NCBI GenBank assembly: GCA_963747235.1 | Contig: CAVVEU010000039.1 | Location: 11,879 to 75,878 of the forward strand | Origin: an uncultured Candidatus Rokubacteria bacterium | GTDB taxonomy: Bacteria > Methylomirabilota > Methylomirabilia > Rokubacteriales > CSP1-6 | Direction of reading: 5' to 3' | DNA: 64,000 nucleotides | Part shown: in pieces, positions 1 to 64,000 of the stretch | How the letters are laid out: each line of letters opens with the position of its first letter | How positions within the stretch are numbered: position 1 is the first letter of the stretch | Translations under genes and position numbers: made by a program | Notes under the pieces: model-generated | Told to the model about the DNA's origin: nothing | The model's database searches: none | Seen by the model: only the letters and a program-made list of their open reading frames with translations

Positions 1-7
1 ACGCGTG

Positions 8-44
8 TGGGGCGCGCACGCCGCAGCGTAGCGGTCCTGTCCCA
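8..44. promoter_or_regulatory. putative enhancer (UAS), tandem palindromes
   Basis: TGGGGC-GCGCAC-GCCGCA (8-25) and CGTAGC-N6-GTCCCA (27-44), 90 and 71 bp upstream of a sigma-54 site. Confidence 0.55.
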
Positions 45-97
45 CTCGCGCGACGCGTTCCGCCCGCCAACATCTCGAATCCTCTGCGATATCCGCT

Positions 98-113
98 TGG
101 CACCTCGCTTGCT
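98..113 (+). promoter_or_regulatory. sigma-54 (-24/-12) promoter
   Basis: TGGCAC-CTCGC-TTGCT, GG-N10-GC spacing, upstream of AGGAGG and the ORF at 164. Confidence 0.85.
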
Positions 114-163
114 CACCAGATCAACGTCGAGATCCAGGCGATGAAGACCGCGACAGGAGGACG

Positions 164-457
164 GTGATGCGAAGCAGCCGGGTTTTCGTGGTGGGAGCGA
201 TCGTGGGGGCCGCCGTGGTGTGGCTGTGGGGCCGGGAGGTGGAGGCCTACGTGGAGGAGAAGACGCGCGGGGTGCGCACGACGGTCGCGGAGGGAGTCCG
301 GGCGGTCGAGGAGACGGCCGGGCAGGTGCTGGACCGCAGCGGTGAGGCCCTGCGTCGGGCCGACGACTTCTTGCAGGACACGAAGGCGCATGTGAGCGAA
401 GCGCTCCGGGCCGGGCAGGAGGCGATCCGCCCGGCACCCGCGGCCAGAGAATCGTAA
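164..457 (+). CDS. small membrane-anchored general stress protein (YtxH-like)
   Basis: N-terminal TM helix then amphipathic helix; AGGAGG RBS. Confidence 0.6.
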   Translation: MMRSSRVFVVGAIVGAAVVWLWGREVEAYVEEKTRGVRTTVAEGVRAVEETAGQVLDRSGEALRRADDFLQDTKAHVSEALRAGQEAIRPAPAARES

Positions 458-475
458 CGAGGGAAGGAGAGGGCC

Positions 476-703
476 ATGAAGCCTGTGACTATCGTCGGTG
501 TCGCCCTGATCGTTCTCGGCGTGCTGGCCTTGGCCTATCAGGGCATCACGTACACGACGCGTGAGCAGATCATCGACCTGGGACCGGTCAAGGCCTCGGT
601 CGACAAGAAGAAGAGCATCCCGCTGCCTCCGATCGTCGGCGCGCTCGCGCTTGCCGGGGGTGTGGTGCTGATCTTCATCGGATCTCGAAAGTCCTCGGCA
701 TGA
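476..703 (+). CDS. small two-TM membrane protein (DUF3185-like)
   Basis: GVALIVLG...IIDLGP...IPLPPIVG pattern; AAGGAG RBS. Confidence 0.7.
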   Translation: MKPVTIVGVALIVLGVLALAYQGITYTTREQIIDLGPVKASVDKKKSIPLPPIVGALALAGGVVLIFIGSRKSSA

Positions 704-749
704 TCATCCTCGGCTCCGTGCGAGACATACGCATCCGGTAGCGCTCCAT

Positions 750-1313
750 GTGGCCCACGTCGTGTTGATCCAGGAGCTGAGCAGCCAGGCGAGCCTGGAC
801 CTGCTGGCCCGCACGCGGCTCGGCAGGCTGGCGTGCAGTCAGGGGGGCCAGCCCTACGTGGTGCCCGTCTATTTCGCGTACGCGGATCATTCGCTCTATG
901 GCTTTGCCACCCTCGGGAAGAAGATCGACTGGATGCGCGCCAACCCCTTGGTTTGTGTCGAGGTGGACGAGGTGGTGAGCCCGCAGCAATGGACGAGCGT
1001 CATCGTCTTCGGTCGTTACGAGGAGCTGCCCGACACGCCGGAATGGCGGAACACGCGCGCATTCGCCCACGAACTGCTGAAGCACCCCGGCATGTGGTGG
1101 GAGCCGGCATACGTGAAGACCATACTCGGAGGGGCCCCGCGCCCGCTCGTGCCGGTCTTCTACCGGATCCGCATTGTTGAGACCACCGGACACCGAGCCA
1201 CTCCGGAGGGGGTGCCGCCGACGGAACGCCGGTCCACGATCGCCTCGGGTGAGGCTGGGTGGCTGGAGCGGCTGCTGCGGCAGGTCCGGGGCGAGCGGCG
1301 GGGCCGGCGGTGA
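750..1313 (+). CDS. pyridoxamine 5'-phosphate oxidase-like flavin-binding protein
   Basis: GRLAC...PYVVP...GKKIDWMRANPLVCVEVD...WTSVIVFGRYEEL. Confidence 0.85.
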   Translation: MAHVVLIQELSSQASLDLLARTRLGRLACSQGGQPYVVPVYFAYADHSLYGFATLGKKIDWMRANPLVCVEVDEVVSPQQWTSVIVFGRYEELPDTPEWRNTRAFAHELLKHPGMWWEPAYVKTILGGAPRPLVPVFYRIRIVETTGHRATPEGVPPTERRSTIASGEAGWLERLLRQVRGERRGRR

Positions 1314-2336
1314 GCGGCTGGGAGCCGATCCGGAAGTCGGCGGAGGATGGATCTGTCGCCCCGAATCTCGCGGACTACGCGCGGGGCCGCGCCGAGTTCT
1401 CGTGGCAAGGCGCGCGCGGCCCTCGACGGGCTGTCGGACGGGCGAGGGCTGAACATCGCCCATGAGGCGGTCGACCGTCACGTGGCTCCCGGCCACGGCG
1501 AGCACGTGGCGCTGCGGTGGCTCGGCAAGCGGGGCCAGGCCGTCGACTTCACCTACGCCAGCCTCGCCGAGCTGACGAGCCGCTTCGCCAATGTCCTGCG
1601 CTCGCTCGGCGTGGGCCCGGGCGAGCGGGTCTACGCCCTGGCCGGACGCATTCCCGAGCTCTACGTCGCCGCGCTCGGCACGCTCAAGAGCCGCGGCGTG
1701 TTCTGCCCGATGTTCTCCGCGTTCGGCCCCGAGCCGATTCGCGTCGGCATGGCGACCGGCCACGCTCGCGTGCTCGTCACCACGGAGTCCCTGTACCGGC
1801 GGAAGATCGCCGGGATCCGGGCGGCGCTCCCGGATCTCCGGCACGTGCTGCTGGTCGGTGACGACCGCGGGCCCACCGGCGTTCCGGGAACGCTGGACTA
1901 TGCCACCCTGATGGCGCGCGCCGACGGACGGTTCGACATCGAGCGGACGGACCCGGAGGAGATGGCCCTGCTGCATTTCACCAGCGGCACCACCGGCCGG
2001 CCCAAGGGCGCGGTGCACGTGCACGAGGCCGTCGTCGCGCACCACATCACGGGGCGGCTCGCGCTCGATCTCCATCCGGAGGACGTCTTCTGGTGCACCG
2101 CGGATCCGGGCTGGGTCACCGGGACGTCCTACGGGATCATCGCGCCGCTGACCTGCGGGATCACCCACCGCCAAGCCAAGCGGCTCGGGGTCAAGCGGCT
2201 CGTGTTCGCGCATCTCGGCCGGCCCCCCCTCCGGGCGTTGTCCCGCGGAAAGAAGCCCCCGTTCGGGGAACTGGCGGCCGATGGGCAGACGTTCGGGGTT
2301 GTGCGGCGGCCTCGGCTGCCCGGGCGGTCCCGGTAG
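1310..2336 (+). pseudogene. acsA: truncated acetyl-CoA synthetase fused to an unrelated C-terminal fragment
   Basis: [22 protein letters not shown] and [11 protein letters not shown] motifs; similarity stops at ~2165; frameshift at ~1415. Confidence 0.75.
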
Positions 2337-2416
2337 TCGAAGGAGGGCGCGATGAGGAAGGAGCACGAGGTGCGCGAAAGCCGTCGTCCCTGGAAATCCG
2401 GCCGGCGTGCCCCACG

Positions 2417-2434
2417 TGTGGCGCGCACGCCTCA
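2417..2434. promoter_or_regulatory. putative enhancer palindrome
   Basis: TGTGGC-GCGCAC-GCCTCA, 107 bp upstream of a sigma-54 site. Confidence 0.5.
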
Positions 2435-2523
2435 TCTCTACCAGAGCCCCCCCCGGCTCGCCGGCGCCCGACAACTCGCAGCAACCCAAGCGTTATCACA
2501 CCATGGCCAGAGAGAAGTCGAGC

Positions 2524-2539
2524 TGGCACGGACGATGCT
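2524..2539 (+). promoter_or_regulatory. sigma-54 promoter
   Basis: TGGCAC-GGACG-ATGCT with correct GG-N10-GC spacing, intergenic. Confidence 0.7.
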
Positions 2540-2742
2540 CTGGTGATTCCGAGAGACCTGGACGGCCATGCCCTGGGAGCGGTTCGAGATCGTGCTGCCG
2601 AACTGAGGGAGGAGTTCGATCACAGTGAAAGGAGGCATGAAGAGCCCCGCAAATGTTCCACCTCACGTCTAGCCAAGGCTGATGTAGCTCGTGGGCCGCG
2701 GTGCGATGAGCGCGACCCCCGAGAAGGGGAAGGAGACCAGTC

Positions 2743-3417
2743 ATGTCCCAGGCGATCAAGAAGAATGACACGCAGATCCATCATGACGTGCTCGAGGAGC
2801 TCAAGTGGGATTCCCGCGTCGACGAGACGGAGGTCGGGCTCCAAGTGGCCGGTGGCGTTGTCACGCTGACCGGCATGGTGACGAGCTGGGCAAAGCGCAT
2901 GGCGGCCCAGGAGGCGGCCCGTCGCGTGATCGGTGTTCTCGATGTGGCGAACGACGTCAAGGTGAAGGTGCCGGGTGGCCTCGCGCGCACCGACACCGAG
3001 ATCGCTCAGGCGGTGCGGCAGGCACTCGAATGGGATGTGTTCGTCCCCAATGAGAAGATCACGTCCACGGTCACGGACGGCTGGGTCACGCTCGAAGGCC
3101 AGGTGGAGCGCTGGAGTCAGCGCGACGATGCGGAGCGGGCCGTCCGCAATCTGACGGGTGTGAAGATGGTCGTGAACAAGATCACCGTCACACCGGCGAA
3201 GCCGGTGATCGGGGACGTCCGGAAATCAATCGAGCAGACCCTGGAGCGGCGCGCCGAGCGCGAGGCCCGGCAGATCGCGGTGGATGTCCGGGAGGGCACC
3301 GTGACGCTGACGGGGCCGGTCCATTCGTGGGCGGAGCGCAAGTCGGTTCTGGCCGCCGCCCGCTTCACTCCTGGTGTCCGAGCCGTCGTGGATCATCTGC
3401 GAACCGAGCCGGTCTGA
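2743..3417 (+). CDS. BON domain protein (three BON domains, OsmY-like)
   Basis: three repeats of G.VTL.G.V.....R..A......GV..V.N; AAGGAG RBS. Confidence 0.9.
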   Translation: MSQAIKKNDTQIHHDVLEELKWDSRVDETEVGLQVAGGVVTLTGMVTSWAKRMAAQEAARRVIGVLDVANDVKVKVPGGLARTDTEIAQAVRQALEWDVFVPNEKITSTVTDGWVTLEGQVERWSQRDDAERAVRNLTGVKMVVNKITVTPAKPVIGDVRKSIEQTLERRAEREARQIAVDVREGTVTLTGPVHSWAERKSVLAAARFTPGVRAVVDHLRTEPV

Positions 3418-3548
3418 GGAAGTAGACGCCGCGACCGAGATCCACATCGCGGGCAAGGTGGGCCGTCTGCCGGTTCATCCCGGGGGCGGCTCACGTCCTA
3501 GCGCGAGCGGAGGAGGGGACTCGAGGGAATCCCCCAAGGAGAACTCTT

Positions 3549-3929
3549 ATGTACAAGCGCGCACTAGTCCCGCTCGACGGCTCGTCCGTGGCCGAAGCCA
3601 TCATCCCGTTCATCCTGGACATCGCCGGCCCCCGCGACATGGAGGTGGTCCTGCTCCGGGTCGTCGAGCCGATCCCGCCCGTGGTGGCCGAGGGGGCACG
3701 CAATCCGGCCGACGAGATCGTGGCGGCTGCCCGCGAAACCGGTGCCGATCTGATCGCGATGTCCACCCACGGCCGCAGCGGTCTGGACCGACTGGTGTTC
3801 GGTTCTGTCGCGCAGGCCGTGCTGCGCCATGTCGAGATCCCGGTGTTCCTGATGCGCACGACGGAAGCCCAGGTGGCCAAGCGCGTCGCCCGGGCTCCGA
3901 TCGAGAAGCAGGCCGGGAAACGCCCATAG
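3549..3929 (+). CDS. universal stress protein with apparent internal deletion
   Basis: LVPLDGS...ADLIAMSTHGRSGL..GSVAQAVLR; middle helix appears missing. Confidence 0.75.
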   Translation: MYKRALVPLDGSSVAEAIIPFILDIAGPRDMEVVLLRVVEPIPPVVAEGARNPADEIVAAARETGADLIAMSTHGRSGLDRLVFGSVAQAVLRHVEIPVFLMRTTEAQVAKRVARAPIEKQAGKRP

Positions 3930-3945
3930 CACAAGGGGTACGAGC

Positions 3946-4119
3946 ATGGATATGTGCATCTGCGGCCATTCCGACCGGGAGCACGACCAGACGGGCGAAT
4001 GCCGGGCGGCCGGCTGCCGCTGCAAGCACTTCAAGCCGGAGATCGCCCTTGGGGCGCCGCGGCCGCATGGAAGCGCGGGCGCCCCGGCCGTGGTCCACCC
4101 GCCGATCCGAGAGACGGCT
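3946..4119 (+). CDS. small Cys/His-rich putative Zn-binding peptide (3' end uncertain)
   Basis: CICGHSDREH...CRAAGCRCKHF; the frame runs on into an Hsp20 remnant. Confidence 0.4.
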
Positions 4120-4568
4120 ATGACGCGTGGACTGATGCCGTGGACGGGGACCGCTGGTTCGATCGCCTCGGGGAGCTCAACCGGCAGGGCATCGCGTTCG
4201 CCCGGGCGATCCGCGCCAAGGTGACCGCGCTCACGGTCTCGCCGTCGTTCTACGCCTTCGAGGTCGATCCGATCATGGTGGGCTACATTCCGTCGCCGGA
4301 GCAATACGCGACGAGCGCCGCGGCCCGGGCCGAGCAGTATCTCGCGGGGGCGACGGTGGAGGCGGGAATCGCCGGGGTCCCCTGCGAGACCCTGCACGTG
4401 ACGCGGGACCATGTTTACGAGGTGATCGTCGACACCGCCGGCACGAAGGGCTGCGATCTGATCTTCATGGCGTCGCATGGGCGCAAGGGGATCTCAGCGT
4501 TCGTGCTCGGCAGCGAGACCTACAAGGTGCTCAGCCACAGCAAGATCCCCGTGCTGGTCTGCCGGTGA
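4120..4568 (+). pseudogene. chimeric remnant: Hsp20 5' end joined to a USP lacking its N-terminus
   Basis: 4120-4148 matches the hsp20 start at 15744 at 27/29 nt (MTRGLMPWTG); downstream CDLIFMASHGRKG..LGSETYKVLSHSKIPVLVCR is a USP C-terminus. Confidence 0.7.
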
Positions 4569-4569
4569 C

Positions 4570-5088
4570 CTACCACCTCACGTCCCGGATCCCGAGCCAG
4601 TAGGCGAGGTGGTTCACGAGAATGTGTCCGATCACGCTGAGCGCGAGGATGGTCGCCAGATCGACCCATGACAGCGCCGCCGCACCCCAGACGAGCGCGA
4701 GCGCGCCCAGCACGAAGTCGATCTGGTCCCAGGGGATCCAGGGCCGGCCCGGGGCGATTCCGGCGCGGCGCTTGACGAAGCTCTTCGCGGTGTCGCCGGC
4801 CATGGCGCCCACGCCAAAGCGGAGCCCGAGCGTCAGCCAGGCTTCGGGAGCGGCGAGCGCGCCCTCCCAGGCGATGCGGGACTGGACGAACGTCGCCGCC
4901 ACCGCCGCGAGGACGCCGATGGCGAACCCCCCGGCGGTCTTGTGGGAGCCGAGCCACCGTTGGCTGAGCGGCGGGTTCCACCCGCTCCAGTCCCGGACGA
5001 ACGGGGGGGCCATGTTGGCGGCGTAGGCCGGTGCCATGAAGTAGAGGAGCTGGACCACGCGGAAGAGAATCGGAGCGAGGGTGATCAT
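4570..5088 (-). CDS. CDP-archaeol synthase (CarS/DUF46)-like membrane CTP-transferase
   Basis: PAYAANMAP, LGSHKT..G, GD.AKSFVKRR.GI.PG...PWDQIDF motifs. Confidence 0.8.
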   Translation of the reverse strand: MITLAPILFRVVQLLYFMAPAYAANMAPPFVRDWSGWNPPLSQRWLGSHKTAGGFAIGVLAAVAATFVQSRIAWEGALAAPEAWLTLGLRFGVGAMAGDTAKSFVKRRAGIAPGRPWIPWDQIDFVLGALALVWGAAALSWVDLATILALSVIGHILVNHLAYWLGIRDVRW

Positions 5089-5121
5089 GCGTGGGCTCCG
5101 ATTGGCTGAGGAGGCCCGAGC

Positions 5122-5548
5122 ATGGCGAAGATCCGAACGGTGATGGTGGCGTCCGATTTCTCGTCGGTCTCGGACGCCGCGTTCGCGCGCGCGGTGGCGC
5201 TGGCCAAGGCCAATCGCGCAAAGCTCCTGGTGATGCACGCGGTGATGCTCTCCACTCCGCCCCTGGGCAGCCAGTACGTCCCACCGCCGACCTGGGATCG
5301 GATCGAGGCGGCCCTGCACGCGGCGGCGAAGAAGCAGGTCGGGGCGCTGGTGGCGAAGGCCAGGCGGGCGGGCGTCCGCGCCGCGGGTCTGGTCGTGGCC
5401 GGAAGCCCGTATGAGGTCATCGTCCGGGCGGCCAGGTCGAAGCGCGCGGACGTCCTCGTGCTCGGCACGCACGGTCGCACCGGGTTGCCGCGCTTCTTCC
5501 TGGGCAGCGTGGCCGCGCGCGCCCTCGCGACCGCGCCCTGCCCGGTGC

Positions 5549-5568
<20 letters not shown>
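5122..5568 (+). CDS. universal stress protein
   Basis: VASDFS...LGTHGRTG...LGSVA...PCPVLT. Confidence 0.92.
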
Positions 5569-6754
<1,186 letters not shown>

Positions 6755-6768
6755 GAGCCACCTCCCGG

Positions 6769-7791
6769 TCAGCGCGGGGCGTACCGCCGCGTGATGTTCG
6801 GCACGAGGTATTCCTCGAACGTGCGCCTGAGATCGTAGGCCGGCCGGAAGCCCCAGTCGCGTCGAGCCGGCGTGTCGTCCACGTCCTCGGGCCACGAATC
6901 GACGATGGCCTGCCGGCGCCGGTCCGGCGCGAAGGAGATCCGGGCTTCCGGAAACACGCTGCGCACGAGATCGGCCAGCTCGCCGGCGCTGGGGCTGAAG
7001 GCGGCGACGTTGTAGACCGGCCTGGTCAGCGATCCGGCCGGCGCCTCGAGCAGCGCCAGCAGGGCGGTGATCGCGTCGGGCATGGCCATGAACGGGATGC
7101 GGGTGTCCTCCCGGACGAAGCAGGCGTACGGGCGTCGCTGAGCCGCGGCGTGGATCATCTCCGGCGCGTAGTCGCTCGTGCCGCCACTCGGCTCCGTGAA
7201 GGCGGAGATCAGCCCGGGGAGGCGGATCGCCCGGAAATCGACCCCGCTCGGCTCGCCGGCCGCCAGCTGGCGGTAGTGACGCGCGAAGTAGCGCCCGAGG
7301 TGCTCGCAGTAGAGCTTGTTGCAGCCGTACATCGTGGTGGGCGAGAGCCACACGGGTTCGGTCACCTTCCCGGCCGCGCGCTTGGTGTCGAGGTCCGGCA
7401 TCCCGTAGACCGCGATCGAGCTCGGGAAGAGGAACCGGACCGGATGGCCGAGCGAGCGGGCCTCGTCCACGGCCAGACGCAAGAGGTTCAACGTGCCCTG
7501 CACGTTGACCTCGTGGGCCGTTTCCGGCACGAACTCCGCCCGCGTGGAGAGGAGCGCGGCCAGATGGAAAACGACCGAGATCTCGAACTCGCTGCGGAGA
7601 CGGTCCAGCAGGTGGCGGTCGAGGATGTCCCCGATCCGGGTCGCCGCGCAGCGCCGCGCGATTGCCTCGTCCATGGCCCGGACGTCGAGGGCCAGCACGT
7701 CGTAGACCGCGAGATCCGCGAGTTGATGGATGAGGCCGTGTCCGACCTCGCCCCCCGCGCCGGTCACCAGGACCACCGGCCTGCGTGTCAT
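6769..7791 (-). CDS. NAD-dependent epimerase family L-threonine 3-dehydrogenase (SDR type)
   Basis: [27 protein letters not shown]; adjacent to kbl. Confidence 0.85.
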
Positions 7792-7855
7792 CAGGACTCT
7801 CCTGGCCCCGACCGATAGCAGGGCCGGCGGCCCTGCGCAAGAGCACCGGGCCTGC

Positions 7856-7893
7856 CGGGACTCCGCCGCCTCATCCGGGGAGCCGTCGCCTCA
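7856..7893. promoter_or_regulatory. putative enhancer, tandem palindromes
   Basis: CGGGAC-N6-GCCTCA (7856) and CGGGGA-N6-GCCTCA (7876), 100 and 80 bp upstream of a sigma-54 site. Confidence 0.55.
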
Positions 7894-7955
7894 CTCGCCC
7901 ACGCCCGGCGAGGCTCAGTCCGGATGATGAGGGCGGGAATCCTCGGCCGACCGCG

Positions 7956-7971
7956 TGGCACCGCCTTTGCT
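7956..7971 (+). promoter_or_regulatory. sigma-54 promoter
   Basis: TGGCAC-CGCCT-TTGCT. Confidence 0.85.
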
Positions 7972-8001
7972 CCAGCTTCGCGTGGAGCCCAGGAGGCCGC
8001 C

Positions 8002-8421
8002 ATGATCGCACGCGAGCTGATGACACCGGACCCGCTGACCGTGACGCCCCAGGCGAGCGTCGCCGAGGTGTGGGACCTCATGCGCGAGGCGGACGTCCGG
8101 CACATCCCGGTCGTCCAGGCTGATGCCCTGGTGGGCATGGTGAGCGATCGCGACCTCGGGCGCGTGGACATCGCCCGGCTGCTGAATGTCGAGGGAGCGG
8201 GCGCGCTCCGGGATGAGCTGGCAACGCCGATCGTCCGGGTCATGACCTCCCAGGTGATCGCGGTGGGGCCGGAGGCGGACATCGGCGAGGTGATCGAGCT
8301 CCTGATCGAGCACAAGATCGGCGCGCTCCCGGTGGTCCAGGAGGAGACCCGCGAGGTGCTGGGGATCATCAGCTACGTGGACGTGCTAAGGGCGCTGCAG
8401 GGCGTGCTGGACGAGAACTGA
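8002..8421 (+). CDS. CBS domain-pair protein
   Basis: RHIPVV...GMVSDRD...IGALPVV; AGGAGG RBS. Confidence 0.9.
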   Translation: MIARELMTPDPLTVTPQASVAEVWDLMREADVRHIPVVQADALVGMVSDRDLGRVDIARLLNVEGAGALRDELATPIVRVMTSQVIAVGPEADIGEVIELLIEHKIGALPVVQEETREVLGIISYVDVLRALQGVLDEN

Positions 8422-8441
8422 ACGAACGGGCCGGTGCCGCC

Positions 8442-9557
8442 TTGAAGAGTCAGCTCGAGGTTGCCGAGGTCTGGGGGATCCCGATCCGTGTCCATCTGAG
8501 CTGGGTCCTCGTCTTCGGCCTCGTGACCTGGTCGCTGGCGGCCGGCTACTTCCCAGCCGAGTATCCGGGCTGGACCGTCCCGTCCTACTGGGCGATCGGA
8601 GCGGTCACCGCGCTCGCCTTCTTCGCGTCCATCCTGATCCACGAGCTGGGGCACTCATGGGTGGCCCGGCGAAACGGGATCCCGATCGAGAGCATCACCC
8701 TGTTCGTGTTCGGCGGCGTGGCCCGGATCTCCCGGGAGCCGGACACGCCGGGCGTGGAGTTCCGGATGGCGATCGCCGGACCCGTGACGAGCTTCGTGCT
8801 GGCCGGCCTGTTCGCGGGAGCGTGGCAGCTGGCCTGGGAGGCGCCGCTGCTCGCGGCGCCCGCGATCTGGCTGGCCCGCATCAACTTCCTCGTGGCGGTC
8901 TTCAACCTGGTGCCCGGCTTCCCGCTGGACGGCGGCCGCCTCTTGCGCGCGGCGGTGTGGCACTTCACCGGGAGCCTCCATCGCGCGAGCCAGGTCGCGG
9001 CCTTCAGCGGCCAGCTCGTGGCGTTCGGCCTCATCGGCTGGGGCATCCTGACCGTGATGGGGGGCAACGTGATCGGGGGCATGTGGCTCGCCTTCATCGG
9101 CTGGTTCCTCCAGAATGCCGCCGCCCACAGCCACGCCGAGGCCAATCTGCGGGAGCTGCTGCGCGACGTGACGGTGGCCCAGGCGATGACATCGGACTGC
9201 CGGCGCATCGCGCGCGGCGCGAGCCTCGAGCGCATCGTCCGCGAGGAGGTGCTGGGGGCGGGGCGGCGCTGCTTCGCGGTGACGGAGGGCGAGCGGCTGA
9301 CGGGCCTGCTCACGCTGCACGAGATCAAGGCCATCCCGCAGGAGCGCTGGGCCGAGGTCACCGCGGGGGAGATCATGACGCCGGCGGAAAAGGTGACCGT
9401 GGTGGAGCCGAAGGCGGATCTGCTCACCGCGCTCAAGAAGATGGACGACGCCAACGTGGCACAGGTGCCGGTGCTGGCCGCCGGCGAGCTCGTCGGCATG
9501 ATCGGCCGGGAGCAGATTCTTCACTACGTCCGGGTGCGCGCCGAGCTGGGCGTGTAG
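8442..9557 (+). CDS. site-2 protease (M50) with C-terminal CBS pair (Rip3/Rv2625c-like)
   Basis: HELGH, FNLVPGFPLDGG, CBS domains. Confidence 0.92.
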   Translation: MKSQLEVAEVWGIPIRVHLSWVLVFGLVTWSLAAGYFPAEYPGWTVPSYWAIGAVTALAFFASILIHELGHSWVARRNGIPIESITLFVFGGVARISREPDTPGVEFRMAIAGPVTSFVLAGLFAGAWQLAWEAPLLAAPAIWLARINFLVAVFNLVPGFPLDGGRLLRAAVWHFTGSLHRASQVAAFSGQLVAFGLIGWGILTVMGGNVIGGMWLAFIGWFLQNAAAHSHAEANLRELLRDVTVAQAMTSDCRRIARGASLERIVREEVLGAGRRCFAVTEGERLTGLLTLHEIKAIPQERWAEVTAGEIMTPAEKVTVVEPKADLLTALKKMDDANVAQVPVLAAGELVGMIGREQILHYVRVRAELGV

Positions 9558-9573
9558 GGCGCGGTCCCCCGGG

Positions 9574-9720
9574 CTAGTCCCGGCCACTCCTGAAATCGAG
9601 CGCTTCCGCGGTGTACCGATTGCCGGGATTCCAGAGCATCCAACCGGTCGCCCCGCCATCCAGTGCGCCTCTCATCTGGGCGCGAATCTCCGGCACCCCG
9701 AACGAGCGGCGGTGCTGGCG
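9574..9720 (-). pseudogene. C-terminal remnant of a putative glycoside hydrolase (DUF4015-like)
   Basis: FGVPEIRAQMRGALDGGATGWMLWNPGNRY with no upstream gene body. Confidence 0.45.
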
Positions 9721-9996
9721 GCGCGGTGCACCCCCACACCACTCGTCTGTGCGCTCACTTCGGCCTTCGCCCGCTGGGACTGATCGGATCCGGCGCATTG
9801 CTCCTGACGATCGCCGGGCGCCCCCGGCGCTGCTCGGCGCCTTCGGACGTCGGCGGATCTCCGCCGCGGTCATCGGCGCGGTGACGCCCGGCCGGGGTGT
9901 CGATGCGTATCGAGGAGGGCGGCGGGTGGCCTTCCAATGGTCGCCCCGGGACGAGTTGACCCGTCTTCGGTAGCGCGGCACCGGCTTGCCCGCCCG

Positions 9997-10033
9997 CGGG
10001 GACGCCGCGCCCCGCTGGGGTGGCGTCGCCCCA
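9997..10033. promoter_or_regulatory. putative enhancer, tandem palindromes
   Basis: CGGGGA-N6-GCCCCG (9997) and TGGGGT-N6-GCCCCA (10016), 99 and 80 bp upstream of a sigma-54 site. Confidence 0.55.
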
Positions 10034-10095
10034 TCGAACCGGGTGCCCCCGCGGTGTAACCTGTCGGGATCCTGGGGTTCTGATGGTGCGGCTCG

Positions 10096-10111
10096 TGGCA
10101 GCAGAGTTGCA
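10096..10111 (+). promoter_or_regulatory. sigma-54 promoter
   Basis: TGGCAG-CAGAG-TTGCA. Confidence 0.8.
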
Positions 10112-10132
10112 AAGTCCTCTCGCGGGAGACCG

Positions 10133-10441
10133 ATGGCCATGAACAAGAGCGACCTGGTTCTCGAAGTGGCCCGGGCCGCGGGTCTCACCCGCGAGCTGAG
10201 CGAAGCGGTCGTGACCGCGGTATTCGAGCGGATCACGGAGGCGCTGGTGAGGGCGGAGCGCGTGGAGCTGCGCGGTCTGGGCACGTTCGAGGTGAGGCAG
10301 CGAGCCGCGCACGCCGGCCGGAACCCGAAGACCGGTGCCCCGGTCCAGGTCCCGACCCGGAAGGTCCCGTTCTTCCGGACCGGGAAGGAGCTGCGGGCGA
10401 TCCTGAATCCGCAGGCGGCGCCCGAGAAGGTCCACGCATGA
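10133..10441 (+). CDS. IHF/HU family DNA-binding protein (IHF-beta-like)
   Basis: MNKSDL...VELRGLGTF...GRNPKTG...VPFFRTGKELR. Confidence 0.9.
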   Translation: MAMNKSDLVLEVARAAGLTRELSEAVVTAVFERITEALVRAERVELRGLGTFEVRQRAAHAGRNPKTGAPVQVPTRKVPFFRTGKELRAILNPQAAPEKVHA

Positions 10442-10878
10442 ACGTTGGCGACGTGATGACCAAGGACCCGGTGGTGGTCGATCTCGACAGCCCGGTGCGG
10501 GTGGCGGCGGACCTGATGCGGAGCAAGGGCATCCGCCACCTCCCGGTCGTCGACGCAGGCGCTCACGTGCTCGGGATCGTCACGGACCGCGACCTGCGCC
10601 ACGCGGCGTTCCTGCCCGCGCTGGCGGGGCAGACGGGCCTGGCGCCGCACCGGGTCAAGGCGCCGAGAGTCCGGGACGTGATGACGTGGTCGGTCGTGAC
10701 GACCCAGGCCGAGACCCCGCTGGTCCAGGCGGCCCTGACGATGTTCCAGCGGAGGATCGGAAGCCTGCCGGTCGTCGCGGACGGCCGGCTCGTGGGCATC
10801 CTGACCGAGCACGACGTGTTCACCGGGCTCACGAAGGGATCCGGCGTCGAGAGCGAGGCCGAGTTCTTCCTCTGGTGA
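10438..10878 (+). CDS. CBS domain-pair protein (AcuB-like)
   Basis: IRHLPVV...GIVTDRDLR...IGSLPVV. Confidence 0.9.
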   Translation: MNVGDVMTKDPVVVDLDSPVRVAADLMRSKGIRHLPVVDAGAHVLGIVTDRDLRHAAFLPALAGQTGLAPHRVKAPRVRDVMTWSVVTTQAETPLVQAALTMFQRRIGSLPVVADGRLVGILTEHDVFTGLTKGSGVESEAEFFLW

Positions 10879-10880
10879 GC

Positions 10881-12213
10881 ATGCCCACGCGGATCGTGAT
10901 CCTGGGCGCGGCCGGCCGCGACTTCCACAACTTCAACGTGGTCTACCGCAACGACCCGGACGTCCACGTGGTGGCGTTCACCCAGGCCCAGATCCCGCGC
11001 CTGAGCGACCGCCGCTATCCCGCCTCGCTCGCCGGGGCGTGCTATCCGGCGGGGATTCCGATCGAGGACGAGGCCGACCTGGAAGCGATCTGCCGGCGCG
11101 AGGCGGTGGATCGCGTCGTGTTCGCGTACAGCGACGTCCCGCACGCGGCCGTGATGCACCTGGCCTCGCGGGCCCTCGCGGCGGGCGCGGACTTCACCCT
11201 GCTCGGCCCCCGGAGCACGATGCTCCGGGCGCGCGTGCCGGTGATCGCCATCTCGGCCCTCCGGACCGGGTGCGGCAAGTCCCAGACCGCGCGCTGGCTC
11301 GGAAGGCGGCTCCGCGAGCGCGGGCACAAGGTCGCGGTGCTGCGGCACCCGATGCCGTACGGCGACCTCGAGCGGCAGCGGGTGCAGCGGTTCACGCGGC
11401 GCGAGGATCTCGATGCGGCGGGATGCACCGCCGAGGAGCGCGAAGAGTACGAGCCGCACCTGGCCGCCGGCCACGTCGTCTTCGCGGGAGTGGACTACGC
11501 GGCGATCGTGGAGCGGGCCGAGCGCGAGGCGGACCTCATCGTGTGGGACGGGGGCAACAACGATTTCCCGCTGCTGCGGCCGGATCTGCACATCGTCATG
11601 GCCGACGCGCTCCGGCCCGGGCAGGCCGACGGCTACCACCCGGGAGAAGCGGTGCTGCGCATGGCGGACGTCGTCGTCATCAACAAGGTGGACGCGGCTT
11701 CGGCCGGCAACGTGCGGGCGGTCACCGACGAGGTGCGCGCGATCAACCTGCGGGCCACGATCGTGCTCGCGGCATCTCCGGTCCGGCTGGACGACCCCGC
11801 CGCGGTGCGGGGGCGGCGTGTCCTGGTGGTGGAGGACGGCCCGACCCTCACGCACGGCGGCATGGCGTACGGCGCGGGCTACGTCGCGGCCACCGCGGGC
11901 GGCGCGGCGGCCATCGTGGATCCGCGCGCCTCCGCCGCGCTCGGCGTGCGGGAGATCTTTGCCCGCTACCCGCACATCGGACCCGTGCTCCCGGCGGTCG
12001 GCTACGACGCGGGCCAGCTCCAGGAGCTCCGCGAGACGATCAATCGATCCGTCGCGGACGTGGTGGTGGCGGCGACCCCGCTCGATCTGGGCGCGCTGAT
12101 CAGCGCTCGAGAAGCCGGTGGTGCGCGCGCGCTACGAGTTCGAGGACGCCGGGGAGCCCACCCTGGGGTCGCTCGTGGATACGTTCCTCGAGCGAGGCGC
12201 CGCAATCCAATGA
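10881..12213 (+). CDS. COG2403 P-loop protein (cyclic 2,3-diphosphoglycerate synthase-like / arginine synthetase ArcE-like); frameshift near 12108
   Basis: GAAGRDFHNFN, RTGCGKSQT, RHPMPYGDL, EEREEYE, WDGGNND, EDGPTLTHGGM. Confidence 0.8.
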
Positions 12214-13919
12214 GAGGCGCGGCCCCGTGGATCTCCGGATGGCTTTCCCGCCGCCACGTGATGGTCGCGGCCACTGCGGCGATCCTCGCCTTCTTGATGG
12301 CCGGGACGGCGGTCGAGCCGGCGCCTGGGTCCACCAGGTACCGCATCCAGGAGCTCATGGAGCGGCTGGACGGGCTCCGCATCGACGGCTGGCCGCTCGA
12401 CCCCGAGCCGCTGGTGCGATTCTACCGACCGCGAGACTTTGCCCCGGCCTGGGACCCGCGCGACGGCGGGCGGGATCGCGCGGAATCGCTTCTCCGGGTG
12501 CTGATGGCGGCCGATCAGCACGGGCTCGACCCCGGGCGCTACCATCTCGACACGATCCGGGCGCGCCTATCGAGGTCGAATGGGCATACCGGTGAGCTCG
12601 ATCTGCTGCTGACCGCCGCGTTCCTCGGCTACGCGCGCGACGTCCGGACCGGCCGGCTGCCGCCCGGGCGCCGGGACGGAGACTGGGGAATCTCGGTGGC
12701 CCCGTTCGACGCGGCCGCGGTTCTGGCTCAGGGCGTCCGCGAGGTGGCGGTGTTCCGTGCCGGGCTGGCGTCCCTGCCGCCGCCCGCGGAGGACTACGCG
12801 CGCCTCGTCGAGGCGCTGCGGCGCTATCGGGAGACGGCGGCCCGCGGTGACTGGCTGCTCGTCCCGCCGGGCGCGCCGCTCAGGATCGGAGACGACGACG
12901 CCCGCGTCGCCGCCGTCCGGGCTCGCCTCGCGGCCGAGGACGCGCAGGTGTTGCGAGTCGCCACCCACTTTGATGAGCGGCTCGATGAGGCCGTGCGCCG
13001 CTTTCAGGCGCGTCACGGGCTCGACGCGGACGGGATCGTGGGTGAGGCGACCGTCCGCGCCTTGAACGTGCCAGCCGCCGACCGGATGCAGCAGATCGCC
13101 CTGAACCTCGAGCGGTGGCGCTGGCTCCCGCGCGATCTCGGCCCGCGCTACGTCACCGTGAATGCGGCCGATGCCACGCTGCGGGTGGTGGACGGCGGCC
13201 GGATCGTGCTGACCTCCCGGGTCGTCGTCGGCGATCTCCAGCATCCGACGCCGGTGGTGCAGGCCCGTCTCGACGCGGTGGTTCTGAATCCGAGGTGGAA
13301 CCTGCCGACCTCGATCGCGGCGCGGGAGATCCTGCCGCGGCTTCGCGAGAACCGCCGCTACCTGGCCGAGCACGACATCGTCATCATGGAGCGGCGGGAG
13401 AGCGACCCGTTCGGCCTGGCGGTCGACTGGTCCACGATCTCCGCGGAGGCGTTTCCGTTCCGGCTGCAGCAGCAGCCGGGCCCGGACAATCCCCTGGGCC
13501 GGATCAAATTCGACGTCCCGAATCGCTTCGACGTCTACCTGCACGACACCCCGATGCGGGGGCTGTTCGCGCGGCCGCGGCGGACGGCCAGCCACGGGTG
13601 CATCCGGGTGGAGCGGGCCGACGAGCTCGCGGCCCACGTCCTGGCGGACGGGACCGGGCGGTGGACGCCCCAGCGCCTGGAGGAGGCGATCGCGGGGGGT
13701 GGCTCACCGCGGATTCCGGTTGCCCGGCCGCTGCCCGTGTACATACTGTACTGGACGGCGTTCGTCGGCCCGGACGGCGTCGCGCAGTTCCGGGACGACG
13801 TCTACGGGCGCGACCGTCGCCTCGCCGCCGCGCTGGCGGCGGAGCGGCGCGCGGCCGGGGCGGACCTGGCTCGCGCGATCGGCGGCTGCCCGTCGTCTCG
13901 AGAGGAGGCACCCGGATGA
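12210..13919 (+). CDS. L,D-transpeptidase, YcbB/LdtD type
   Basis: PG-binding FQARHGL..DGIVG, NLERWRW, YLHDTP, SHGCIRV, FRDDVYGRD. Confidence 0.88.
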   Translation: MRGAAPWISGWLSRRHVMVAATAAILAFLMAGTAVEPAPGSTRYRIQELMERLDGLRIDGWPLDPEPLVRFYRPRDFAPAWDPRDGGRDRAESLLRVLMAADQHGLDPGRYHLDTIRARLSRSNGHTGELDLLLTAAFLGYARDVRTGRLPPGRRDGDWGISVAPFDAAAVLAQGVREVAVFRAGLASLPPPAEDYARLVEALRRYRETAARGDWLLVPPGAPLRIGDDDARVAAVRARLAAEDAQVLRVATHFDERLDEAVRRFQARHGLDADGIVGEATVRALNVPAADRMQQIALNLERWRWLPRDLGPRYVTVNAADATLRVVDGGRIVLTSRVVVGDLQHPTPVVQARLDAVVLNPRWNLPTSIAAREILPRLRENRRYLAEHDIVIMERRESDPFGLAVDWSTISAEAFPFRLQQQPGPDNPLGRIKFDVPNRFDVYLHDTPMRGLFARPRRTASHGCIRVERADELAAHVLADGTGRWTPQRLEEAIAGGGSPRIPVARPLPVYILYWTAFVGPDGVAQFRDDVYGRDRRLAAALAAERRAAGADLARAIGGCPSSREEAPG

Positions 13920-14464
13920 GCGGAATGGATGAGAACGGTGCGTCCCGACGGCGCGCGGTGCGGCTGGGCCTCGTGGGTCTCGGTGGTTTGCTGGTGCCGA
14001 CCCGGCGCGCGGCTGCGGCCGACGCGCGCAGCCTCGCGCTGCGGAGCCTGCACACGGGCGAGTTCGTGCGGACGACGTACTGGGCGGCCGGTCGGTACGT
14101 GCGCGACGGGCTGATGGAGATCGACCGGCTGCTCCGCGACCACCGGAGCAACGCGGTGCACCCGATCGATCGCCGCCTTCTCGACGTGCTGGGCGCGCTT
14201 CGCGAGGGTCTGGACACTCGCGAGGCCTTCGAGATCATCTCCGGCTACCGCTCGCCGGCGACGAACGCCCGGCTCGTCGCGACCACGACCGGGGTCGCCT
14301 CGACGAGCCTGCACGTCGCGGGCATGGCGGTCGACCTCCGGGTGCCGGGACGCCCGCTCACCGCGGTGCGTGACGCCGCCAAGGCGCTCCGCGCCGGCGG
14401 TGTCGGCTACTACCCGGACTCGAACTTCGTCCACGTCGACGTCGGGCGCGTTCGCTACTGGTGA
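13916..14464 (+). CDS. YcbK/MepK (DUF882, peptidase M15) family protein, Tat-like signal
   Basis: SRRR signal, ISGYRSP.TN, SLH..G.A.D, GGVGYYP.SNFVHVDVG. Confidence 0.9.
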   Translation: MSGMDENGASRRRAVRLGLVGLGGLLVPTRRAAAADARSLALRSLHTGEFVRTTYWAAGRYVRDGLMEIDRLLRDHRSNAVHPIDRRLLDVLGALREGLDTREAFEIISGYRSPATNARLVATTTGVASTSLHVAGMAVDLRVPGRPLTAVRDAAKALRAGGVGYYPDSNFVHVDVGRVRYW

Positions 14465-14485
14465 CCCGCGGGCCGCTCGCCCGGA

Positions 14486-14523
14486 TGGGGCCCGAGCGCC
14501 TCAGCTGAGGAGCGAGAGACCCA
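14486..14523. promoter_or_regulatory. putative enhancer, tandem palindromes
   Basis: TGGGGC-N6-GCCTCA (14486) and TGAGGA-N6-GACCCA (14506), 98 and 78 bp upstream of a sigma-54 site. Confidence 0.6.
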
Positions 14524-14583
14524 TACGAGACGTGCGGGGAGTCCTAACCCACCGGTTCTCAACGCGGCGCGGCCACCGGCACC

Positions 14584-14599
14584 TGGCAGGCCGGTTGCA
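14584..14599 (+). promoter_or_regulatory. sigma-54 promoter
   Basis: TGGCAG-GCCGG-TTGCA. Confidence 0.8.
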
Positions 14600-14652
14600 C
14601 TCCACCGGATCGACGGGCTTGGAGGAATCCGAGCGCCGCCGGAGGAGGATCG

Positions 14653-15117
14653 ATGAAGGTCAAGGACGTCATGACCGGCCAGCCGATCACGATCGCCGCG
14701 GATGCCTTGGTGGGCGCGGCGCTGGCTCTGATGCGCACCCGGCATGTCCGCCATCTGCCCGTCCTGGACGGCGACGAGACACTGGTCGGCATCGTCACCG
14801 ATCGTGACCTCCGCCACGCCGCGCTCGCCCCGGCGCTCGACGAGTACCTATCGGTCCCGGCCCACCGACGGCTCCGGCAGATCAGCGAGACGCTGGGGAA
14901 CCTGCGGGTGAAGGACGTGATGACCTGGTCCGTGGTCACGACCGGTCCGGACGCCCCGCTGAGCTACGCCGCACTCCTCATGTTCGAGAGTCGCGTCGGG
15001 AGCCTGCCCGTGCTGGAGCATGGGCGCCTGGTCGGGATGCTCACCGAGCAGGACGTGCTGAAGGCGCTCTTGCTCGGGGGCAAGATCGCCGAGTTCAGCG
15101 AAGGGTACATGTGGTAG
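14653..15117 (+). CDS. CBS domain-pair protein (paralog of 10438-10878)
   Basis: shares GIVTDRDLRHAA and DVMTWSVVT with the 10438 protein; GGAGGAGG RBS. Confidence 0.9.
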   Translation: MKVKDVMTGQPITIAADALVGAALALMRTRHVRHLPVLDGDETLVGIVTDRDLRHAALAPALDEYLSVPAHRRLRQISETLGNLRVKDVMTWSVVTTGPDAPLSYAALLMFESRVGSLPVLEHGRLVGMLTEQDVLKALLLGGKIAEFSEGYMW

Positions 15118-15133
15118 GGGCAAGGAGGCCGCG

Positions 15134-15583
15134 ATGACGACCAAGCGAATCCTGCTGGCAGCCGATCGATCCCCGCGCGCGGACGCGGTCGCGACCATCG
15201 CGGCCGAGACCGCCCGGGGGGCTCAGGCGGTGGTGCGCCTGCTGCACGTGGCGCCCGCGGCATCGGCGGTGCACGACGGGCAGGGCCGCGTCGTGGTGTA
15301 CGCGGATCAGGAGTCGGAGAGCCTGAGCAGCCAGGCCCTCGACTACCTTCGTGGCCTCGAGGCTCACTTCACCGGTGTGGCGGTCGAGAGCGTCGTTCGC
15401 TTCGGCGATCCCGTCGCGCAGATCCTCGACGAAGCCGAGGCCTTCGGGGCCAACCTGATCGTGGTGGGCACCGCGGGACGGAGCGCGATCGGCCGCGTCC
15501 TGCTGGGCAGTGTGGCCGAGCGGGTCTTCGGCAAGGCCACGGTGCCGGTGATGCTCGTGCGGCCGGCGCCCGCGGCGCTCTAG
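15134..15583 (+). CDS. universal stress protein
   Basis: RILLAAD...FGDPVAQI...LLGSVAERV...PVMLV. Confidence 0.88.
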   Translation: MTTKRILLAADRSPRADAVATIAAETARGAQAVVRLLHVAPAASAVHDGQGRVVVYADQESESLSSQALDYLRGLEAHFTGVAVESVVRFGDPVAQILDEAEAFGANLIVVGTAGRSAIGRVLLGSVAERVFGKATVPVMLVRPAPAAL

Positions 15584-15584
15584 C

Positions 15585-15621
15585 TGGGGCGGGCCGGCCA
15601 CACCGGGGCCATCGCGCCTCG
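15585..15621. promoter_or_regulatory. putative enhancer, tandem palindromes
   Basis: TGGGGC-N6-GCCACA (15585) and CGGGGC-N6-GCCTCG (15604), 89 and 70 bp upstream of a sigma-54 site. Confidence 0.6.
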
Positions 15622-15673
15622 ACCATCCCTTGTGTGACGACCGCAAGGCGCTGAATCAGCGCGCGTTCCCGCC

Positions 15674-15689
15674 TGGCACCCGCGATGCA
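15674..15689 (+). promoter_or_regulatory. sigma-54 promoter
   Basis: TGGCAC-CCGCG-ATGCA. Confidence 0.75.
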
Positions 15690-15743
15690 GTCAGTGTCGT
15701 CGGGTATCGAACGAAGCGCTCGGACAAATGAGGAGGAGACATC

Positions 15744-16184
15744 ATGACGCATGGGCTGATGCCGTGGACGGGTTTCGGGAATCTGAAGCAGGACATGGAT
15801 CGGCTGTTCGACCGGATCGCCACCAGCAAGTGGGATGACTTTCCGACGCTGGGCGACTGGTCTCCCAGCATGGACATCTCGGAGACGAAGGACAGCCTGG
15901 TCGTGAAGGTCGAGGTGCCGGGGATGGACCAGAACGACATCCGGGTCTCACTGCAGGAGAATCTGCTGACGATCACCGGAGAGAAGAAACAGGAGAAGAA
16001 AGAGAAGGACGAGCGGTACCACCGGGTGGAGCGATCCTATGGGGCGTTCACCCGCGGGGTGCGGCTGCCGGTCGGGGTGGATGCGAGTAACGTCTCGGCC
16101 GCATTCAAGAACGGGCTCCTGACCGTGACGCTGCCCAAGACGCCGGCCGCGAAGGGCGCGACGATCCCGATCAAGGGCGAGTAG
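15744..16184 (+). CDS. Hsp20/alpha-crystallin small heat shock protein
   Basis: P.MDISET...EVPG...ERSYGAF.R...LP...A.FKNGLLTV.LPK. Confidence 0.93.
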   Translation: MTHGLMPWTGFGNLKQDMDRLFDRIATSKWDDFPTLGDWSPSMDISETKDSLVVKVEVPGMDQNDIRVSLQENLLTITGEKKQEKKEKDERYHRVERSYGAFTRGVRLPVGVDASNVSAAFKNGLLTVTLPKTPAAKGATIPIKGE

Positions 16185-16217
16185 CGGGCATCCGATGGAG
16201 GGGGAGGTGATGCTCCG

Positions 16218-16868
16218 ATGCTGAGCGAGGATCGCGGGCACATGGTGACGACCCAGATCGAGGCGCGAGGCATCACCGACCCGCTCGTGCTGGAGGCCAT
16301 GCGCGCCGTCCCGCGGGAGCGGTTCGTCCCCGCGGGGCTGGCGCGGTTCGCCCACGAGGACCGGCCGCTGCCGATCGGTGAGGAGCAGACGATCTCTCAG
16401 CCGTACATCGTCGCGGTGATGATGCAGGCGGCCGAGCTCAAGCCGGGCACTCGGGTGCTCGAGATCGGCACCGGGTCGGGATACGGCGCCGCGGTGCTGT
16501 CCCGGATCGCGGCCGAGGTGTACACGGTCGAGCGGGTGGGGGTGCTGGCGGAGCAGGCGCGCACCCGGCTGGCCGAGCTCGGCTATGCCAACGTCTGCGT
16601 CCGGGAAGGCGATGGCACCCTGGGCTGGGCGGAGCACGCTCCGTACGACGCGATCCTGGTGACCGCGGGGGGCCCGCGGGCGCCCCAGACGCTCCTGGGC
16701 CAGCTCGCGGTGGGGGGGCGGCTGATCATGCCGGTCGGGCCCTGCGCCGGCCACCAGCGGCTGGTGCGCGTCACGCGCACCGATGCGCAGGAGTACCGGT
16801 ACGAGGATCTCGAGGAGGTCGCGTTCGTCCCCCTGATCGGGGCCGAAGGCTGGACCGAGGGAGGCTAG
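16218..16868 (+). CDS. pcm: [20 protein letters not shown] O-methyltransferase
   Basis: QTISQPYIV, VLEIGTGSGY, GDGTLGW.EHAPYD, FVPLIG. Confidence 0.93.
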   Translation: MLSEDRGHMVTTQIEARGITDPLVLEAMRAVPRERFVPAGLARFAHEDRPLPIGEEQTISQPYIVAVMMQAAELKPGTRVLEIGTGSGYGAAVLSRIAAEVYTVERVGVLAEQARTRLAELGYANVCVREGDGTLGWAEHAPYDAILVTAGGPRAPQTLLGQLAVGGRLIMPVGPCAGHQRLVRVTRTDAQEYRYEDLEEVAFVPLIGAEGWTEGG

Positions 16869-16874
16869 AGGCCG

Positions 16875-17009
16875 ATGGCCAAGCTCTTCACGATCGGGGA
16901 CGAGACGACGCACGTCAGCGGCGACGCGAAGTGTCCCGAGTGCCTGGAGGCGGAATGGCCGACCACGCGGTGCGATCAGTGCGGCCGCACCGAGGAAGAG
17001 CTCGACTGA
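16875..17009 (+). CDS. 44-aa CxxC...CxxC peptide (not in the ORF track)
   Basis: MAKLFTIGDETTHVSGDAKCPECLEAEWPTTRCDQCGRTEEELD; fills the gap between pcm and the ABC gene; GAGG RBS. Confidence 0.5.
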   Translation: MAKLFTIGDETTHVSGDAKCPECLEAEWPTTRCDQCGRTEEELD

Positions 17010-17026
17010 CGCGCGGGCGAAGCCCG

Positions 17027-17740
17027 ATGGACGCTCCGCTGATCGAGACGCAGGGACTCCACAAGGAGTACCCGCTCGGGGACCACGTTGTCCACGCGCT
17101 CCGCGGGGTCTCGGTCACGATCGCGGCCGGCGAGATGGTGGCGGTCATGGGTCCGTCCGGTTCCGGCAAGTCCACGTTCATGACGATCCTCGGCTGCCTC
17201 GACACGCCGACCGCGGGCCGCTACCGGCTGGAAGGCCGCGACGTGTCGAGCCTGGGCGACGATGACCTGTCGGAGATCCGCAGCCGCCGTATCGGCTTCG
17301 TCTTCCAGCAGTTCAACCTGCTGCCGCGGATGACCGCCCAGGCCAACGTCGAGATGCCCCTGCTCTACGCAGACGTTTCGAGTCGCGAGCGCCGGGAACG
17401 GGCGCAGCGCAAGCTCGAGGCGGTGGGGCTGCGGGGCCGGGCCGCGCACCGTCCCGCCCAGCTCTCGGGAGGCGAGCAGCAGCGGGTGGCCATCGCGCGC
17501 GCGCTCGTCAACGATCCGATCCTGCTCCTGGCCGATGAGCCGACGGGGAACCTCGACACGCGGACCAGCGACGAGATCATGGCGGTGGTCCAGGCGCTGC
17601 ACCGGACCGGGCTGACCATCGTGCTGGTGACGCATGAGCAGGACATCGCGCAGTACGCGCAGCGGATTCTCTCGTTCCGCGACGGGATGCTGGTGGGCGA
17701 CCAGGCGGTGCGGGACCGGCGGCAGGCCCGGGCGGCATGA
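17027..17740 (+). CDS. MacB/LolD-type ABC transporter ATP-binding protein
   Basis: [27 protein letters not shown]. Confidence 0.92.
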
Positions 17741-18969
17741 AAGTCTCCGCCACGGTCCAGATGGCGGCGGCCGCGCTGCGCACCAACCGGCTCCGGACCG
17801 CGCTCACCGCGCTCGGGGTGATCATCGGGGTGGGGGCGGTGGTGACGATGATGGCCATCGGGGCCGGCGCCCAGGCCCGCGTGGCCGAGCAGATCCGGAG
17901 CCTCGGGTCGAACCTGATCATCGTGCTCTCCGGATCCATCACCTCCGGGGGAGTCCGGCTCGGCTCGGGCAGTCTGCTCACGATCACGGAGGACGACGCC
18001 CGGGCGATCCAGCGCGACGTCCGGAGCGTCGAGGCCGCGGCGCCCACGATGCGCGGGGGCGCGCAGGTCGTGTTCGGCAACCGCAACTGGTCCACCGCAC
18101 TGCAGGGCGTGACGCCGGAGTACTTCCAGGCCCGCGACTGGGTCGCGGTGTCGGGCCGGCTCCTCACGGCGGACGACGTGGACGCGGCGAGCAAGGTGGT
18201 CGTGCTGGGGCAGACCGTCGCCGAGAACCTGTTCGGCGGCACCGATCCGATCGACCAGACCGTCCGGATCAAGGCGGTCCCGTTCACGGTCGTGGGTGTC
18301 CTGGCCCGGAAGGGGCAGAGCACGCGAGGCGAGGACCAGGACGACACGCTGCTGATTCCCCTCTCCACCGCGAAGAAGAAGGTCCTGGGGGTGAGCCAGG
18401 CCAACGCGCGCGCGGTGGGGTCGATCCTCGTCAAGGTCACGGACGCGGGCCGCATGGCGGAGGCCGAGGCGCAGATCCGCGACCTGCTGCGGGAGCGCCA
18501 TCGTCTCCAGCCGCACGAGGAGGACGACTTCGCCATCCGGAACCTGTCCGAGATCCTGGCCAGCCAGGAAGCCGCGTCCCGCGTGCTGAGCCTGCTCCTG
18601 GCGGCGGTCGCCGCGGTCTCGCTGGTGGTCGGTGGCATCGGCATCATGAACATCATGCTGGTCTCGGTGACGGAGCGGACGCGGGAGATCGGTCTCCGCC
18701 GGGCCATCGGGGCGCGGCGACGGGACATCCTGAGCCAGTTCCTGTTCGAGGCCGTGTTCGTCTCGCTGGCGGGAGGCCTGATCGGCATCGCGGTCGGGAT
18801 CATCGGGTCCTACGCGATCGGCTACGTGTTCCAGTGGAGCGTGCTGGTGTCCTGGTCCGCCGTCTTGCCCGCCTTCCTCTTCGCGGCCGCCGTCGGGGTC
18901 TTCTTCGGCTACTACCCGGCCCGCAAGGCGTCCCGGCTCAAGCCGATCGAGGCCCTCCGGTATGAGTGA
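17737..18969 (+). CDS. MacB-type ABC transporter permease
   Basis: [31 protein letters not shown]. Confidence 0.92.
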
Positions 18970-21370
18970 GGTCATCAAGTGGTTCCGTGAGATCCGGCTG
19001 GGAGACGTGCCCCTGGTCGGCGGCAAGACGGCGTCCCTCGGTGAGCTCTACGGCGAGCTGGGCGCGGCCGGGGTTCGCGTTCCCGACGGGTTCGCGATCA
19101 CCGCGGACGCGTACCGGGCGCTTCTCGACGGCAGCGGGCTGCGCGACCGGCTCGCCGCCATCCTCGAAGGGGTGACCGGCGAGGACGTGACCGCGCTGGC
19201 CACGGCCGGCGCGGAGCTCCGCCGGCTCGTCGAGTCGGCCCCGCTCCCGGCCGGGCTGGAGGACGCGATCGTCTCCGCCTACCGGACGCTCGCGCGCGAA
19301 GCCGGGGCCGACCAGCCCGCAGTCGCCGTCCGCTCGAGCGCCACCGCGGAGGACCTTCCCCAGGCGAGCTTCGCGGGTCAGCACGAGAGCTTTCTGGGCG
19401 TCCGGGGAGAGACCGCGCTGCTGACCGCGTGCCGGCGCTGCTTCGCCTCGATCTTCACCGATCGCGCTATCGTGTATCGCATCCAGAACGGGTTCGACCA
19501 TCTGAGCGTGTTCCTGTCGGTCGCGGTCCAGAAGATGGTCGCGTGCGACCGGGGCAGCTCGGGCGTCATGTTCACCCTCGACCCCGACAGCGGGTTCCCC
19601 GGCGTGGTCCTCGTCAACGCCGCCTTCGGGCTGGGGGAGGCGGTCGTCCAGGGGCAGCTCGATCCGGACGAGTTCTGGATCTTCAAGCCGACGCTGCGGA
19701 CCGGTCATCACGCCCTGCTGAAGCGGAAGATAGCCCAAAAGACGTGGAAGCTCGTCATGGGAGCCGGCGGGCAGCCCGAGCGGGCTCCGGTGCCCGCGCA
19801 GGCTCAGCGCTCCGCCAGCCTCAGTGACCAGGAGGCGCTGGAGCTCGGCCGCTTCGCGGTCGCCATCGAGGACCACTACTCGCGGCGGGCGGGGCATGTG
19901 GTGGCGATGGACATCGAATGGGCAAAGGATGCCGACGACGGCCGGCTCTACATCCTCCAGGCGCGGCCCGAGACGGTCCATTCCGCCGCGCGCCGGGCCG
20001 TCCTCGAGATCTTCTCGCTGCGGCCGGGCGGGCCGCGGGACCGGCTCGTCAGCGGCGCGGCCATCGGCCAGCGGATCGGGGTAGGGCCGACGCGGCGGCT
20101 GCGCGATCCGCGCGACCTGGAAGCCTTCCAGGCCGGGGACGTGCTCGTGGCGTCCATGACCGATCCCGACTGGGAGCCCATCATGAAGCGCGCGGCCGCG
20201 ATCGTGACCGACCGTGGGGGCCGCACCTGCCACGCCGCCATCGTCAGCCGCGAGCTCGGGGTGCCGTGCGTGGTCGGCACCGGCAACGGGACGGAGCTCC
20301 TCCCCGACGGGCAGCTCGTGACCGTGTCCTGCGCCGAAGGCGAGACCGGGTCGGTCTACGCGGGCGCGCTGTCCGTCGAGCGCCGGCAGGTGGACCTGGC
20401 CGCGATGCCGACGACCGAGACCAAGGTGATGCTCAATGTCGGCAATCCGGGCGAGGCCTTCCGGCTCGCCGCGCTGCCCAACGACGGCGTGGGGCTGGCA
20501 CGCATCGAGTTCATCATCGCGAGCTTCGTGCGCGCGCATCCGCTCGCGCTGCTCCACCCGGATCGGGTCCGCGATCCGGCCGCGCGGGCGGAGATCGACG
20601 CGCTGACGGCCGGGTATGCGGATCGCGGGGAATACTTCGTCGAGCGGCTGGCCGAAGGCGTGGCGACGATCGCGGCGGCCTTTCACCCGAAGGACGTGAT
20701 CGTCCGCCTCTCGGATTTCAAGTCCAGCGAGTACGCGGGGCTCGTGGGCGGTCGGGACTTCGAGCCCGAGGAGGGCAATCCCATGCTCGGCTTCCGGGGC
20801 GCGTTCCGCTATGCGCACCCGCGCTACCGGGACGCGTTCGAGCTCGAGTGCCGGGCCCTGCGCCGGGTCCGCGAGCAGATGGGCCTCTCCAATGTGAAGC
20901 TCATGATCCCGTTCTGCCGGACCCCGGCCGAGGGTCGGCGCGTGCTCGATCTGCTGGCCGCCAACGGGCTCGTGCGCGGCGTGAACGGCCTCGAGGTCTA
21001 CGTCATGGCCGAGATTCCCGCCAACGCGATCCTGGTCGACGAGTTCGCGGCCCTCTTCGACGGCTTCTCGATCGGCTCCAACGATCTCACCCAGCTCGTG
21101 CTCGGGGTGGATCGGGACTCCGAGCTGGTCGCGCCCGAGTTCGACGAGCGCAACCCGGCGGTGCTCAGCATGATCGGCACGATCATCGACGGCGCGCGAC
21201 GCGCCGGACGCAAGGTCGGGATCTGCGGCCAGGCCCCGAGCGACTATCCCGAGATGGTCCGGTTCCTCGTGGAGAAGGGGATCACGAGCATCTCGCTGAA
21301 CCCGGACGCGATCGTGCGCGGTCTCGAGGCCGTCGCGGCGGCGGAGGCCGCGCGTCAGGCCTTGCGGTAG
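18962..21370 (+). CDS. ppsA: phosphoenolpyruvate synthase
   Basis: [22 protein letters not shown] phospho-His motif, [19 protein letters not shown]. Confidence 0.95.
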
Positions 21371-22461
21371 CGCATCGCTTCCTCGACGCGGGCCCGCGCC
21401 ATGCGGGTGGCGGCCTCGCGCGGAAGCAGCCGGCCCGCGCGAGCGTGCTCGAGCGTCTCGCGGGTGTTGGCGCGGATGCGCTCCTCGATGGTCGCGAAGG
21501 CCTGCGCCTGGGTACCGCCGTGATATTCGATCGCGGCGCAGATGACCCCGCCCGCGTTCGCGATGAAATCGGGCACGCTCAGGATGCGGTGGGCGTGCAT
21601 CCATTCTTCGGCCGCCTCGGTGGCCGGGATGTTCGCGCCCTGGATGACCAGCCGGGCCTGGAGGCTGCTCAGGTTGTCCGCGGTGAGGGTGTCCGGTCGC
21701 GCGGCGGGAATCCAGATCTCGCACGGGACGCCGATCAGCGCGTCGCGGCCGATCGCCCGGCCGCCGGAGAAGGCGCTCAGCGGTCGCCCGGCCCGCTTGT
21801 GGGCGATCAGCGCGTCGAGGGGGAGCCCCGCCGGGTCGTGAACGGCCCCCCGGCTGTCGGAGACGGCGACCACCCGGCTCCCGCGCGCGGCCAGGAACCG
21901 GGCCGCGTGCTGCCCCACGGCCCCGAAGCCCTCGATCGCGACGCGCGCCCCGGCCAGGCCGATCCCCGCCTCCGGCGCAGCGACCTCGGCCGCGATCGCG
22001 ACCCCCCAGCCGGTGGCCCCGATCTCGTCGAGGGGGATGCCGCCGAGCACGCGCGGCAGCCCGACGGCCCGGCCGATCTCGTCCTTGATCCACGCCATGC
22101 AGCGCTCGTCGGTGCCCATGTCGGGACCGGGAATGTAGTCGGTGAGCGAGCGGATTGCCCGCGCGAAGGCCCGGGTCAGGCGCTCCTTGTCTGCCGGGGC
22201 GCCGGCCGGATCGGCGACGATGCCGGCCTTGCCTCCGCCGTGAGCCAGACCGGCGGCCGCGTTCTTCAAGGTCATGGCCCGGGCGAGGCGCGAGACCTCC
22301 TCGACCGTGACGTCCGGAGCCATGCGGACCCCACCGATGGCCGGCCCGCACGCCACGTTGTCGATGACGACCACCGCCTCGAGGCCGACGCGGGGGTCGC
22401 GCAGCAGCACGACGGTGCCGGGTCCCAGCGCATCTCCGCTTCCGCGCGCCACGAGGGGCAT
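21355..22461 (-). CDS. Glu/Leu/Phe/Val dehydrogenase
   Basis: GPAIGGVR, MTLK, GGGKAG, GPDMGT, GFGAVG, PDFIANAGGV. Confidence 0.9.
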   Translation of the reverse strand: MPLVARGSGDALGPGTVVLLRDPRVGLEAVVVIDNVACGPAIGGVRMAPDVTVEEVSRLARAMTLKNAAAGLAHGGGKAGIVADPAGAPADKERLTRAFARAIRSLTDYIPGPDMGTDERCMAWIKDEIGRAVGLPRVLGGIPLDEIGATGWGVAIAAEVAAPEAGIGLAGARVAIEGFGAVGQHAARFLAARGSRVVAVSDSRGAVHDPAGLPLDALIAHKRAGRPLSAFSGGRAIGRDALIGVPCEIWIPAARPDTLTADNLSSLQARLVIQGANIPATEAAEEWMHAHRILSVPDFIANAGGVICAAIEYHGGTQAQAFATIEERIRANTRETLEHARAGRLLPREAATRMARARVEEAMRYRKA

Positions 22462-22475
22462 GGTCGGCGTGGCGG

Positions 22476-23015
22476 TCAGAGCGGCTTGACGAGGAATCGG
22501 GCCCGACGGTTCCGGGCCCAGCACGCCTCGCTGTGCTCGATGCAGACCGGCCGCTCCCGGCCGTACGAGATCGCCACCATCCGATCGGCGGGGATGCCGT
22601 GCTCGATTAGGTAGTTCCTCGCGGCCGCCGCCCGGAGATCGCCGAGGCCGAGGTTGTAGTCGTCGGTACCCCGCTCGTCGGCGTGCCCCTCGATCAGGAC
22701 CAGGCCGCCGGGATTCGCCCGGATCCACACCGCGTTCTCGTCGAGGATCGGCGTATCCTTGGGGCGGATCGTGTAGGCGTCATAGTCGAAATAGATGTCG
22801 GCCAGCCGCGGAACCGGCACGAATTGCTCGGGCGGTGGCGGCAGGCCCGGCGCGGATGGCGCGTCGGCATCGGGCGGCTCGATGGCGGCCACCGTCGTGG
22901 ATACCTCGAGGTCGCGCGGGGTGCCGACACGGTCGGACGGCGCCTTCGCCGCCGTCTGGCACCCGGCCAGGAAGATGAGCACGATCAGCGGAAGCAGTGG
23001 ACGGAACGTATGCAT
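22476..23015 (-). CDS. OmpA/Pal-family peptidoglycan-associated lipoprotein
   Basis: lipobox LAGC; IYFDYD, IEGHADERG..YN..LG..RA, SYG.ERP, NRR. Confidence 0.88.
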   Translation of the reverse strand: MHTFRPLLPLIVLIFLAGCQTAAKAPSDRVGTPRDLEVSTTVAAIEPPDADAPSAPGLPPPPEQFVPVPRLADIYFDYDAYTIRPKDTPILDENAVWIRANPGGLVLIEGHADERGTDDYNLGLGDLRAAAARNYLIEHGIPADRMVAISYGRERPVCIEHSEACWARNRRARFLVKPL

Positions 23016-23117
23016 GACGATCGGGAAGTGCAAGGGGGGTGCCGGTCTGAAAAGTCGTACCGGGACGCCACTTGCGTCCGCCCCGGGGCTCCCGCCCGGA
23101 CGGAATCCCGACGACAG

Positions 23118-23135
23118 TGGGGCGCCGGTGTCCCG
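23118..23135. promoter_or_regulatory. putative enhancer palindrome
   Basis: TGGGGC-GCCGGT-GTCCCG, 69 bp upstream of a sigma-54 site. Confidence 0.45.
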
Positions 23136-23186
23136 CGTCACGACAGCCGGGGCGGCGATTCTCACCATCTTGCGTCGTTTGGGCGC

Positions 23187-23202
23187 TGGCACCCGGCTTG
23201 CT
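23187..23202 (+). promoter_or_regulatory. sigma-54 promoter
   Basis: TGGCAC-CCGGC-TTGCT. Confidence 0.85.
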
Positions 23203-23215
23203 CTCAGCGCCTGAC

Positions 23216-24955
23216 GTGCTCTTCAAGGCGCTCGCCTGTGACTACGATGGCACCCTCGCGTCCGAGGATCGGATCCCGCCCGTGGTGCGCGAGGCGCTGG
23301 AGCGGGTCCGCACGGTGGGCCTTCGCCTCATCCTCGTCACCGGGCGAACCTTCTTCGAGCTGACGCGGGTCTGCGATTGCCTGGAGCTGTTCGACGCCGT
23401 CGTCGCCGAGAACGGTGCCGTGCTCTACTACCCCGGCTCGGCCATGATCCGCGACCAGGGCCCACCGGTGCCGGGCCGGCTCCTCGCCGAGCTCGACCGG
23501 CGTGGGATCTACTACCAGGTGGGCCGGGTCATCGTCGGCGCGGGCCGTGCGGACGAAGGGGCGCTGAAGGAGGCGCTGGCCGCCGCGGGTGTGACGCGGG
23601 ATCTGATCTACAACCGCGCCGCGCTCATGCTGCTGCCCGCCGGCGTGTCCAAGGGCTCCGGGGTGCAGCAGGCGCTGCGCGTGCTCGGCCTGTCGCCGCA
23701 CGACGCGCTGGCTCTGGGTGACGCGGAGAACGACATCCCGCTCTTCGACGCGTGCGGCTTCAGCGGCTGCCCGGGGGATAGCCTCCCCGCCGTCCGGGAG
23801 CGCGTGGACTGGGTCTTCCCCGGGGCCCACGGCGCCGGCATCGCGGCCGCCATCACCGAGCGGATCCTGGCGGATCGCCTGGCCGTCCCGGACTCTTCCC
23901 GGCATCGCCTCTCCATCGGATGGGTGGCGGCGACGTCCGGGCCGGTCACGATCCCGGCCCGCGGCGTCAACATCCTGATCCACGGCGATCCGCATTCGGG
24001 CAAGTCGTGGCTGGCCGGTGCGCTCGTGGAGCGCTTGGTGGCCGCGCGCTACGCGGTCTGCGTCATCGATCCCGAAGGGGACTATCGGGTACTGGCGCAT
24101 CTGCCCGGCGTGACGTCGGCGGAGGTCCACGAGCCCGCCGACGTGGACCGGGCCCTGGACGGGCACCGGCAAGACCCCGCCGCGTCCACGGTCCTGGATC
24201 TGTCCACCTTGCCGCACCCGATGAAGGTGACCGTCATCGAGCGGGCCCTCTGGAAGATCCGGGAGATCAGGCGGACCAGCGGCCGCCCGCACTGGGTTCT
24301 CATCGACGAGGCGCACTATTCCCTGCACGACGGAGGGGTCGCCACCGACGCGCTGGACCTCGCGGATCGTGGGTTCTGCTTCGTGACGTACCGCCCGAGC
24401 TGGCTGCGGGAGCGCGTCATCCGAGCCGTGGACATCTTCGTCCTGGCGCGCACCACCAGGAGCGAGGAGCTGGCGTTCCTCGGCGCGACGTTGCCGGCGG
24501 TGGTGAGCGAAGGGGCGGGCATCTCGGAGGCCCTCGCGCGCCTGCCCCGCGGCGAGTTCCTCCTCGTCCAGCGCAATCGCGAGCACCCACCCAGCGCGGT
24601 GACTTTCGTGGCGGCGCCGCGGCAGACCGTACACGTCCGGCATCTGACGAAGTACGTGGACTCGTGCGTCCCGCCCGGCCGGGAGTTCCGCTTTCGCGAC
24701 CGGGACGGGCGGGTGCGCGCGTCGGCGGACAGCCTGCACGCGTTTCGCCGGGTGGTCGAGACCGCGCCCGACGACGTGCTGGCCCACCACGCCGAGCACG
24801 GCGACTTCTCGCGCTGGGTCCGCGACGTGTTCGCCGACGCCGAGCTGGCGCGCCAGCTCCGGAAGATCGAGGCGCGCTGGCGCCGTCGCGAGCTGGCGGA
24901 CCTTCGACGGACCATCGGCGCCCTCATCACGGTTCGCTACGGCGCGGACGATTAA
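23216..24955 (+). CDS. Cof-type HAD-IIB phosphatase fused to a P-loop ATPase and a small C-terminal domain
   Basis: DYDGT, GDAEND; Walker A GDPHSGKS, Walker B LIDEAH; HGDFSRWVRDVF. Confidence 0.85.
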   Translation: MLFKALACDYDGTLASEDRIPPVVREALERVRTVGLRLILVTGRTFFELTRVCDCLELFDAVVAENGAVLYYPGSAMIRDQGPPVPGRLLAELDRRGIYYQVGRVIVGAGRADEGALKEALAAAGVTRDLIYNRAALMLLPAGVSKGSGVQQALRVLGLSPHDALALGDAENDIPLFDACGFSGCPGDSLPAVRERVDWVFPGAHGAGIAAAITERILADRLAVPDSSRHRLSIGWVAATSGPVTIPARGVNILIHGDPHSGKSWLAGALVERLVAARYAVCVIDPEGDYRVLAHLPGVTSAEVHEPADVDRALDGHRQDPAASTVLDLSTLPHPMKVTVIERALWKIREIRRTSGRPHWVLIDEAHYSLHDGGVATDALDLADRGFCFVTYRPSWLRERVIRAVDIFVLARTTRSEELAFLGATLPAVVSEGAGISEALARLPRGEFLLVQRNREHPPSAVTFVAAPRQTVHVRHLTKYVDSCVPPGREFRFRDRDGRVRASADSLHAFRRVVETAPDDVLAHHAEHGDFSRWVRDVFADAELARQLRKIEARWRRRELADLRRTIGALITVRYGADD

Positions 24956-24956
24956 G

Positions 24957-27476
24957 ATGTTGGCTCCGCCGGTCTGGGCGGTGAGCATCGGGCAAGCCCT
25001 GGCCGCGTCCGCCGCCACCGAGCGCGGGCTGTCGTCGCCGGAGGCCGCCGCGCGCCTGCGGGCCCTGGGGCCGAACGATCTGGCGCCGCCCCGGCGCTTC
25101 GAGACCGTCCGTGAGCTGCTGCACTACTTCGCCAACCCACTCGTGCTGATCCTGCTCGTGGCGAGCGTGGTCTCGGCCGCGTTCGGCCAGCCGGTCAGCG
25201 CGGTGATCATCGCGCTGATGCTCGTGCTGAGCGTGGCCCTGAACTTCACCCTGGCGTTCCGCTCCCAGCGGGCGGCCGCGCGCCTGCGCGGGCAGGTGGG
25301 CCAGACCGCGACGGTGATCCGGGACGGGGTCGAGCGCGAGGTGGCGGTGCGCGAGGTGGTGGTGGGCGACGTGATCCACCTCAAGGCGGGCGATCTGGTT
25401 CCGGCCGACGGCCGGCTCCTCTTGACGCGGGACCTGTTCGTCAACGAAGCCGCGCTCACCGGCGAGTCGTTGCCCCGCGAGAAGCAGGCGACCGCCGGCG
25501 CGCTGGCCGCCGGCGGGCTCGGAGAGGCGGTGACCGCCGTCTTCCGGGGTACCTCGGTGATCAGCGGGGTGGGGGTGGCGGTCATGGTGGCGACCGGCCC
25601 GGCCACCGAGTTCGGGCGGGTGGCCGCGAGCCTTGTCGCGCGGCCCCCGGAGACCGAGTTCGAGCGGGGCACGCGGCGGTTCGGGTTCCTGATCCTCCAG
25701 GTCGTCATCTTCCTGGTGCTGTTCGTCTTCCTGGTCAACGCCCTGTTGCAGCGCGACCTGCTGGAGACGTTCCTGTTCTCGGTGGCGCTGGCGGTGGGGC
25801 TCACGCCCGAGCTGCTCCCCATGATCGTATCGGTCACGCTGGCCAGCGGGGCGGTGCGCATGGCGCGGAAGAAGGTCATCGTCAAGCAGCTCGCCGCCAT
25901 CGAGAACTTCGGCAGCATGGACATCCTGTGCAGCGACAAGACGGGCACGCTCACCCACGGGGAGATCACGGTGGACCGCCACCTGAACATCGAGGGGGAG
26001 AACGACGAGGCGGTGATCCGGCTCGCCGCGCTGAACAGCGTGTACCAGACCGGGCTGCGCAGTCCCATGGACGACGCGATCCTGAAGCACGAGCACCCGG
26101 CGGTCGCCCGGCACGAGCGCGTGGACGAGATCCCCTTCGATTTCGAGCGCCGGCGGGTGTCGGTGATCGTCCGGGACGATGGCCGGCGGCTTCTCATCAC
26201 CAAGGGGGCGCCGGAGAGCGTGCTGCCCATCTGCACGGCCCTCGAGGTGGCGGGGGCCGCCGCGCCGCTGGACGCGCCGGCCCGCGCCACCGCCGACGCG
26301 CTCTTCCGCCGGCTGAGCGCCGACGGCTACCGCGCGCTGGCGGTGGCCTACCGCCCGGTGGCCGAGCAGGCCGCCTATTCCGTGACCGACGAGCGCGAGC
26401 TGATCTTCGTCGGCTTCGCCGCCTTCTTCGACCCGCCGCACGAGGGCGTGGCCGAGACGCTACGCACGCTCCGGGCGGACGGGATCGAGGTGAAGATCAT
26501 CACGGGCGACAACGAGCTGGTCACCCGGAAGATCTGCCGGGAAGTCGGGCTCGACTCGGGCGTGATCGTGCTCGGCGCGGACGTCGAGCGCATGTCGGAT
26601 CCCGCGCTGGGCGCGGTGGCCGAGCGGACCACGGTGTTCGCGCGCGTCTCGCCGATCCAGAAGAACCGCATCGTCCGGGCCCTGCACGCCCGCGGCCACG
26701 TGGTGGGCTGCCTGGGAGACGGCATCAACGACGCCCCCGCGCTGCGCTCGGCGGACGTCGGCATCTCCGTCCAGAACGCGGTGGACGTGGCGCGGGACGC
26801 GGCCGACATCATCCTGCTCGAGAAGCGACTCTCGGTGCTCCACGACGGCGTCGTCGAGGGGCGCCGGAGCTTCGGCAACATCATGAAGTACGTCCTGATG
26901 GGCACCAGCTCCAACTTCGGCAACATGCTGAGCATGGCGGCGGCCTCGCTCTTCCTGCCCTTCCTGCCGATGCTGCCGCTGCAGATCCTGCTCAACAACT
27001 TCCTGTACGATCTCGCCCAGGTGCCGATCCCGTCCGATCGGGTGGACGGCGCCTACATGCGCAAGCCCAAGCGGTGGAACATCGCCTTCATCCGCCGGTA
27101 CATGCTGCTGACCGGGCCGCTGTCGTCGGTGTTCGACTTCGCCACGTTCGCGGTGATGCTCTGGGTGTTCGAGGCGGGCCCGGCGCTCTTCCGGACGGGA
27201 TGGTTCGTGGAGTCGCTGGCCACGCAGACCCTCGTGATCTTCGTCATCCGGACGGCCGGGCCGCCCTGGCGCAGCCGCCCCAGCCGCGGGCTGGCCTGGG
27301 GCGTGAGCGCCTGCGCGGCCGCGGGGGCGCTCTTGCCGTTCACGCCGCTGGCGCCCTGGCTCGGCTTCACGCCGCTGCCGCCGCTCTTCTTCGCTTTCCT
27401 GCTCGCCATGGTGGTCGCATATCTGGGCCTGATGGAGGTGGTGAAGCGCTGGTTCTACCGGCGCTACCCGATGTGA
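24957..27476 (+). CDS. mgtA: magnesium-translocating P-type ATPase
   Basis: TGES, TPELLP, DKTGT, GDGIND, SSNFGNMLS, NNFLYD. Confidence 0.92.
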   Translation: MLAPPVWAVSIGQALAASAATERGLSSPEAAARLRALGPNDLAPPRRFETVRELLHYFANPLVLILLVASVVSAAFGQPVSAVIIALMLVLSVALNFTLAFRSQRAAARLRGQVGQTATVIRDGVEREVAVREVVVGDVIHLKAGDLVPADGRLLLTRDLFVNEAALTGESLPREKQATAGALAAGGLGEAVTAVFRGTSVISGVGVAVMVATGPATEFGRVAASLVARPPETEFERGTRRFGFLILQVVIFLVLFVFLVNALLQRDLLETFLFSVALAVGLTPELLPMIVSVTLASGAVRMARKKVIVKQLAAIENFGSMDILCSDKTGTLTHGEITVDRHLNIEGENDEAVIRLAALNSVYQTGLRSPMDDAILKHEHPAVARHERVDEIPFDFERRRVSVIVRDDGRRLLITKGAPESVLPICTALEVAGAAAPLDAPARATADALFRRLSADGYRALAVAYRPVAEQAAYSVTDERELIFVGFAAFFDPPHEGVAETLRTLRADGIEVKIITGDNELVTRKICREVGLDSGVIVLGADVERMSDPALGAVAERTTVFARVSPIQKNRIVRALHARGHVVGCLGDGINDAPALRSADVGISVQNAVDVARDAADIILLEKRLSVLHDGVVEGRRSFGNIMKYVLMGTSSNFGNMLSMAAASLFLPFLPMLPLQILLNNFLYDLAQVPIPSDRVDGAYMRKPKRWNIAFIRRYMLLTGPLSSVFDFATFAVMLWVFEAGPALFRTGWFVESLATQTLVIFVIRTAGPPWRSRPSRGLAWGVSACAAAGALLPFTPLAPWLGFTPLPPLFFAFLLAMVVAYLGLMEVVKRWFYRRYPM

Positions 27477-27552
27477 TGCGTGACCCAGGTCACGGACGGA
27501 GGGGCCGGCAGGCGCTACAGTGGACGCACTCGATCCAACCCGGGAGGACACC

Positions 27553-28209
27553 ATGTTCAAAGCCGCCACGATCGCGTTGAGCCTCGGCCTCGGAGCGTTG
27601 CTGCTCACGCCGCCGCTCCTCGCCCAGAGCCCGCCCGCCCCCCACCCGCAGGGGCATCAGCCGGGGCAGCAGCCGGGCCACCAGATGGGCCATCAGCCGG
27701 GCCACCACATGCACGGGCATCAGACGACGGCGTCGGCGGACGGAGCGCCGACGCTGCCCGGCCAGGATGCCTTCGGGGCCATCGCCGAGGTCGTGCGCCT
27801 GCTGGAGGCGGACGCCGAGACGGACTGGAGCCGGGTCGATCTCGAGCGGCTGCGCCAGCACCTCATCGACATGAACGAGGTCGTCCTGCGCTCCGAGGTC
27901 AAGGCGAGCCAGGTTCCGGGCGGCCTGGCCATGGACATCACCGGTTCGCCGAGGACGGCGCGGGCCATCCGCGCGATGGTCGCGCCGCACGCGGTCGAGC
28001 TGGACCGCATGTCGGAGTGGTCGGCCACGACCGCGCCGATTCCGAACGGCCTCCGCCTCACGGTGACGGCGCGCGCGCCCGAGGACGCCAAGACGGTCGC
28101 GCGGATCCGCGGCCTGGGCTTCATCGGGCTGCTGGTGCAGGGTGGCCATCACGGTCCTCACCATCTCGCCATGGCCAAGGGGGAGGCGCTGCCCGGCCAC
28201 CGCCACTGA
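27553..28209 (+). CDS. secreted His-rich hypothetical protein (possible metal binder)
   Basis: signal peptide, GHQP repeats, GQDAFGAI.EVV..L..D..TDW..V.LE.LRQHLIDM, HHGPHH; GGGAGG RBS. Confidence 0.75.
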   Translation: MFKAATIALSLGLGALLLTPPLLAQSPPAPHPQGHQPGQQPGHQMGHQPGHHMHGHQTTASADGAPTLPGQDAFGAIAEVVRLLEADAETDWSRVDLERLRQHLIDMNEVVLRSEVKASQVPGGLAMDITGSPRTARAIRAMVAPHAVELDRMSEWSATTAPIPNGLRLTVTARAPEDAKTVARIRGLGFIGLLVQGGHHGPHHLAMAKGEALPGHRH

Positions 28210-28233
28210 CGGCGACCGCGGTAGAATGCCCGC

Positions 28234-29535
28234 GTGCCAAACGACCGATACGGCCTTGCCGTAACCACGGCGGCTCCGACGGCGCTCGAGGCGTACGATG
28301 CCGGCGTCGAGGCCGCGCTCGGCTGGAAGGCGAACGCCCTCGATCTGTTCCGCGAGGCGACGCAGGTGGATCCGTCGCTGGCGGTGGCGCACGCCGGCGC
28401 GGCGGCCTGTCTGTTCCTGGAAGAGCGGTTCGGAGAAGCCCGTGCGGCCGGCGAGGTAGCCCAGGCCGCGGCGACGCCGGGCGTGAGCGCTCGCGAGCGT
28501 GGCTACGTCAACGCGGTTACCCTGTGGACGGCCGGCAAGGTGCCCGAGGCGGAAGCCGCGATGCGCGAGCATCTCGCGCAGTATCCGCGCGACCTCGCCA
28601 TCATCCAGCGGCTCTACTTCGTCTTCTTCTGGCAGGGGAAGTTTCCCGCCATGCTCGAGACGACCAGCGAGCTCGTTCGCCATCATCCCGAGAGCTCCTA
28701 CATGCTGGGCATGCACGCCTTCGCGCTGGAGGAGGCGGGACGCTGCCCGGAGGCCATCCGGCTCGCGGACGACGCCATCACGAGGAACCCGGAGGACGCG
28801 TGGTCGATCCACGCCCTCGCCCACGCGCTCTACGAGTCGGCCGCGTTCGACACGGGGGCGACCCGGCTGCCGGCGGCGATCGAGCCGTGCCGCGGCCTCA
28901 ACTGGTTCCAGAACCACCTCTGGTGGCACCTGGTGCTCATGCACCTGTCACGCGGCGAGTACGCCCGGGTGTCCGACCTGTCGCGCCGGCTCTTCGAGCA
29001 GGCGCCGTCCTCGATCGCCGGCGACCTGCACGACTCGATCTCGCTCCTGTGGCGGCTCGAGCTGACCGGGCACCCGCCGGGCGACCGCTGGCAGCCGTTC
29101 ACTGCCATCGCGCGTGACCGCATCGGGCGGACGGGCCTCCTGTTCCACGTCGCGCACGTGGCGATGGCGCTGGCGGGTGGCGGCGACTGGGCCGGCGTCG
29201 ACAAGCAGCTCGCCCTCCTGCGCGAGCGGGCGCCGAAGGACCCGACGGGGCTGATGGGCGAGGTGACCCTGCCGCTGGTGGAAGGGCTCCACGCGTTCGC
29301 GGCGCGGGACTGGCCGCGCGTGATCGCGAAGATCGAGCCGCTCCGGCCGCGGATCGTCGAGCTCGGCGGCAGCCGCGCCCAGCGCGATGTCTTCCACGAC
29401 ACGCTGATCGAGGCGTGCTTCCGCGGCGGCGACATGGATCGCGCCGAGCGGCTGCTCGCCGAGCGCCTCCAGCGGCGCCCCGACCACTTCTGGCTCCACC
29501 GGCTTCAGGCCGGCGCGGCGCCTTCGCCGAGCTGA
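28234..29535 (+). CDS. TTC38-like tetratricopeptide repeat protein
   Basis: GMHAFALEE, WSIHALAH, NHLWWH, SLLWR, GGSRAQRD. Confidence 0.8.
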   Translation: MPNDRYGLAVTTAAPTALEAYDAGVEAALGWKANALDLFREATQVDPSLAVAHAGAAACLFLEERFGEARAAGEVAQAAATPGVSARERGYVNAVTLWTAGKVPEAEAAMREHLAQYPRDLAIIQRLYFVFFWQGKFPAMLETTSELVRHHPESSYMLGMHAFALEEAGRCPEAIRLADDAITRNPEDAWSIHALAHALYESAAFDTGATRLPAAIEPCRGLNWFQNHLWWHLVLMHLSRGEYARVSDLSRRLFEQAPSSIAGDLHDSISLLWRLELTGHPPGDRWQPFTAIARDRIGRTGLLFHVAHVAMALAGGGDWAGVDKQLALLRERAPKDPTGLMGEVTLPLVEGLHAFAARDWPRVIAKIEPLRPRIVELGGSRAQRDVFHDTLIEACFRGGDMDRAERLLAERLQRRPDHFWLHRLQAGAAPSPS

Positions 29536-29583
29536 GGGGCGCGAAGCCCACCCGAGTACTGCCGGCCCGCCCGGCCACGCCAC

Positions 29584-29601
29584 TGGGGCGCGACGGCCCC
29601 A
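29584..29601. promoter_or_regulatory. putative enhancer, perfect palindrome
   Basis: TGGGGC-GCGACG-GCCCCA, 69 bp upstream of a sigma-54 site. Confidence 0.65.
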
Positions 29602-29623
29602 CCCACCTTCCCGGGGGCCGCGA

Positions 29624-29636
29624 TAAGTGGTTGATT
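29624..29636 (-). promoter_or_regulatory. IHF binding site
   Basis: AATCAACCACTTA is a perfect WATCAANNNNTTR match, lying between the enhancer and the sigma-54 site. Confidence 0.75.
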
Positions 29637-29652
29637 TTGGCTGTGCTTCGGC

Positions 29653-29668
29653 TGGCACTCCCGTTGCA
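29653..29668 (+). promoter_or_regulatory. sigma-54 promoter
   Basis: TGGCAC-TCCCG-TTGCA. Confidence 0.88.
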
Positions 29669-29717
29669 GTTCCTCCTCGCTGATTGCCGTCACTTCACGA
29701 CCGAAGAGGAGGACGCC

Positions 29718-29927
29718 ATGACACTCGAACGCTGGATCCGTCTCATCGCGGGTAGCTTCGTCACGATCAGCGTCGTCCTGAGCTACTTGCACAGCCCGTA
29801 CTGGCTCTTCTTCACGCTGTTCGTCGGGCTCAATCTGTTCCAGTCCGCGCTGACTCGCTGGTGCTTGATGGAAGAGTTCCTCAAGAAGCTCGGGGCCCGC
29901 AGCGAGGCCGCCGGCAGCCGGGCATGA
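29718..29927 (+). CDS. DUF2892 (YgaP-like) membrane protein
   Basis: ERWIRLIAG...FVGLNLFQSALTRWCLM. Confidence 0.85.
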   Translation: MTLERWIRLIAGSFVTISVVLSYLHSPYWLFFTLFVGLNLFQSALTRWCLMEEFLKKLGARSEAAGSRA

Positions 29928-29994
29928 CCACCTGCGGCGGCTGGCGCGGGAGAAGGGCTCCGCGGCTGCTGGCCACACGGGCGGAGGTCGTGGC

Positions 29995-31200
29995 GTGAGC
30001 GCGCGGTCGGCGCGCCCGATGCTCGGCCTGGCCGGCCTGCTCCTGCTCGTCGGATGCGGGAGCGAGCGTGCCGCGGAGGTGCCGGGAGAGCGGCCCGCGC
30101 CGGTGAGCGGCGTCCGGGTGGAGGCGGTGAGGCCGGCCGCCATCCGGGACGCCGTGGAGGTTGCGGGCACCGTCCGGACCAGGACCCGGATGGTTATCGC
30201 CAGCAAGGTGCAGGGCTACGTCCGGGAGGTGCGGGCGCGCCAGGGCGATCACGTCGAGCACGGCCGGGTCCTGGTGACGGTGGACGAGCGCGAGCTCGCC
30301 GCGCGCGCCGACCGCGCGCGGGCCGCCCTCGCGGAAGCCGAGATGAGCCTCGATGAAGTGAGGCGGACACTGGAAGAGGCCGAGGCCTCGCTCCGCTCCG
30401 CCGCGGCGGAGCGCGCCTACGCCGAGGCGACGGCGAGCCGATACCGCCAGCTGTGGGAGCGCGAGCTGGTCAGCGCGCAGGACTACGAGGCCGTCGAGGC
30501 CAGGCGCAAGAGCACGGCCGCGGCCGTCGAGCAGGCCGAGGCGCGGATCCACTCGGTTCGCGCGCGCGAGAAGCAGATGAGCTATCGGATCGACGCGGCC
30601 GCGGCCGAGCTTCGGGCGGCCGAGATCGCGCTGGGCGAGACGCGTATCACGGCGCCCGCCACCGGCGTGGTGGTGGATCGTCGCGTAGAGCCGGGGGACC
30701 TGGCGATGCCCGGGCAGCCACTGCTCGTCCTCGACGACCCGCGGGCGTACCGGCTCGAAGCCGAGGTCGGTGAATCGGCCGTGGGCAGCGTGCGGTTGGG
30801 CCAGAGGGTCCCGGTCGTGCTCGATTCGCTCGATCGCACTCTCGAAGGCCGTGTGGTCGAGATCATCCCGACCGCCGATCCGTCCAGCCGGACGGTGACG
30901 GTCAAGCTGGACCTCCCGGTCGCCCCGGGATTGCGCTCGGGTCTGTTCGGCCGCGCTCGGTTCCCGGCCGGGGAGCGCCAGGTGCTCGTGGTGCCGATCT
31001 CGGCTCTGATCGAGCGGGGACAGCTCAGTGCCGTGTACGTGGTGGATGATCAGGGTATCGCCCGGCTCCGGCTGGTCACCGCAGGCGTGCGCCACGCCGA
31101 CCGCGTCGAGATCCTTTCGGGGCTCGATGCCCACGAGCGCGTCGTGGTGGAGGGTGCCTCGCGGGTGAGCGACGGTTCGCGGGTGGCAGCCGGGCCGTGA
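29995..31200 (+). CDS. RND efflux membrane fusion protein (lipoprotein)
   Basis: LVGC lipobox, lipoyl half-motifs, long hairpin, ITAP.TGVV, ADPSSRT. Confidence 0.9.
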
Positions 31201-34200
31201 CCGCCCCGGTCGGCTTCGCGGGCCGCATGGCCCGGACGTTCATCGACTCCAAGCTGACGCCGCTCGTCGTGCTGGCCTCGCTCCTGCTGGGCCTCTTCGC
31301 GATGCTGGCCACGCCGCGCGAGGAGGAGCCGCAGATCGTGGTGCCGATGACGGACGTGTTCGTCGAGATGCCGGGGGCCGGCGCTCAAGGAGGTCGAGGA
31401 GCGCGTCACCATCCCGCTGGAGAAGAAGCTGAGGGAGATTCCCGGGGTCGAGTACGTCTACTCGACCAGCCAGCCCGGGCCAGCGCTGGCCATCGTGCGC
31501 TTCAAGGTCGGCGAGGACGAAGAGCACAGCATCGTCAAGCTCTACAACAAGATCTGGGCCAACTTCGACCTGATCCCGCCGGGCGCCTCGACAGCCCCTC
31601 GTCAAGCCGCGCTCGATCGACGACGTGCCGATCCTCGCCCTGACCCTGTGGAGCGACCGCGTGGATCGCGTACACGCTGCGGCGGATCGCGGCGCAGCTC
31701 GACGACCAGATCAAGGACATCACCGACGTCGCCGAGACCCGGCTCATCGGCGGCGCAGCGACGCCAGGTGCGCGTGCCTGCTCGACCGCGCGCCTGGCGG
31801 CCTACCGACTGGCGCCGGGCGGCCGTGGCTGGCGGCGCTACGGCGAGGCCAACCGCGAGCTGCGGGCCGGGAGCGCTTCGAGCCGCGGCAACCGGGAGTA
31901 TCTCGTGGACGCCGCGAGTCTTCCTGGACGGAGCCAGAGCGACGTCGGGCCGGGTGGTCGTCGGGCGTCACGCGGACGGGCGACCGGTGTACCTGCGGGA
32001 TGTGGCGCCGCATCGATGGACGGGCCGGAGGAGCCGCGCTCGTACGTCTTCTTCGGCGTCGGCGCGGCGGCCCACACCGCGGCCGCGCAGGGCCACATGG
32101 CCCAGGGGCTGGGTGCCCGGCCGGTCGGCCAGGACTACCCGGCCGTCACCATCTCGGTGGCCAAGCGCAAGGGCACGAACGCCATCGTGATCGCCGAGCA
32201 AGGTGCTGGCAAAAGTGCGAGTCGCTGAAGGGCGTGCCTGATTCCCCGCCGACGTGCAGGTGTCACGGTGACCCGCAACTACGGCGAGACGGCCCAGGGA
32301 GAAGTCCAACGAGCTGCTCATGCACCTGTTCCTGGCGACGGTCTCGGTGACCATCCTGATCGCGCTCTTCCTGGGCTGGCGCGCCGCCGTCGTGGTCCTG
32401 TTCGCCGATCCCGGTCACCCTGGCGCTGACCCTCCTGATCTACTACCTGTACGGCTACACCCTCAACCGCGTCACCCTCTTCGCCCTGATCTTCTCCATC
32501 GGCATCCTGGTGGACGACGCCATCGTGGTGGTCGAGAACATCCCCCGCCACTTCCACCTGCCGGACAACCACGGGCGGCCGCTGCGTCCGGGTGGCGGTC
32601 GAGGCGGTGGACGAGGTCGGCAACCCCACCATCCTGGCCACCTTCGCCGTGATCGCCGCGATCCTGCCCATGGCCTTCGTCGGCGGCCTGATGGGCCCCT
32701 ACATGCGCCCGATCCCGGTCGGCGCCTCCGTGGCCATGCTCTTCTCGCTCTTCATCGCCTTCATCGTCTCCCCCTGGGCCGCCTACCGCATGCTGAAGGG
32801 CGCGCAGCCGCGGCAGCACGGCCAGCGAGGAGCACGGAGGACTGGACCACCCGGCTCTACCGCCGGCTCATGACGCCGCTGATCCACTCGACTGGAAGCG
32901 CCGCTGGCTCTTCCTGGGCGGGCGTCGTCCTGCTGCTGCTGGCATCCGTGCTCGCTGGTCTATTTCAAGCTGGTGCGCGTCAAGATGCTCCCCTTCGACA
33001 ACAAGAGCGAGCTGCAGGTGATCGTGGACATGCCGGAGGGCACCACGCTGGAGCAGACGGCGCGCGTGACGCCGCGAGATCGGGCGAGCCCTGGCACGGC
33101 GCCGCGAGGTGACCGATCTACCAGCTCTACGTCGGCACCGCGCGCCCTACAACTTCAACGGCCTGGTGCGCCACTACTTCCTGCGTGCGCAGGGCTCCAA
33201 CCTGGCCGACATCCAGGTCAACCTGCTGCCCAAGGACGAGCGCGAGCGACCAGAGCCACGCCATCGCCAGGCGCGTCGCGGCCCGGTATTCAAGCGATCG
33301 CCGGACCGGTACGGCGCCCGGGTCAAGGTGGCGGAGGTCCCGCCGGGACCGCCGGTGCTGCAGACCCTGGTGGCCGAGGTGTACGGCGCCGGACCACGAC
33401 CGCGCAGCTCGACGCTCGCGCGCCGAATCCAGGACGTCTTCGAGCAGAACGCCCGGCGTGGTGGACGTGGACTGGTACGTGGAAGATCCCCAGCCCGGCG
33501 TACCGCTTCGTCCGTCGACAAGGAGAAGGCGGCGCTGCTCGGGCATCTCCGCCGAGCAGATGGTCCGGAACCCTGCGCATCGCCTTGGCCGGAGCGAGCC
33601 CGGCCTGGCGCACCTCCCGGCGGAGAAGGAAGACGTGCCGATCTTCGTGCGCCTGCCCCGCGACCAGCGTCAGCGGAGTGGACGCGCTCGCCGGACTCCG
33701 CGCTCAAGGGCGGCGAGCGGCGCGCTGGTGCCGCTCGCCGAGCTGGCGCGGGTGGAGGCCACCGCCGAGCCGCCGCTCGTCTACCGGAAGAACCTCAAGC
33801 GCGTCGTCTACGTCACCGGCGACGTGGCGGGGCAGGAGGAGAGCCCGGTCTACGCCATCCTCCGGATGAACCGGGAGCTGGACGCCGTGCGCCTGCCCGA
33901 CGGCCGCCGCATTCCCCGGTACGTCGGCCAGCCAGCCGTTCCTCACCGAGCACGCTCGCCATGAAGTGGGACGGGGAGTGGCAGGTCACCTACGAGGTGT
34001 TCCGCGACCTGGGGCTCGCCTTCGGCGCGGTCATGGTGCTGATCTACATCCTGGTGGTGGGCTGGTTCCGCTCGTTCCGGCACCCCGCTCGTGATCATGG
34101 CGCCGATCCCGCTCACCCTGGTCGGGATCCTGCCCGCCCACGGGCTGCTCGGCGCCTTCTTCACCGCGACGTCGATGATCGGCTTCATCGCCGGGCGCCG

Positions 34201-34472
34201 GCATCATCGTGCGAAACTCCATCATCCTGGTGGACTTCATCGAGCTCCGCAGGGCCCAGGGGATGCCGCTGGACGAGGCCGTCGTGGACGCCGGCGCGGT
34301 ACGCTTCCGTCCGATGCTGCTCACCGCGGCCGCGGTGGTGGTGGGCGCCTCGGTGATCCTGTTCGACCCGATCTTCCAGGGCCTGGCCGTGTCGCTCATG
34401 GCGGGCGAGGTGGCCTCGACCCTGCTGTCCCGCATGGCCGTGCCGGTGCTCTACTACATGGCCGAGAAGTGA
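31197..34472 (+). CDS. RND (AcrB/CusA family) permease with numerous frameshifts
   Basis: [55 protein letters not shown] spread over several frames. Confidence 0.85.
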
Positions 34473-34486
34473 CGAGGAGGCGACTC

Positions 34487-34718
34487 ATGCTGCACATCGT
34501 CGAATCGCGGAAGCCGCTCGATCGCGTCGCCAAGGACCTCGAAGCGGCCGTGGGCCGCCACAAGTTCGGAGTGCTGGGGGTCCACGACCTCCGGGCCAAG
34601 ATGGCTGAGAAGGGTGTGGCCTTCGATCGATCTCTACGCGACTCCGGGTCTCAAGGACGTGGCGCGCGAGGTGGAAGCCACGCTGGAGGCGAACATGGCC
34701 GAGGCGGCGAGGGACTGA
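34487..34718 (+). pseudogene. DUF302 protein with internal deletion
   Basis: [17 protein letters not shown]-terminus and [10 protein letters not shown]-terminus present; central C-N-P/LPC region missing. Confidence 0.6.
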
Positions 34719-34737
34719 GTCGACAAGGAGGAGCGTG

Positions 34738-34932
34738 ATGAAGCGCAACGTGGGGAATGCCGAGCGAGTTGTGCGCGTGGTCATCGGGGTGGTACTCCTG
34801 GCCCTCGTGGTCGTGGGGCCGCAGACGTGGTGGGGGCTCATCGGGCTGGTGCCGATCGTCACCGCGCTGTGGGGCTGGTGCCCGCTCTGGTCGGCGCTGG
34901 GGGTCTCGACGCACCGGCCCGGCGTGCGCTGA
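34738..34932 (+). CDS. DUF2892 membrane protein
   Basis: NVG.AER..R...GLVPIVTAL.GWCPLW..LG.ST. Confidence 0.88.
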   Translation: MKRNVGNAERVVRVVIGVVLLALVVVGPQTWWGLIGLVPIVTALWGWCPLWSALGVSTHRPGVR

Positions 34933-34941
34933 CGGGAGCGC

Positions 34942-35370
34942 ATGGGGCGCTACACGTTTCTCGAGGACGTGGCCCTGGCCGACTGCGCCGTCGAGATCGA
35001 GGGGCGGAGCCTCGACGATCTCTTCGAGACGGCCGCGGCCGCGATCGCGCGCCTCATGGTGGACCCGGCCACGCTGACGATCACGGTCGAGCGCGCGATC
35101 ACCCTGGAGGCCTCCGAGCTCGACATGCTGCTCTACGACTGGCTGTCCGAGATGATCTTTCTCAAGGACCGGGACAGCCAGGTCTTCCCGCACGCCCGGG
35201 TGCGGGTGACCGGGGACGGTCCCTACCGGCTTGCCGCCGACGTCCACGGCGGTACCATCGATCCCGGGCGCACCGCGCTGGGCGCCGATCCGAAGGCGGT
35301 CACGCTGCACCAGTTCGCGCTCGAGCCGGTGGACGGCGGCTGGCGCGCCCGGGTCGTCATCGACATCTAG
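34942..35370 (+). CDS. archease
   Basis: N-terminal EDVALAD, LLYDWLSE, KAVTLHQF, C-terminal IDI; directly upstream of rtcB. Confidence 0.88.
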   Translation: MGRYTFLEDVALADCAVEIEGRSLDDLFETAAAAIARLMVDPATLTITVERAITLEASELDMLLYDWLSEMIFLKDRDSQVFPHARVRVTGDGPYRLAADVHGGTIDPGRTALGADPKAVTLHQFALEPVDGGWRARVVIDI

Positions 35371-35377
35371 GGAGAGC

Positions 35378-36847
35378 ATGACGATCACCGAGTCGCTGCG
35401 CGGGGCGGTTCGACGAGTCGACGACTGCATCTGGGAGATCCCGCCGACCGCGAAGCCCGGCATGCTCGTCCCGGCGCGCCTGTACGCCTCCGGGCCGCTG
35501 CTCGAGCAGATGGACGACGGCGTGTTCGAGCAGGTGACCAACGTGGCCTGCCTGCCCGGCATCGTCCGCGCGTCGCTCTGCATGCCGGACGGGCACTGGG
35601 GGTACGGCTTCCCGATCGGCGGCGTCGCCGCCTTTCGCGCCGACTCGGGCGTGATCTCGCCGGGCGGCATCGGCTTCGACATCAACTGCGGGATGCGGCT
35701 CATCCGCACGGACCTCAGGGAAGACGAGGTGCGGCCCCGTCTGCCGGAGCTGATCGGGGCGCTGTTCGGCTCGGTGCCGGCGGGGGTCGGCGCGAAGGGC
35801 TTCGTGCGCCTCTCCGGCTCCGAGTTCAAGAAGGTCATGGTGGAAGGGGCCGGCTGGTGCGTGGCCCGTGGCTACGCGTGGCCCGAGGACCTGGCGCACA
35901 TCGAGGGCCGCGGCTGCCTGCCCGGCGCCGATCCCGAGGCGGTGAGCGCCAGAGCCCTGGAGCGAGGGATGGAGCAGCTCGGGACGCTGGGCTCCGGCAA
36001 CCACTACCTGGAGATCCAGGTGGTGCGACCGGGCGCCATCCACGACGAGCGCGTGGCGCGCGTGCTCGGCGTGGACGGCCCCGGCCAGGTCTTCGTCATG
36101 CTCCACTGCGGCTCGCGCGGGTTCGGGCATCAGGTCGGCACCGACTACCTCAAGATCTTCGACCGGGCGATGCCGCAGTACGGCATCAGCGTGCGGGATC
36201 GCGAGCTGGCGTGCGCGCCCTTCCGGTCGAAGGAGGGCCAGGCCTACTTCGGCGCCATGACCGCCGCGGCCAACACCGCGTTCGCCAATCGCCAGGTGAT
36301 CACCCACCGGATCCGGGAGGTGTTCTCCAAGGTCTTCGGGCGCGACGCGCGCGCGCTGGGGCTCAGCGTGGTCTACGACGTCTGCCACAACACCGCCAAG
36401 CTCGAGCGCCACAAGGTGGACGGCCGGGAGATGGAGCTGGTCGTGCACCGCAAGGGCGCCACGCGCGCCTTCGGCCCGGGCGCGCCCGACGTGCCCGCCG
36501 ACTACCGGGAGATCGGCCAGCCGGTGATCATCGGCGGCTCGATGGAGACGGGGTCCGCGCTCCTGGTCGGGACGACGCAGGCCATGGCCGAGACCTGGGG
36601 GTCGACGGCTCACGGCGCCGGCCGCACCATGTCGCGGGCGCAGGCCAAGCGGCAGGTCGGGGGGGAGACCCTGATCCAGGACATGGCGGAGCGCGGGATC
36701 ATCGTGCGGGCGGCGTCCAAGTCCGGGGTGGCCGAGGAAGCCGGGTTTGCCTACAAGGACCTCACCGCGGTGGTGGACACGCTCCACCGGCTCGACATCT
36801 CGCGACGGGTCGTCTCGCTCACGCCGATCGGGAATATCAAGGGCTGA
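35378..36847 (+). CDS. rtcB: RNA-splicing/repair ligase RtcB
   Basis: MPDGHWGYGFPIG, DINCG, GSGNHYLE, HCGSRG, HN, HRKGAT, HGAGR, EEAG.AYK. Confidence 0.95.
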   Translation: MTITESLRGAVRRVDDCIWEIPPTAKPGMLVPARLYASGPLLEQMDDGVFEQVTNVACLPGIVRASLCMPDGHWGYGFPIGGVAAFRADSGVISPGGIGFDINCGMRLIRTDLREDEVRPRLPELIGALFGSVPAGVGAKGFVRLSGSEFKKVMVEGAGWCVARGYAWPEDLAHIEGRGCLPGADPEAVSARALERGMEQLGTLGSGNHYLEIQVVRPGAIHDERVARVLGVDGPGQVFVMLHCGSRGFGHQVGTDYLKIFDRAMPQYGISVRDRELACAPFRSKEGQAYFGAMTAAANTAFANRQVITHRIREVFSKVFGRDARALGLSVVYDVCHNTAKLERHKVDGREMELVVHRKGATRAFGPGAPDVPADYREIGQPVIIGGSMETGSALLVGTTQAMAETWGSTAHGAGRTMSRAQAKRQVGGETLIQDMAERGIIVRAASKSGVAEEAGFAYKDLTAVVDTLHRLDISRRVVSLTPIGNIKG

Positions 36848-36855
36848 GCGGTCGG

Positions 36856-36892
36856 CGAGGCGCGCGCGCCCCAACCGGGAGCGGCTGCCCCA
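36856..36892. promoter_or_regulatory. putative enhancer, tandem palindromes
   Basis: CGAGGC-N6-GCCCCA (36856) and CCGGGA-N6-GCCCCA (36875), 99 and 80 bp upstream of a sigma-54 site. Confidence 0.55.
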
Positions 36893-36954
36893 GCCAGTCC
36901 GACGCGCGCCCGGCCAACCCTGCGTTTTTGCTCGCGCACACAGGCAGAGCCCCG

Positions 36955-36970
36955 TGGCACTTGCCTTGCA
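36955..36970 (+). promoter_or_regulatory. sigma-54 promoter
   Basis: TGGCAC-TTGCC-TTGCA. Confidence 0.85.
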
Positions 36971-37012
36971 ATTTCCTGCGTCCGACGGTGCCCGATCGAA
37001 AAGGAGAGCATC

Positions 37013-37523
37013 ATGAAGCAGCTCATCGCGGCCACACTCGGATTTGGAATCATCGTGCTCGGAATCCCGGCGGTCGGCCAACCCGCGGACCAGTGCCCGC
37101 CGGAGCTGACCCAGGCGAAGGCCGCGCTCAAGAGCGCTCAGGCTTCCTAAGAAGGCTCCGCAGGTCGCAAAGGGCCAGGAGATCCAGGCCCCGCGCTCCC
37201 CCAAGGCGAGCGCCCGGGCGCAGGACATCCAGGCGCCGCGGAGTCAGGACATCCAGTCCCCGCGAGGCCAGGACATCCAGTCGCCGCGGAGTCAGGACAT
37301 CCAGGCGCCGCGCGGCCAGGACATCCAGTCCCCGCGAGGCCAGGATATCCAGTCCCCCCGGAGCCAGCAGGAGATCCCGGTGCCGCGCGGGCAGGAGATC
37401 CAGGCGCCGCGGGTGAAGCAGGCCGGCGGGCTCGTCCAGGAGTCCGAGGCCGCGTGCAAGAAGGGGGACATGGCTCTCTCGACCCGCAAGGCCAAGGAAG
37501 CCCTCGGCCTTCTGAAGAAGTAG
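37013..37523 (+). CDS. secreted protein with QDIQ(A/S)PR(G/S) octapeptide repeats; one frameshift near 37148; not in the ORF track
   Basis: AAGGAG RBS, signal peptide MKQLIAATLGFGIIVLG, Cys-helix, repeats, helix-Cys, TAG at 37521. Confidence 0.7.
37221..37412 (+). repeat. 24-bp coding tandem repeat (8 copies, plus one at 37176)
   Basis: CAGGACATCCAGKCSCCGCGNRGY units with mostly synonymous variation. Confidence 0.92.
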
Positions 37524-37535
37524 CCGGAGACGCGC

Positions 37536-37664
37536 ATGACGACGCTCAGCTTCTACCGTCGCGTGATCGACGAGACGGGACAGACGGACCGTGAGACCGT
37601 GAAGCGCGGCACCGTCCTGGCCCAGCTCCCCCGCGATCTCAAGGACGTCTGGGAGGATGCGTGA
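37536..37664 (+). pseudogene. DUF2267 remnant (42 aa, internally deleted)
   Basis: FYRRV...RETVKRGT joined directly to VLAQLPRDLKDVW. Confidence 0.55.
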
Positions 37665-37665
37665 G

Positions 37666-38085
37666 ATGAGCCATTCGCCCGCGGGCCTGGCCGTCCCGGT
37701 GGAGACCGTGATGACCCGGCGGACCGTGCAGATCCTCGAGCAGATCCCGATGTCCGAGGTCCGGAACATCGCGGCGAAGTACGACTACAACGGGTTTCCC
37801 GTGGTCACGCAGGACGGTCGCCTCGTCGGCATGGTGACGAAGGGCGATCTGCTGCGCGTGGCGTGCGCCGCCCTCGACGATCCGGAGGTGTGGGGCCAGC
37901 CCGTCTCGCGCTTCATGGCCCACGGGGTCCTGGCCCTCCGGCCGATGGACTCGCTGCGCTCGGCGGTGCAGTACATGGTCGAATCGAAGCTCCGCAGCCT
38001 GCCCGTCATCGACGCCGACTGCCGCGTCCTCGGGATGGTCTCGCGCAACGACCTGATGGCGGCGATCGCGCCGGAGGCGGTATGA
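37666..38085 (+). CDS. CBS domain-pair protein
   Basis: GFPVV..DGRLVGMVTKGDLL...SLPVID. Confidence 0.88.
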   Translation: MSHSPAGLAVPVETVMTRRTVQILEQIPMSEVRNIAAKYDYNGFPVVTQDGRLVGMVTKGDLLRVACAALDDPEVWGQPVSRFMAHGVLALRPMDSLRSAVQYMVESKLRSLPVIDADCRVLGMVSRNDLMAAIAPEAV

Positions 38086-38453
38086 AGGGCCGGGCGCGCC
38101 GCCTGGACGCCAAGCTGATCGACGAGTTCCGCCGCCGGCTTCTCGAGGCGCGCGAGGCGCTGCTCCGGACGGTCGCGGCCACCGACGAGGAGATGGCGGG
38201 GCTCGAGGCCCCCGGACCCGGCGACTCGACGGACCGGGCCGCGACGAACTCGGCCACCTCGCTGGTCTCGCGTCTGGCCGGCCAGGACAAGCGGGAGCTG
38301 GACGAGATCGCCGACGCGCTGCGCCGGCTGGGCTCCCGAGCCTACGGGTTCTGCGAATCGTGCCGGGAGCCCATCGCGCTCCCGCGTCTTCGGGCCGTGC
38401 CCGCGACGCGGTTCTGTCTCGCCTGTCAGGAAGCCGAGGAGGTGGTTTCATGA
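38082..38453 (+). CDS. TraR/DksA C4-type zinc finger protein
   Basis: DSTDRA coiled-coil tip, YGFCESC..PI...RL.AVP....CLACQE. Confidence 0.88.
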   Translation: MKGRARRLDAKLIDEFRRRLLEAREALLRTVAATDEEMAGLEAPGPGDSTDRAATNSATSLVSRLAGQDKRELDEIADALRRLGSRAYGFCESCREPIALPRLRAVPATRFCLACQEAEEVVS

Positions 38454-38769
38454 TCCGCACGCGCGGTCTTGCTCATCTCGATGGTGCTGCTGGCCTCGTG
38501 CGCGCACGCGCAGGACGGCAAGGGGCTGGTCGGCCAGGGTCGCGCGGTCTTCCGCGACCAGGGCTGCTACGGCTGTCACACCGCGGAGCGGATGGGCACT
38601 CCCATCGGACCCGATCTGTCCCGCATCGGCGCCAAGCGCAATCGAGACCGATCTCACTCGCTGGCTGCGCGATCCGTCCACGCACCGGCCGAGCGCTCAC
38701 ATGCCCAAGCTCCAGCTCACCGAGGTCGAGGTGCAGGCCCTGGCCGCGTATCTCGGGTCCTTGCGGTGA
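38450..38769 (+). CDS. small monoheme cytochrome c (frameshifted)
   Basis: CYGCH, GPDL, WLRDP...HMP in shifted frames. Confidence 0.75.
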
Positions 38770-39239
38770 GGCGGCGCGCCACCGCGCGCGCCCCGAGACC
38801 ACTCCGGCGGATCCTCCACGCGACGGACTTCTCGCCCGCCTCGCGCCCCGCGTTCCGGATGGCGCTGGGGCTCGCGCGGAGCGAGCGCGCGACGCTGCTG
38901 CTGCTGCACGTGCTCACGCCGCCGTCGCCGTTCGCGCCGCCCGGCGGGAAGATCCCGTCCAGCTACCTGGCGCTCATCGACGCCGCCCGGCGGGAGGCCC
39001 GGCGCCGGCTCGCCGCGCTGCTGGAACAGGCGCGCGCGGCGGGCGCCCGCGCGCGGGCCAGGCTCGTGGCGGGAGGCCCCGCGGCCGAGATCCTGAAGGT
39101 CGGTCGCGGCTGGCGCCCCGATCTCATCGTCATCGGCACGCACGGCCGCGGCGGGGTGCGCCGCTTCCTGATGGGCAGCGTGGCGGAGCACGTGGTGCGA
39201 CGCGCCTCCCGGCCCGTGCTGACGATCCGCGGGCGCTGA
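38766..39239 (+). CDS. universal stress protein
   Basis: ILHATDFSP...IGTHGRGG...GSVAEHVVR. Confidence 0.9.
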   Translation: MRRRATARAPRPLRRILHATDFSPASRPAFRMALGLARSERATLLLLHVLTPPSPFAPPGGKIPSSYLALIDAARREARRRLAALLEQARAAGARARARLVAGGPAAEILKVGRGWRPDLIVIGTHGRGGVRRFLMGSVAEHVVRRASRPVLTIRGR

Positions 39240-39250
39240 TCGGACCGAGC

Positions 39251-40361
39251 GTGGCCCGCCCGCGACACATCGCCGTCGTGACCGCGGGCGGCGACTGCCC
39301 CGGCATGAACGCGGCCCTCCGGGCCGTCGTCCGGGCGGCGGTGCACCGGCACGGCATGCGGGTCACCGGCTTCCTCGACGGCTTCGCGGGCCTCCTCGCG
39401 GACCGATCCCGGCCGCTTGGATTCGACGAGGTCTCCGGCATCGTCGCGCAGGGCGGGCACCATCCTCGGCGCCTCGAACCGCGACGATCCGTTTCGCGTG
39501 CCGGTCGACCGGCCGGGCGAGCGCGCCTACGAGGACCGCTCCGACGTGGTGCTGAGGACGCTGACGCGGCACGGCATCGAGGGGCTGCTGGTCATCGGCG
39601 GTGACGGCAGCTTGACGATCGCCCGGCGGCTCGAGTCCAAGGGCGTCGCCGTCGTCGGGATCCCCAAGACCATCGACAACGACGTCGGCGGCACCGACGT
39701 GTCCCTCGGCTTCGACTCCGCCCTGACGGTGGCCACCGAGGCCGTGGACCGGCTGCACACCACGGCGGCGTCTCACCACCGGGTCATGGTGGTGGAGGTG
39801 ATGGGGCGAAATGCCGGATGGATCGCGCTCGAGGCGGGGCTGGCCGGCGGCGGAGACGTCATCCTGATCCCCGAGATCCCGTTTCGCTACGAGGCGGTCG
39901 CGGCCGGGATCCTCGAGCGCGCTCGGCGCGGGCGCCGGTTCTCGATCGTCGTGGTGGCCGAGGGAGTCGTCGTGCCCGGGCGGGGGCCCGTGGTTCGCCA
40001 GATCGTCGGGGACAGCCCGGATCCCGTGCGGCTCGGCGGCGTGGGCGTGGTGCTGGCGAACGCCCTCGAGGGCCTCGTCCCGTTCGAGGTGCGCTACGTG
40101 GTGCTCGGCCACGTCCAGCGAGGTGGCTCGCCCACTCCGTTCGACCGGATCCTGGCGACCCGCTTCGGCGCCGCGGCGGTCGCCGCCCTGGTGGACGGGG
40201 AGTCGGGCCGCATGGTCGCGCTCCGGGGCGCCCGGATCGAGCGCGTCCCGCTGGCGGATGTCCTCTCGCGGCCGAATCGGGTGGATCCGCAGGGTGAGCG
40301 CGTGGTCGCCGCCCGCGGCATCGGCACGATCTTCGGGGACGAGACCGGAACGGAGGCATGA
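39251..40361 (+). CDS. pfkA: 6-phosphofructokinase (frameshift near 39452)
   Basis: GGDCPGMN, GGDGS, PKTIDND, EVMGR, LGHVQRGG. Confidence 0.9.
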
Positions 40362-41352
40362 AGGCCGCCGTTCTCTCCGCTCCGCCCGGCGCCATCACGC
40401 GCGCTCTGGAGATCCGCGACGTCCCGGACCCGGAACTCGGCCCCCGGGCACTGTCTCCTGAGAGTGCTCGCCTGTGGCGTGTGCCGGACGGACCTGCACC
40501 TGGTCGAGGGAGACCTGGGGCCGGTCCGTGATCGCCTGATTCCGGGTCATCAGATCGTGGGCGAGGTGATCGGCGGCGCGACGGACGGGCTTGCCTCACG
40601 GCACGCGCGTCGGGGTCTCGTGGCTGGGCGGGACGGACGGGGACTGCCGCTATTGCCGGAGCGGCCACGAGAACCTGTGCGACTCGCCCACCTTCACCGG
40701 CTTCACGGTGGACGGCGGCTACGCGGAATACGCGCTCGCCCGCCGCGATTTCGTGTTTCCGTTACCCGGGGCGCTGGACGATCTCCAGGCGGCGCCACTG
40801 CTCTGCGCCGGGATCATCGGCTTCCGCAGCCTGCGGGTGGCCGGCGTGGAAGCCGGCGAGCGCGTCGGCCTGTTCGGGTTCGGGGCGTCCGCGCATCTGG
40901 CGCTTCCCGTGCTGCAATCGTGGCACTGCGAGGTGTTCGTCTCCACCCGGGGCGCGTCGCACCGCCGGCTGGCGGTCTCCCTCGGGGCCACGTGGGTCGG
41001 CGATGACAAGCAGCGCCCGCCCGTCCCGCTCGATCGGGCGATCACGTTCGCTCCCAGCGGCGATGTCGTCGTCGCGGCCCTCGCGAGCCTGCGCAAGGGC
41101 GGTGTGGTGGCGATCAATGCCATTCATCTGGATCGCATGCCCGAGTTCGACTACGACCGCCTGCTGTGGGGCGAGCGGCAGATCCGGAGCGTGACGAACA
41201 TGACGCGAGCGGATGCGCGGGAGTTCCTTCAGGTTGCGAGCGCGATCGGTCTCCGGCCCTCGGTGACCGTCTTCCCGCTCGATCGCGCGAACGAGGCGCT
41301 CCGCGCGATCAAGGACAATGCGATCGACGGCGCGGCCGTCATCGTTCCGTAG
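40358..41352 (+). CDS. zinc-binding alcohol dehydrogenase family protein (frameshifts near 40445 and 40595)
   Basis: CGVCRTDLH, PGHQIVG, APLLCAG, GFGASAH. Confidence 0.88.
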
Positions 41353-41427
41353 GCAGGGAGCGGATCCCGTCAAGATGCGAGGCGGCGACCCGCCGTTCCC
41401 GGGGTATCATCTCGGCCACGGGGTGCC

Positions 41428-41796
41428 ATGGCTCGCCAGGTCGAGGATATGCCCACCAGGACGTTCAAGGCCGGAGCCGTCATCTTCCGCCAAGGTGACC
41501 GCGTCGCGACCGGAGAGGCGTACCTGGTGCAGAATGGTACCGTCGAGGTGCGGCGACGAACCGGCGGGAAGGAGCGAGTCCTCCGAACCCTCCGCAAGGG
41601 CGACCTGCTGGGCGAGGTTGCCCTGTTCGGGCGGGACCCTCACTCGGCCACCGCGGTGGCGGTCGAGCAGGTCGTGCTCCTGGTCATCCCGGCCGACCGG
41701 CTCGAGCAGATCGTTCGCGCGAAACCCGATCTGGCGATCGCGCTCATTCGTCAACTGGCCCGCATGGCGGCACGTGACGGTGATTCCGCCCCGTAG
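41428..41796 (+). CDS. stand-alone cyclic nucleotide-binding domain protein
   Basis: IFRQGD...YLVQNG.V...GDLLGEVAL....HSATA. Confidence 0.85.
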
Positions 41797-41825
41797 CACT
41801 GGGCCGGCACCGAGGCGCCGGCCGC

Positions 41826-42710
41826 CTATCGGGCGGCGCCTCGCGGACGGAGGTACGCGAACCAGTACACGGCGCCCACCAGGACCGAGCCGCCGATGAT
41901 GTTCCCGACCGTGACCGGCAGCAGGTTGCGGCCGAGAAAGGCAGTCCACGTGAGCGCCTGCACCTGGGGACCGAGTCCTGGGCGGGCCACGAAATCGGGA
42001 TCGATGGCGGCCACGAACATCGCGTAGGGCACGAAGTACATGTTCGCGATCGAGTGCTCGAAGCCGGCCGCGACGAACGCGGTGATCGGGGGCACGATCG
42101 CGAGGATCCGGTCCGTGGTCGTTCGCGCGCTGTAGGTGAGCCAGACCGCGAGGCACACGAGCGCGTTGCAGAGGATGCCGAGGACCACGGCCTGGAAGAA
42201 GCGGGGCTGGAGCTTGGCGTGGGCGATGGCGATCGCGGCGATGCCGAACGCGCCCTCGCCCCCCCGATGCGTCCCCGCGAGGCACACCGCGAGCGCGGTG
42301 GCGGTCGCGCCGGCGAAGTTGCCCGCGAAGACGACCACCCAGTTGCGCAGCAGGGCCGCGGTGGTCACCCGGCCGCTCGCCCAGGCCATCACGACCAGAT
42401 TGTTTCCGGTGAAGAGCTCCGCGCCGCCCACCACGACCAGGATGAGCCCGAGGCTGAAGGCCGCGCCCGCGAGCATCCGGACCGGCCCCCAGGGGGCCGC
42501 GCCCGCGCCGGCGAGGGCGGTGGTGGCGAACACGCCGCCCAGCGCGATGAAGGCCCCGGCGAGGACCGCGAGCGTGAAGAGGCGGGGAAGATCCAGGGCG
42601 GCCTTGCGGACCCCGATCTCTTCTGCACGCTCCGCCATCTCGGGCGGGAGCAGGGCGTCGAGTCGCGCCGCGGGACTCTCCCCGCGGTTCCCGGACTCCG
42701 GTGCGTTCAT
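41826..42710 (-). CDS. formate/nitrite transporter (FocA/NirC family)
   Basis: [45 protein letters not shown]. Confidence 0.93.
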
Positions 42711-42750
42711 GGGCTGCGGCATCCTGTCCGTGTGTAGCATAATCGGCTCC

Positions 42751-44196
42751 ATGGCGGAGCCGGCGACGAATCAGCCGCAGTCCGCGTTTTCGGTGTTCGA
42801 GGAGGCGTTCGCCCGTGCCGCGGGGACGCCGCTCGTCACCGGCAACGAGGTGCGGCTGCTCCGGGACGCGGGCGAGAACTATCCGGCCTGGCTCGACGCC
42901 ATCGCGGCGGCCCGCCGCACGATCCACTTCGAGAGCTACATCATCCACGACGACGAGACCGGGGAGCAGTTCGCCCGCGCGTTGAAGGCGAAGGCCGCCG
43001 AGGGCGTGCGGGTGCGCCTCATCTACGATTGGCTCGGCGCGGTGGCCAAGACGTCCCGGAGATTCTGGCGTGATCTGCGCGAGGCCGGGATCGAGGTCCG
43101 CTGCTTCAATCCGCCCGGCCTGTCGAGCCCGTTCGCCTGGATCTCCCGCGACCACCGGAAGATGCTGGCGGTGGACGGGCACGTCGCCTTCGTCACCGGG
43201 CTCTGCGTGGGGCGCGCCTGGGTCGGCGATCCGGCCCGCGGCGTCGAGCCCTGGCGCGACACCGGCATCGCGGTCCGTGGCCCCGCGGTCGCGGATCTGG
43301 AATCGGCGTTCGCCCGGATGTGGGCGCTGGCCGGCTCTCCGATCGCGGATGCGGAGCTGCCAACGCGCGAGTCGCTGGCCCCGGCGGGGGACGTCGCGGT
43401 GCGCGTCATCGCGGGCATGCCCGGAACCGCGGAGCTCTATCGGCTGGATCAGCTCATCGCGGCCGCGGCGCGCGAAACCCTCTGGCTCACCGACGCCTAC
43501 TTCGTCGGCACGACCGCCTACGTGCAGTCGCTCCGCGCGGCGGCGCGTGACGGCGTGGACGTGCGCCTGCTGGTGCCCGGCGCGAGCGACATCTGGGTCC
43601 TGCGCGGCCTCTCGCGGGCGGGGTATCGCCCGCTCCTCGAGGGCGGCGTGCGCGTCTACGAGTGGAACGGTCCGATGCTCCACGCCAAGACCGCGGTCGC
43701 GGACGGGCGATGGGCCCGCGTGGGCTCGACGAATCTCAATCTCCAGTCGTGGATCGGCAACTGGGAGCTGGACGTGGCGGTGGAGGACGAGGGCTTCGCC
43801 GCGCCGGATGGAGGACATGTACCTCGACGATCTCGGCCGCGCGACCGAGATCACGCTCACGCGCTGGCGCGCGCGTCGTGCGCACCGCGAAGCCGCCCGG
43901 GCTTCCCAGGCGGCGGCCGGGCAGCGCGGGGCGGGCCGCGGCGGGCGCGGTGAGCATCGGCAGCGCGGTGGGGGCCGCCATGACGGGCCGCCGCGTGCTG
44001 GGCCCGGCCGAGGCCCGGATCATGGGCGGCGGCGGGGGTGGCGCTCCTGGCGCTGGGGCTGGTGGCGCTGCTCTGGCCCCGGGTGATCGCGGTGCCGCTT
44101 GCGGCGCTCGCGATCTGGCTGGCGGTGAGCCTGCTGTTCCGCGCCAGGGCCCTGCGACGCGAGCGGAGCGAGGAGCCGCGGGACACCGAGGGCTGA
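42751..44196 (+). CDS. cardiolipin synthase-like phospholipase D (frameshifts near the 3' end)
   Basis: two HKD motifs ([18 protein letters not shown]), GSTNLN. Confidence 0.85.
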
Positions 44197-44205
44197 GCCG
44201 CGAGA

Positions 44206-46359
44206 TCAGCCCCCCGGGGCTGTCGACCGGGAAGGTCAGCGTGAACGTGCTGCCCTTGCCGACCTCGGAGCGGACGTCCAGCGTCCCGTGGTGATCGTGC
44301 ACGATGCCGTGGCTGATCGACAGACCGAGCCCGGTCCCTTCCGGCTTCGTGGTGAAGAACGGATCGAAGATCTTCGGCAGGAGGCTCGGCGGGAATCCCG
44401 GAGCCGGTATCGCGCACCGCGAGGCGCACCGAGCGGGCGGCGGCCAGATGGCTGGTCTCGATCGTGATCTCGCCGCCCTCGGGCATGGAGCCCCGGGCGT
44501 TGGTGAGCAGGTTGAGCAGCACCTGCCCGATCGCGTTGGCGTCGGCCACGATGGTGGGCATCGTCTCGTCCAGCTTCGTCGTGACCTGGACCCGCGCCCG
44601 GCTCATGTCCTTGCGGACGAGCTGGACGATCTCCTCCGTGACCTGGTTCAGGTTCACGGGGCCGCGGGTGCCGGACGACTGGCGGGCGAAGGACAGGAGC
44701 CCCTGGGTGATCGTGGCCACCCGCCGGGCGTGGCGCAGGATGACCTCGAGGTCCTTCCGCACCTCGTCGGGGAGCCCCACTTCGTCGGCCTCGAGCATCA
44801 TGACCTCGACACGCGAGGTGATGATGCCGATGGGATTGTTGATCTCGTGGGCGATGCCGGCCGACAGGGTGCCCAGCGCGGCCAGCTTGTCGGCCTGGCG
44901 GGCGGCCTTCTGGAACGCCACCCGCTCGCTGATGTCGGTGACGAAGGCGATGGCGCGCACGCCCTCGTCGGTCTCGACGTAGCTCAGGCTCACCTCCACC
45001 GGGAACTCGGTTCCGTCCTTCTTGAGCGCGGCCAGGTCGAGCCCCCGGCCCATCGAGCGGATCCGCGGCGCCGCCATGTAGGTGCCGCGATGGGCGACGT
45101 GCCGCTCGCGGAGCGGGGCCGGGATGAGGGCCTCGACCGGCTGCCCGATCAGCTCGGCCTGCGTGTAGCCGAACATCGCCTCGGCCCTGGCGTTGACCAG
45201 CACGATGCGGCCCGCCGCATCGGTGACCACGATGCTCTCGGTCACGGAGGCGAGGAGCGCCCGGGACGTGGCCTCGCTGCGGCGCAGCGACTCCTCGGCC
45301 ACCCGGCGCGCGGAGACGTCGCGCGCCACGATGGACGCGCCCACCGACCTGGTCGGCGTCGTCGCGGATCGGCGAGATCGTCATGAACACGTGGATCCGC
45401 CGCCCCGACCCCGTCATCTGCTCGGCTTCGATCCGCTCGACCCGCTGCTCCCGCAGGACGCGGGTCAGGCTGGCCGCGACCTCGTCGTTGTGCCGGTCCG
45501 GCCCCAGGATGTCGATCGGCAGGCCGGTGACCTCCTCTCCCCGATGCTCGTAGAGCCGCTCCGCGCCCGCATTCCAGGTGAGCACGCGTCCGTCGGGCCC
45601 CAGCCCGATGATCGCGTCGTCGGACGACTGGACGATCGACGTGAGCAGCGCGCTCGTCTGCTCGTACTCGACCACCTGGCTCCGCAGCGCGTCCCGGGTC
45701 GCCCGGATCTCGCCCGCGCGCCGTCGATACTCGACGAGGACGACCACGAGCAGGCCGAGCGTCACCGCGGCCAGCCCGGCCAGCCCGAGGAACACGCGGT
45801 GAGCCTGCCGCGCATACCGGGTCGATTGCTCGGCCTGGATCTGGCGCTCCTCCGCCTTCATGGTGGCGACGGCGGAGCGAATCTGCTCCATGAGCCGCAG
45901 GCCGCGTCCGGTCAGCAGGCGCTGGACCGCGACGTCGGTACGCCGCTCGCGGCCGAGCTGGACCGTGTCGCGCAGCTCGCCGAGCTTGTCCGTGACGAGC
46001 GGCTCCAGGGTGTCGACGTGCCGCCGCTGGCGCACATTCCCCTCGGTCAAGCCGCGGAGGGTCCGCAGGTGGCTCGCCGCGGAGTCGAACGCGGTGAGAT
46101 ACGGCGCGAGATAGCGCTCGTCGCCGGTCATCAGGAAGCCGCGCTGTCCGGTCTCGGCATCGGTCACCGCCGAGAGGACTCCATCCAGCTCACCGAGGAC
46201 CTGGCCGGTCTGACGGGCCGTCTGGTACTGTTCGGTGAGATCGCGCGCGCCGAGCGCGATGACCGCAATGGCCAGCACGAGGGCGGCGGCCACGGAGAAC
46301 GCAACGCTCGTGCGGTTGTGGAGAAGCCAGGGGAGCACGCCGCTGGGCGGTTGAGCCAT
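44206..46359 (-). CDS. sensor histidine kinase CHASE3-PAS-PAS-HisKA-HATPase (NtrB-like; frameshifts)
   Basis: AETGQRGF (CHASE3), two PAS domains, [27 protein letters not shown]; stop position inferred. Confidence 0.85.
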
Positions 46360-46401
46360 GCCGGCTGCATTGTCGGCCAGGAGCGCGGTGCCTTCAAGGT
46401 C

Positions 46402-46438
46402 TGGGGCGGCGGCGCCTCAGCGGGGCACGGCTGCCGCG
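46402..46438. promoter_or_regulatory. putative enhancer, tandem palindromes
   Basis: TGGGGC-N6-GCCTCA (46402) and CGGGGC-N6-GCCGCG (46421), 89 and 70 bp upstream of a sigma-54 site. Confidence 0.6.
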
Positions 46439-46461
46439 CGAGGCGGCCGGGTCCAGTGCTG

Positions 46462-46474
46462 TAACGGGTTGAAT
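46462..46474 (-). promoter_or_regulatory. IHF-like site
   Basis: ATTCAACCCGTTA, one mismatch to WATCAANNNNTTR; same distance from the promoter as the 29624 site. Confidence 0.6.
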
Positions 46475-46490
46475 GTATGGCAATTCTAGC

Positions 46491-46506
46491 TGGCACCTCG
46501 GTTGCA
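46491..46506 (+). promoter_or_regulatory. sigma-54 promoter
   Basis: TGGCAC-CTCGG-TTGCA. Confidence 0.88.
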
Positions 46507-46530
46507 ATTCTGCCCCGCCAGGAGGCGCAC

Positions 46531-46971
46531 ATGTTCTATCGCATCGTGGTGGCGACGGACTTCTCGGATTGCGCGAAGGACGCGTTGGAACTGGCCAAGC
46601 GGCTCGCGGCGGCCCCGGGTAGCGAGTTGATCCTGACGCATGTGCTGACCGAGGTGCCCCTGTACGGGGAGGGGATCCTCAATATCGAGACCGCGCGCCA
46701 GGTCCGGGACGGCGCCCGCAAGTGGGCGGAGGCTGCTCTGGAGGAACTGGTGAGCAAGGCGCGCGGGGCGGGGCTCGGCGCCCGGGCGGCGATCCGCACG
46801 GGGGTTCCTCATCAGGAGATCGTGGCGCTGGCCGGGGACGAGCGGGCCGACCTCATCGTGATCGGCACCCATGGCCGCGGTGGGATCGCCCGCGCGCTCC
46901 TGGGCAGCGTGGCCGACCGCGTCGTGCGGCTCGCGCCGTGCCCCGTGCTCACGGTTCGCGAGCCGGCTTGA
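46531..46971 (+). CDS. universal stress protein
   Basis: IVVATDFS...IGTHGRGG...GSVADRVVRLAPCPV. Confidence 0.92.
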   Translation: MFYRIVVATDFSDCAKDALELAKRLAAAPGSELILTHVLTEVPLYGEGILNIETARQVRDGARKWAEAALEELVSKARGAGLGARAAIRTGVPHQEIVALAGDERADLIVIGTHGRGGIARALLGSVADRVVRLAPCPVLTVREPA

Positions 46972-46981
46972 GTCGCCGGCG

Positions 46982-47404
46982 ATGCGGACCGAGGTGAAAG
47001 GGGCGGGCGGATCGGTCGGCGACTGGATGAGCAAGGCGCCGATGGCGGTCCGCGAGGACACACCGATCCGGGACGCGGTGTCGCTCATGCAGGGCGCCGA
47101 GGTGCGCCACCTCCTAGTCCGGGACGGCCCGGTGCTGACGGGCATCCTCTCCAGCCGGGACCTGGGGCGTCTCGTCACGCGCGATCTGGGTTCGCCTCTT
47201 CTGGCCGGTCCGGTCGGGTCCATCATGAGCGAGGGCCCGGTGAGCGTGGCGCCCGAGACGCCGCTGGTCACCGCGGCGCGGCTGCTGCTCGAGCAGCGGA
47301 TCGGCGCCCTGCCGGTCCGTGACGGCGAGCGGATCGTCGGGATCTTCACGGTGCCCGACGCGCTCGAGGCGCTCCTCGCGATCGCCGAGGCCTCGGGCGC
47401 GTGA
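46982..47404 (+). CDS. CBS domain-pair protein
   Basis: VRHLLV...GILSSRD...IGALPV. Confidence 0.85.
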   Translation: MRTEVKGAGGSVGDWMSKAPMAVREDTPIRDAVSLMQGAEVRHLLVRDGPVLTGILSSRDLGRLVTRDLGSPLLAGPVGSIMSEGPVSVAPETPLVTAARLLLEQRIGALPVRDGERIVGIFTVPDALEALLAIAEASGA

Positions 47405-49495
47405 GCGGCCGCTCGCTCGCTCCGTTCCTCGATCCCGCCAGCGTGGCGGTGATCGGCGCGTCCCGCGATCCGTTCAAGGTGGGCGGCAGCGTCGTGGCCA
47501 ACCTGCGCTCGGCGGGCTTTCGCGGGCGGATCATCCCGATCAACGCCCGCGCGGACTCGGTGCAGGGCCTGCCCGCGCTGCGCTCGCTCCTCGACGTCGA
47601 GGGCCCGGTGGACCTCGCGGTGATCGCGGTGCCCGCCGCGGACGTCTTGCCCGCGCTCAAGCAGTGCGCGGCCAAGCAGGTCGGGGGCGCGGTGGTGATC
47701 TCGGCCGGCTTCCGGGAGACCGGCGGCGACGGCGTGCGGCGCGAGGCCGAGCTGCGCGAGTGGCTGCGCGACCAGCCGATCCGGGTGCTCGGCCCCAATT
47801 GCCTCGGCTGGATCCGGCCGACCCGCCGGCTCAACGTCACGTTCGCGCCCGGGATGCCCGAGCCGGGCGGCATCGCCTTCATCACCCACTCGGGCGCGCT
47901 GGCGGTGGCGATCCTGGACTGGTCGCGCGACCGCCGGGTCGGCTTCTCGCTCTTCGCCTCGCTCGGCAACCAGGCCGACCTGAACGAGAGCGATCTCCTC
48001 GATGCGGTGGCCGCCGATCCGGAGACCCGGGTGATCGCCTGCTACCTCGAAGGCGTCGCCGACGGCCGGCGCTTCCTCGGCGCCCTTCGCCGCGCGGCCG
48101 CCGTGAAGCCGGTCGTGCTCCTGAAGGCGGGCCGCTCCGCGGAGGGGGCGCGCGCCGTGTCGTCCCATACCGGCGCGCTCGCGGGCTCCGATCGGGCGTT
48201 CGACGCGGCCGTCCGGCAGGCGGGCGCGCTCCGGGTGGACACGGTGGAGGGGCTGTTCGACATCGCGCGCGGCCTGGCCAGCCAGCCGCTGCCGCGCGGC
48301 CGTCGCCTGGTCGTGGTGACCAACGGCGGCGGGCTCGGCATCGTGGCCACCGACGCGGCGCGGGCCGCCGGCCTCACCGTCGCGCCGCTCGACGAGGCCG
48401 TCCGCGCGCGCCTGGCCGAGGGCCTGCCCGCCACCGCGGGGCTCGGCAACCCGGTGGACCTGGTGGGGGACGCCGACGCGCGCCGTTACGGCCACGCGCT
48501 GCACACCCTCGGGAGCGACAGCGCCGACGCGATGCTGGTGCTCCTCACGCCGCAGGCCGCGACCGACGCCGCGAGCATCGCCCGCACGATCGCGGGCGCG
48601 ACGCGCGGCTGGCCCATCCCGGTCGCGGCCGCCTTCGTGGGCGGGACGCGCGTGGCGCCGGGGGTGCGGGTGCTCGAGGAAGCCGGCATCCCGTGCTATG
48701 CCTTCCCCGAGTCGGCGGTCGAGACGCTGGCCGGAATGGCGCGGCTGGCGTCGCGACGGGCCGGCCTGGCCGTGCCCCCCACGCGCACGGTCGACCCGGC
48801 CCGCGCGCGCGTCTGGCTGGCGGGGCTCGGCCCCGTGGCGGGGCGGCAGCTCGGCATGCCGGAGCTGGCTCCGCTGCTCGACGCCTACGGCATCCCGCGG
48901 CTCGCCGCGCGCGTGGCGGCGGGCGCCGCCGACGCCGCGGCCGTCGCGGAGGAGATCGGGTTCCCGGTCGCGCTCAAGATCGTGTCGCCGGACATCACGC
49001 ACAAGACGGAGGTGGGCGGCGTGGCCCTGGGGCTCCGGGACGCTCGCGCCGTGCGCGAAGCCGCCGAGGCCATGCTCCGACGGGTCGCGATCGAGCGGCC
49101 GGCGGCGGCGATCCGGGGGCTCCTGGTCGAGACCATGGCCGCCGCCGGGAAGGAGCTCCTGCTGGGCGGCGTGCGCGACGATCAGTTCGGGCCCCTCGTG
49201 ATGGTCGGGTTCGGCGGGATCTACGTCGAGGTCTTCTCGGATACCACGGCGCGCCTCGCTCCGGTATCCTCGGTCCGAGGCCCTGGCGATGCTCGACGAG
49301 CTCAAGATGGCGCCGCTGCTTCGCGGCACGCGGGGCGAGCCGCCGGTGGATCGTGACGCGCTGGCCGCGGTCGTCGGCCGCTTCTCGCAGCTCCTGGTGG
49401 ATCTCCCCGAGCTGGCGGAGATCGAGATCAACCCCTTGACGGTCGGGCCCTCCGGCGCGGTGGCGGTGGACGCGCGGGCCCGGCTCAGCCGATAG
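47401..49495 (+). CDS. acetate--CoA ligase (ADP-forming) family, fused alpha+beta, no GNAT domain; frameshift near 49275
   Basis: VAVIGAS, LGPNCLG, SHTGAL catalytic His, HKTEVGGV, EIEINPL. Confidence 0.88.
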
Positions 49496-49504
49496 GAGGC
49501 ACGG

Positions 49505-49639
49505 ATGGGCATCCGGAAGAGCATGGGCAAGAACAAGAAGTCGAAGAAGCGGACGGAGGCGGTGGCGGTCAAGCGGGACGAGATCCAGCGCAAGGCGGCG
49601 ATGGACCGCAGCAAGCGCCGCCCGCAGGGGATGAGGTAG
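49505..49639 (+). CDS. 44-aa highly basic protein (not in the ORF track)
   Basis: AGGAGG RBS; MGIRKSMGKNKKSKKRTEAVAVKRDEIQRKAAMDRSKRRPQGMR; fills the intergenic gap. Confidence 0.65.
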   Translation: MGIRKSMGKNKKSKKRTEAVAVKRDEIQRKAAMDRSKRRPQGMR

Positions 49640-49646
49640 CCGCGCG

Positions 49647-50115
49647 GTGGCCGCTCGAGACGGGCTTTCGCCGCGTCGTGCTGGGGATGGACGGGTCCGC
49701 GCACTCCCGGCGGGCGGTGGCCTTCCTGACCCGGATGAAGCCGCCCCGCGGCGGGCGCGTGACGGTCGTCCGCGTCGTCGAGCCGGTGCGGGTGCCGTCG
49801 ATGCCGCTCGTCCCGTCCGGCATGCGGGCGCAGATCGCGGGGCAGGCGGAGGCGGCGAACCGGAGTCTGGCCGCGGGGGCCCGCCGGCAGGTCGAGGCCG
49901 CCGCGGCCACGCTCGCCCGGGCGGGCTGGCGGACGCGCGCGGTCGTGCGCAGCGGCGTGCCGCTGGCCGAGCTGCTCGCGGCGGTGCGCGCGGAGCGGGC
50001 CGACGTGCTCGTGCTGGGCGCGCGGGGCGCCGGCGCGGTGACCCATTTCCTGCTCGGGAGCGTGGCGGAGGCCGCGCTGAAGCAGGCGCCGGTCGAGGTC
50101 CTGATCGTCAAGTGA
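49647..50115 (+). CDS. universal stress protein (start uncertain or frameshifted)
   Basis: VLGMDGS...VLGARG...LLGSVAE. Confidence 0.82.
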
Positions 50116-50140
50116 CGGGCAATCCACGAGGAGATCGAGC

Positions 50141-50710
50141 ATGAGACTGAACGAGATCCTGTTCCCGACCGACTTCTCGCCCGCGTCGGAGGCGGCGGGA
50201 CGCATCGCGCGGGAGATGGCGGTGCAGGCCGGCGCGCGCCTCCACGTGCTCCACGTGGTGCCCCCGGTCACCGATCCGTCGCTGCCCGCCGAGCACCTGG
50301 CGCGGGCCGGCCGCGCGCTGGCCGACGGGCTCCGCGTGGAGACCGCGCTGCTCAGCGGGTGGGCCGGCCGGAACATCGTGGACTACGCGCGCGAGAAGCG
50401 CATCGATCTCATCGTGGTGGGCACCCACGGCCGGACCGGGATCAGCCACGCGATCCTCGGCAGCGTGGCCGAGACGGTGGTGCGCCTGGCGCCCTGCCTC
50501 GTGCTGACCGTGCCCGCCTCGCTCCTCGCGGAGCGGAGCGCGGTCCCCGTCGCGCCGATCGTCGCCGCGGTGTCCCCGCGTCCGTGCCTGGTGTGCGGCA
50601 AGGCGAGCGACGAGCTGATCTGCGAGGGCTGCCGGACCCGCATCCGGGGCGAGGCGCTCGAGCAGAAGCGCGACGCCGAGCGGCCCGGCCACCGGGGGCT
50701 GCCGGTATGA
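50141..50710 (+). CDS. universal stress protein with a C-terminal CxxC-CxxC zinc ribbon
   Basis: USP core, then CLVC...CEGC. Confidence 0.85.
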   Translation: MRLNEILFPTDFSPASEAAGRIAREMAVQAGARLHVLHVVPPVTDPSLPAEHLARAGRALADGLRVETALLSGWAGRNIVDYAREKRIDLIVVGTHGRTGISHAILGSVAETVVRLAPCLVLTVPASLLAERSAVPVAPIVAAVSPRPCLVCGKASDELICEGCRTRIRGEALEQKRDAERPGHRGLPV

Positions 50711-50853
50711 CCGCCCCCGAGCCCCGCGAGAAGGACCGCGCGAACGCGCCGGAGGAGCATCCGAGGGGCGCGCTCGCCTTCATCCTGGTCTACCTGGTCA
50801 TCATCGTGGCGTTCTGGGTCAACACCTACCTGCGGCTCTGGATAAGGGGCTAG
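50707..50853 (+). CDS. ba3-type oxidase small subunit IIa (CbaD-like)
   Basis: EEHPRGALAFILVYLVIIVAFW single TM directly before subunit II. Confidence 0.75.
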   Translation: MTAPEPREKDRANAPEEHPRGALAFILVYLVIIVAFWVNTYLRLWIRG

Positions 50854-50856
50854 GCC

Positions 50857-51345
50857 ATGAAGCAGGGCGCGACCGTGTATCTCTACGAGCTGGCCTGGAT
50901 CCTGCCGAGCATCGCCATCCCGGTCGGCATGCTCGCGGCGCTGCTGGTCACCGCCTTCGGCGCCGGCATCCACGTGCCGAGCGTCGCGGGCCGCATCGAT
51001 CCGACCCGGGTCACCGAGACCGCGCCGTTCGACCAGCCCGGCGTCGTGCAGACCGGGCCGGTGAGCTACGAGGTGCGGATGATCGGGCAGATCTGGGCCT
51101 TCACCCCGAACGAGATCCGCGTGCCGGTGGGCTCGACCGTGACCTTCGTGGCCACCAGCAAGGACGTCATCCACGGCCTCTTCATCCCGGGCGCCAACGT
51201 GAACGTCATGCTGATCCCCGGGCAGATCTCGCGCGTCACCGCGCGGTTCGATCGGGCGGGGGAGTTCTTCATGGCCTGTCACGAGTACTGCGGCATCGCG
51301 CACCACACCATGGGCGGCAAGGTCATCGTGGAGCCCCGGTCATGA
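50857..51345 (+). CDS. cbaB: ba3-type (B-family) cytochrome c oxidase subunit II
   Basis: single TM; CuA ligands DVIHG and CHEYCGIAHHTM. Confidence 0.88.
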   Translation: MKQGATVYLYELAWILPSIAIPVGMLAALLVTAFGAGIHVPSVAGRIDPTRVTETAPFDQPGVVQTGPVSYEVRMIGQIWAFTPNEIRVPVGSTVTFVATSKDVIHGLFIPGANVNVMLIPGQISRVTARFDRAGEFFMACHEYCGIAHHTMGGKVIVEPRS

Positions 51346-52985
51346 GCCAGGACACCGCGAGCGATCCGGAGAAGCGGCTCACCGGCGCGCACATGCTGGT
51401 GGCCAACGTGGCCCTGCTCGGCGGCATCGTGACCGGGCTGCTGCAGGGGCTGGAGCACGCCGGCTTCGAGTTCCCGGCGAGCGAGTACTTCCTGCAGTCC
51501 GTACTACCACAGCGTGAGCATGCACGGCGTCCTCAACGTGCTGGTGTGGACCACCTTCTTCATCGCGGGCTTCCTGCCCTTCATCAGCGCGCGCGCCTAC
51601 GGCATCCCGCTGGCCAGCCCGCGGCTCGGGTGGCTCACCTTCTGGCTGATGCTGGCCGGCCTGCTCATCGCGGCGGTCCCGCTGGCCGGCAACGCGGCGA
51701 CGGTCATGTTCACCTTCTACGCCCCGCTCCAGGCGCACTGGGCCTTCTACGTGGGCCTCACCCTGGTGGTGGTGGGCACGTGGCTCATCACGCTGCGCCT
51801 GGCGCTGAGCCAGCGGGCGTGGCGCGCCGGGCATCCCGACGCGCGCACGCCGCTGGCCGCGTTCATGTCGCTGGTGACGATGGCGATGTGGACGCTCGCC
51901 TCGATCGGGCTGGCCGCCTCGATGCTCTTCATGCTGATCCCGTGGTCGCTCGGGCTCGTGGCGGGGACCGACCCGCTGCTCACGCGCACGCTCTTCTGGC
52001 TCACCGGCCATCCCATCGTCTACTTCTGGCTGCTCCCCGCGTACGTCTCCTGGTACACGCTGGTGCCGCGGCAGGCGGGCGGCCGGCTCTTCAGCGATCC
52101 GATGGCGCGGGGCTCCTTCCTGCTCTTCCTGATCCTCTCCGCGCCGCTCGGTCTTCACCATCAGGTGACCGACCCCGGCATCCACGAGGGCTGGAAGCTC
52201 TTCCAGGCGTTCCTCACCTTCGCGGTGTTCTTCCCGAGCCTGCTCACGTTCTTCAACGTGGTCGCCTCGCTCGAGGGCGCCGGGCGGGCGCGCGGCGGGA
52301 AGGGGCTGGCCGCGTGGTTCTTCCGGCTGCCGTGGGGCGACCCGTCGCTGGCCGCCCAGCTCCTCGCGATGCTGATGTTCTGCGCGGGCGGCATCGGCGG
52401 GCTGATCAACGCCTCGTACAACATGAACCTGGTCGTGCACAACACCACCTACGTGGTGGGGCACTTCCACACCACGGTGGGCACCGCGGTCACGCTCACC
52501 TACATGGGGATCAGCTACTGGCTGGTTCCGCACCTGGCGGGCCGGGCGCTCTGGAGCGCCCGCATGGCGCTGGCCCAGGCCTGGATGTGGTTCGTCGGGA
52601 TGCTGATCTTCTCCACCGCGCTGCACGAGCTGGGGCTCCGGGGCATGCCGCGGCGGACCATGATCAGCCAGGCCTCGTACTTCCAGCCGGAATGGAGCGC
52701 GCTGCTGCCCTGGGTCGGGGTGGGCGGCACGCTGCTCTTCGTCAGCGGCATCCTCTATCTGCTTGAACCTGTTCCTGACCGTGACGGTCTCCCGCGCGCC
52801 CGCGCCGGCGGTGCCGGAGTTCGCGCGCGTCCTCGTCGCCGCCCGAGGACGGACCGGCCATTCTCAACCGCCTGCGCCCGTGGGTGATCACGGCGGTGGT
52901 CTTCCTCGTCGTCGCCTACGGGCCGACCCTGGCGCGGCTGGTCGCCACGAGCCGGCTCAACGCGCCGGGCTTCCGGGTGTGGTAG
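51342..52985 (+). CDS. cbaA: ba3-type (B-family) cytochrome c oxidase subunit I (frameshifts)
   Basis: HGVLN, FWLTGHPIVYFWLLPAY, GLHHQ, VHNT, GHFH, GMPRR. Confidence 0.9.
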
Positions 52986-53008
52986 AGCCAACGGAAAGGA
53001 GCACGCTC

Positions 53009-53460
53009 ATGAAAGTCGGCGAGCTGATGACGGGCACCAACCTGATCACCGCGCGTCCGGGCACTCCGGTGCTGGAGGCGCGCCAGACGATGCTCAAGGC
53101 GAAGATCCGCCACCTGCTGGTCACCGAGGCCGACGGCCTGCTGGTCGGCATCGTGACCGACCGCGACATCCGGCTGAACCTGCCGTCCCAGGCCACGAGC
53201 CTCTCGGTGTGGGAGATCAACCACCTCCTGACCAAGCTCACGGTGGGCGAGGTCATGACCCGCGCGGTCATCACGATCGGGCCGGACCGCGAGGCGCGGG
53301 ACGCGGCGGTGCTGATGCTGGATCACGCGATCGGCGCGCTGCCCGTGACGGACGGCGGCCGGCTGATCGGCATCGTCACCGAGGCCGACATCCTGCGCGG
53401 ATTCGTGTGGCTCACGGGTGGCCCGGCGGCGGCCAAGCCGCGTCCCGAGGGAGAGCCTGA
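53009..53460 (+). CDS. CBS domain-pair protein (AcuB-like); end uncertain, reads in frame into nrfH
   Basis: IRHLLV...GIVTDRDIR..LPS.ATSLS.WEI; AAGGAG RBS. Confidence 0.8.
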
Positions 53461-53470
53461 TCCGCGCGCG

Positions 53471-53923
53471 ATGAAGCCGCTCGGGGTGGCGCTCGTGCTC
53501 ACGTGCCTCCTCGGGATCCCCGCCGGGATCGGCGCGTTCACGTTCGTCTACGCCAAGGGCTACTCGTACCTCTCGACCGACCCGCGCACGTGCCTCAACT
53601 GCCACATCATGAATCCGCAGTACGAGGCCTGGCTCAAGAGCGGCCATCGCCACACCGCGGTCTGCGTGGACTGCCACCTGCCGCACGGCGGCCTGGCGAA
53701 GTGGGTGGCCAAGGCCGACCAGGGGTTCCGCCACTCGGTGGCCTTCACGCTGCAGAACTTCAAGGAGCCGATCGAGATCAAGCCGCGGGACCGGCGGATC
53801 GTGCAGGTCAACTGCGTGCGCTGCCACGCCGACTTCGTCCACGCGGTGGCGGGCACGTCGGGGCGCCAGGAGCTCGACTGCCTGCACTGCCACGCGGGCG
53901 CCGGCCACGGGGCCGGCGGCTGA
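53471..53923 (+). CDS. nrfH: tetraheme cytochrome c nitrite reductase small subunit
   Basis: N-terminal TM, SYLSTDP..CLNCHIM, CVDCH, CVRCH, CLHCH. Confidence 0.9.
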   Translation: MKPLGVALVLTCLLGIPAGIGAFTFVYAKGYSYLSTDPRTCLNCHIMNPQYEAWLKSGHRHTAVCVDCHLPHGGLAKWVAKADQGFRHSVAFTLQNFKEPIEIKPRDRRIVQVNCVRCHADFVHAVAGTSGRQELDCLHCHAGAGHGAGG

Positions 53924-53947
53924 CCTGACCGAGCGAGGGAGAACACC

Positions 53948-55346
53948 ATGCCCATGAAGCGTTCGAGCGGCAGCGCGCGCGCCTGGCTCCTCGTCGTCCT
54001 CGGCTTCGGCGGGATCGCGGGGCTGACCGTGCTGCTGCTGGCGCTCCTCACGAACATCTTCGAGCGCCGGCAGGAGGCCCGCCAGCCCTTCGTGCGCGTG
54101 GTCGAGGTGACCGAGGAGACGATGGACCCGAAGCCGTGGGGCCAGAACTGGCCGCACGAGTACGACAGCTATCTCAAGACCGCGCTGCCCACCGCGACCA
54201 AGTACGGCGGCCGCGGGCCCGGAGCGAGCGACGCGGGCCCCGCCGATCAGAAGCTCGATCGCGACCCGTGGCTCAAGCGGATCTTCGCGGGCTACGCCTT
54301 CGCGCTCGACTACCGCGACCGCCGCGGGCACGCCTTCGCCCTCTTCGACCAGGAGCAGACCCGGCGGGTCACCGAGCGGAAGCAGCCGGGCGCGTGCCTG
54401 CACTGTCACGCCTCGAATCTCGCGCTCTACCGGTACGCCGGGAAGGGCGACGTCACGAAGGGCTTCGAGGTGGTCTCCGGGATGCCGTACGCGGACGCGC
54501 GCGACATGAAGGACGACGCGGGCCGGCCCCTGATCCAGCATCCGGTCTCGTGCGTGGACTGCCACGAGCCGAAGACGATGGGCGTGCGGGTGACGCGGCC
54601 GGGCTTCATCGCGGGCATCAAGGCGCTCAAGGCCAGGCAGGGCATCGCCGACTACGACCCGAACCGGGACGCCTCGCGGCAGGAGATGCGCTCGTTCGTG
54701 TGCGGGCAGTGCCACGTGGAGTACTACTTCAAGGGCCCCGGCAAGGTCGTGACCTATCCCTGGGCCAACGGGCTCCGCGTCGAGGAGATCGAGGCCTACT
54801 ACGACGCGGAGGGCTTCTCGGACTGGGTGCACGCCGAGACCGGCAACAAGGTGCTGAAGGCGCAGCATCCGGAGTTCGAGGTGTGGAGCCAGGGCGTGCA
54901 CGCCCGCGCGGGCGTCGCCTGCGCGGACTGCCACATGCCCTACCAGCGCGTCGGGGCGCTGAAGGTGAGCGACCACTGGGTGCGCAGCCCGCTGCTGAAC
55001 GTCAACCGCGCCTGCCAGACCTGCCACGCGGTCCCCGAGGCGGAGCTGCACGGCCGGGTCCTCGGCATCCAGGATCGCCACCACGCGCTGCTTCAGCGCG
55101 CCGCGAAGGCGACGACCGACATGCTGGACGCGATCGTGGCCGCGAAGAAGGCCGGCGTGCCCGAGGCGCGAGCTCCAGGCGGCCGCGGCGCTCCACCGCA
55201 AGGCGCAGTGGCGGCTCGACTTCGTCGCCGCGGAGAACTCGATGGGCTTCCACGCGCCGCAGGAGCTGGCGCGGATCCTCGGCGAGGCCATCGACTACGC
55301 GCGCCAGGGCCAGCTCGAGGCCGCCCAGGCCGCGCGGAAGCGCTGA
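53948..55346 (+). CDS. nrfA: pentaheme ammonia-forming nitrite reductase, CXXCH type (frameshift near 55168)
   Basis: five CXXCH motifs, FAGYAF..DY...[31 protein letters not shown]. Confidence 0.9.
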
Positions 55347-55386
55347 GCCGCCCCGGCGACGTGGGATCTCACGCGAACGGAGGAGG

Positions 55387-55905
55387 ATGAAGACCATGAG
55401 CGCGCGCAAGGGGGAAGACTCAATGAATGTCGACAGGTCACGACTCAGATTCATGGTGGAGGGCGTGGCGTTCGCGGTCACCCTCGCGATTGGCCGCCGC
55501 GTCGGCGCGCAGGCCGGGCCAAGCGGGAAGATCACGGTCTACAAGGAGCCGACCTGAGGGTGCTGCAACCAGTGGGTGGTCCACCTACAGCGATCGGGAT
55601 TCACCGTGGTGGTGGAGAACCGGGCCGACCTCCGGCCGATCAAGACCCAGTATCGCGTGCCGGCCGATCTCGAGTCCTGTCATACGGCAGTGATCGAAGG
55701 GTACGCGATCGAGGGCCACGTCCCCGCTGATGTGATCAGCCGGCTTCTCCGCGAGCGCCCGAAGGTCCTCGGCCTGGCCGTGCCGGGGATGCCGGCCGGC
55801 TCCCCAGGCATGGAGGTGCCGGGCTCACCGGCCGAGCCTTACCGCGTCTTCATGTTCGATAGAGGCCGCACGGTGGGCGTCTTCGCGACCCGCTCGGGTG
55901 GTTGA
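55387..55905 (+). CDS. DUF411/CopG family protein with an in-frame UGA (probable selenocysteine, UGCC motif)
   Basis: VYKEPT-TGA(55555-55557)-GCC continues in frame to SCHTA, IEGHVP, LAVPGMP.GSPGME; start could be 55387, 55396 or 55423. Confidence 0.8.
55562..55591 (+). other. putative bacterial SECIS hairpin
   Basis: GCUG/CAGC lower stem, GUGG/CCAC upper stem, G-led loop GUGGU starting 19 nt after the UGA. Confidence 0.55.
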
Positions 55906-56042
55906 TCGAGAGACGTGAAGAAACGCGAAGCGGGACACGGCAAGTAGTATATTTGCGCCATTGTTCCCTGTCGGGACCGTGGACTAACATTGGCATCTGA
56001 CGGCCACTGTCCCAATTCCAATGGGAAACGAAAGGGTCGCCA

Positions 56043-57236
56043 ATGATGCGAAGTGTGAGGTGGATCGTCCTCACTGTCGCAGTACTCGTCGCACCGCTTG
56101 GCGCGGTCTCGGCCCAGCCTGTGATGAGCCCGAGCCAGGACCCGCTCGCGGGGTCGCAGGTGTTCGGCTCAAAGGGTTGCGTCAAGTGCCATTCGGTGAA
56201 CGGGGTCGGCGGCAAGGTGGGGCCCGATCTCGCCCGCACGATGAGGCCGCGCTCGTTCGTCGATCTGGCGACCGCGATGTGGAATCACCTTCCGCGCATG
56301 GCGGACCGGATGAAGCAGCTCGGCATTGCCCGGCCGCAGCTCGACTCCAAGCAGGCCGGCGACCTGGTCGGCTTCCTCTATACCTTGAACTACTTCGACG
56401 CCCCTGGTAATGCCGACGCCGGGAAGCGCGTCTTCTCCGAGAAGCACTGCATCACATGCCATACGGTGCGCGGCACGGGCGGTGTGGTGGGGCCGAACCT
56501 GGATCACCTCCGGCAATTCGGCTCACCGATCTTCGTGGCGTCGGCGATGTGGAACCACGGGCCCCAGATGGCGGAGAAGATGAAGGAGCGAGGGGTAGAC
56601 CGTCCTACCTTCACGGCGAAGGAGCTGCGCGATCTCAGCGCATATCTGGCCCCGGCCACCGGAGGGCCCGAGGGGGGGCCGCTCTACGTGCTGCCGGGGA
56701 GGCCCGAGTCCGGGCGGCAGCTCTTCGCGGAGAAGCGCTGCATCGAGTGCCACGCGGTGGGGGGGGCGGGTGGCCGCGTGGGACCGGATCTGGTCGAGCG
56801 CGGTCTACGGGAGAGCCCGATGGAGTTCGCGGCGACGATCTGGAACAAGGCGCCCGCCATGGCCGCGGTCATGCAATCCAAGGGAATCAGCGTCCCCCAG
56901 CTGGCCCCCGAGGAGATGGCCGACATCGTCGCGTACCTGTATTCGGTCCGCTACTTCGCGAGCGGCAGCGTGCAGCAGGGATACAGCGTGGCGAGCCAGA
57001 AGGGCTGCTTGCACTGCCACGTGCTTCGCGGCGAGCGCGGCAAGCCCGCCAGTGACTTGGCGAAGGTGAAAGGGCTGGACTCACCGGCCGCGGCGCTGGC
57101 CGCCCTGTGGAACCACGCGCTGGTGACGCCCACCGTTGCTGGGCAGAAGCGGGACTGGCCGATCCTCACATCTCGAGAGATGGCCGACCTCATCGCGATG
57201 CTCCAGTCCGTCAGCCAGGCGCAAAAAGCCCGATGA
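56043..57236 (+). CDS. periplasmic c-type cytochrome with four class-I-like heme domains
   Basis: signal peptide; CVKCH, CITCH, CIECH, CLHCH, each followed by a WNH/WNK repeat (most with P-x-M). Confidence 0.88.
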   Translation: MMRSVRWIVLTVAVLVAPLGAVSAQPVMSPSQDPLAGSQVFGSKGCVKCHSVNGVGGKVGPDLARTMRPRSFVDLATAMWNHLPRMADRMKQLGIARPQLDSKQAGDLVGFLYTLNYFDAPGNADAGKRVFSEKHCITCHTVRGTGGVVGPNLDHLRQFGSPIFVASAMWNHGPQMAEKMKERGVDRPTFTAKELRDLSAYLAPATGGPEGGPLYVLPGRPESGRQLFAEKRCIECHAVGGAGGRVGPDLVERGLRESPMEFAATIWNKAPAMAAVMQSKGISVPQLAPEEMADIVAYLYSVRYFASGSVQQGYSVASQKGCLHCHVLRGERGKPASDLAKVKGLDSPAAALAALWNHALVTPTVAGQKRDWPILTSREMADLIAMLQSVSQAQKAR

Positions 57237-57243
57237 TCGGGAA

Positions 57244-58510
57244 ATGACCTGGCTCGGTCTCGCGGGAGCGCTGCTCCTCGCGGCCGTGCTGGGGCTTTTT
57301 CCGGCGGGGGCCCAGGCCGCGGACGCATGCGCCGCCTGTCACCTCGAGACCGGGGACGAGCGGTTGGCCGCCCCGGCCAGGAATTTCGACGGGGACATCC
57401 ACAAGGCGAAAGGCTTCGGCTGCGTCGACTGCCACGGGGGTGACAGCCGGGAGACCGGCATGGAGGCGATGGATCCCCGCAAGGGCTTCATCGGCAAGAT
57501 CTCGCGCCCCCAGATGACCCAGGTCTGCGGCCGGTGTCACTCCGACGCCGGCTTCATGAAACGCTACAACCCCTCGCTGCGCGTGGACCAGGTGGCGGAA
57601 TATGCGACTTCGGTCCACGGCCGGCGTCTCAGAGAGCTGGGCGATCCGAACGTGGCGACCTGCGCGAGCTGCCACCCGCCTCATGCCATTCGACCGCGGT
57701 CCGATCCGAAGTCGAGCGTTCATCCGGCCCGCGTCGCCGATACCTGCGCCCGCTGCCACGCCGACGCGAAGTACATGGCGAGCTACAAGATCCCGACCGA
57801 TCAGCTGGAGAAGTACAAGACCAGCGTCCACTGGGCCGCGATGACGGCCAAGGGCGACCTCTCCGCGCCCACGTGCAACAGCTGCCACGGCAATCACGGC
57901 GCCGTGCCACCCGGGGTGAACTGGGTGGGCAACGTGTGCGGGCAATGCCACAGCGTGCAGGCCGACCTGTTCAAGTCGAGTGTCCACGCCAAGGCGTTCG
58001 TCGAGATGGGGACACCGGGCTGCGCCACGTGCCATGAGAACCACGCGATCCGCGCGCCCGGCGACTTCATGCTGGGGCTCGGAGACAAGGCGGTCTGCGG
58101 TAGCTGTCACGGTCCCGATGACAAGGGGGGCAAGAGCGCCGTCGACATGCAGACCCGGATCAGTTCGCTCCGGACCGAGGTGGAGAAGGCCGATGCCCTC
58201 CTGCTGCGGGCCGAGCGGGCGGGCATGGAGGTCAGCCAGGCCCAGTTCGATCTGAACGGAGCCCGGAACGACCTGATCAAGGCGCGCGCGGCCGTCCACG
58301 CCTTCAAGGTCGACGCGGTGAAGCAGGCGGTCGAGCCCGGGCTTGCGGTGACCGCCAAGGCCCATCTCCGCGGGCTGCGTGCGCTGGAAGAGCTCGGGTT
58401 CCGGCGCAAAGGGCTCGCGGTGTCCCTCGTCGTGATCTTCGCCCTGATCGCGGGCCTGGTGGTGAAGATCCGGCAGCTCGGGGATCGGCCGGCAGGGAGG
58501 CTTCCCATGA
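57244..58510 (+). CDS. nonaheme cytochrome c with C-terminal membrane anchor (reads in frame into the Rieske gene; stop inferred)
   Basis: nine CXXCH motifs, repeated SVH, C-terminal TM. Confidence 0.82.
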
Positions 58511-58962
58511 CTGAGCACGCGCTGGAGCCCGACGAGAACCGCCGGGGATTCATCAACTGGTTCCTCGGGACCAGTGCGGTGGCGTTCGTCCTCTCCGTCT
58601 TCTATCCGGTGGCCAGCTACCTGGTGCCGCCCACGGTCGGGGAGTCCACCGCGGGCACCGTGACGCTGCCCATCAAGCCCGACGACGTGAAGCCCAATAC
58701 GGGACAGATCTTCAAGTTCGGGAGCCGTCCCGGGATCCTGATCCGGACCTCGGCGGGTGATCTGCGGGCATTCTCCGCCGTCTGCACCCATCTCAACTGC
58801 ACCGTACAGTACCGGTCGGATCTCAGCGAGATCTGGTGCGCCTGTCACAACGGCCACTACGACCTGAACGGCAAGAATGTCGCGGGCCCGCCGCCCCGGC
58901 CGCTCGACACGTTCGTGGTCAACGTCCGGGGGGCCCAGATCGTGGTCAGCAAGAGCGCGTGA
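58507..58962 (+). CDS. Rieske iron-sulfur subunit of a bc-type complex
   Basis: Tat motif NRRGFI, CTHLNC, CACH, GPPPRPL; GGGAGG RBS. Confidence 0.9.
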
Positions 58963-58964
58963 CG

Positions 58965-60065
58965 ATGGAGGCCGGCGAGCCGCGACACGGCAGGCTCTGG
59001 ATGTGGCTCGACCAGCGGGTCGGGCTCAAGGACCTGGAGAAGCTCGCCCGGAAGAAGGAGATCCCGGTCCATCGGCACAGCATCTGGTACTACCTGGGCG
59101 GCATGACCCTCTTCCTCTTCATCATCCAGGCGTTGACCGGCATCCTGCTGCTGCTCTACTATCGCCCGAGCGCGGAGGAGGCCTTCGAGTCGATCCAGTT
59201 CCTGATGGCCGAGGTCCAGTTCGGCTGGCTCATCCGCTCGATCCACTCCTGGGCCGCCAACCTCATGATCCTCACCCTCTTCGTGCATCTCTTCAGCGTG
59301 CTGCTGCTCAAGGCGTACCGGCCGCCGCGGGAGATCACGTGGTTCTCCGGCATGGCGCTGCTGGGCCTCGGCCCTCGGCTTCGGGTTCACGGGCTACCTG
59401 CTGCCCTGGAACGAGCTCGCGTACTTCGCGACCAAGGTGGGCACCGAGATCACGAGCGCCGTTCCTGGGATCGGAGGGTTCGCGGGCCGGCTGCTCCGCG
59501 GCGGTGACGAGGTGACCGGGGCGACGCTGACGCGCTTCTACGGGATCCACGTCGCGATCCTGCCCGCGACCGCGTTCGCCCTCCTGGGGCTGCACCTGTA
59601 CCTGGTGCAGCGACACGGGATGAGTGTCCCGCCCGGCGTCGAGCGGAAGGGCGGGGCGGCGCGCGTGATGCCGTTCGTCCCGAACTTCCTGCTGCGCGAC
59701 ATCGTGGGCTGGCTCATCGGTGCTCGCGATCCTGGCCGTCGCTCGCCGCGTACTTCCCGGCGGAGCTCGGCAGGAAAGCGGATCCGTTCCTGCCCGCCCC
59801 GGCCGGGATCAAGCCCGAGTGGTACTTCATGTTCATGTTCCAGACGCTGAAGTACCTGCCGAGCCACATCCTCGGAATCGAGGGGGAGATCGTGGGCATT
59901 CTGGGCTTCGGGCTGGGCGGCCTCTTCCTCCTGCTCATCCCCGTGCTCGACCGCCGGACCGCGCGGGGCCAGCCGAGCCGTCTGTTCACCTGGATCGGCA
60001 TCGCGATCATCCTGTTCATGGTGCTGTTCACCGTCCTCGGCTACATGGCGAGCGCGACCAAGTGA
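58965..60065 (+). CDS. cytochrome b of a bc-type complex (frameshifts near 59370, 59720 and 59745)
   Basis: RSIHSW, LFVHL, GYLLPW, FYGIH...LHL, KPEWYF. Confidence 0.88.
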
Positions 60066-60694
60066 TCGACCCGCGCCGCCCGGCTCCGTTCTTGCTCGGG
60101 ATGGCACTCGTCCTCGCCGGGATCGGCGCGAGGATCGGGACCGCGGCCGAGGCGCCCGGGGACGCGGAGCGCGGGCAGGCGGTCTTCGCGGCCAAGCAGT
60201 GCGTGCGCTGCCATGCGTCCCGGGGCCAGCCGAGCGTGGGGCCGGCCATCGAGGAGCTGAGACGCCCGCAGGGCGCCTACGAGCTGGCGGGTCGCTTCTG
60301 GAACCACGCCCCCGCCATGTTCACGACCTTGCTTCGGGAGGGGATCGCGTGGCCGGAGATCGGCCCCGCGGAGATGGCCGATCTGATGGCGTATCTTCGA
60401 GCGGATGCGTCGCGGGATCCGGCCCCCGACCTCCCGCAGGGGCACATCCTCCTTGTCGGGAAGGGCTGCCTCAAGTGCCATCGTTTTCGAGGTGAGGGCG
60501 GCCGGATCGCCGAGGAGTTGACGCGGGCCCATCCCGGTTACGAGTCTCCCGTGACCTGGGCGGCCGCGGTCTGGAAGCATGCCCCCCGTATGGCCGAGGA
60601 GGCCCGGCGGATGGGAGTGTCATACCCTCGCTTCACGGGCGAGGAGATGGGGAACCTGGTCGGGCTCCTCCGGAGCACCGCCAAGGCACCGTGA
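60062..60694 (+). CDS. diheme c-type cytochrome (same domain family as 56043)
   Basis: CVRCH...WNHAPAM; CLKCH...WKHAPRM. Confidence 0.85.
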   Translation: MIDPRRPAPFLLGMALVLAGIGARIGTAAEAPGDAERGQAVFAAKQCVRCHASRGQPSVGPAIEELRRPQGAYELAGRFWNHAPAMFTTLLREGIAWPEIGPAEMADLMAYLRADASRDPAPDLPQGHILLVGKGCLKCHRFRGEGGRIAEELTRAHPGYESPVTWAAAVWKHAPRMAEEARRMGVSYPRFTGEEMGNLVGLLRSTAKAP

Positions 60695-60719
60695 CCAACG
60701 AAGCCAGGAGGAATCTACG

Positions 60720-61085
60720 ATGTCCTATCGACCATGGATGTTCGCGCTCGTGATGGTGGCCGCGCTCGGCTTCGTGGTGGCCTCGTCGGGGACCGCGTCG
60801 GCGCAGGTCAAGCCGCCCGCCGACTTCAAGTTCGAGGCCGGTAAGGACAGCCCCGGACCCGTGACCTTCAGCCACGAGGAGCACAAGGAGAAGGTCGGCG
60901 GGTGCACGGCGTGCCACGTCAAGATCTTCAAGATGAAGAAGGGGCAGGACGCGCCCTTCACGATGGAGAGGATGAAGAACGGGCAGCTGTGCGGGACTTG
61001 CCACAACGGCACGACCGAGGTCAAGGGGAAGGTGGTTTTCGCCGCGACCGACAAGGCCAACTGCGAGAAGTGTCACAGGAAGTGA
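60720..61085 (+). CDS. triheme cytochrome c7-like protein
   Basis: signal peptide, VTFSHEEH, CTACH, CGTCH, CEKCH. Confidence 0.85.
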   Translation: MSYRPWMFALVMVAALGFVVASSGTASAQVKPPADFKFEAGKDSPGPVTFSHEEHKEKVGGCTACHVKIFKMKKGQDAPFTMERMKNGQLCGTCHNGTTEVKGKVVFAATDKANCEKCHRK

Positions 61086-62018
61086 CCGACCCCGAGGAGT
61101 CCCCGGCCACGCGCCGGCGGGTCTACCGCTGGCGCGCGGTCTGGATCGTCCTCGCGATCGCGGCGGTCGTCGGCGGCGGCGTGCTGACGAGCCTCTGGCA
61201 CGTCAGCGCGAGCCCGCAGTTCTGCAACTCGTGCCACATCATGCGCCCCTACGTCGAGGCCTGGAAGGTGTCCAAGCACAGCCAGGTCGCCTGCGTGCAG
61301 TGTCACTATCCCCCCGGTCTGCGCGACACGCTCTGGGTGAAGTTCCAGGCCATCAGCCAGGTCGCCAAGTGGGCGACGCAGACCTACAACTCGAAGCCGT
61401 TTGCGGTCGTGGAAGACGCCAGCTGCTTCCGCTCGGGCTGTCACTCCGGGGCCCAGCTCGAGAGCCGGGGCGTGCTCACCTTCGGGCGGGGCGTGCGCTT
61501 CGATCACCGCCCCCACCTCGAATCGGCGATGATGGGCCGGCAGTTGCGCTGCACGAGCTGTCATTCGCAGATCGTCGTGGGAAAGCACTTCGAGGTCACG
61601 ACGTCCACCTGTTTCACCTGCCACTTCAAGGGGACGAAGGACGGCCGGGACCTCGCTCCGGTCGCGGGTTGCACCGGTTGCCACGAGCCCCCCAAGGGGG
61701 ACATCGCCGTGAGCTCGATCCGGTTCAACCACGACCAGATCGTGCAGCGGGGCGTGTCGTGCGAGAAGTGTCACCTCAACGTGGTCGAGGGAAGCGGGGA
61801 GGTGCCGCGGGAGCGTTGTTTCACCTGCCACAACCAGCAGGAGAAGCTCGACCGGTATGACCGACCGGGCGCTGCTGCACTCGGTTCACGTCACCGAGCG
61901 CACCATCACCTGCACCCGGTGTCACACCGAGATCAAGCACCGGCTGCCACCGCCGGTCGGCGCGCCAACGGCGCAAGGCGAGCGCGGGGCGCTCCTGGCC
62001 ACGCCGGGACGCCGATGA
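61082..62018 (+). CDS. membrane-anchored NapC/NirT-like multiheme cytochrome (~9 hemes; frameshift near 61865)
   Basis: TM then FCNSCHIM.PY..W..S.H..V.CVQCH, CFRSGCH, CTSCH, CFTCH, CTGCH, CEKCH, CFTCH, CTRCH. Confidence 0.82.
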
Positions 62019-63322
62019 TCCGGGCGGCGCTGCTTCTGGCACTACTGGGGCTCACCCTCGCGGGGCCGGGCCCCGCACGGGCGCAGGGGCCCGGCACGCC
62101 GCCCCGCGCCTCCGGCATCGCAGCACACCGGCGAGCTCGATTGCCGTCAGTGCCACCAGGGCAACCACCAGGGCGTGGTCCGCATGTACCTCGGTATGGG
62201 TGGGCGGGGCACCCCCATGATCCCCAGCCACATGTTCCAGGTGCGGGTGCAGTGCGTCGCCTGCCACATCGTGCCCAAGGAGGACCAGGGGTCGGCGGCG
62301 ATCGTCGGCCAGACCTTCAGGCCGACCGAGCAGGCCTGCGTGAACTGCCACGGCGAGAAGTACCGCGGCATGCTCGAGCGGTGGGTGGACACGCTGACCA
62401 AGATGCAGGAGATCCTGGCCCCGAAGCTCGCCGCGGCGCGGGCGGCCCTGTCCGGGGCGGGCGGCCCAGACCCCGAAGCGGGCGCGCGCCCAGCGGCTGC
62501 GACGACGCCGAGTTCAACATGCAGTTCGTCGCCCTCGGCAAGGGCGTCCACAACGTCTTCTACGCGGCGGACCTGCTCAAGCTCTCGAACGGCTGGCTCG
62601 ACGAGGCGCTGCCGCTCGTGGGGAAGCCGCCCCTCAAGAGCGACGACACGCTGGTCCGCGGTGGCTACTGTGCCGTGCTCTGTCACGACCAGCGGGGGTC
62701 AAGCAGTCGGAGACGGTGACCTTCGGCAAGCAGCGGATCCCTCACATCCGGCACGTCACGGAGTTCGGCGCGGTCTGCACCGCCTGCCACTCGGCCGAGG
62801 TGCACAAGGCGGTGACCGCGAAGCGCGGCCACGTGCTCCGGTGTCACCACAGCCCCCAGAACGACCGCTGCGAGTCGTGTCATCGCGCCCAGAGCGCGTT
62901 CTACCGGGGGCAGGTCGAGCTCGCTGGGAGTCAAGGTCGAGCCCAACGTCATGGCGGAGGCCGTGGGCTGCACGGGCTGCCACGACTGGTCGCGGAAGCA
63001 CTCGCGCCAGGCGGTCGGCCAGAAGTGCGTCGGCTGTCACGACGCGGCGTACACGAGCTTCCTGGGCGAGTGGACGACCGGGTTCGACAAGAAGGCGGCG
63101 GGGGCCCGGGAGGCGCTCCGGACCGCGGAGACCGCGCTGGCCCGCGAGCGACGGGCCGGGCGCCGGGTCCCCGACGCCGAGGCGCTCGTGCGGGAGGCCC
63201 GGGAGGCTCTAGCCCTCGTGCAGAAGGCGCGCGGCGCCCACAATCCGGCCGGCGCCGAGTCGATCCTCGAGGGGGTCCGGGCGAAAGCCGACGCGGCCGC
63301 CGCCCAGGCCCGCCAGAAGTAG
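62015..63322 (+). CDS. multiheme cytochrome c (~9 hemes; several frameshifts)
   Basis: signal peptide; CRQCH, CVACH, CVNCH, CAVLCH, CTACH, CESCH, CTGCH, CVGCH across frames. Confidence 0.75.
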
Positions 63323-63483
63323 CTCGGCCCGGGCAGGAGGGCCCCGGTCGAGCAGTATGGTCCAAACGGACTATTGCCACCGTGGGGCGGATCGGCTTAG
63401 ACTCCGGCGCGATTCGGGTTGTTTCGCCCTGCGTTGTCGCGACGGGCGCCGATTGCTTTCGCCGGACCGATAGGAGCGATGCT

Positions 63484-64000
63484 ATGACCCGGAGGCTGTG
63501 GCGGCTGCTCGGAGTGATCGGTGGTGGCGCCGTCGTCCTGTCCGTCGGCTTCGTCCTGGGCCTTCCCTTCTCTTCCCGGGCCCAGCAACCCGCTCAGCCC
63601 GCCACAACGGCGGCGATGCCGCCCGGCGACAACTACGTTGGCGCGGAGACCTGCAAGGGCTGCCACGAGGAAGCGTTCAACAAGTTCTCCCATACCAGGA
63701 TGGGGCGTCTCTTCCTCAGGCAGCCGCGCAGTGCGAAGGAAGCCAATGCCTGCGAGAGCTGCCACGGGCCCGGCAAGGACCACGTGGATGCGGGCGGCGG
63801 CAAGGGCAAGGGGGGCATGATCACCTTCGCGAAGAACGACCCCACGCCGGTGGAGAAGCGGAACGCGGTGTGCCTGTCGTGCCACACCAAGGGCGCCCGC
63901 CTCTTCTGGCAGGGGAGCGCGCACGAGTCGCGGGATGTGGCCTGCACGAGCTGCCACAAGGTCATGGACAATGTCTCCCCGCGCCACCAGCTCGCCAAGG
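63484..64000 (+). CDS. DmsE/MtrA-family decaheme cytochrome c (5' part only, truncated by the window)
   Basis: YVGAETCKGCH, CESCHGPG..H, NAVCLSCH, WQGSAHESRDVACTSCH; AGGAG RBS. Confidence 0.82.
   Translation, partial: MTRRLWRLLGVIGGGAVVLSVGFVLGLPFSSRAQQPAQPATTAAMPPGDNYVGAETCKGCHEEAFNKFSHTRMGRLFLRQPRSAKEANACESCHGPGKDHVDAGGGKGKGGMITFAKNDPTPVEKRNAVCLSCHTKGARLFWQGSAHESRDVACTSCHKVMDNVSPRHQLAK

Follow-up and report, generated by a model that had tools for sequence, protein, structure and literature searches.

Sigma-54 promoters and genes of the island

The window analysed here is a stretch of 64,000 nucleotides from an uncultured Candidatus Rokubacteria bacterium, located on contig C39 of the genome that we call G000 (Table 1). 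The strict sigma-54 pattern TGGCA(C/G)-N5-(T/A)TGC(A/T) occurs ten times on its + strand and never on its - strand, and each box was re-found exactly where an earlier note on this DNA had placed it. By comparison, 200 codon-block shuffles of the window yielded 0.105 strict boxes on average (maximum 1), and the rest of the genome holds 0.31 per 64 kb. All ten combine GG-N10-GC spacing with a TGGCAC/TTGC consensus ahead of a gene. The genome carries rpoN (C8:726117, E 4.5e-62), a gene on whose presence the earlier note had made its reading depend. The boxes had been described as intergenic, which stands broadly: two (7956 and 46491) fall within mechanically over-extended ORFs, yet upstream of likely start codons. 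The box at 23187 is a qualified case of an intergenic operon head, as a GTG start codon at 23216 lies about 3 nt past the predicted start site, and its transcript is probably leaderless. We regard the ten promoters as almost certainly genuine. A weaker box on the - strand, divergent from box 7, was absent from the earlier list.

Table 1. Features of the island in genome G000 (window coordinates unless a contig is given)
Feature	Position and strand	Enhancers	IHF-like site	Genes behind the promoter, or remarks
Activator gene	C31:143248-144649			REC-AAA+-HTH_8; outside and upstream of the window; one extra base near C31:144370
Further enhancer promoters	C31:144746, C39:4713, C39:11609, C39:7241 (weak)			Upstream of the window
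Sigma-54 box 1	98..113 +	8-25, 27-44 (weak)	68-80	Small membrane proteins, pyridoxamine-phosphate-oxidase-family gene, acetate-CoA ligase fragment
Sigma-54 box 2	2524..2539 +	2417-2434, 2397-2414 (weaker)		Triple-BON protein, Usp genes
Sigma-54 box 3	7956..7971 +	7856-7873, 7876-7893		CBS protein, M50 peptidase-CBS
Sigma-54 box 4	10096..10111 +	9997-10014, 10016-10033	10057-10069 (weak)	IHF/HU-family gene, CBS, L,D-transpeptidase, M15 peptidase
IHF/HU-family DNA-bending protein gene	10139..10441 +			First gene of box 4
Sigma-54 box 5	14584..14599 +	14486-14503, 14506-14523	14545-14557 (weak)	CBS, Usp
Sigma-54 box 6	15674..15689 +	15585-15602, 15604-15621	15644-15656	Hsp20, isoaspartyl methyltransferase, MacAB-like ABC transporter, PEP synthase
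Divergent box (weaker)	23029..23044 -	Same enhancer (23118) as box 7		Offset 91
Sigma-54 box 7	23187..23202 +	23118-23135 (single)		HAD hydrolase, Mg-type P-ATPase
Sigma-54 box 8	29653..29668 +	29584-29601 (perfect)	29624-29636 (IHF consensus, 0 mismatches)	RND efflux pieces, YgaP-like gene, archease, RtcB
Sigma-54 box 9	36955..36970 +	36856-36873, 36875-36892	36915-36927 (weak)	Small secreted protein, CBS, DksA-like, cytochrome c/Usp, PFK, ADH
Candidate cognate kinase	44204..46359 -			CHASE3-PAS-PAS-HisKA-HATPase; divergent from box 10; two frameshifts; single open frame in G013
Last PAS of kinase	44919-45278			Resembles haem-PAS domains
Sigma-54 box 10	46491..46506 +	46402-46419, 46421-46438	46462-46474	Usp, CBS, ADP-forming acyl-CoA ligase, two Usp, haem-copper oxidase subunits II and I, NrfH, NrfA

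Among the window ORFs scanned, there are eight Usp and seven CBS Pfam matches. A homologue of the Rv2629-family hibernation factor, scoring below the cut-off, lies upstream of the window. Behind box 10, a scan of positions 45000-64000 for sigma-70 promoters and terminators found no clear break in the gene run. In one soil RNA run, contigs cover the Usp genes behind the first promoter; such contigs show neither start sites nor levels.

The island, previously put at ~55 kb, is longer and starts on the adjacent contig. The end of C31 adjoins the start of C39, as the two are collinear in G009, G013 and G019, at a distance of one base in G013.

A phased enhancer palindrome with IHF-like sites

Upstream of each of the ten boxes stands an 18-bp palindrome, (T/C)GRGGC-N6-GCCYC(A/G). 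The consensus given earlier, YGRGGC-N6-GYCYCA, captured the palindrome correctly except for its final A, the last base being either A or G. All 17 palindrome-to-box offsets reported with it match our recomputed values, and tandem pairs 19-20 bp apart are indeed present at the seven promoters for which they were claimed, the second copy at box 98 being weak (~5 bits); an eighth pair, with offsets 127/107, occurs at box 2524. The offset periodicity of about 10 bp was also recovered: with the best site per window promoter, Rayleigh R is 0.85 at period 10 (p 1e-4) and 0.72 at period 10.5 (p 0.003). Nine further promoters of the genome are similarly phased (R 0.71-0.76, p 0.003-0.007).

The specificity of the motif against background, a check suggested in the earlier note, was evaluated with a matrix built from 147 sites of other genomes only, with no window site, for which a score of 13 bits has a chance of ~0.001 per 85-bp stretch. 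All ten window sites were recovered, at 15.0-20.3 bits, while 35 of the 38 strict sigma-54 boxes located outside contig C39 stayed under 6 bits. Of the remaining three, two belong to regulon promoters and one reaches 10.8 bits. The motif is thus specific to these promoters. It is also conserved in relatives with its phase and spacing, being found on 100 of the 119 sigma-54 boxes in the island loci examined. Four palindrome matches, at window positions 4050, 37891, 62619 and 63701, stand away from any box and were taken as chance. The palindrome may resemble the DctD site.

An IHF-like site separates enhancer and promoter, at a distance of 29-30 bp ahead of the -24 box. With at most three mismatches, such a site is present at -28 to -30 in 43 of the 57 promoters with a near enhancer at 66-73 bp, versus 2 of 35 control boxes. 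In addition, the first gene behind box 4 encodes an IHF/HU-family protein (best NCBIfam model IHF beta, with a score below cut-off), and four of its five homologues in the island loci examined likewise come first behind an enhancer promoter. Looping assisted by IHF is textbook knowledge. The IHF-like site was not among the observations of the earlier note. A one-turn shift of this site with enhancer distance, seen in three window promoters, was considered and rejected, as relatives show it in 5 of 29 cases and controls in 5 of 35.

The activator at the island head

The stop codon of the activator gene lies 6 bp ahead of an enhancer pair, at the island head. The predicted protein has a REC domain with the phospho-Asp (Asp54), Walker A/B motifs, a GAFTGA motif and a Fis-type HTH (HTH_8), and the gene is intact in G001. 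The census of NtrC-family proteins proposed in the earlier note returned about 20 activators in G000, with one candidate at the island head; in this genome, no other listed Sigma54_activat locus stands beside a high-scoring enhancer promoter. Among the best 25 of the 92 models matched, no named NtrC-type subfamily (NtrC, AtoC, ZraR, NtrX, GlrR, LuxO etc.) passed its cut-off, the best NCBIfam score being that of AtoC (471 versus a cut-off of 714).

The order activator gene, enhancer, box recurs behind most of the family-f1 orthologues whose downstream DNA was examined. The orthologues group in a single clade (38 sequences, support 0.998) which, in a tree of 150 sequences, contains only genomes of the same phylum. 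When the HTH was used in a homologue search, all 120 matches listed were close and, where named, belonged to Rokuibacteriota or Methylomirabilota, apart from one labelled Nitrosotalea. Generic activators dominate among the matches listed for the activator in named genomes, one match at 73% being labelled Rokubacteria, and an ESM Atlas search returned generic Fis HTH clusters only. In other phyla, weak HTH matches were detected in 9 of 50 genomes.

Across 145 genomes of the order, at least four enhancer-promoter matches are found in 69 of the 85 HTH-positive genomes versus 5 of the 60 HTH-negative ones, in a test that covered the HTH of this activator alone and is not tree-aware. Within genera, 13 of 14 contrasts between HTH and motif go in the predicted direction. 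Exceptions occur on both sides: ten of the 85 HTH-positive genomes have two or fewer matches, and five HTH-negative genomes (G020, G171, G177, G186 and G205) have 6-15, G018 likewise being HTH-less and motif-rich. Outside the order the link is weak, as 13 of the 19 genomes of family f13 carry the HTH and none has more than three matches. Finally, G229 (41% GC), one of the nine genomes of other phyla with a weak HTH match, provides a single case in which a distant activator has a recognition helix of similar sequence and a sigma-54 box in its vicinity is preceded, at 80 bp, by a matching palindrome; no such enhancer-box arrangement was found in 40 other genomes of its family. Judging from gene order and co-occurrence, this activator very probably binds the palindrome.

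The candidate sensor kinase

Homologues of the window kinase directly precede the activator in G002 (71% identical), G021, G022, G024, G025, G026, G027, G028 and L073, and the next-best kinase in G000 is only ~30-35% identical. It is quite likely, from these arrangements, that the window kinase is the partner of the activator. The solved structures in PDB closest to its last PAS, which is adjacent to the kinase core, are those of FG214 (E 2e-15), FixL (2e-14) and DosP (7e-9). The proximal His is kept. The distal ligand residues are not found in the window PAS: the distal Arg of FixL, which we take to be R220, is replaced by Leu, and the distal His175 of FG214 by Gly. Twelve genomes of the genus, G000 included, carry a strong match to the window PAS (E below 1e-48); 11 of them have the activator or the motif, and one (G005) has neither.

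Alternative explanations

In a genome with 71% GC, and with several sites closely following a stop codon, the palindromes might be chance GC-rich inverted repeats or terminator stems ending the preceding gene. This is contradicted by the absence of the motif at 35 of 38 other sigma-54 boxes, by the phasing of the offsets, by arms that are conserved while the 6-bp spacer varies, and by a reversed-pattern control that averages 0.9 matches per genome, and we give it next to no credence. Nor does it seem probable that a different activator, or a co-regulator of the Crp/Fnr type, recognises the palindrome and that the adjacent activator is simply an island member. The number of activators in G000 and the six motif-rich genomes without a match to this HTH would fit such a reading, but these exceptional genomes are incomplete assemblies, and the conserved order in which activator gene, enhancer pair and box follow each other, the within-genus contrasts and, as a single case, the G229 pair all favour the adjacent activator as the predicted binder. 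This activator and the kinase could also be true pseudogenes and the promoters relics, the system decaying in this strain: in the G000 assembly the activator is split by one extra base and the kinase by two frameshifts, several target genes are broken, and no read set of the strain was found (best share of words 0.39). The frameshifts are, however, probably assembly errors: most of the activator orthologues examined in relatives read through in a single frame, contigs from two soil runs have one base fewer at the site of the activator frameshift, and G000 has three further activator genes that are split. Moreover, split genes occur outside the island too, relatives at 90% identity or more are intact, and boxes and enhancers remain close to consensus at all ten promoters, so that decay has little probability.

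For the signal, oxygen or redox state is our preferred candidate, with moderate confidence. The same regulator and motif might instead serve general energy, envelope or stationary-phase stress, the haem-like PAS being incidental. Indeed, six activator-adjacent kinases (in G021, G022, G024, G027, G028 and L073) are of a membrane-PAS type without the haem His, and the input is thus not uniformly haem-based. Chaperones, L,D-transpeptidase, efflux and RtcB are examples of the many generic targets. In G000 the oxidase and nrfHA are 4-9 kb downstream of box 10, and the pMMO-bearing genome G081, from outside the order, keeps kinase and activator without the island or any matches. Nevertheless, the sole close kinase in G000 carries a FixL/FG214-like PAS, 11 of the 12 genomes with a strong PAS match carry the activator or the motif, and in G034 an enhancer promoter stands 173 bp before the oxidase, which is followed by a formate/nitrite transporter and nrfHA. 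As matching gene sets are also hypoxia-induced in Burkholderia and mycobacteria, we view a general-stress signal as rather unlikely and retain oxygen or redox state as the candidate.

Proposed mechanism and significance

Under the model that we propose, the PAS kinase would sense low oxygen or redox state through its haem-type PAS and phosphorylate Asp54 of the NtrC-family activator. Activator dimers would bind the 18-bp palindrome, as adjacency and co-occurrence suggest, and sites 19-20 bp apart would place two dimers on the same DNA face, thereby favouring AAA+ ring assembly. Bending at the IHF-like site would bring the activator to the sigma-54 polymerase, with offsets held to steps of ~10 bp and one enhancer often feeding two divergent promoters. 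The output, at least 13 island operons and a few elsewhere, would be a DosR/lxa-like survival programme including its own DNA-bending protein. It would comprise Usp, CBS, Hsp20, GroEL, ribosome hibernation factors, and RNA and protein repair, and, on the energy side, enzymes of substrate-level ATP formation, a haem-copper oxidase and NrfHA.

The earlier proposal that one enhancer-binding protein runs the island as a single regulon fits all tests (rpoN, motif specificity, conservation and HTH co-occurrence). From sequence evidence, the island-head activator most likely switches on a stress/dormancy block, probably with low oxygen as the trigger, and we consider it likely that the island is one sigma-54 regulon under one two-component system operating as described. 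A broader reading is tentative: a DosR-like programme may be wired across an abundant uncultured soil phylum from a haem-PAS kinase directly to a sigma-54 activator. The resulting sigma-54 regulon would be unusually large and would include positive feedback through induction of its own IHF-like bender, and about one-seventh of its operons, including one for a ribosome hibernation factor, would be leaderless.

Rokubacteria are widespread in soil and uncultured, and we found no regulon described for them in the literature searched. The sigma-54/enhancer mechanism is already known; the motif, the regulator and the regulon size were not found in print within the literature text searched, and within that scope the earlier description of the motif as apparently undescribed holds. 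The switch mechanism being classical, the surprise is limited. Sigma-54 would nevertheless be a third wiring for genes otherwise known to be controlled by DosR or by Fnr-type regulators, and this suggests that survival genes persist while their master regulator is replaced. Since kinase, activator, binding site and targets can be named, the low-oxygen response can be tested both in E. coli and with soil metatranscriptomes.

Comparison with known systems

The NmpRSTU system of Myxococcus xanthus shares an NtrC-like activator, paired enhancers and sigma-54 promoters with the island; the haem-kinase input and hypoxia response that the available part of its description reports are predicted here (PMC11841059). 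Similarly, the NmpR regulon, as excerpted, has CBS, Usp, P-type ATPase and haem-copper oxidase targets, with signalling genes inside the regulon (PMC11841059). In the same excerpt, however, NmpR sites read GCGCA-N5-TGCGC, mostly 14-15 bp apart, at seven promoters, and sensing is by a protoglobin kinase that is part of a multi-step relay (PMC11841059). Here the site is (T/C)GRGGC-N6-GCCYC(A/G), with paired copies 19-20 bp apart as counted between their starts, the candidate sensor is of PAS type and at least 13 operons are clustered. The one protoglobin of G000 is a stand-alone ORF (C27:8951) outside the island, and no protoglobin kinase like NmpU was found. Identity with NmpR was rejected because of the different binding motif and sensor type.

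In Burkholderia cenocepacia, the lxa locus is a co-regulated island of ~50 kb with one motif at 17 intergenic points, and resembles ours in its six Usp, alpha-crystallin, phospholipid-binding proteins, cation ATPase and sugar kinase, according to the excerpted report (PMC3721108). It differs in its Fnr/Anr-like motif, TGA-N6-TCA, and its Crp-family candidate regulators, and the excerpted text notes no sigma-54 role (PMC3721108). The DosR/lxa-type set is represented in the island by Usp, Hsp20, CBS, PFK, P-ATPase and hibernation factors. The shared motif differs from TGA-N6-TCA, and no DosR- or Fnr-type regulator was found among the island ORFs scanned. DosR itself is of NarL/LuxR type and works with sigma-70-type polymerase and haem-GAF kinases, in contrast to the AAA+ activator and sigma-54 predicted here. 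The DosRS regulon nonetheless shares Usp, alpha-crystallin, phosphofructokinase, cation ATPase and pyridoxamine-phosphate-oxidase-family genes with the island, as far as the excerpted reports go (PMC11876180, PMC3721108).

The window PAS keeps the proximal His and the positions of His159 and Met172 of FG214, as numbered in the available part of that report (bioRxiv 10.64898/2026.03.15.711900). Tested against the FixL model (cut-off 850), the whole kinase reaches 113 bits, and its predicted output is a sigma-54 activator rather than FixJ or a fused HTH. Finally, the domain order, an enhancer within ~100 bp and a regulator gene beside a target promoter are shared with NtrC, AtoC, ZraR, DctD and the Desulfovibrio regulons, to judge from excerpts (PMC4641369). 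The Desulfovibrio sigma-54 regulons in that excerpted report mostly comprise 1-4 operons and the largest 12, against at least 13 operons here (PMC4641369).

Predicted sigma-54 promoters and their enhancers

All ten sigma-54 boxes (-24/-12 promoters) that the earlier note had placed on the + strand of the window (G000:C39:11879-75878, 71% GC) are present where it put them, against 0.105 expected from shuffles of the window. Strict boxes occur at 0.31 per 64 kb elsewhere in the genome, which carries 49 in total (11 of them on the window's contig, C39) and, as the proposed promoters need, one rpoN gene. The distances between the boxes and the upstream 18-bp palindromes, hereafter enhancers, were likewise reproduced.

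To avoid circularity, we rebuilt the enhancer matrix from 147 sites of other genomes only (13.8 bits, spacer free), which yielded the consensus (T/C)G(G/A)GGC-N6-GCC(C/T)C(A/G). The ten window promoters score 15.0-20.3 bits, and 35 of the 38 strict boxes outside C39 score below 6 bits. Within the window, the suggested helical phasing is statistically significant (R 0.85, p 1e-4, period 10), as it is in nine further promoters of this genome. Island loci (runs of stress/dormancy-type genes) fetched from nine relatives show an enhancer site of at least 8 bits at 100 of 119 boxes, pairs 19 or 20 bp apart in 55 of 71 cases, and offsets clustering near 60, 70, 80, 90, 100 and 110 bp (R about 0.6, period 10.2-10.5), many of these promoters being orthologous and hence not independent. 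In several cases, one enhancer serves two divergent boxes.

A match to the IHF consensus (YAA-N4-TTGATW), overlooked in the earlier note, sits between enhancer and box. With at most three mismatches, it occupies -28 to -30 at 43 of the 57 promoters that have their near enhancer at 66-73 bp, versus 2 of 35 control boxes. Where the enhancer is 77-83 bp away, 5 of 29 relatives' promoters carry a site at -39 to -41, no better than control, but three window promoters do show one. The first gene behind the fourth box (10096) encodes an IHF/HU-family protein.

At 23 of 155 enhancer promoters, a start codon opens a coding-looking frame 28-30 nt downstream from the box's first T, which puts it some 2-4 nt past the predicted start site, mostly without a Shine-Dalgarno-like stretch. 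This arrangement, conserved for HPF-like and HAD genes, probably reflects leaderless sigma-54 transcripts, judging from sequence.

Coordinates of features (C24, C31, C39 and C42, contigs of the source genome G000; L, loci fetched from genomes)
Feature	Position	Strand	Remark
Divergent sigma-54 box with common enhancer	window 23044	-	rebuilt-matrix scan
Pal/OmpA-like lipoprotein (by eye) and glutamate-dehydrogenase-like gene	window 21355-23020	-	behind divergent box
Perfect IHF-like match	window 29624
Short-leader cases	window 23187-23218; C39:4713; L038, L047, L051, L062, L155 and others
Candidate activator (REC-AAA+-HTH_8)	C31:143248-144649		one extra base
Box 3' of activator	C31:144746
Kinase (CHASE3-PAS-PAS-HisKA-HATPase)	window 44204-46359	-	two frameshifts
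Archease adjoining RtcB	window 34942-36847		bacterial stress operon
Acetate-CoA ligase	window 1347-2336		in pieces/truncated
Usp	window 3549-4568		in pieces/truncated
AcrB	window 31200-34470		in pieces/truncated
PFK	window 39300-40360		in pieces/truncated
Multihaem cytochrome, Rieske, cytochrome b cluster	window 58001-64000 (contig end)		96.6% identical copy at C42:2699-8689
Enhancer pair and strong box outside island	C24:727209 (L002)		before ethylbenzene-dehydrogenase-type haem b protein (PF09459)
Single enhancer-like site	C31:118244		68 bp before weaker sigma-54 box
Palindrome and box in G229	C233:10310-10404 (L209)		80 bp apart

A candidate activator and its probable kinase

Among the 27 Sigma54_activat matches in the genome, one lies near the end of C31, in a gene with REC, AAA+ (with GAFTGA) and HTH_8 domains. 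Beyond its stop codon come an enhancer pair and then a box; another pair lies ahead of its start codon, phased with a divergent box that is very weak (0.8 bits). As one P-loop gene is split between the C31 end and the C39 start, each bearing a half, and these ends are collinear in another genome (G013), one base apart, this activator gene heads the island. Its frameshift is likelier to be an assembly error, because most of the orthologues fetched have one uninterrupted frame, a base is missing here from contigs of two soil runs, and three other activator genes of the genome are also split. The fragmented target genes (Table) fit an assembly in which single-base errors are frequent. Of 200 genomes in the phylum, 109 yielded the activator HTH; the AAA+ domains, 38 among the 150 sequences compared, group as a single clade (support 0.998). 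Among the matches listed in a scan of named genomes for relatives of the activator, the nearest with a name was from Candidatus Rokubacteria, at 73%.

The window's kinase is a single open frame in G013, and homologues directly precede the activator in eight of the genomes compared and at a named Rokubacteria locus (L073). The best solved-structure matches of its last PAS domain are FG214, FixL and DosP, and His156, His159 and Met172 (FG214 numbering) are kept, so that haem binding is likely on sequence grounds; distal His175 is not kept, and Leu stands where FixL has its distal Arg. The activator-adjacent kinases of six relatives are membrane-PAS proteins without the proximal haem His, which weakens a purely oxygen-based reading.

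The tabulation covered 145 genomes, all from the order to which the window belongs (55 of other orders were left out): 69 of the 85 with the HTH show at least four enhancer-box hits, versus 5 of the 60 without it (median hits 6 and 0, respectively; a control with the pattern reversed averages 0.9). Kin not being independent, the fairer figure is the within-genus count: HTH-positive genomes have more hits in 13 of the 14 genera with both states. Five motif-rich genomes without the HTH and ten HTH-positive ones with at most two hits count against the link. In the other orders, the HTH occurs in 24 of 55 genomes and hits are few. In one genome (G059) the island is present, together with five hits that have a longer gap.

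The pMMO-bearing class member G081 keeps kinase and activator, adjoining tRNA and thrS genes (L175-L176), but neither island nor enhancer-box hits were detected there; this pair could be an orphan or could have been rewired. A matching palindrome precedes a box in G229 (41% GC, record labelled Candidatus Brocadia), whose distant activator has a similar recognition helix; a search of 40 further genomes from its family did not find this combination.

Probable target genes

Selected ORFs, out of 258, were scanned with Pfam and NCBIfam. Usp (8 hits) and CBS (7 hits) are accompanied by BON, Hsp20, isoaspartyl methyltransferase, PEP synthase, PFK, ADH, acyl-CoA ligases, a Mg-type P-ATPase, archease-RtcB, a DksA-like protein, a formate/nitrite channel, NrfHA and a haem-copper oxidase with a short subunit II, which we infer to be of B type. 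In another genome, G034, the oxidase has an enhancer promoter 173 bp ahead of it. Genes for an HPF-like protein, an Rv2629-like hibernation factor and GroEL lie upstream of the window.

The cytochrome cluster that fills the window's final 6 kb, for which no enhancer promoter was found in the window, may lie outside the regulon; its two copies reflect either a paralogue or strain mixing. A promoter stretch similar to the one on C24 was found in G015. The gene behind the C31:118244 site reads at its N-terminus like what we take to be kdpA, and this site could be an outlying member of the regulon or a chance match.

Comparison with known systems

In the non-subscription literature covered, we found no description of this regulon in Rokubacteria or Methylomirabilota. 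A sigma-54 regulon survey does not name the phylum, and reports Usp and CBS as enriched in Planctomycetia (PMC12316311). The half-sites are absent from the text and supplements searched, a scope excluding motif logos in figures (PMC4641369, PMC3333781) and bioRxiv supplements.

Desulfovibrio activator regulons mostly comprise 1-4 operons, the largest 12 (PMC4641369). NmpR of Myxococcus xanthus has a similar working mode, but identity with the NmpR system is rejected because motif and sensor differ (PMC11841059). The gene set matches those of the lxa locus (PMC3721108) and of DosR regulons (PMC11876180), whose regulators are different. The feature is real and coherent and its mechanism classical, its regulator now has a named candidate with predicted binding, and the new elements are the motif, the regulator clade, the IHF layout and a DosR-like output under sigma-54.

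Follow-up and report, generated by a model that had tools for sequence, protein, structure and literature searches.

A probable selenocysteine form of the copper protein CopG (DUF411), encoded with an in-frame UGA in an uncultured Rokubacteria bacterium

CopG from Pseudomonas aeruginosa (structures 6WIS and 6WJE) holds a tetranuclear copper cluster by means of a CxCC motif and two methionines adjacent to it. A review gives the protein a part in anaerobic copper resistance and describes the proposals that it oxidises Cu(I) or interconverts Cu(I) and Cu(II), or that it passes copper to a multicopper oxidase or to other cuproproteins (PMC7558416). A second point of comparison is given by the selenoproteins with a UxxC motif (Sec-thioredoxin, glutaredoxin, DsbA-like and thiol:disulfide interchange proteins), which are listed in Table 1 of a catalogue of 119 families of selenoproteins from May 2026 and which have selenocysteine (Sec) for the N-terminal Cys of CxxC at helix α1, comprise Sec and Cys forms within one family and carry the SECIS element within the coding region, immediately 3' of the UGA (PMC13188914). 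The cited parts of the same catalogue hold predicted selenoproteins related to copper, namely a CopZ-family 2Fe-2S-binding protein, the SO_0444 Cu/Zn efflux transporter and an E1-E2 cation ATPase with UxxC, as well as FdhA and [NiFeSe] hydrogenase, where Sec ligates a metal; DUF411 is absent from its Table 1 (PMC13188914). SaoT (CD2368 family, NF040730), as far as the portion of the preprint used here describes it, is thioredoxin-like, occurs in UXXC, CXUC and CXCC forms and is thought to touch heavy metal (bioRxiv 10.1101/2022.07.06.499078). Our literature searches found no paper that ties DUF411 to selenoproteins and none, judged by title, that ties CopG and copper to selenocysteine; the papers that link CxCC or Rokubacteria with selenocysteine do not deal with CopG, and the supplements of selenoproteome surveys could list the family. 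We know of natural Sec-metal bonds for Mo/W and Ni and of none for Cu, and to our knowledge none of the selenoproteins just named places Sec in a multinuclear copper cluster.

The DNA analysed here, referred to as the window, is a stretch of 64,000 nucleotides from an uncultured Candidatus Rokubacteria bacterium, and it harbors what is very probably an undamaged gene for a CopG (DUF411) protein with selenocysteine. Its features are collected in Table 1. A single frame can be read on the + strand from 55387 to the stop codon at 55903-55905 (KITVYKEPT-TGA-GCCNQWVVHL...SCHTA...EGHVP...PGMPAGSPGME), which translation table 11 splits into two ORFs of the same frame, 54136..55557 and 55576..55905; direct reading and translation agree here with an earlier note on this DNA, where the two fragments had been joined into one frame. 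Considering that the starts of the relatives align with 55423 and that one metagenome variant lacks 55355-55409, a start at ATG 55423 or ATG 55396 is favoured and is more likely than one at 55387. The N-terminus has the appearance of an export signal, and when the N-termini of other Sec forms were read by eye, many of the relatives displayed a twin-arginine-like RRxxLL and the three Chloroflexota proteins a lipobox-like Cys.

Table 1. Positions of the predicted Sec-CopG gene and its parts, numbered along the window.
Feature	Position	Strand	Description
Predicted Sec-containing CopG/DUF411 CDS	55423..55905	+	160 codons + stop TGA 55903-55905
Alternative in-frame starts	ATG 55396, ATG 55387	+	in-frame codons
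Shine-Dalgarno-like GGGGGA	55410..55415	+	7 nt 5' of ATG 55423; putative role
Predicted export signal MNVDRSRLRFMVEGVAFAVTLAIGRRVGAQA	55423..55515	+	charged n-region, hydrophobic core, AQA then G; read by eye
UGA as predicted Sec, U of U-G-C-C	55555..55557	+	first position of the CxCC copper-cluster motif; N-terminal position of the thioredoxin-fold UxxC
Candidate SECIS upper stem-loop	55572..55588	+	GUGGGUG / GUC / CACCUAC, 7 bp, loop 21 nt after UGA, -7.5 kcal/mol

When the codon at 55555-55557 was checked against sequencing data, it was TGA in contigs of all four runs in which it was seen, three of DNA (X1, X2 and X4) and one of RNA (X15), belonging to four studies. No other letter appears at these three positions in those contigs, though neighbouring sites vary. 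The contigs derive from short reads and from runs other than that of the source sample; the RNA run may contain DNA and is not taken as a sign of expression, and gaps in the coverage of the stretch by individual runs are given no weight either. A sequencing or assembly error, in which one base of a true TGC or TGT was miscalled, could be suspected from the frame breaks of the assembly, which affect COX1 and nrfA in the window and selD elsewhere in the genome. These breaks are, however, of the indel type, as the earlier note had stated for errors elsewhere in the window, and not substitutions. Moreover, TGA stands at the same codon in a paralogue of the same genome that is 55% identical (G000 C8:425204-425665), in the near-duplicate contig C42 and in 24 other related genomes. 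With the agreement among four runs from four studies, we regard such an error as vanishingly improbable.

The product matches the Pfam family DUF411 (PF04214) over residues 95-142 (95.3 bits, cut-off 27, E 1.8e-27). In the alignment with 6wis_A, a solved structure of CopG (E 1.6e-29), the TGA falls on the initial Cys of NCGCC, in agreement with the previous placement of the UGA on the first conserved Cys of DUF411/CopG. An AF2 model of the protein (pLDDT 93.3, pTM 0.88) superimposes in Foldseek on CopG (6WIS/6WJE) with a TM of 0.88-0.90, an rmsd of 1.5-1.7 Å and 44% identity, and the next matches, NrdH and glutaredoxins, reach only an E of about 1e-2. In this model U lies directly before helix α1 and after strand β1, the position of CxxC in thioredoxin folds. 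The x-C-C residues and the location of the motif at the β1/α1 junction are kept, and the codon of the first Cys is UGA; if this UGA is read as Sec, the motif would be U-G-C-C, the selenium analogue of CxCC, which is formally also a UxxC. Homology to CopG and to CutG from Rhodobacter capsulatus extends across the whole mature domain and includes the thioredoxin-like fold with its C-terminal extension, the position of the motif, C-H-T, E-G-H-V-P and the two Met motifs. In a 16-sequence alignment C-H-T, E-G-H-V-P, P-G-M-P and P-G-M-E are invariant. CopG is an exported protein, as is predicted here by eye from the N-terminus. Unlike in CopG, UGA is the codon at the first position of CxCC, and a SECIS-like hairpin overlaps the codons of helix α1.

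The comparison with described selenoproteins gives a similar mixture of shared and distinct traits. With the UxxC selenoproteins the locus has in common a predicted Sec in place of the N-terminal Cys at helix α1, the coexistence of Sec and Cys forms and a candidate SECIS within the coding sequence just after the UGA. Unlike them it has an extra Cys (UxCC), and in its Cys homologue the motif serves to bind a copper cluster and not to cycle a disulfide. SaoT resembles it in being thioredoxin-like and in having a CXCC motif overloaded with Cys, of which Sec variants exist, and differs in belonging to another family and in being part of the SAO system of anaerobes; a scan of NCBIfam release 20.0, including its selenoprotein models and SaoT NF040730, returned 0 families at E up to 0.01. 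The copper-related selenoproteins, FdhA and [NiFeSe] hydrogenase likewise have Sec at or near a metal site, in different folds and families, none of them DUF411.

We found a DUF411/CopG homologue in 33 of 61 related genomes, amounting to 38 gene copies, with TGA at the motif codon in 27 of the 38 and Cys in the remaining 11; at least one Sec form is present in 25 genomes of this 61-genome sample. The 80 loci collected from named genomes comprise 11 with UxCC, 68 with CxCC and 1 without the motif, where the Sec share of 11/80 is an underestimate and not a frequency because one of the two patterns behind these loci demanded a Cys codon. Among the Sec forms in named genomes are those of Caldilineales, Ardenticatenaceae, Binatia and Vicinamibacterales, and outside the close relatives the Sec forms occur in Chloroflexota, Binatia and Acidobacteriota. 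The earlier note had proposed to look for homologues with TGA at the same codon: many were found, with coding conserved on both sides, and others have Cys. In the 16-sequence alignment the invariant flanking residues are V, K, P and T before the TGA and G, C, C, W and H after it.

This distribution bears on the alternative that the TGA is a true stop, so that the locus would be a pseudogene or would encode a short N-terminal peptide and a truncated DUF411 protein begun at an internal GTG or ATG. An in-frame GTG does lie at 55576, and the public gene calls of close orthologues conform to such a truncation: among the best 120 database matches, 34 are fragments of 97-107 aa, with 77-99% identity, that correspond to the part after the TGA only, and the 86 full-length matches are all at most 64% identical. 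A product of this kind would, however, be without the export signal, the entire metal motif and, judging from the AF2 model, strand β1. Furthermore, TVYKxPT before the TGA and G-C-C after it, both upstream of any restart, are invariant in Sec and Cys forms alike, and the TGA state persists across at least four phyla in genes without other lesions. We therefore consider a true stop very improbable; Sec-CopG is almost certainly a widespread selenium form of a known copper protein that has been cut short by gene callers. The public calls for all close orthologues, at 97-107 aa and typically about 99 aa, which are without the signal peptide and the metal motif, would accordingly need correction in annotation.

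The genome harbors the machinery for selenocysteine. The genes selC (tRNA-Sec, 69.3 bits), selB (365.2 bits) and selA (578.1 bits) are clustered on its contig C14, and selD (227.8 bits) is present with an interrupting frame break, so that the search for selA, selB, selC and selD found all four; FdhA (1122 bits) is encoded in the same genome with its canonical in-frame TGA. Together with the TGA in the sequencing runs and in the homologues, these genes support the core of the earlier reading, an exported, Sec-containing DUF411/CopG copper protein. Among genomes with Sec forms, selA is above the cut-off in 21 of 25 relatives and in 5 of 5 distant genomes. For the relatives, a cross-tabulation of selA with the Sec form is uninformative since selA is nearly universal in the order (above the cut-off in 54 of the 61 genomes sampled). 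Neither selA nor selB was found above the cut-off in the Sec-form relatives G005, G017, G018 and G029, which are MAGs 78-95% complete.

Low-level read-through of UGA happens in bacteria, and the codon could in principle be decoded without Sec, either by a near-cognate tRNA that inserts Cys or Trp or under a different genetic code, an alternative for which we found no direct support. Nearly all the genes of the set end in TGA themselves, which implies a standard code. Such a decoding is also disfavoured by the complete Sec machinery and the canonical FdhA, by the enrichment of a hairpin at SECIS distance in the TGA forms (described below) and by the fact that the TGA always takes the place of a Cys, the hallmark of Sec. 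Read-through with a standard amino acid appears extremely improbable to us, and the reading of the UGA as selenocysteine is the one retained in what follows.

The legend of Fig. 2 of the selenoprotein catalogue gives the rules for a bSECIS element as a loop of 3-9 nt, a stem of 4-16 bp, a G in the first two loop positions, a distance of 16-37 nt from the UGA and an MFE of at most -7.5 kcal/mol (PMC13188914). The hairpin proposed earlier (GCUG 55562-65 / CAGC 55588-91 and GUGG 55572-75 / CCAC 55581-84, with the loop GUGGU) does exist as a set of pairings, but a different register folds better and is kept in homologues, namely GUGGGUG 55572-78 / CACCUAC 55582-88 around the loop GUC 55579-81. This 7-bp hairpin falls within the published rules with its 3-nt loop, its distance of 21 nt and an energy exactly at the limit; a longer stem, 55570-55590, gains one C-G pair beyond an A.A mismatch and has an energy of -6.6 kcal/mol. 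The 80-nt stretch 55546-55625 folds in RNAfold with a z of +0.43, and 133 of 200 shuffled sequences equal or surpass it in folding. By itself the hairpin is thus no evidence, and as a predicted SECIS candidate it draws its weight from comparison.

In that comparison, 24 of the 30 distinct Sec forms have a perfect hairpin within the bSECIS rules, as do 5 of the 74 Cys forms. Pairing of the homologous stem amounts to 87% (87.4%) of the cells for the 30 Sec forms and to 57% for the 74 Cys forms, and controls with a slid register on the Sec forms gave 27-61% pairing. When only sequences with W-V-x-H-L are considered, the Leu codon has a third base that pairs, G or A, in 26/26 Sec forms versus 13/26 Cys forms, and G is the first loop base in 26/26 versus 16/26. 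The covariation score in the 30 Sec forms (0.101) is matched by the slid controls (0.104 and 0.112), and both sides vary in just 2 of the 9 stem pairs; the covariation is weak because the conserved W-V-x-H-L codons determine most of the stem. Phylogenetically independent contrasts between Sec and Cys on well-supported branches number only 2, which leaves the association of Sec with the hairpin without statistical power. The strict search, which allowed no bulges, failed in 6 of the 30 Sec forms, including all three from Chloroflexota. These six may possess other SECIS shapes, and for some of them RNAfold hints at a lower stem between the UGA-GGC and G-F codons.

The gene is located directly after nrfH and nrfA (cytochrome c nitrite reductase; CBS-NrfH and NrfA), with genes for a tetra-cytochrome c, a multihaem-Rieske fusion and a cytochrome b on its 3' side and COX1 about 2.5 kb upstream. 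The earlier note had put it at the end of a ba3 oxidase operon, a claim that does not hold with this order of genes and with a context that is unconserved: in tblastn searches with NrfA, the tetra-cytochrome c and COX1 of the window against all loci, only this genome's own two copies were found. Given that the context is limited to these two copies, linkage to a ba3 or an nrf operon was dropped as a functional argument. Unlike that of CopG, the locus in the window is thus flanked by genes of haem and nitrite respiration, and copper-resistance neighbours (cop, cus, multicopper oxidase) are absent from it. Clustering of neighbours on stop-to-stop ORFs produced two giant spurious clusters in this high-GC DNA, and several recurrent neighbour clusters had no Pfam match. 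For DUF411, a copper-gene neighbourhood is a frequent association and no defining feature.

These surroundings could be taken to favor a protein in which Sec is inserted and which acts as a general periplasmic thiol/selenol oxidoreductase for the maturation of cytochromes or nitrite reductase, with no copper cluster; a UxxC in a thioredoxin fold is also the usual layout of redox selenoproteins in the cited part of the catalogue (PMC13188914). Against this, the neighbourhood is conserved in none of the relatives examined, and some other Sec-form loci (L025/L053, L055 and L057) adjoin genes for a multicopper oxidase or an RND protein (AcrB/CusA-type). The residues shared throughout DUF411 are all kept, and the review on CopG describes two Met adjacent to the motif as ligands of the cluster (PMC7558416). 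An oxidoreductase without copper is, in our view, unlikely, and we prefer a copper-binding Sec form of CopG.

In the mechanism that we infer for this protein, SelB and Sec-tRNA(Sec) would be recruited by the stem-loop formed by the W-V-V-H-L codons, which starts 15 nt after the UGA and has its loop 21 nt after it, so that the UGA would be read as selenocysteine and not as a stop; the terminal TGA, without such an element, would lead to termination. The product would be a small exported protein of thioredoxin fold that carries the copper-binding, redox-active CxCC as U-G-C-C, and from its homology to CopG the Sec form most likely has the role of CopG in the periplasm. The first thiolate would then give way to a selenolate, which would be either a ligand of copper or the residue that attacks in a selenenylsulfide couple of the UxxC type. 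A fuller reading, which we put forward tentatively and with somewhat less than even confidence, is that the selenolate of U57 binds the tetranuclear copper cluster directly, probably as a bridging ligand, where selenium would serve to tune Cu(I)/Cu(II) chemistry or to shield the cluster from irreversible oxidation in the periplasm, and that on several occasions the form originated in, or was passed between, soil bacteria (Rokubacteria/Methylomirabilota, Binatia, Chloroflexota and Acidobacteriota), with reversion to Cys in some lineages.

DUF411/CopG would be an addition to the list of prokaryotic selenoprotein families, and a selenium atom in the metal-binding motif of a protein with a copper cluster would pose a new chemical question. 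A direct experimental comparison between Sec and Cys is possible, as the two forms are closely related and sometimes occur within one genome. If U57 is indeed bound to copper, Sec-CopG would be the first natural copper-selenocysteine metalloprotein. Since the Sec form is common in uncultured bacteria from soil and permafrost, it may be relevant to the interplay of selenium and copper availability in soils.

Read as a single frame, the DUF411/CopG gene carries one internal TGA (55555-55557) ahead of its terminal TGA (55903-55905), and the two pieces into which translation table 11 divides it, the tail of an ORF at 54136..55557 and an ORF at 55576..55905, lie in that same frame. The peptide given in the earlier note, KITVYKEPT-U-GCCNQWVVHL (U, putative selenocysteine) followed by SCHTA, EGHVP and PGMPAGSPGME, is borne out by reading the sequence. 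Pfam assigns the protein to DUF411 (PF04214) with 95.3 bits, the cut-off being 27. Only one relative, CopG of Pseudomonas aeruginosa (6WIS/6WJE; E 1.6e-29), has a solved structure, and the TGA aligns there with the first Cys of N-C-G-C-C. The AlphaFold2 model of the mature domain (pLDDT 93.3, pTM 0.88) matches CopG with a TM of 0.88-0.90 and an rmsd of about 1.6 Å at 44% identity; the next-best structural matches are NrdH and glutaredoxin-type thioredoxin folds (E about 1e-2). U is predicted to follow strand β1 as the final residue ahead of helix α1. Since this is the N-terminal Cys place of a thioredoxin-fold CxxC, U-G-C-C combines a UxCC metal motif with a UxxC redox motif.

Features of the selenocysteine-CopG locus, its neighbors and the decoding machinery (window positions unless a contig of the same genome, C8 to C42, is named)
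Feature	Location	Strand or side	Details
DUF411/CopG frame	55387-55905	+	one frame with internal TGA
Candidate SECIS stem-loop (RNAfold)	GUGGGUG 55572-78 / CACCUAC 55582-88	+	loop GUC; 21 nt after UGA; -7.5 kcal/mol
COX1	51514-52887	upstream	frame break
CBS-domain region + NrfH-type cytochrome	52763-53923	upstream	one ORF
NrfA	53948 to about 55346	upstream	frame break near end
Tetra-cytochrome c	56043-57236	downstream	
Multihaem-Rieske fusion	57136-58962	downstream	then cytochrome b (58836-59507) and further cytochromes
tRNA-Sec	C14		69.3 bits (gathering score 47)
selB	C14		365 bits (cut-off 242)
selA	C14		578 bits (cut-off 268)
selD	C27:46033-46945		228 bits (cut-off 125); split by frame break
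FdhA, formate dehydrogenase alpha subunit (L139)	C8:590703-593795		1122 bits; canonical in-frame TGA, ...ARV-U-HS...
C8 paralogue (L021:1501-1962)	C8:425204-425665		55% identical; PTITVHKSPT-U-GCCAAWVGHL, same TGA
C42 copy (L022/L023)	C42:1-2084		KITVYKEPT-U-GCCNEWVGHL, same TGA; frame break further on, inside DUF411 gene

The earlier note had proposed verifying the TGA in sequence data. In a single search, 14 soil/permafrost metagenome runs contained half or more of the words sampled from window 55100-56300, and contigs were compared from four of them, belonging to four studies (X1, X2 and X4, DNA; X15, an RNA library); the check was made on contigs rather than raw reads, and the best-matching runs could include the source sample. 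The codon is crossed without differences by X1 record 4 (55465-55654) and X2 record 12 (55343-55640), with seven differences, all elsewhere, by X4 record 18 (55410-55915), and is also bridged by X15 records 8 and 9. No other letter occurs at 55555-55557 in the contigs of any of the four runs, though many nearby sites vary.

All three DUF411 copies of the window's genome, namely the window gene, the C8 paralogue and the C42 near-duplicate, have TGA at this codon. Among 61 genomes from the same genus, family and order, 33 contain a homologue, and inspection of all 38 gene copies gave TGA in 27 and TGC or TGT in 11; 25 genomes encode at least one Sec form (one of them, G029, through a stretch identical to public locus L053) and eight encode Cys forms only. 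Scanning named species genomes with two patterns gave 80 loci (11 UxCC, 68 CxCC and one without the motif), in which Sec forms are under-sampled because one pattern demanded a Cys codon. The nearest of these loci belong to Candidatus Rokuibacteriota/Methylomirabilota MAGs, which points to the lineage of the window, and Sec forms also occur in Chloroflexota (Caldilineaceae, Caldilineales, Ardenticatenaceae), Candidatus Binatia and Vicinamibacterales (Acidobacteriota). When 16 Sec and Cys sequences are aligned, V, K, P and T precede the site and G, C, C, W and H follow it without variation; these flanking residues sit upstream of any possible restart codon. The same-codon TGA sought in relatives by the earlier note is thus present, with coding conserved on both sides and Cys in other members. 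A sequencing or assembly error is untenable given that homologues share the TGA. Nearly all these DUF411 genes end in TGA, which is therefore the normal stop in these organisms.

Contig C42 nearly duplicates window 55300-57300 (nrfA end, Sec-CopG gene and tetra-cytochrome c, the latter 96% identical as protein) and is probably a strain variant or unmerged haplotype. The C8 paralogue has a twin-arginine-like signal, ARRGLLIG, and is followed by an HpcH/HpaI aldolase-type gene, a context unlike that of the window copy. The motif reads U-R-C-C in L029/L057 (G049; a Candidatus Rokuibacteriota MAG), and the Cys-form copy L138 (G055:C5) has decayed, its middle part being scrambled.

The presence of sel machinery, also raised in the earlier note, was established for the window's genome, where tRNA-Sec (selC), selA, selB and selD all score above cut-off and the first three adjoin one another. 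The TGA of its FdhA is followed by a 6-bp hairpin. As selA exceeds the cut-off in 54 of the 61 related genomes, its presence does not separate Sec from Cys forms; among the 25 Sec-form genomes of this sample 21 have it, as do all five distant ones. In the other four (G005, G017, G018 and G029; 78-95% complete) both selA and selB fall below cut-off, a gap in the evidence that fits one missing contig bearing the selAB-selC cluster.

The hairpin first described after the UGA (GCUG/CAGC, GUGG/CCAC, loop GUGGU) exists, but RNAfold prefers another register. According to the Fig. 2 legend of PMC13188914, a bSECIS has an apical loop of 3-9 nt, a stem of 4-16 bp, G in the first two loop positions, a distance of 16-37 nt from the UGA and an MFE of -7.5 kcal/mol or below; the refolded hairpin satisfies all the rules of this legend, its energy exactly at the limit. 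Since 133 of 200 shuffles fold as well or better, this sequence alone provides no evidence, and the stem is partly dictated by the protein because the codons that form it encode the conserved W-V-x-H-L peptide (UGG GUG ... CAC CUN). We compared 30 Sec and 74 Cys sequences, counting identical 117-nt stretches once; the two sets differ somewhat in GC content. All rules were obeyed by 24 of the 30 Sec forms against 5 of the 74 Cys forms in a strict bulge-free script, the six failing Sec forms being three from Chloroflexota and three others. Across nine homologous pairs, the share of cells that are paired is 87% for Sec forms and 57% for Cys forms; within the window's order it is 92% (22 sequences) and 71% (8 sequences), respectively. 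Among sequences with an identical W-V-x-H-L peptide (26 of each form), the third base of the Leu codon is G or A, which pairs with the U of UGG, in 26/26 Sec and 13/26 Cys forms (CUA provides four of the Sec-form codons, the window's included), the first loop base is G in 26/26 and 16/26, and the bases of the outermost flanking pair (columns 16-36) complement each other in 92% and 23%, respectively. Covariation is weak, with both sides changed in two of nine pairs and slid controls matching the score, and with only two phylogenetically independent Sec/Cys contrasts on supported branches the association admits no valid significance test. From these comparisons we infer that the window hairpin plausibly acts as a SECIS.

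No W-V-x-H-L hairpin is present in the Chloroflexota Sec forms L063, L073 and L078, whose peptides are WIEHL, WIEHV and WSAHL; they have UGA-GGC-UGC-UGU-GGC in common and may use a different SECIS, perhaps with a lower stem between the UGA-GGC and G-F codons.

A maximum-likelihood tree of 104 distinct proteins, with the Sec/Cys site masked, requires seven Sec/Cys changes by parsimony, at least two of them forced by well-supported branches. Of 34 Rokubacteria-type and Binatia sequences that form one clade, 26 are Sec forms and 8 are Cys forms nested within. One nested Cys form, L042 (G011), keeps a complete 9-bp hairpin, suggesting a recent Sec-to-Cys change, and in a six-member Cys clade beside the window's gene the pairing is lost. 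This nesting, with the hairpin kept or lost, suggests Sec-to-Cys reversions on an unrooted, poorly resolved tree.

In relatives the reading frame opens at the site corresponding to ATG 55423, which has GGGGGA 7 nt upstream. In the permafrost-metagenome contig (X4) the 55 bases of window 55355-55409 are replaced by AG, which removes both upstream ATGs of the frame (55387, 55396); ATG 55396, behind GGAGGAGG, is a possible alternative start. Judged by eye, the N-terminus from 55423 resembles an export signal, MNVDRSRLRF-MVEGVAFAVTLAIG-RRVGAQA/G. A twin-arginine-like RRxxLL is present at the N-terminus of many Sec-form relatives, the C8 paralogue among them, and the signals of the Chloroflexota forms (L063, L073, L078) have a lipobox-like Cys.

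The earlier note had proposed a Sec-containing periplasmic copper protein at the end of a ba3 oxidase operon. The Sec-CopG reading stands, with its conserved TGA and Sec machinery; the operon interpretation is not supported, as the gene adjoins NrfA and tetra-cytochrome c instead. This context was absent from every other locus examined. A multicopper oxidase gene adjoins DUF411 in 10 loci (Sec forms L025/L053 and L057 among them) and an RND transporter in seven (Sec forms L025/L053 and L055), a neighborhood presented as the classical CopG association in PMC7558416, which also describes a Cu4 cluster held by the CxCC and two methionines of CopG and proposes that CopG interconverts Cu(I)/Cu(II) or delivers copper.

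Several neighboring features deserve mention. The CBS-NrfH ORF, which may be two genes or one fusion, combines two CBS domains with a tetrahaem cytochrome region of NrfH/NapC type. Downstream lies a fusion of a multihaem cytochrome c and a Rieske 2Fe-2S domain, with a PetC-type anchor; together with the cytochrome b it forms an unusual bc-type complex beside the nitrite reductase. Frame breaks produce overlapping ORFs in COX1 (51342-52887), the C-terminal end of nrfA (53948-55390) and cytochrome b (58836-59515); these and the break in selD stem either from indel-type errors in the assembly or from genuine lesions. A 1296-aa ORF at 46486-50376 (-) has no Pfam match; as long ORFs face it on the other strand (47319-49439), it may be just a shadow ORF in high-GC DNA.

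As far as searched, Sec-CopG is uncatalogued in print. The self-described most comprehensive inventory (119 families or subfamilies; Zhang et al., AEM, May 2026, PMC13188914) has no DUF411, PF04214, CopG or UxCC entry in the whole of its Table 1, and no DUF411/CopG selenoprotein was found in the text consulted of a 2022 review (PMC9312934). Full-text searches turned up no paper that connects DUF411 or CopG with selenocysteine, although supplementary lists may name it, and NCBIfam has no model for Sec-CopG. Among the best 120 matches in a 5.8-billion-protein collection, 34 are 97-107 aa long, 77-99% identical and cover the post-TGA part only, and the 86 full-length ones are all at most 64% identical; the names on the listed matches are 'hypothetical protein' or 'DUF411 domain-containing protein'. 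The close matches lack the part before the TGA, so public annotation truncates Sec forms.

The UGA at the metal-binding Cys position is genuine and conserved, in a genome with full Sec machinery, and the sequence evidence makes the window gene almost certainly a Sec-containing variant of CopG. SelB-bound Sec-tRNA(Sec) would be guided to the UGA by the W-V-x-H-L hairpin, the full-length precursor would then be exported, and in the mature protein a selenolate would replace the first thiolate of the CxCC motif. Hausrath and colleagues reportedly described in 2020 a Cu4 cluster in CopG, bound via CxCC and two methionines, with Cu(I)/Cu(II) interconversion or copper delivery proposed. Sec has a lower pKa than Cys and is softer, which would favor Cu(I) binding and easier re-reduction. 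By homology with CopG we infer a plausible copper function for the window protein, in which selenium may serve either in direct copper binding or in a selenenylsulfide.
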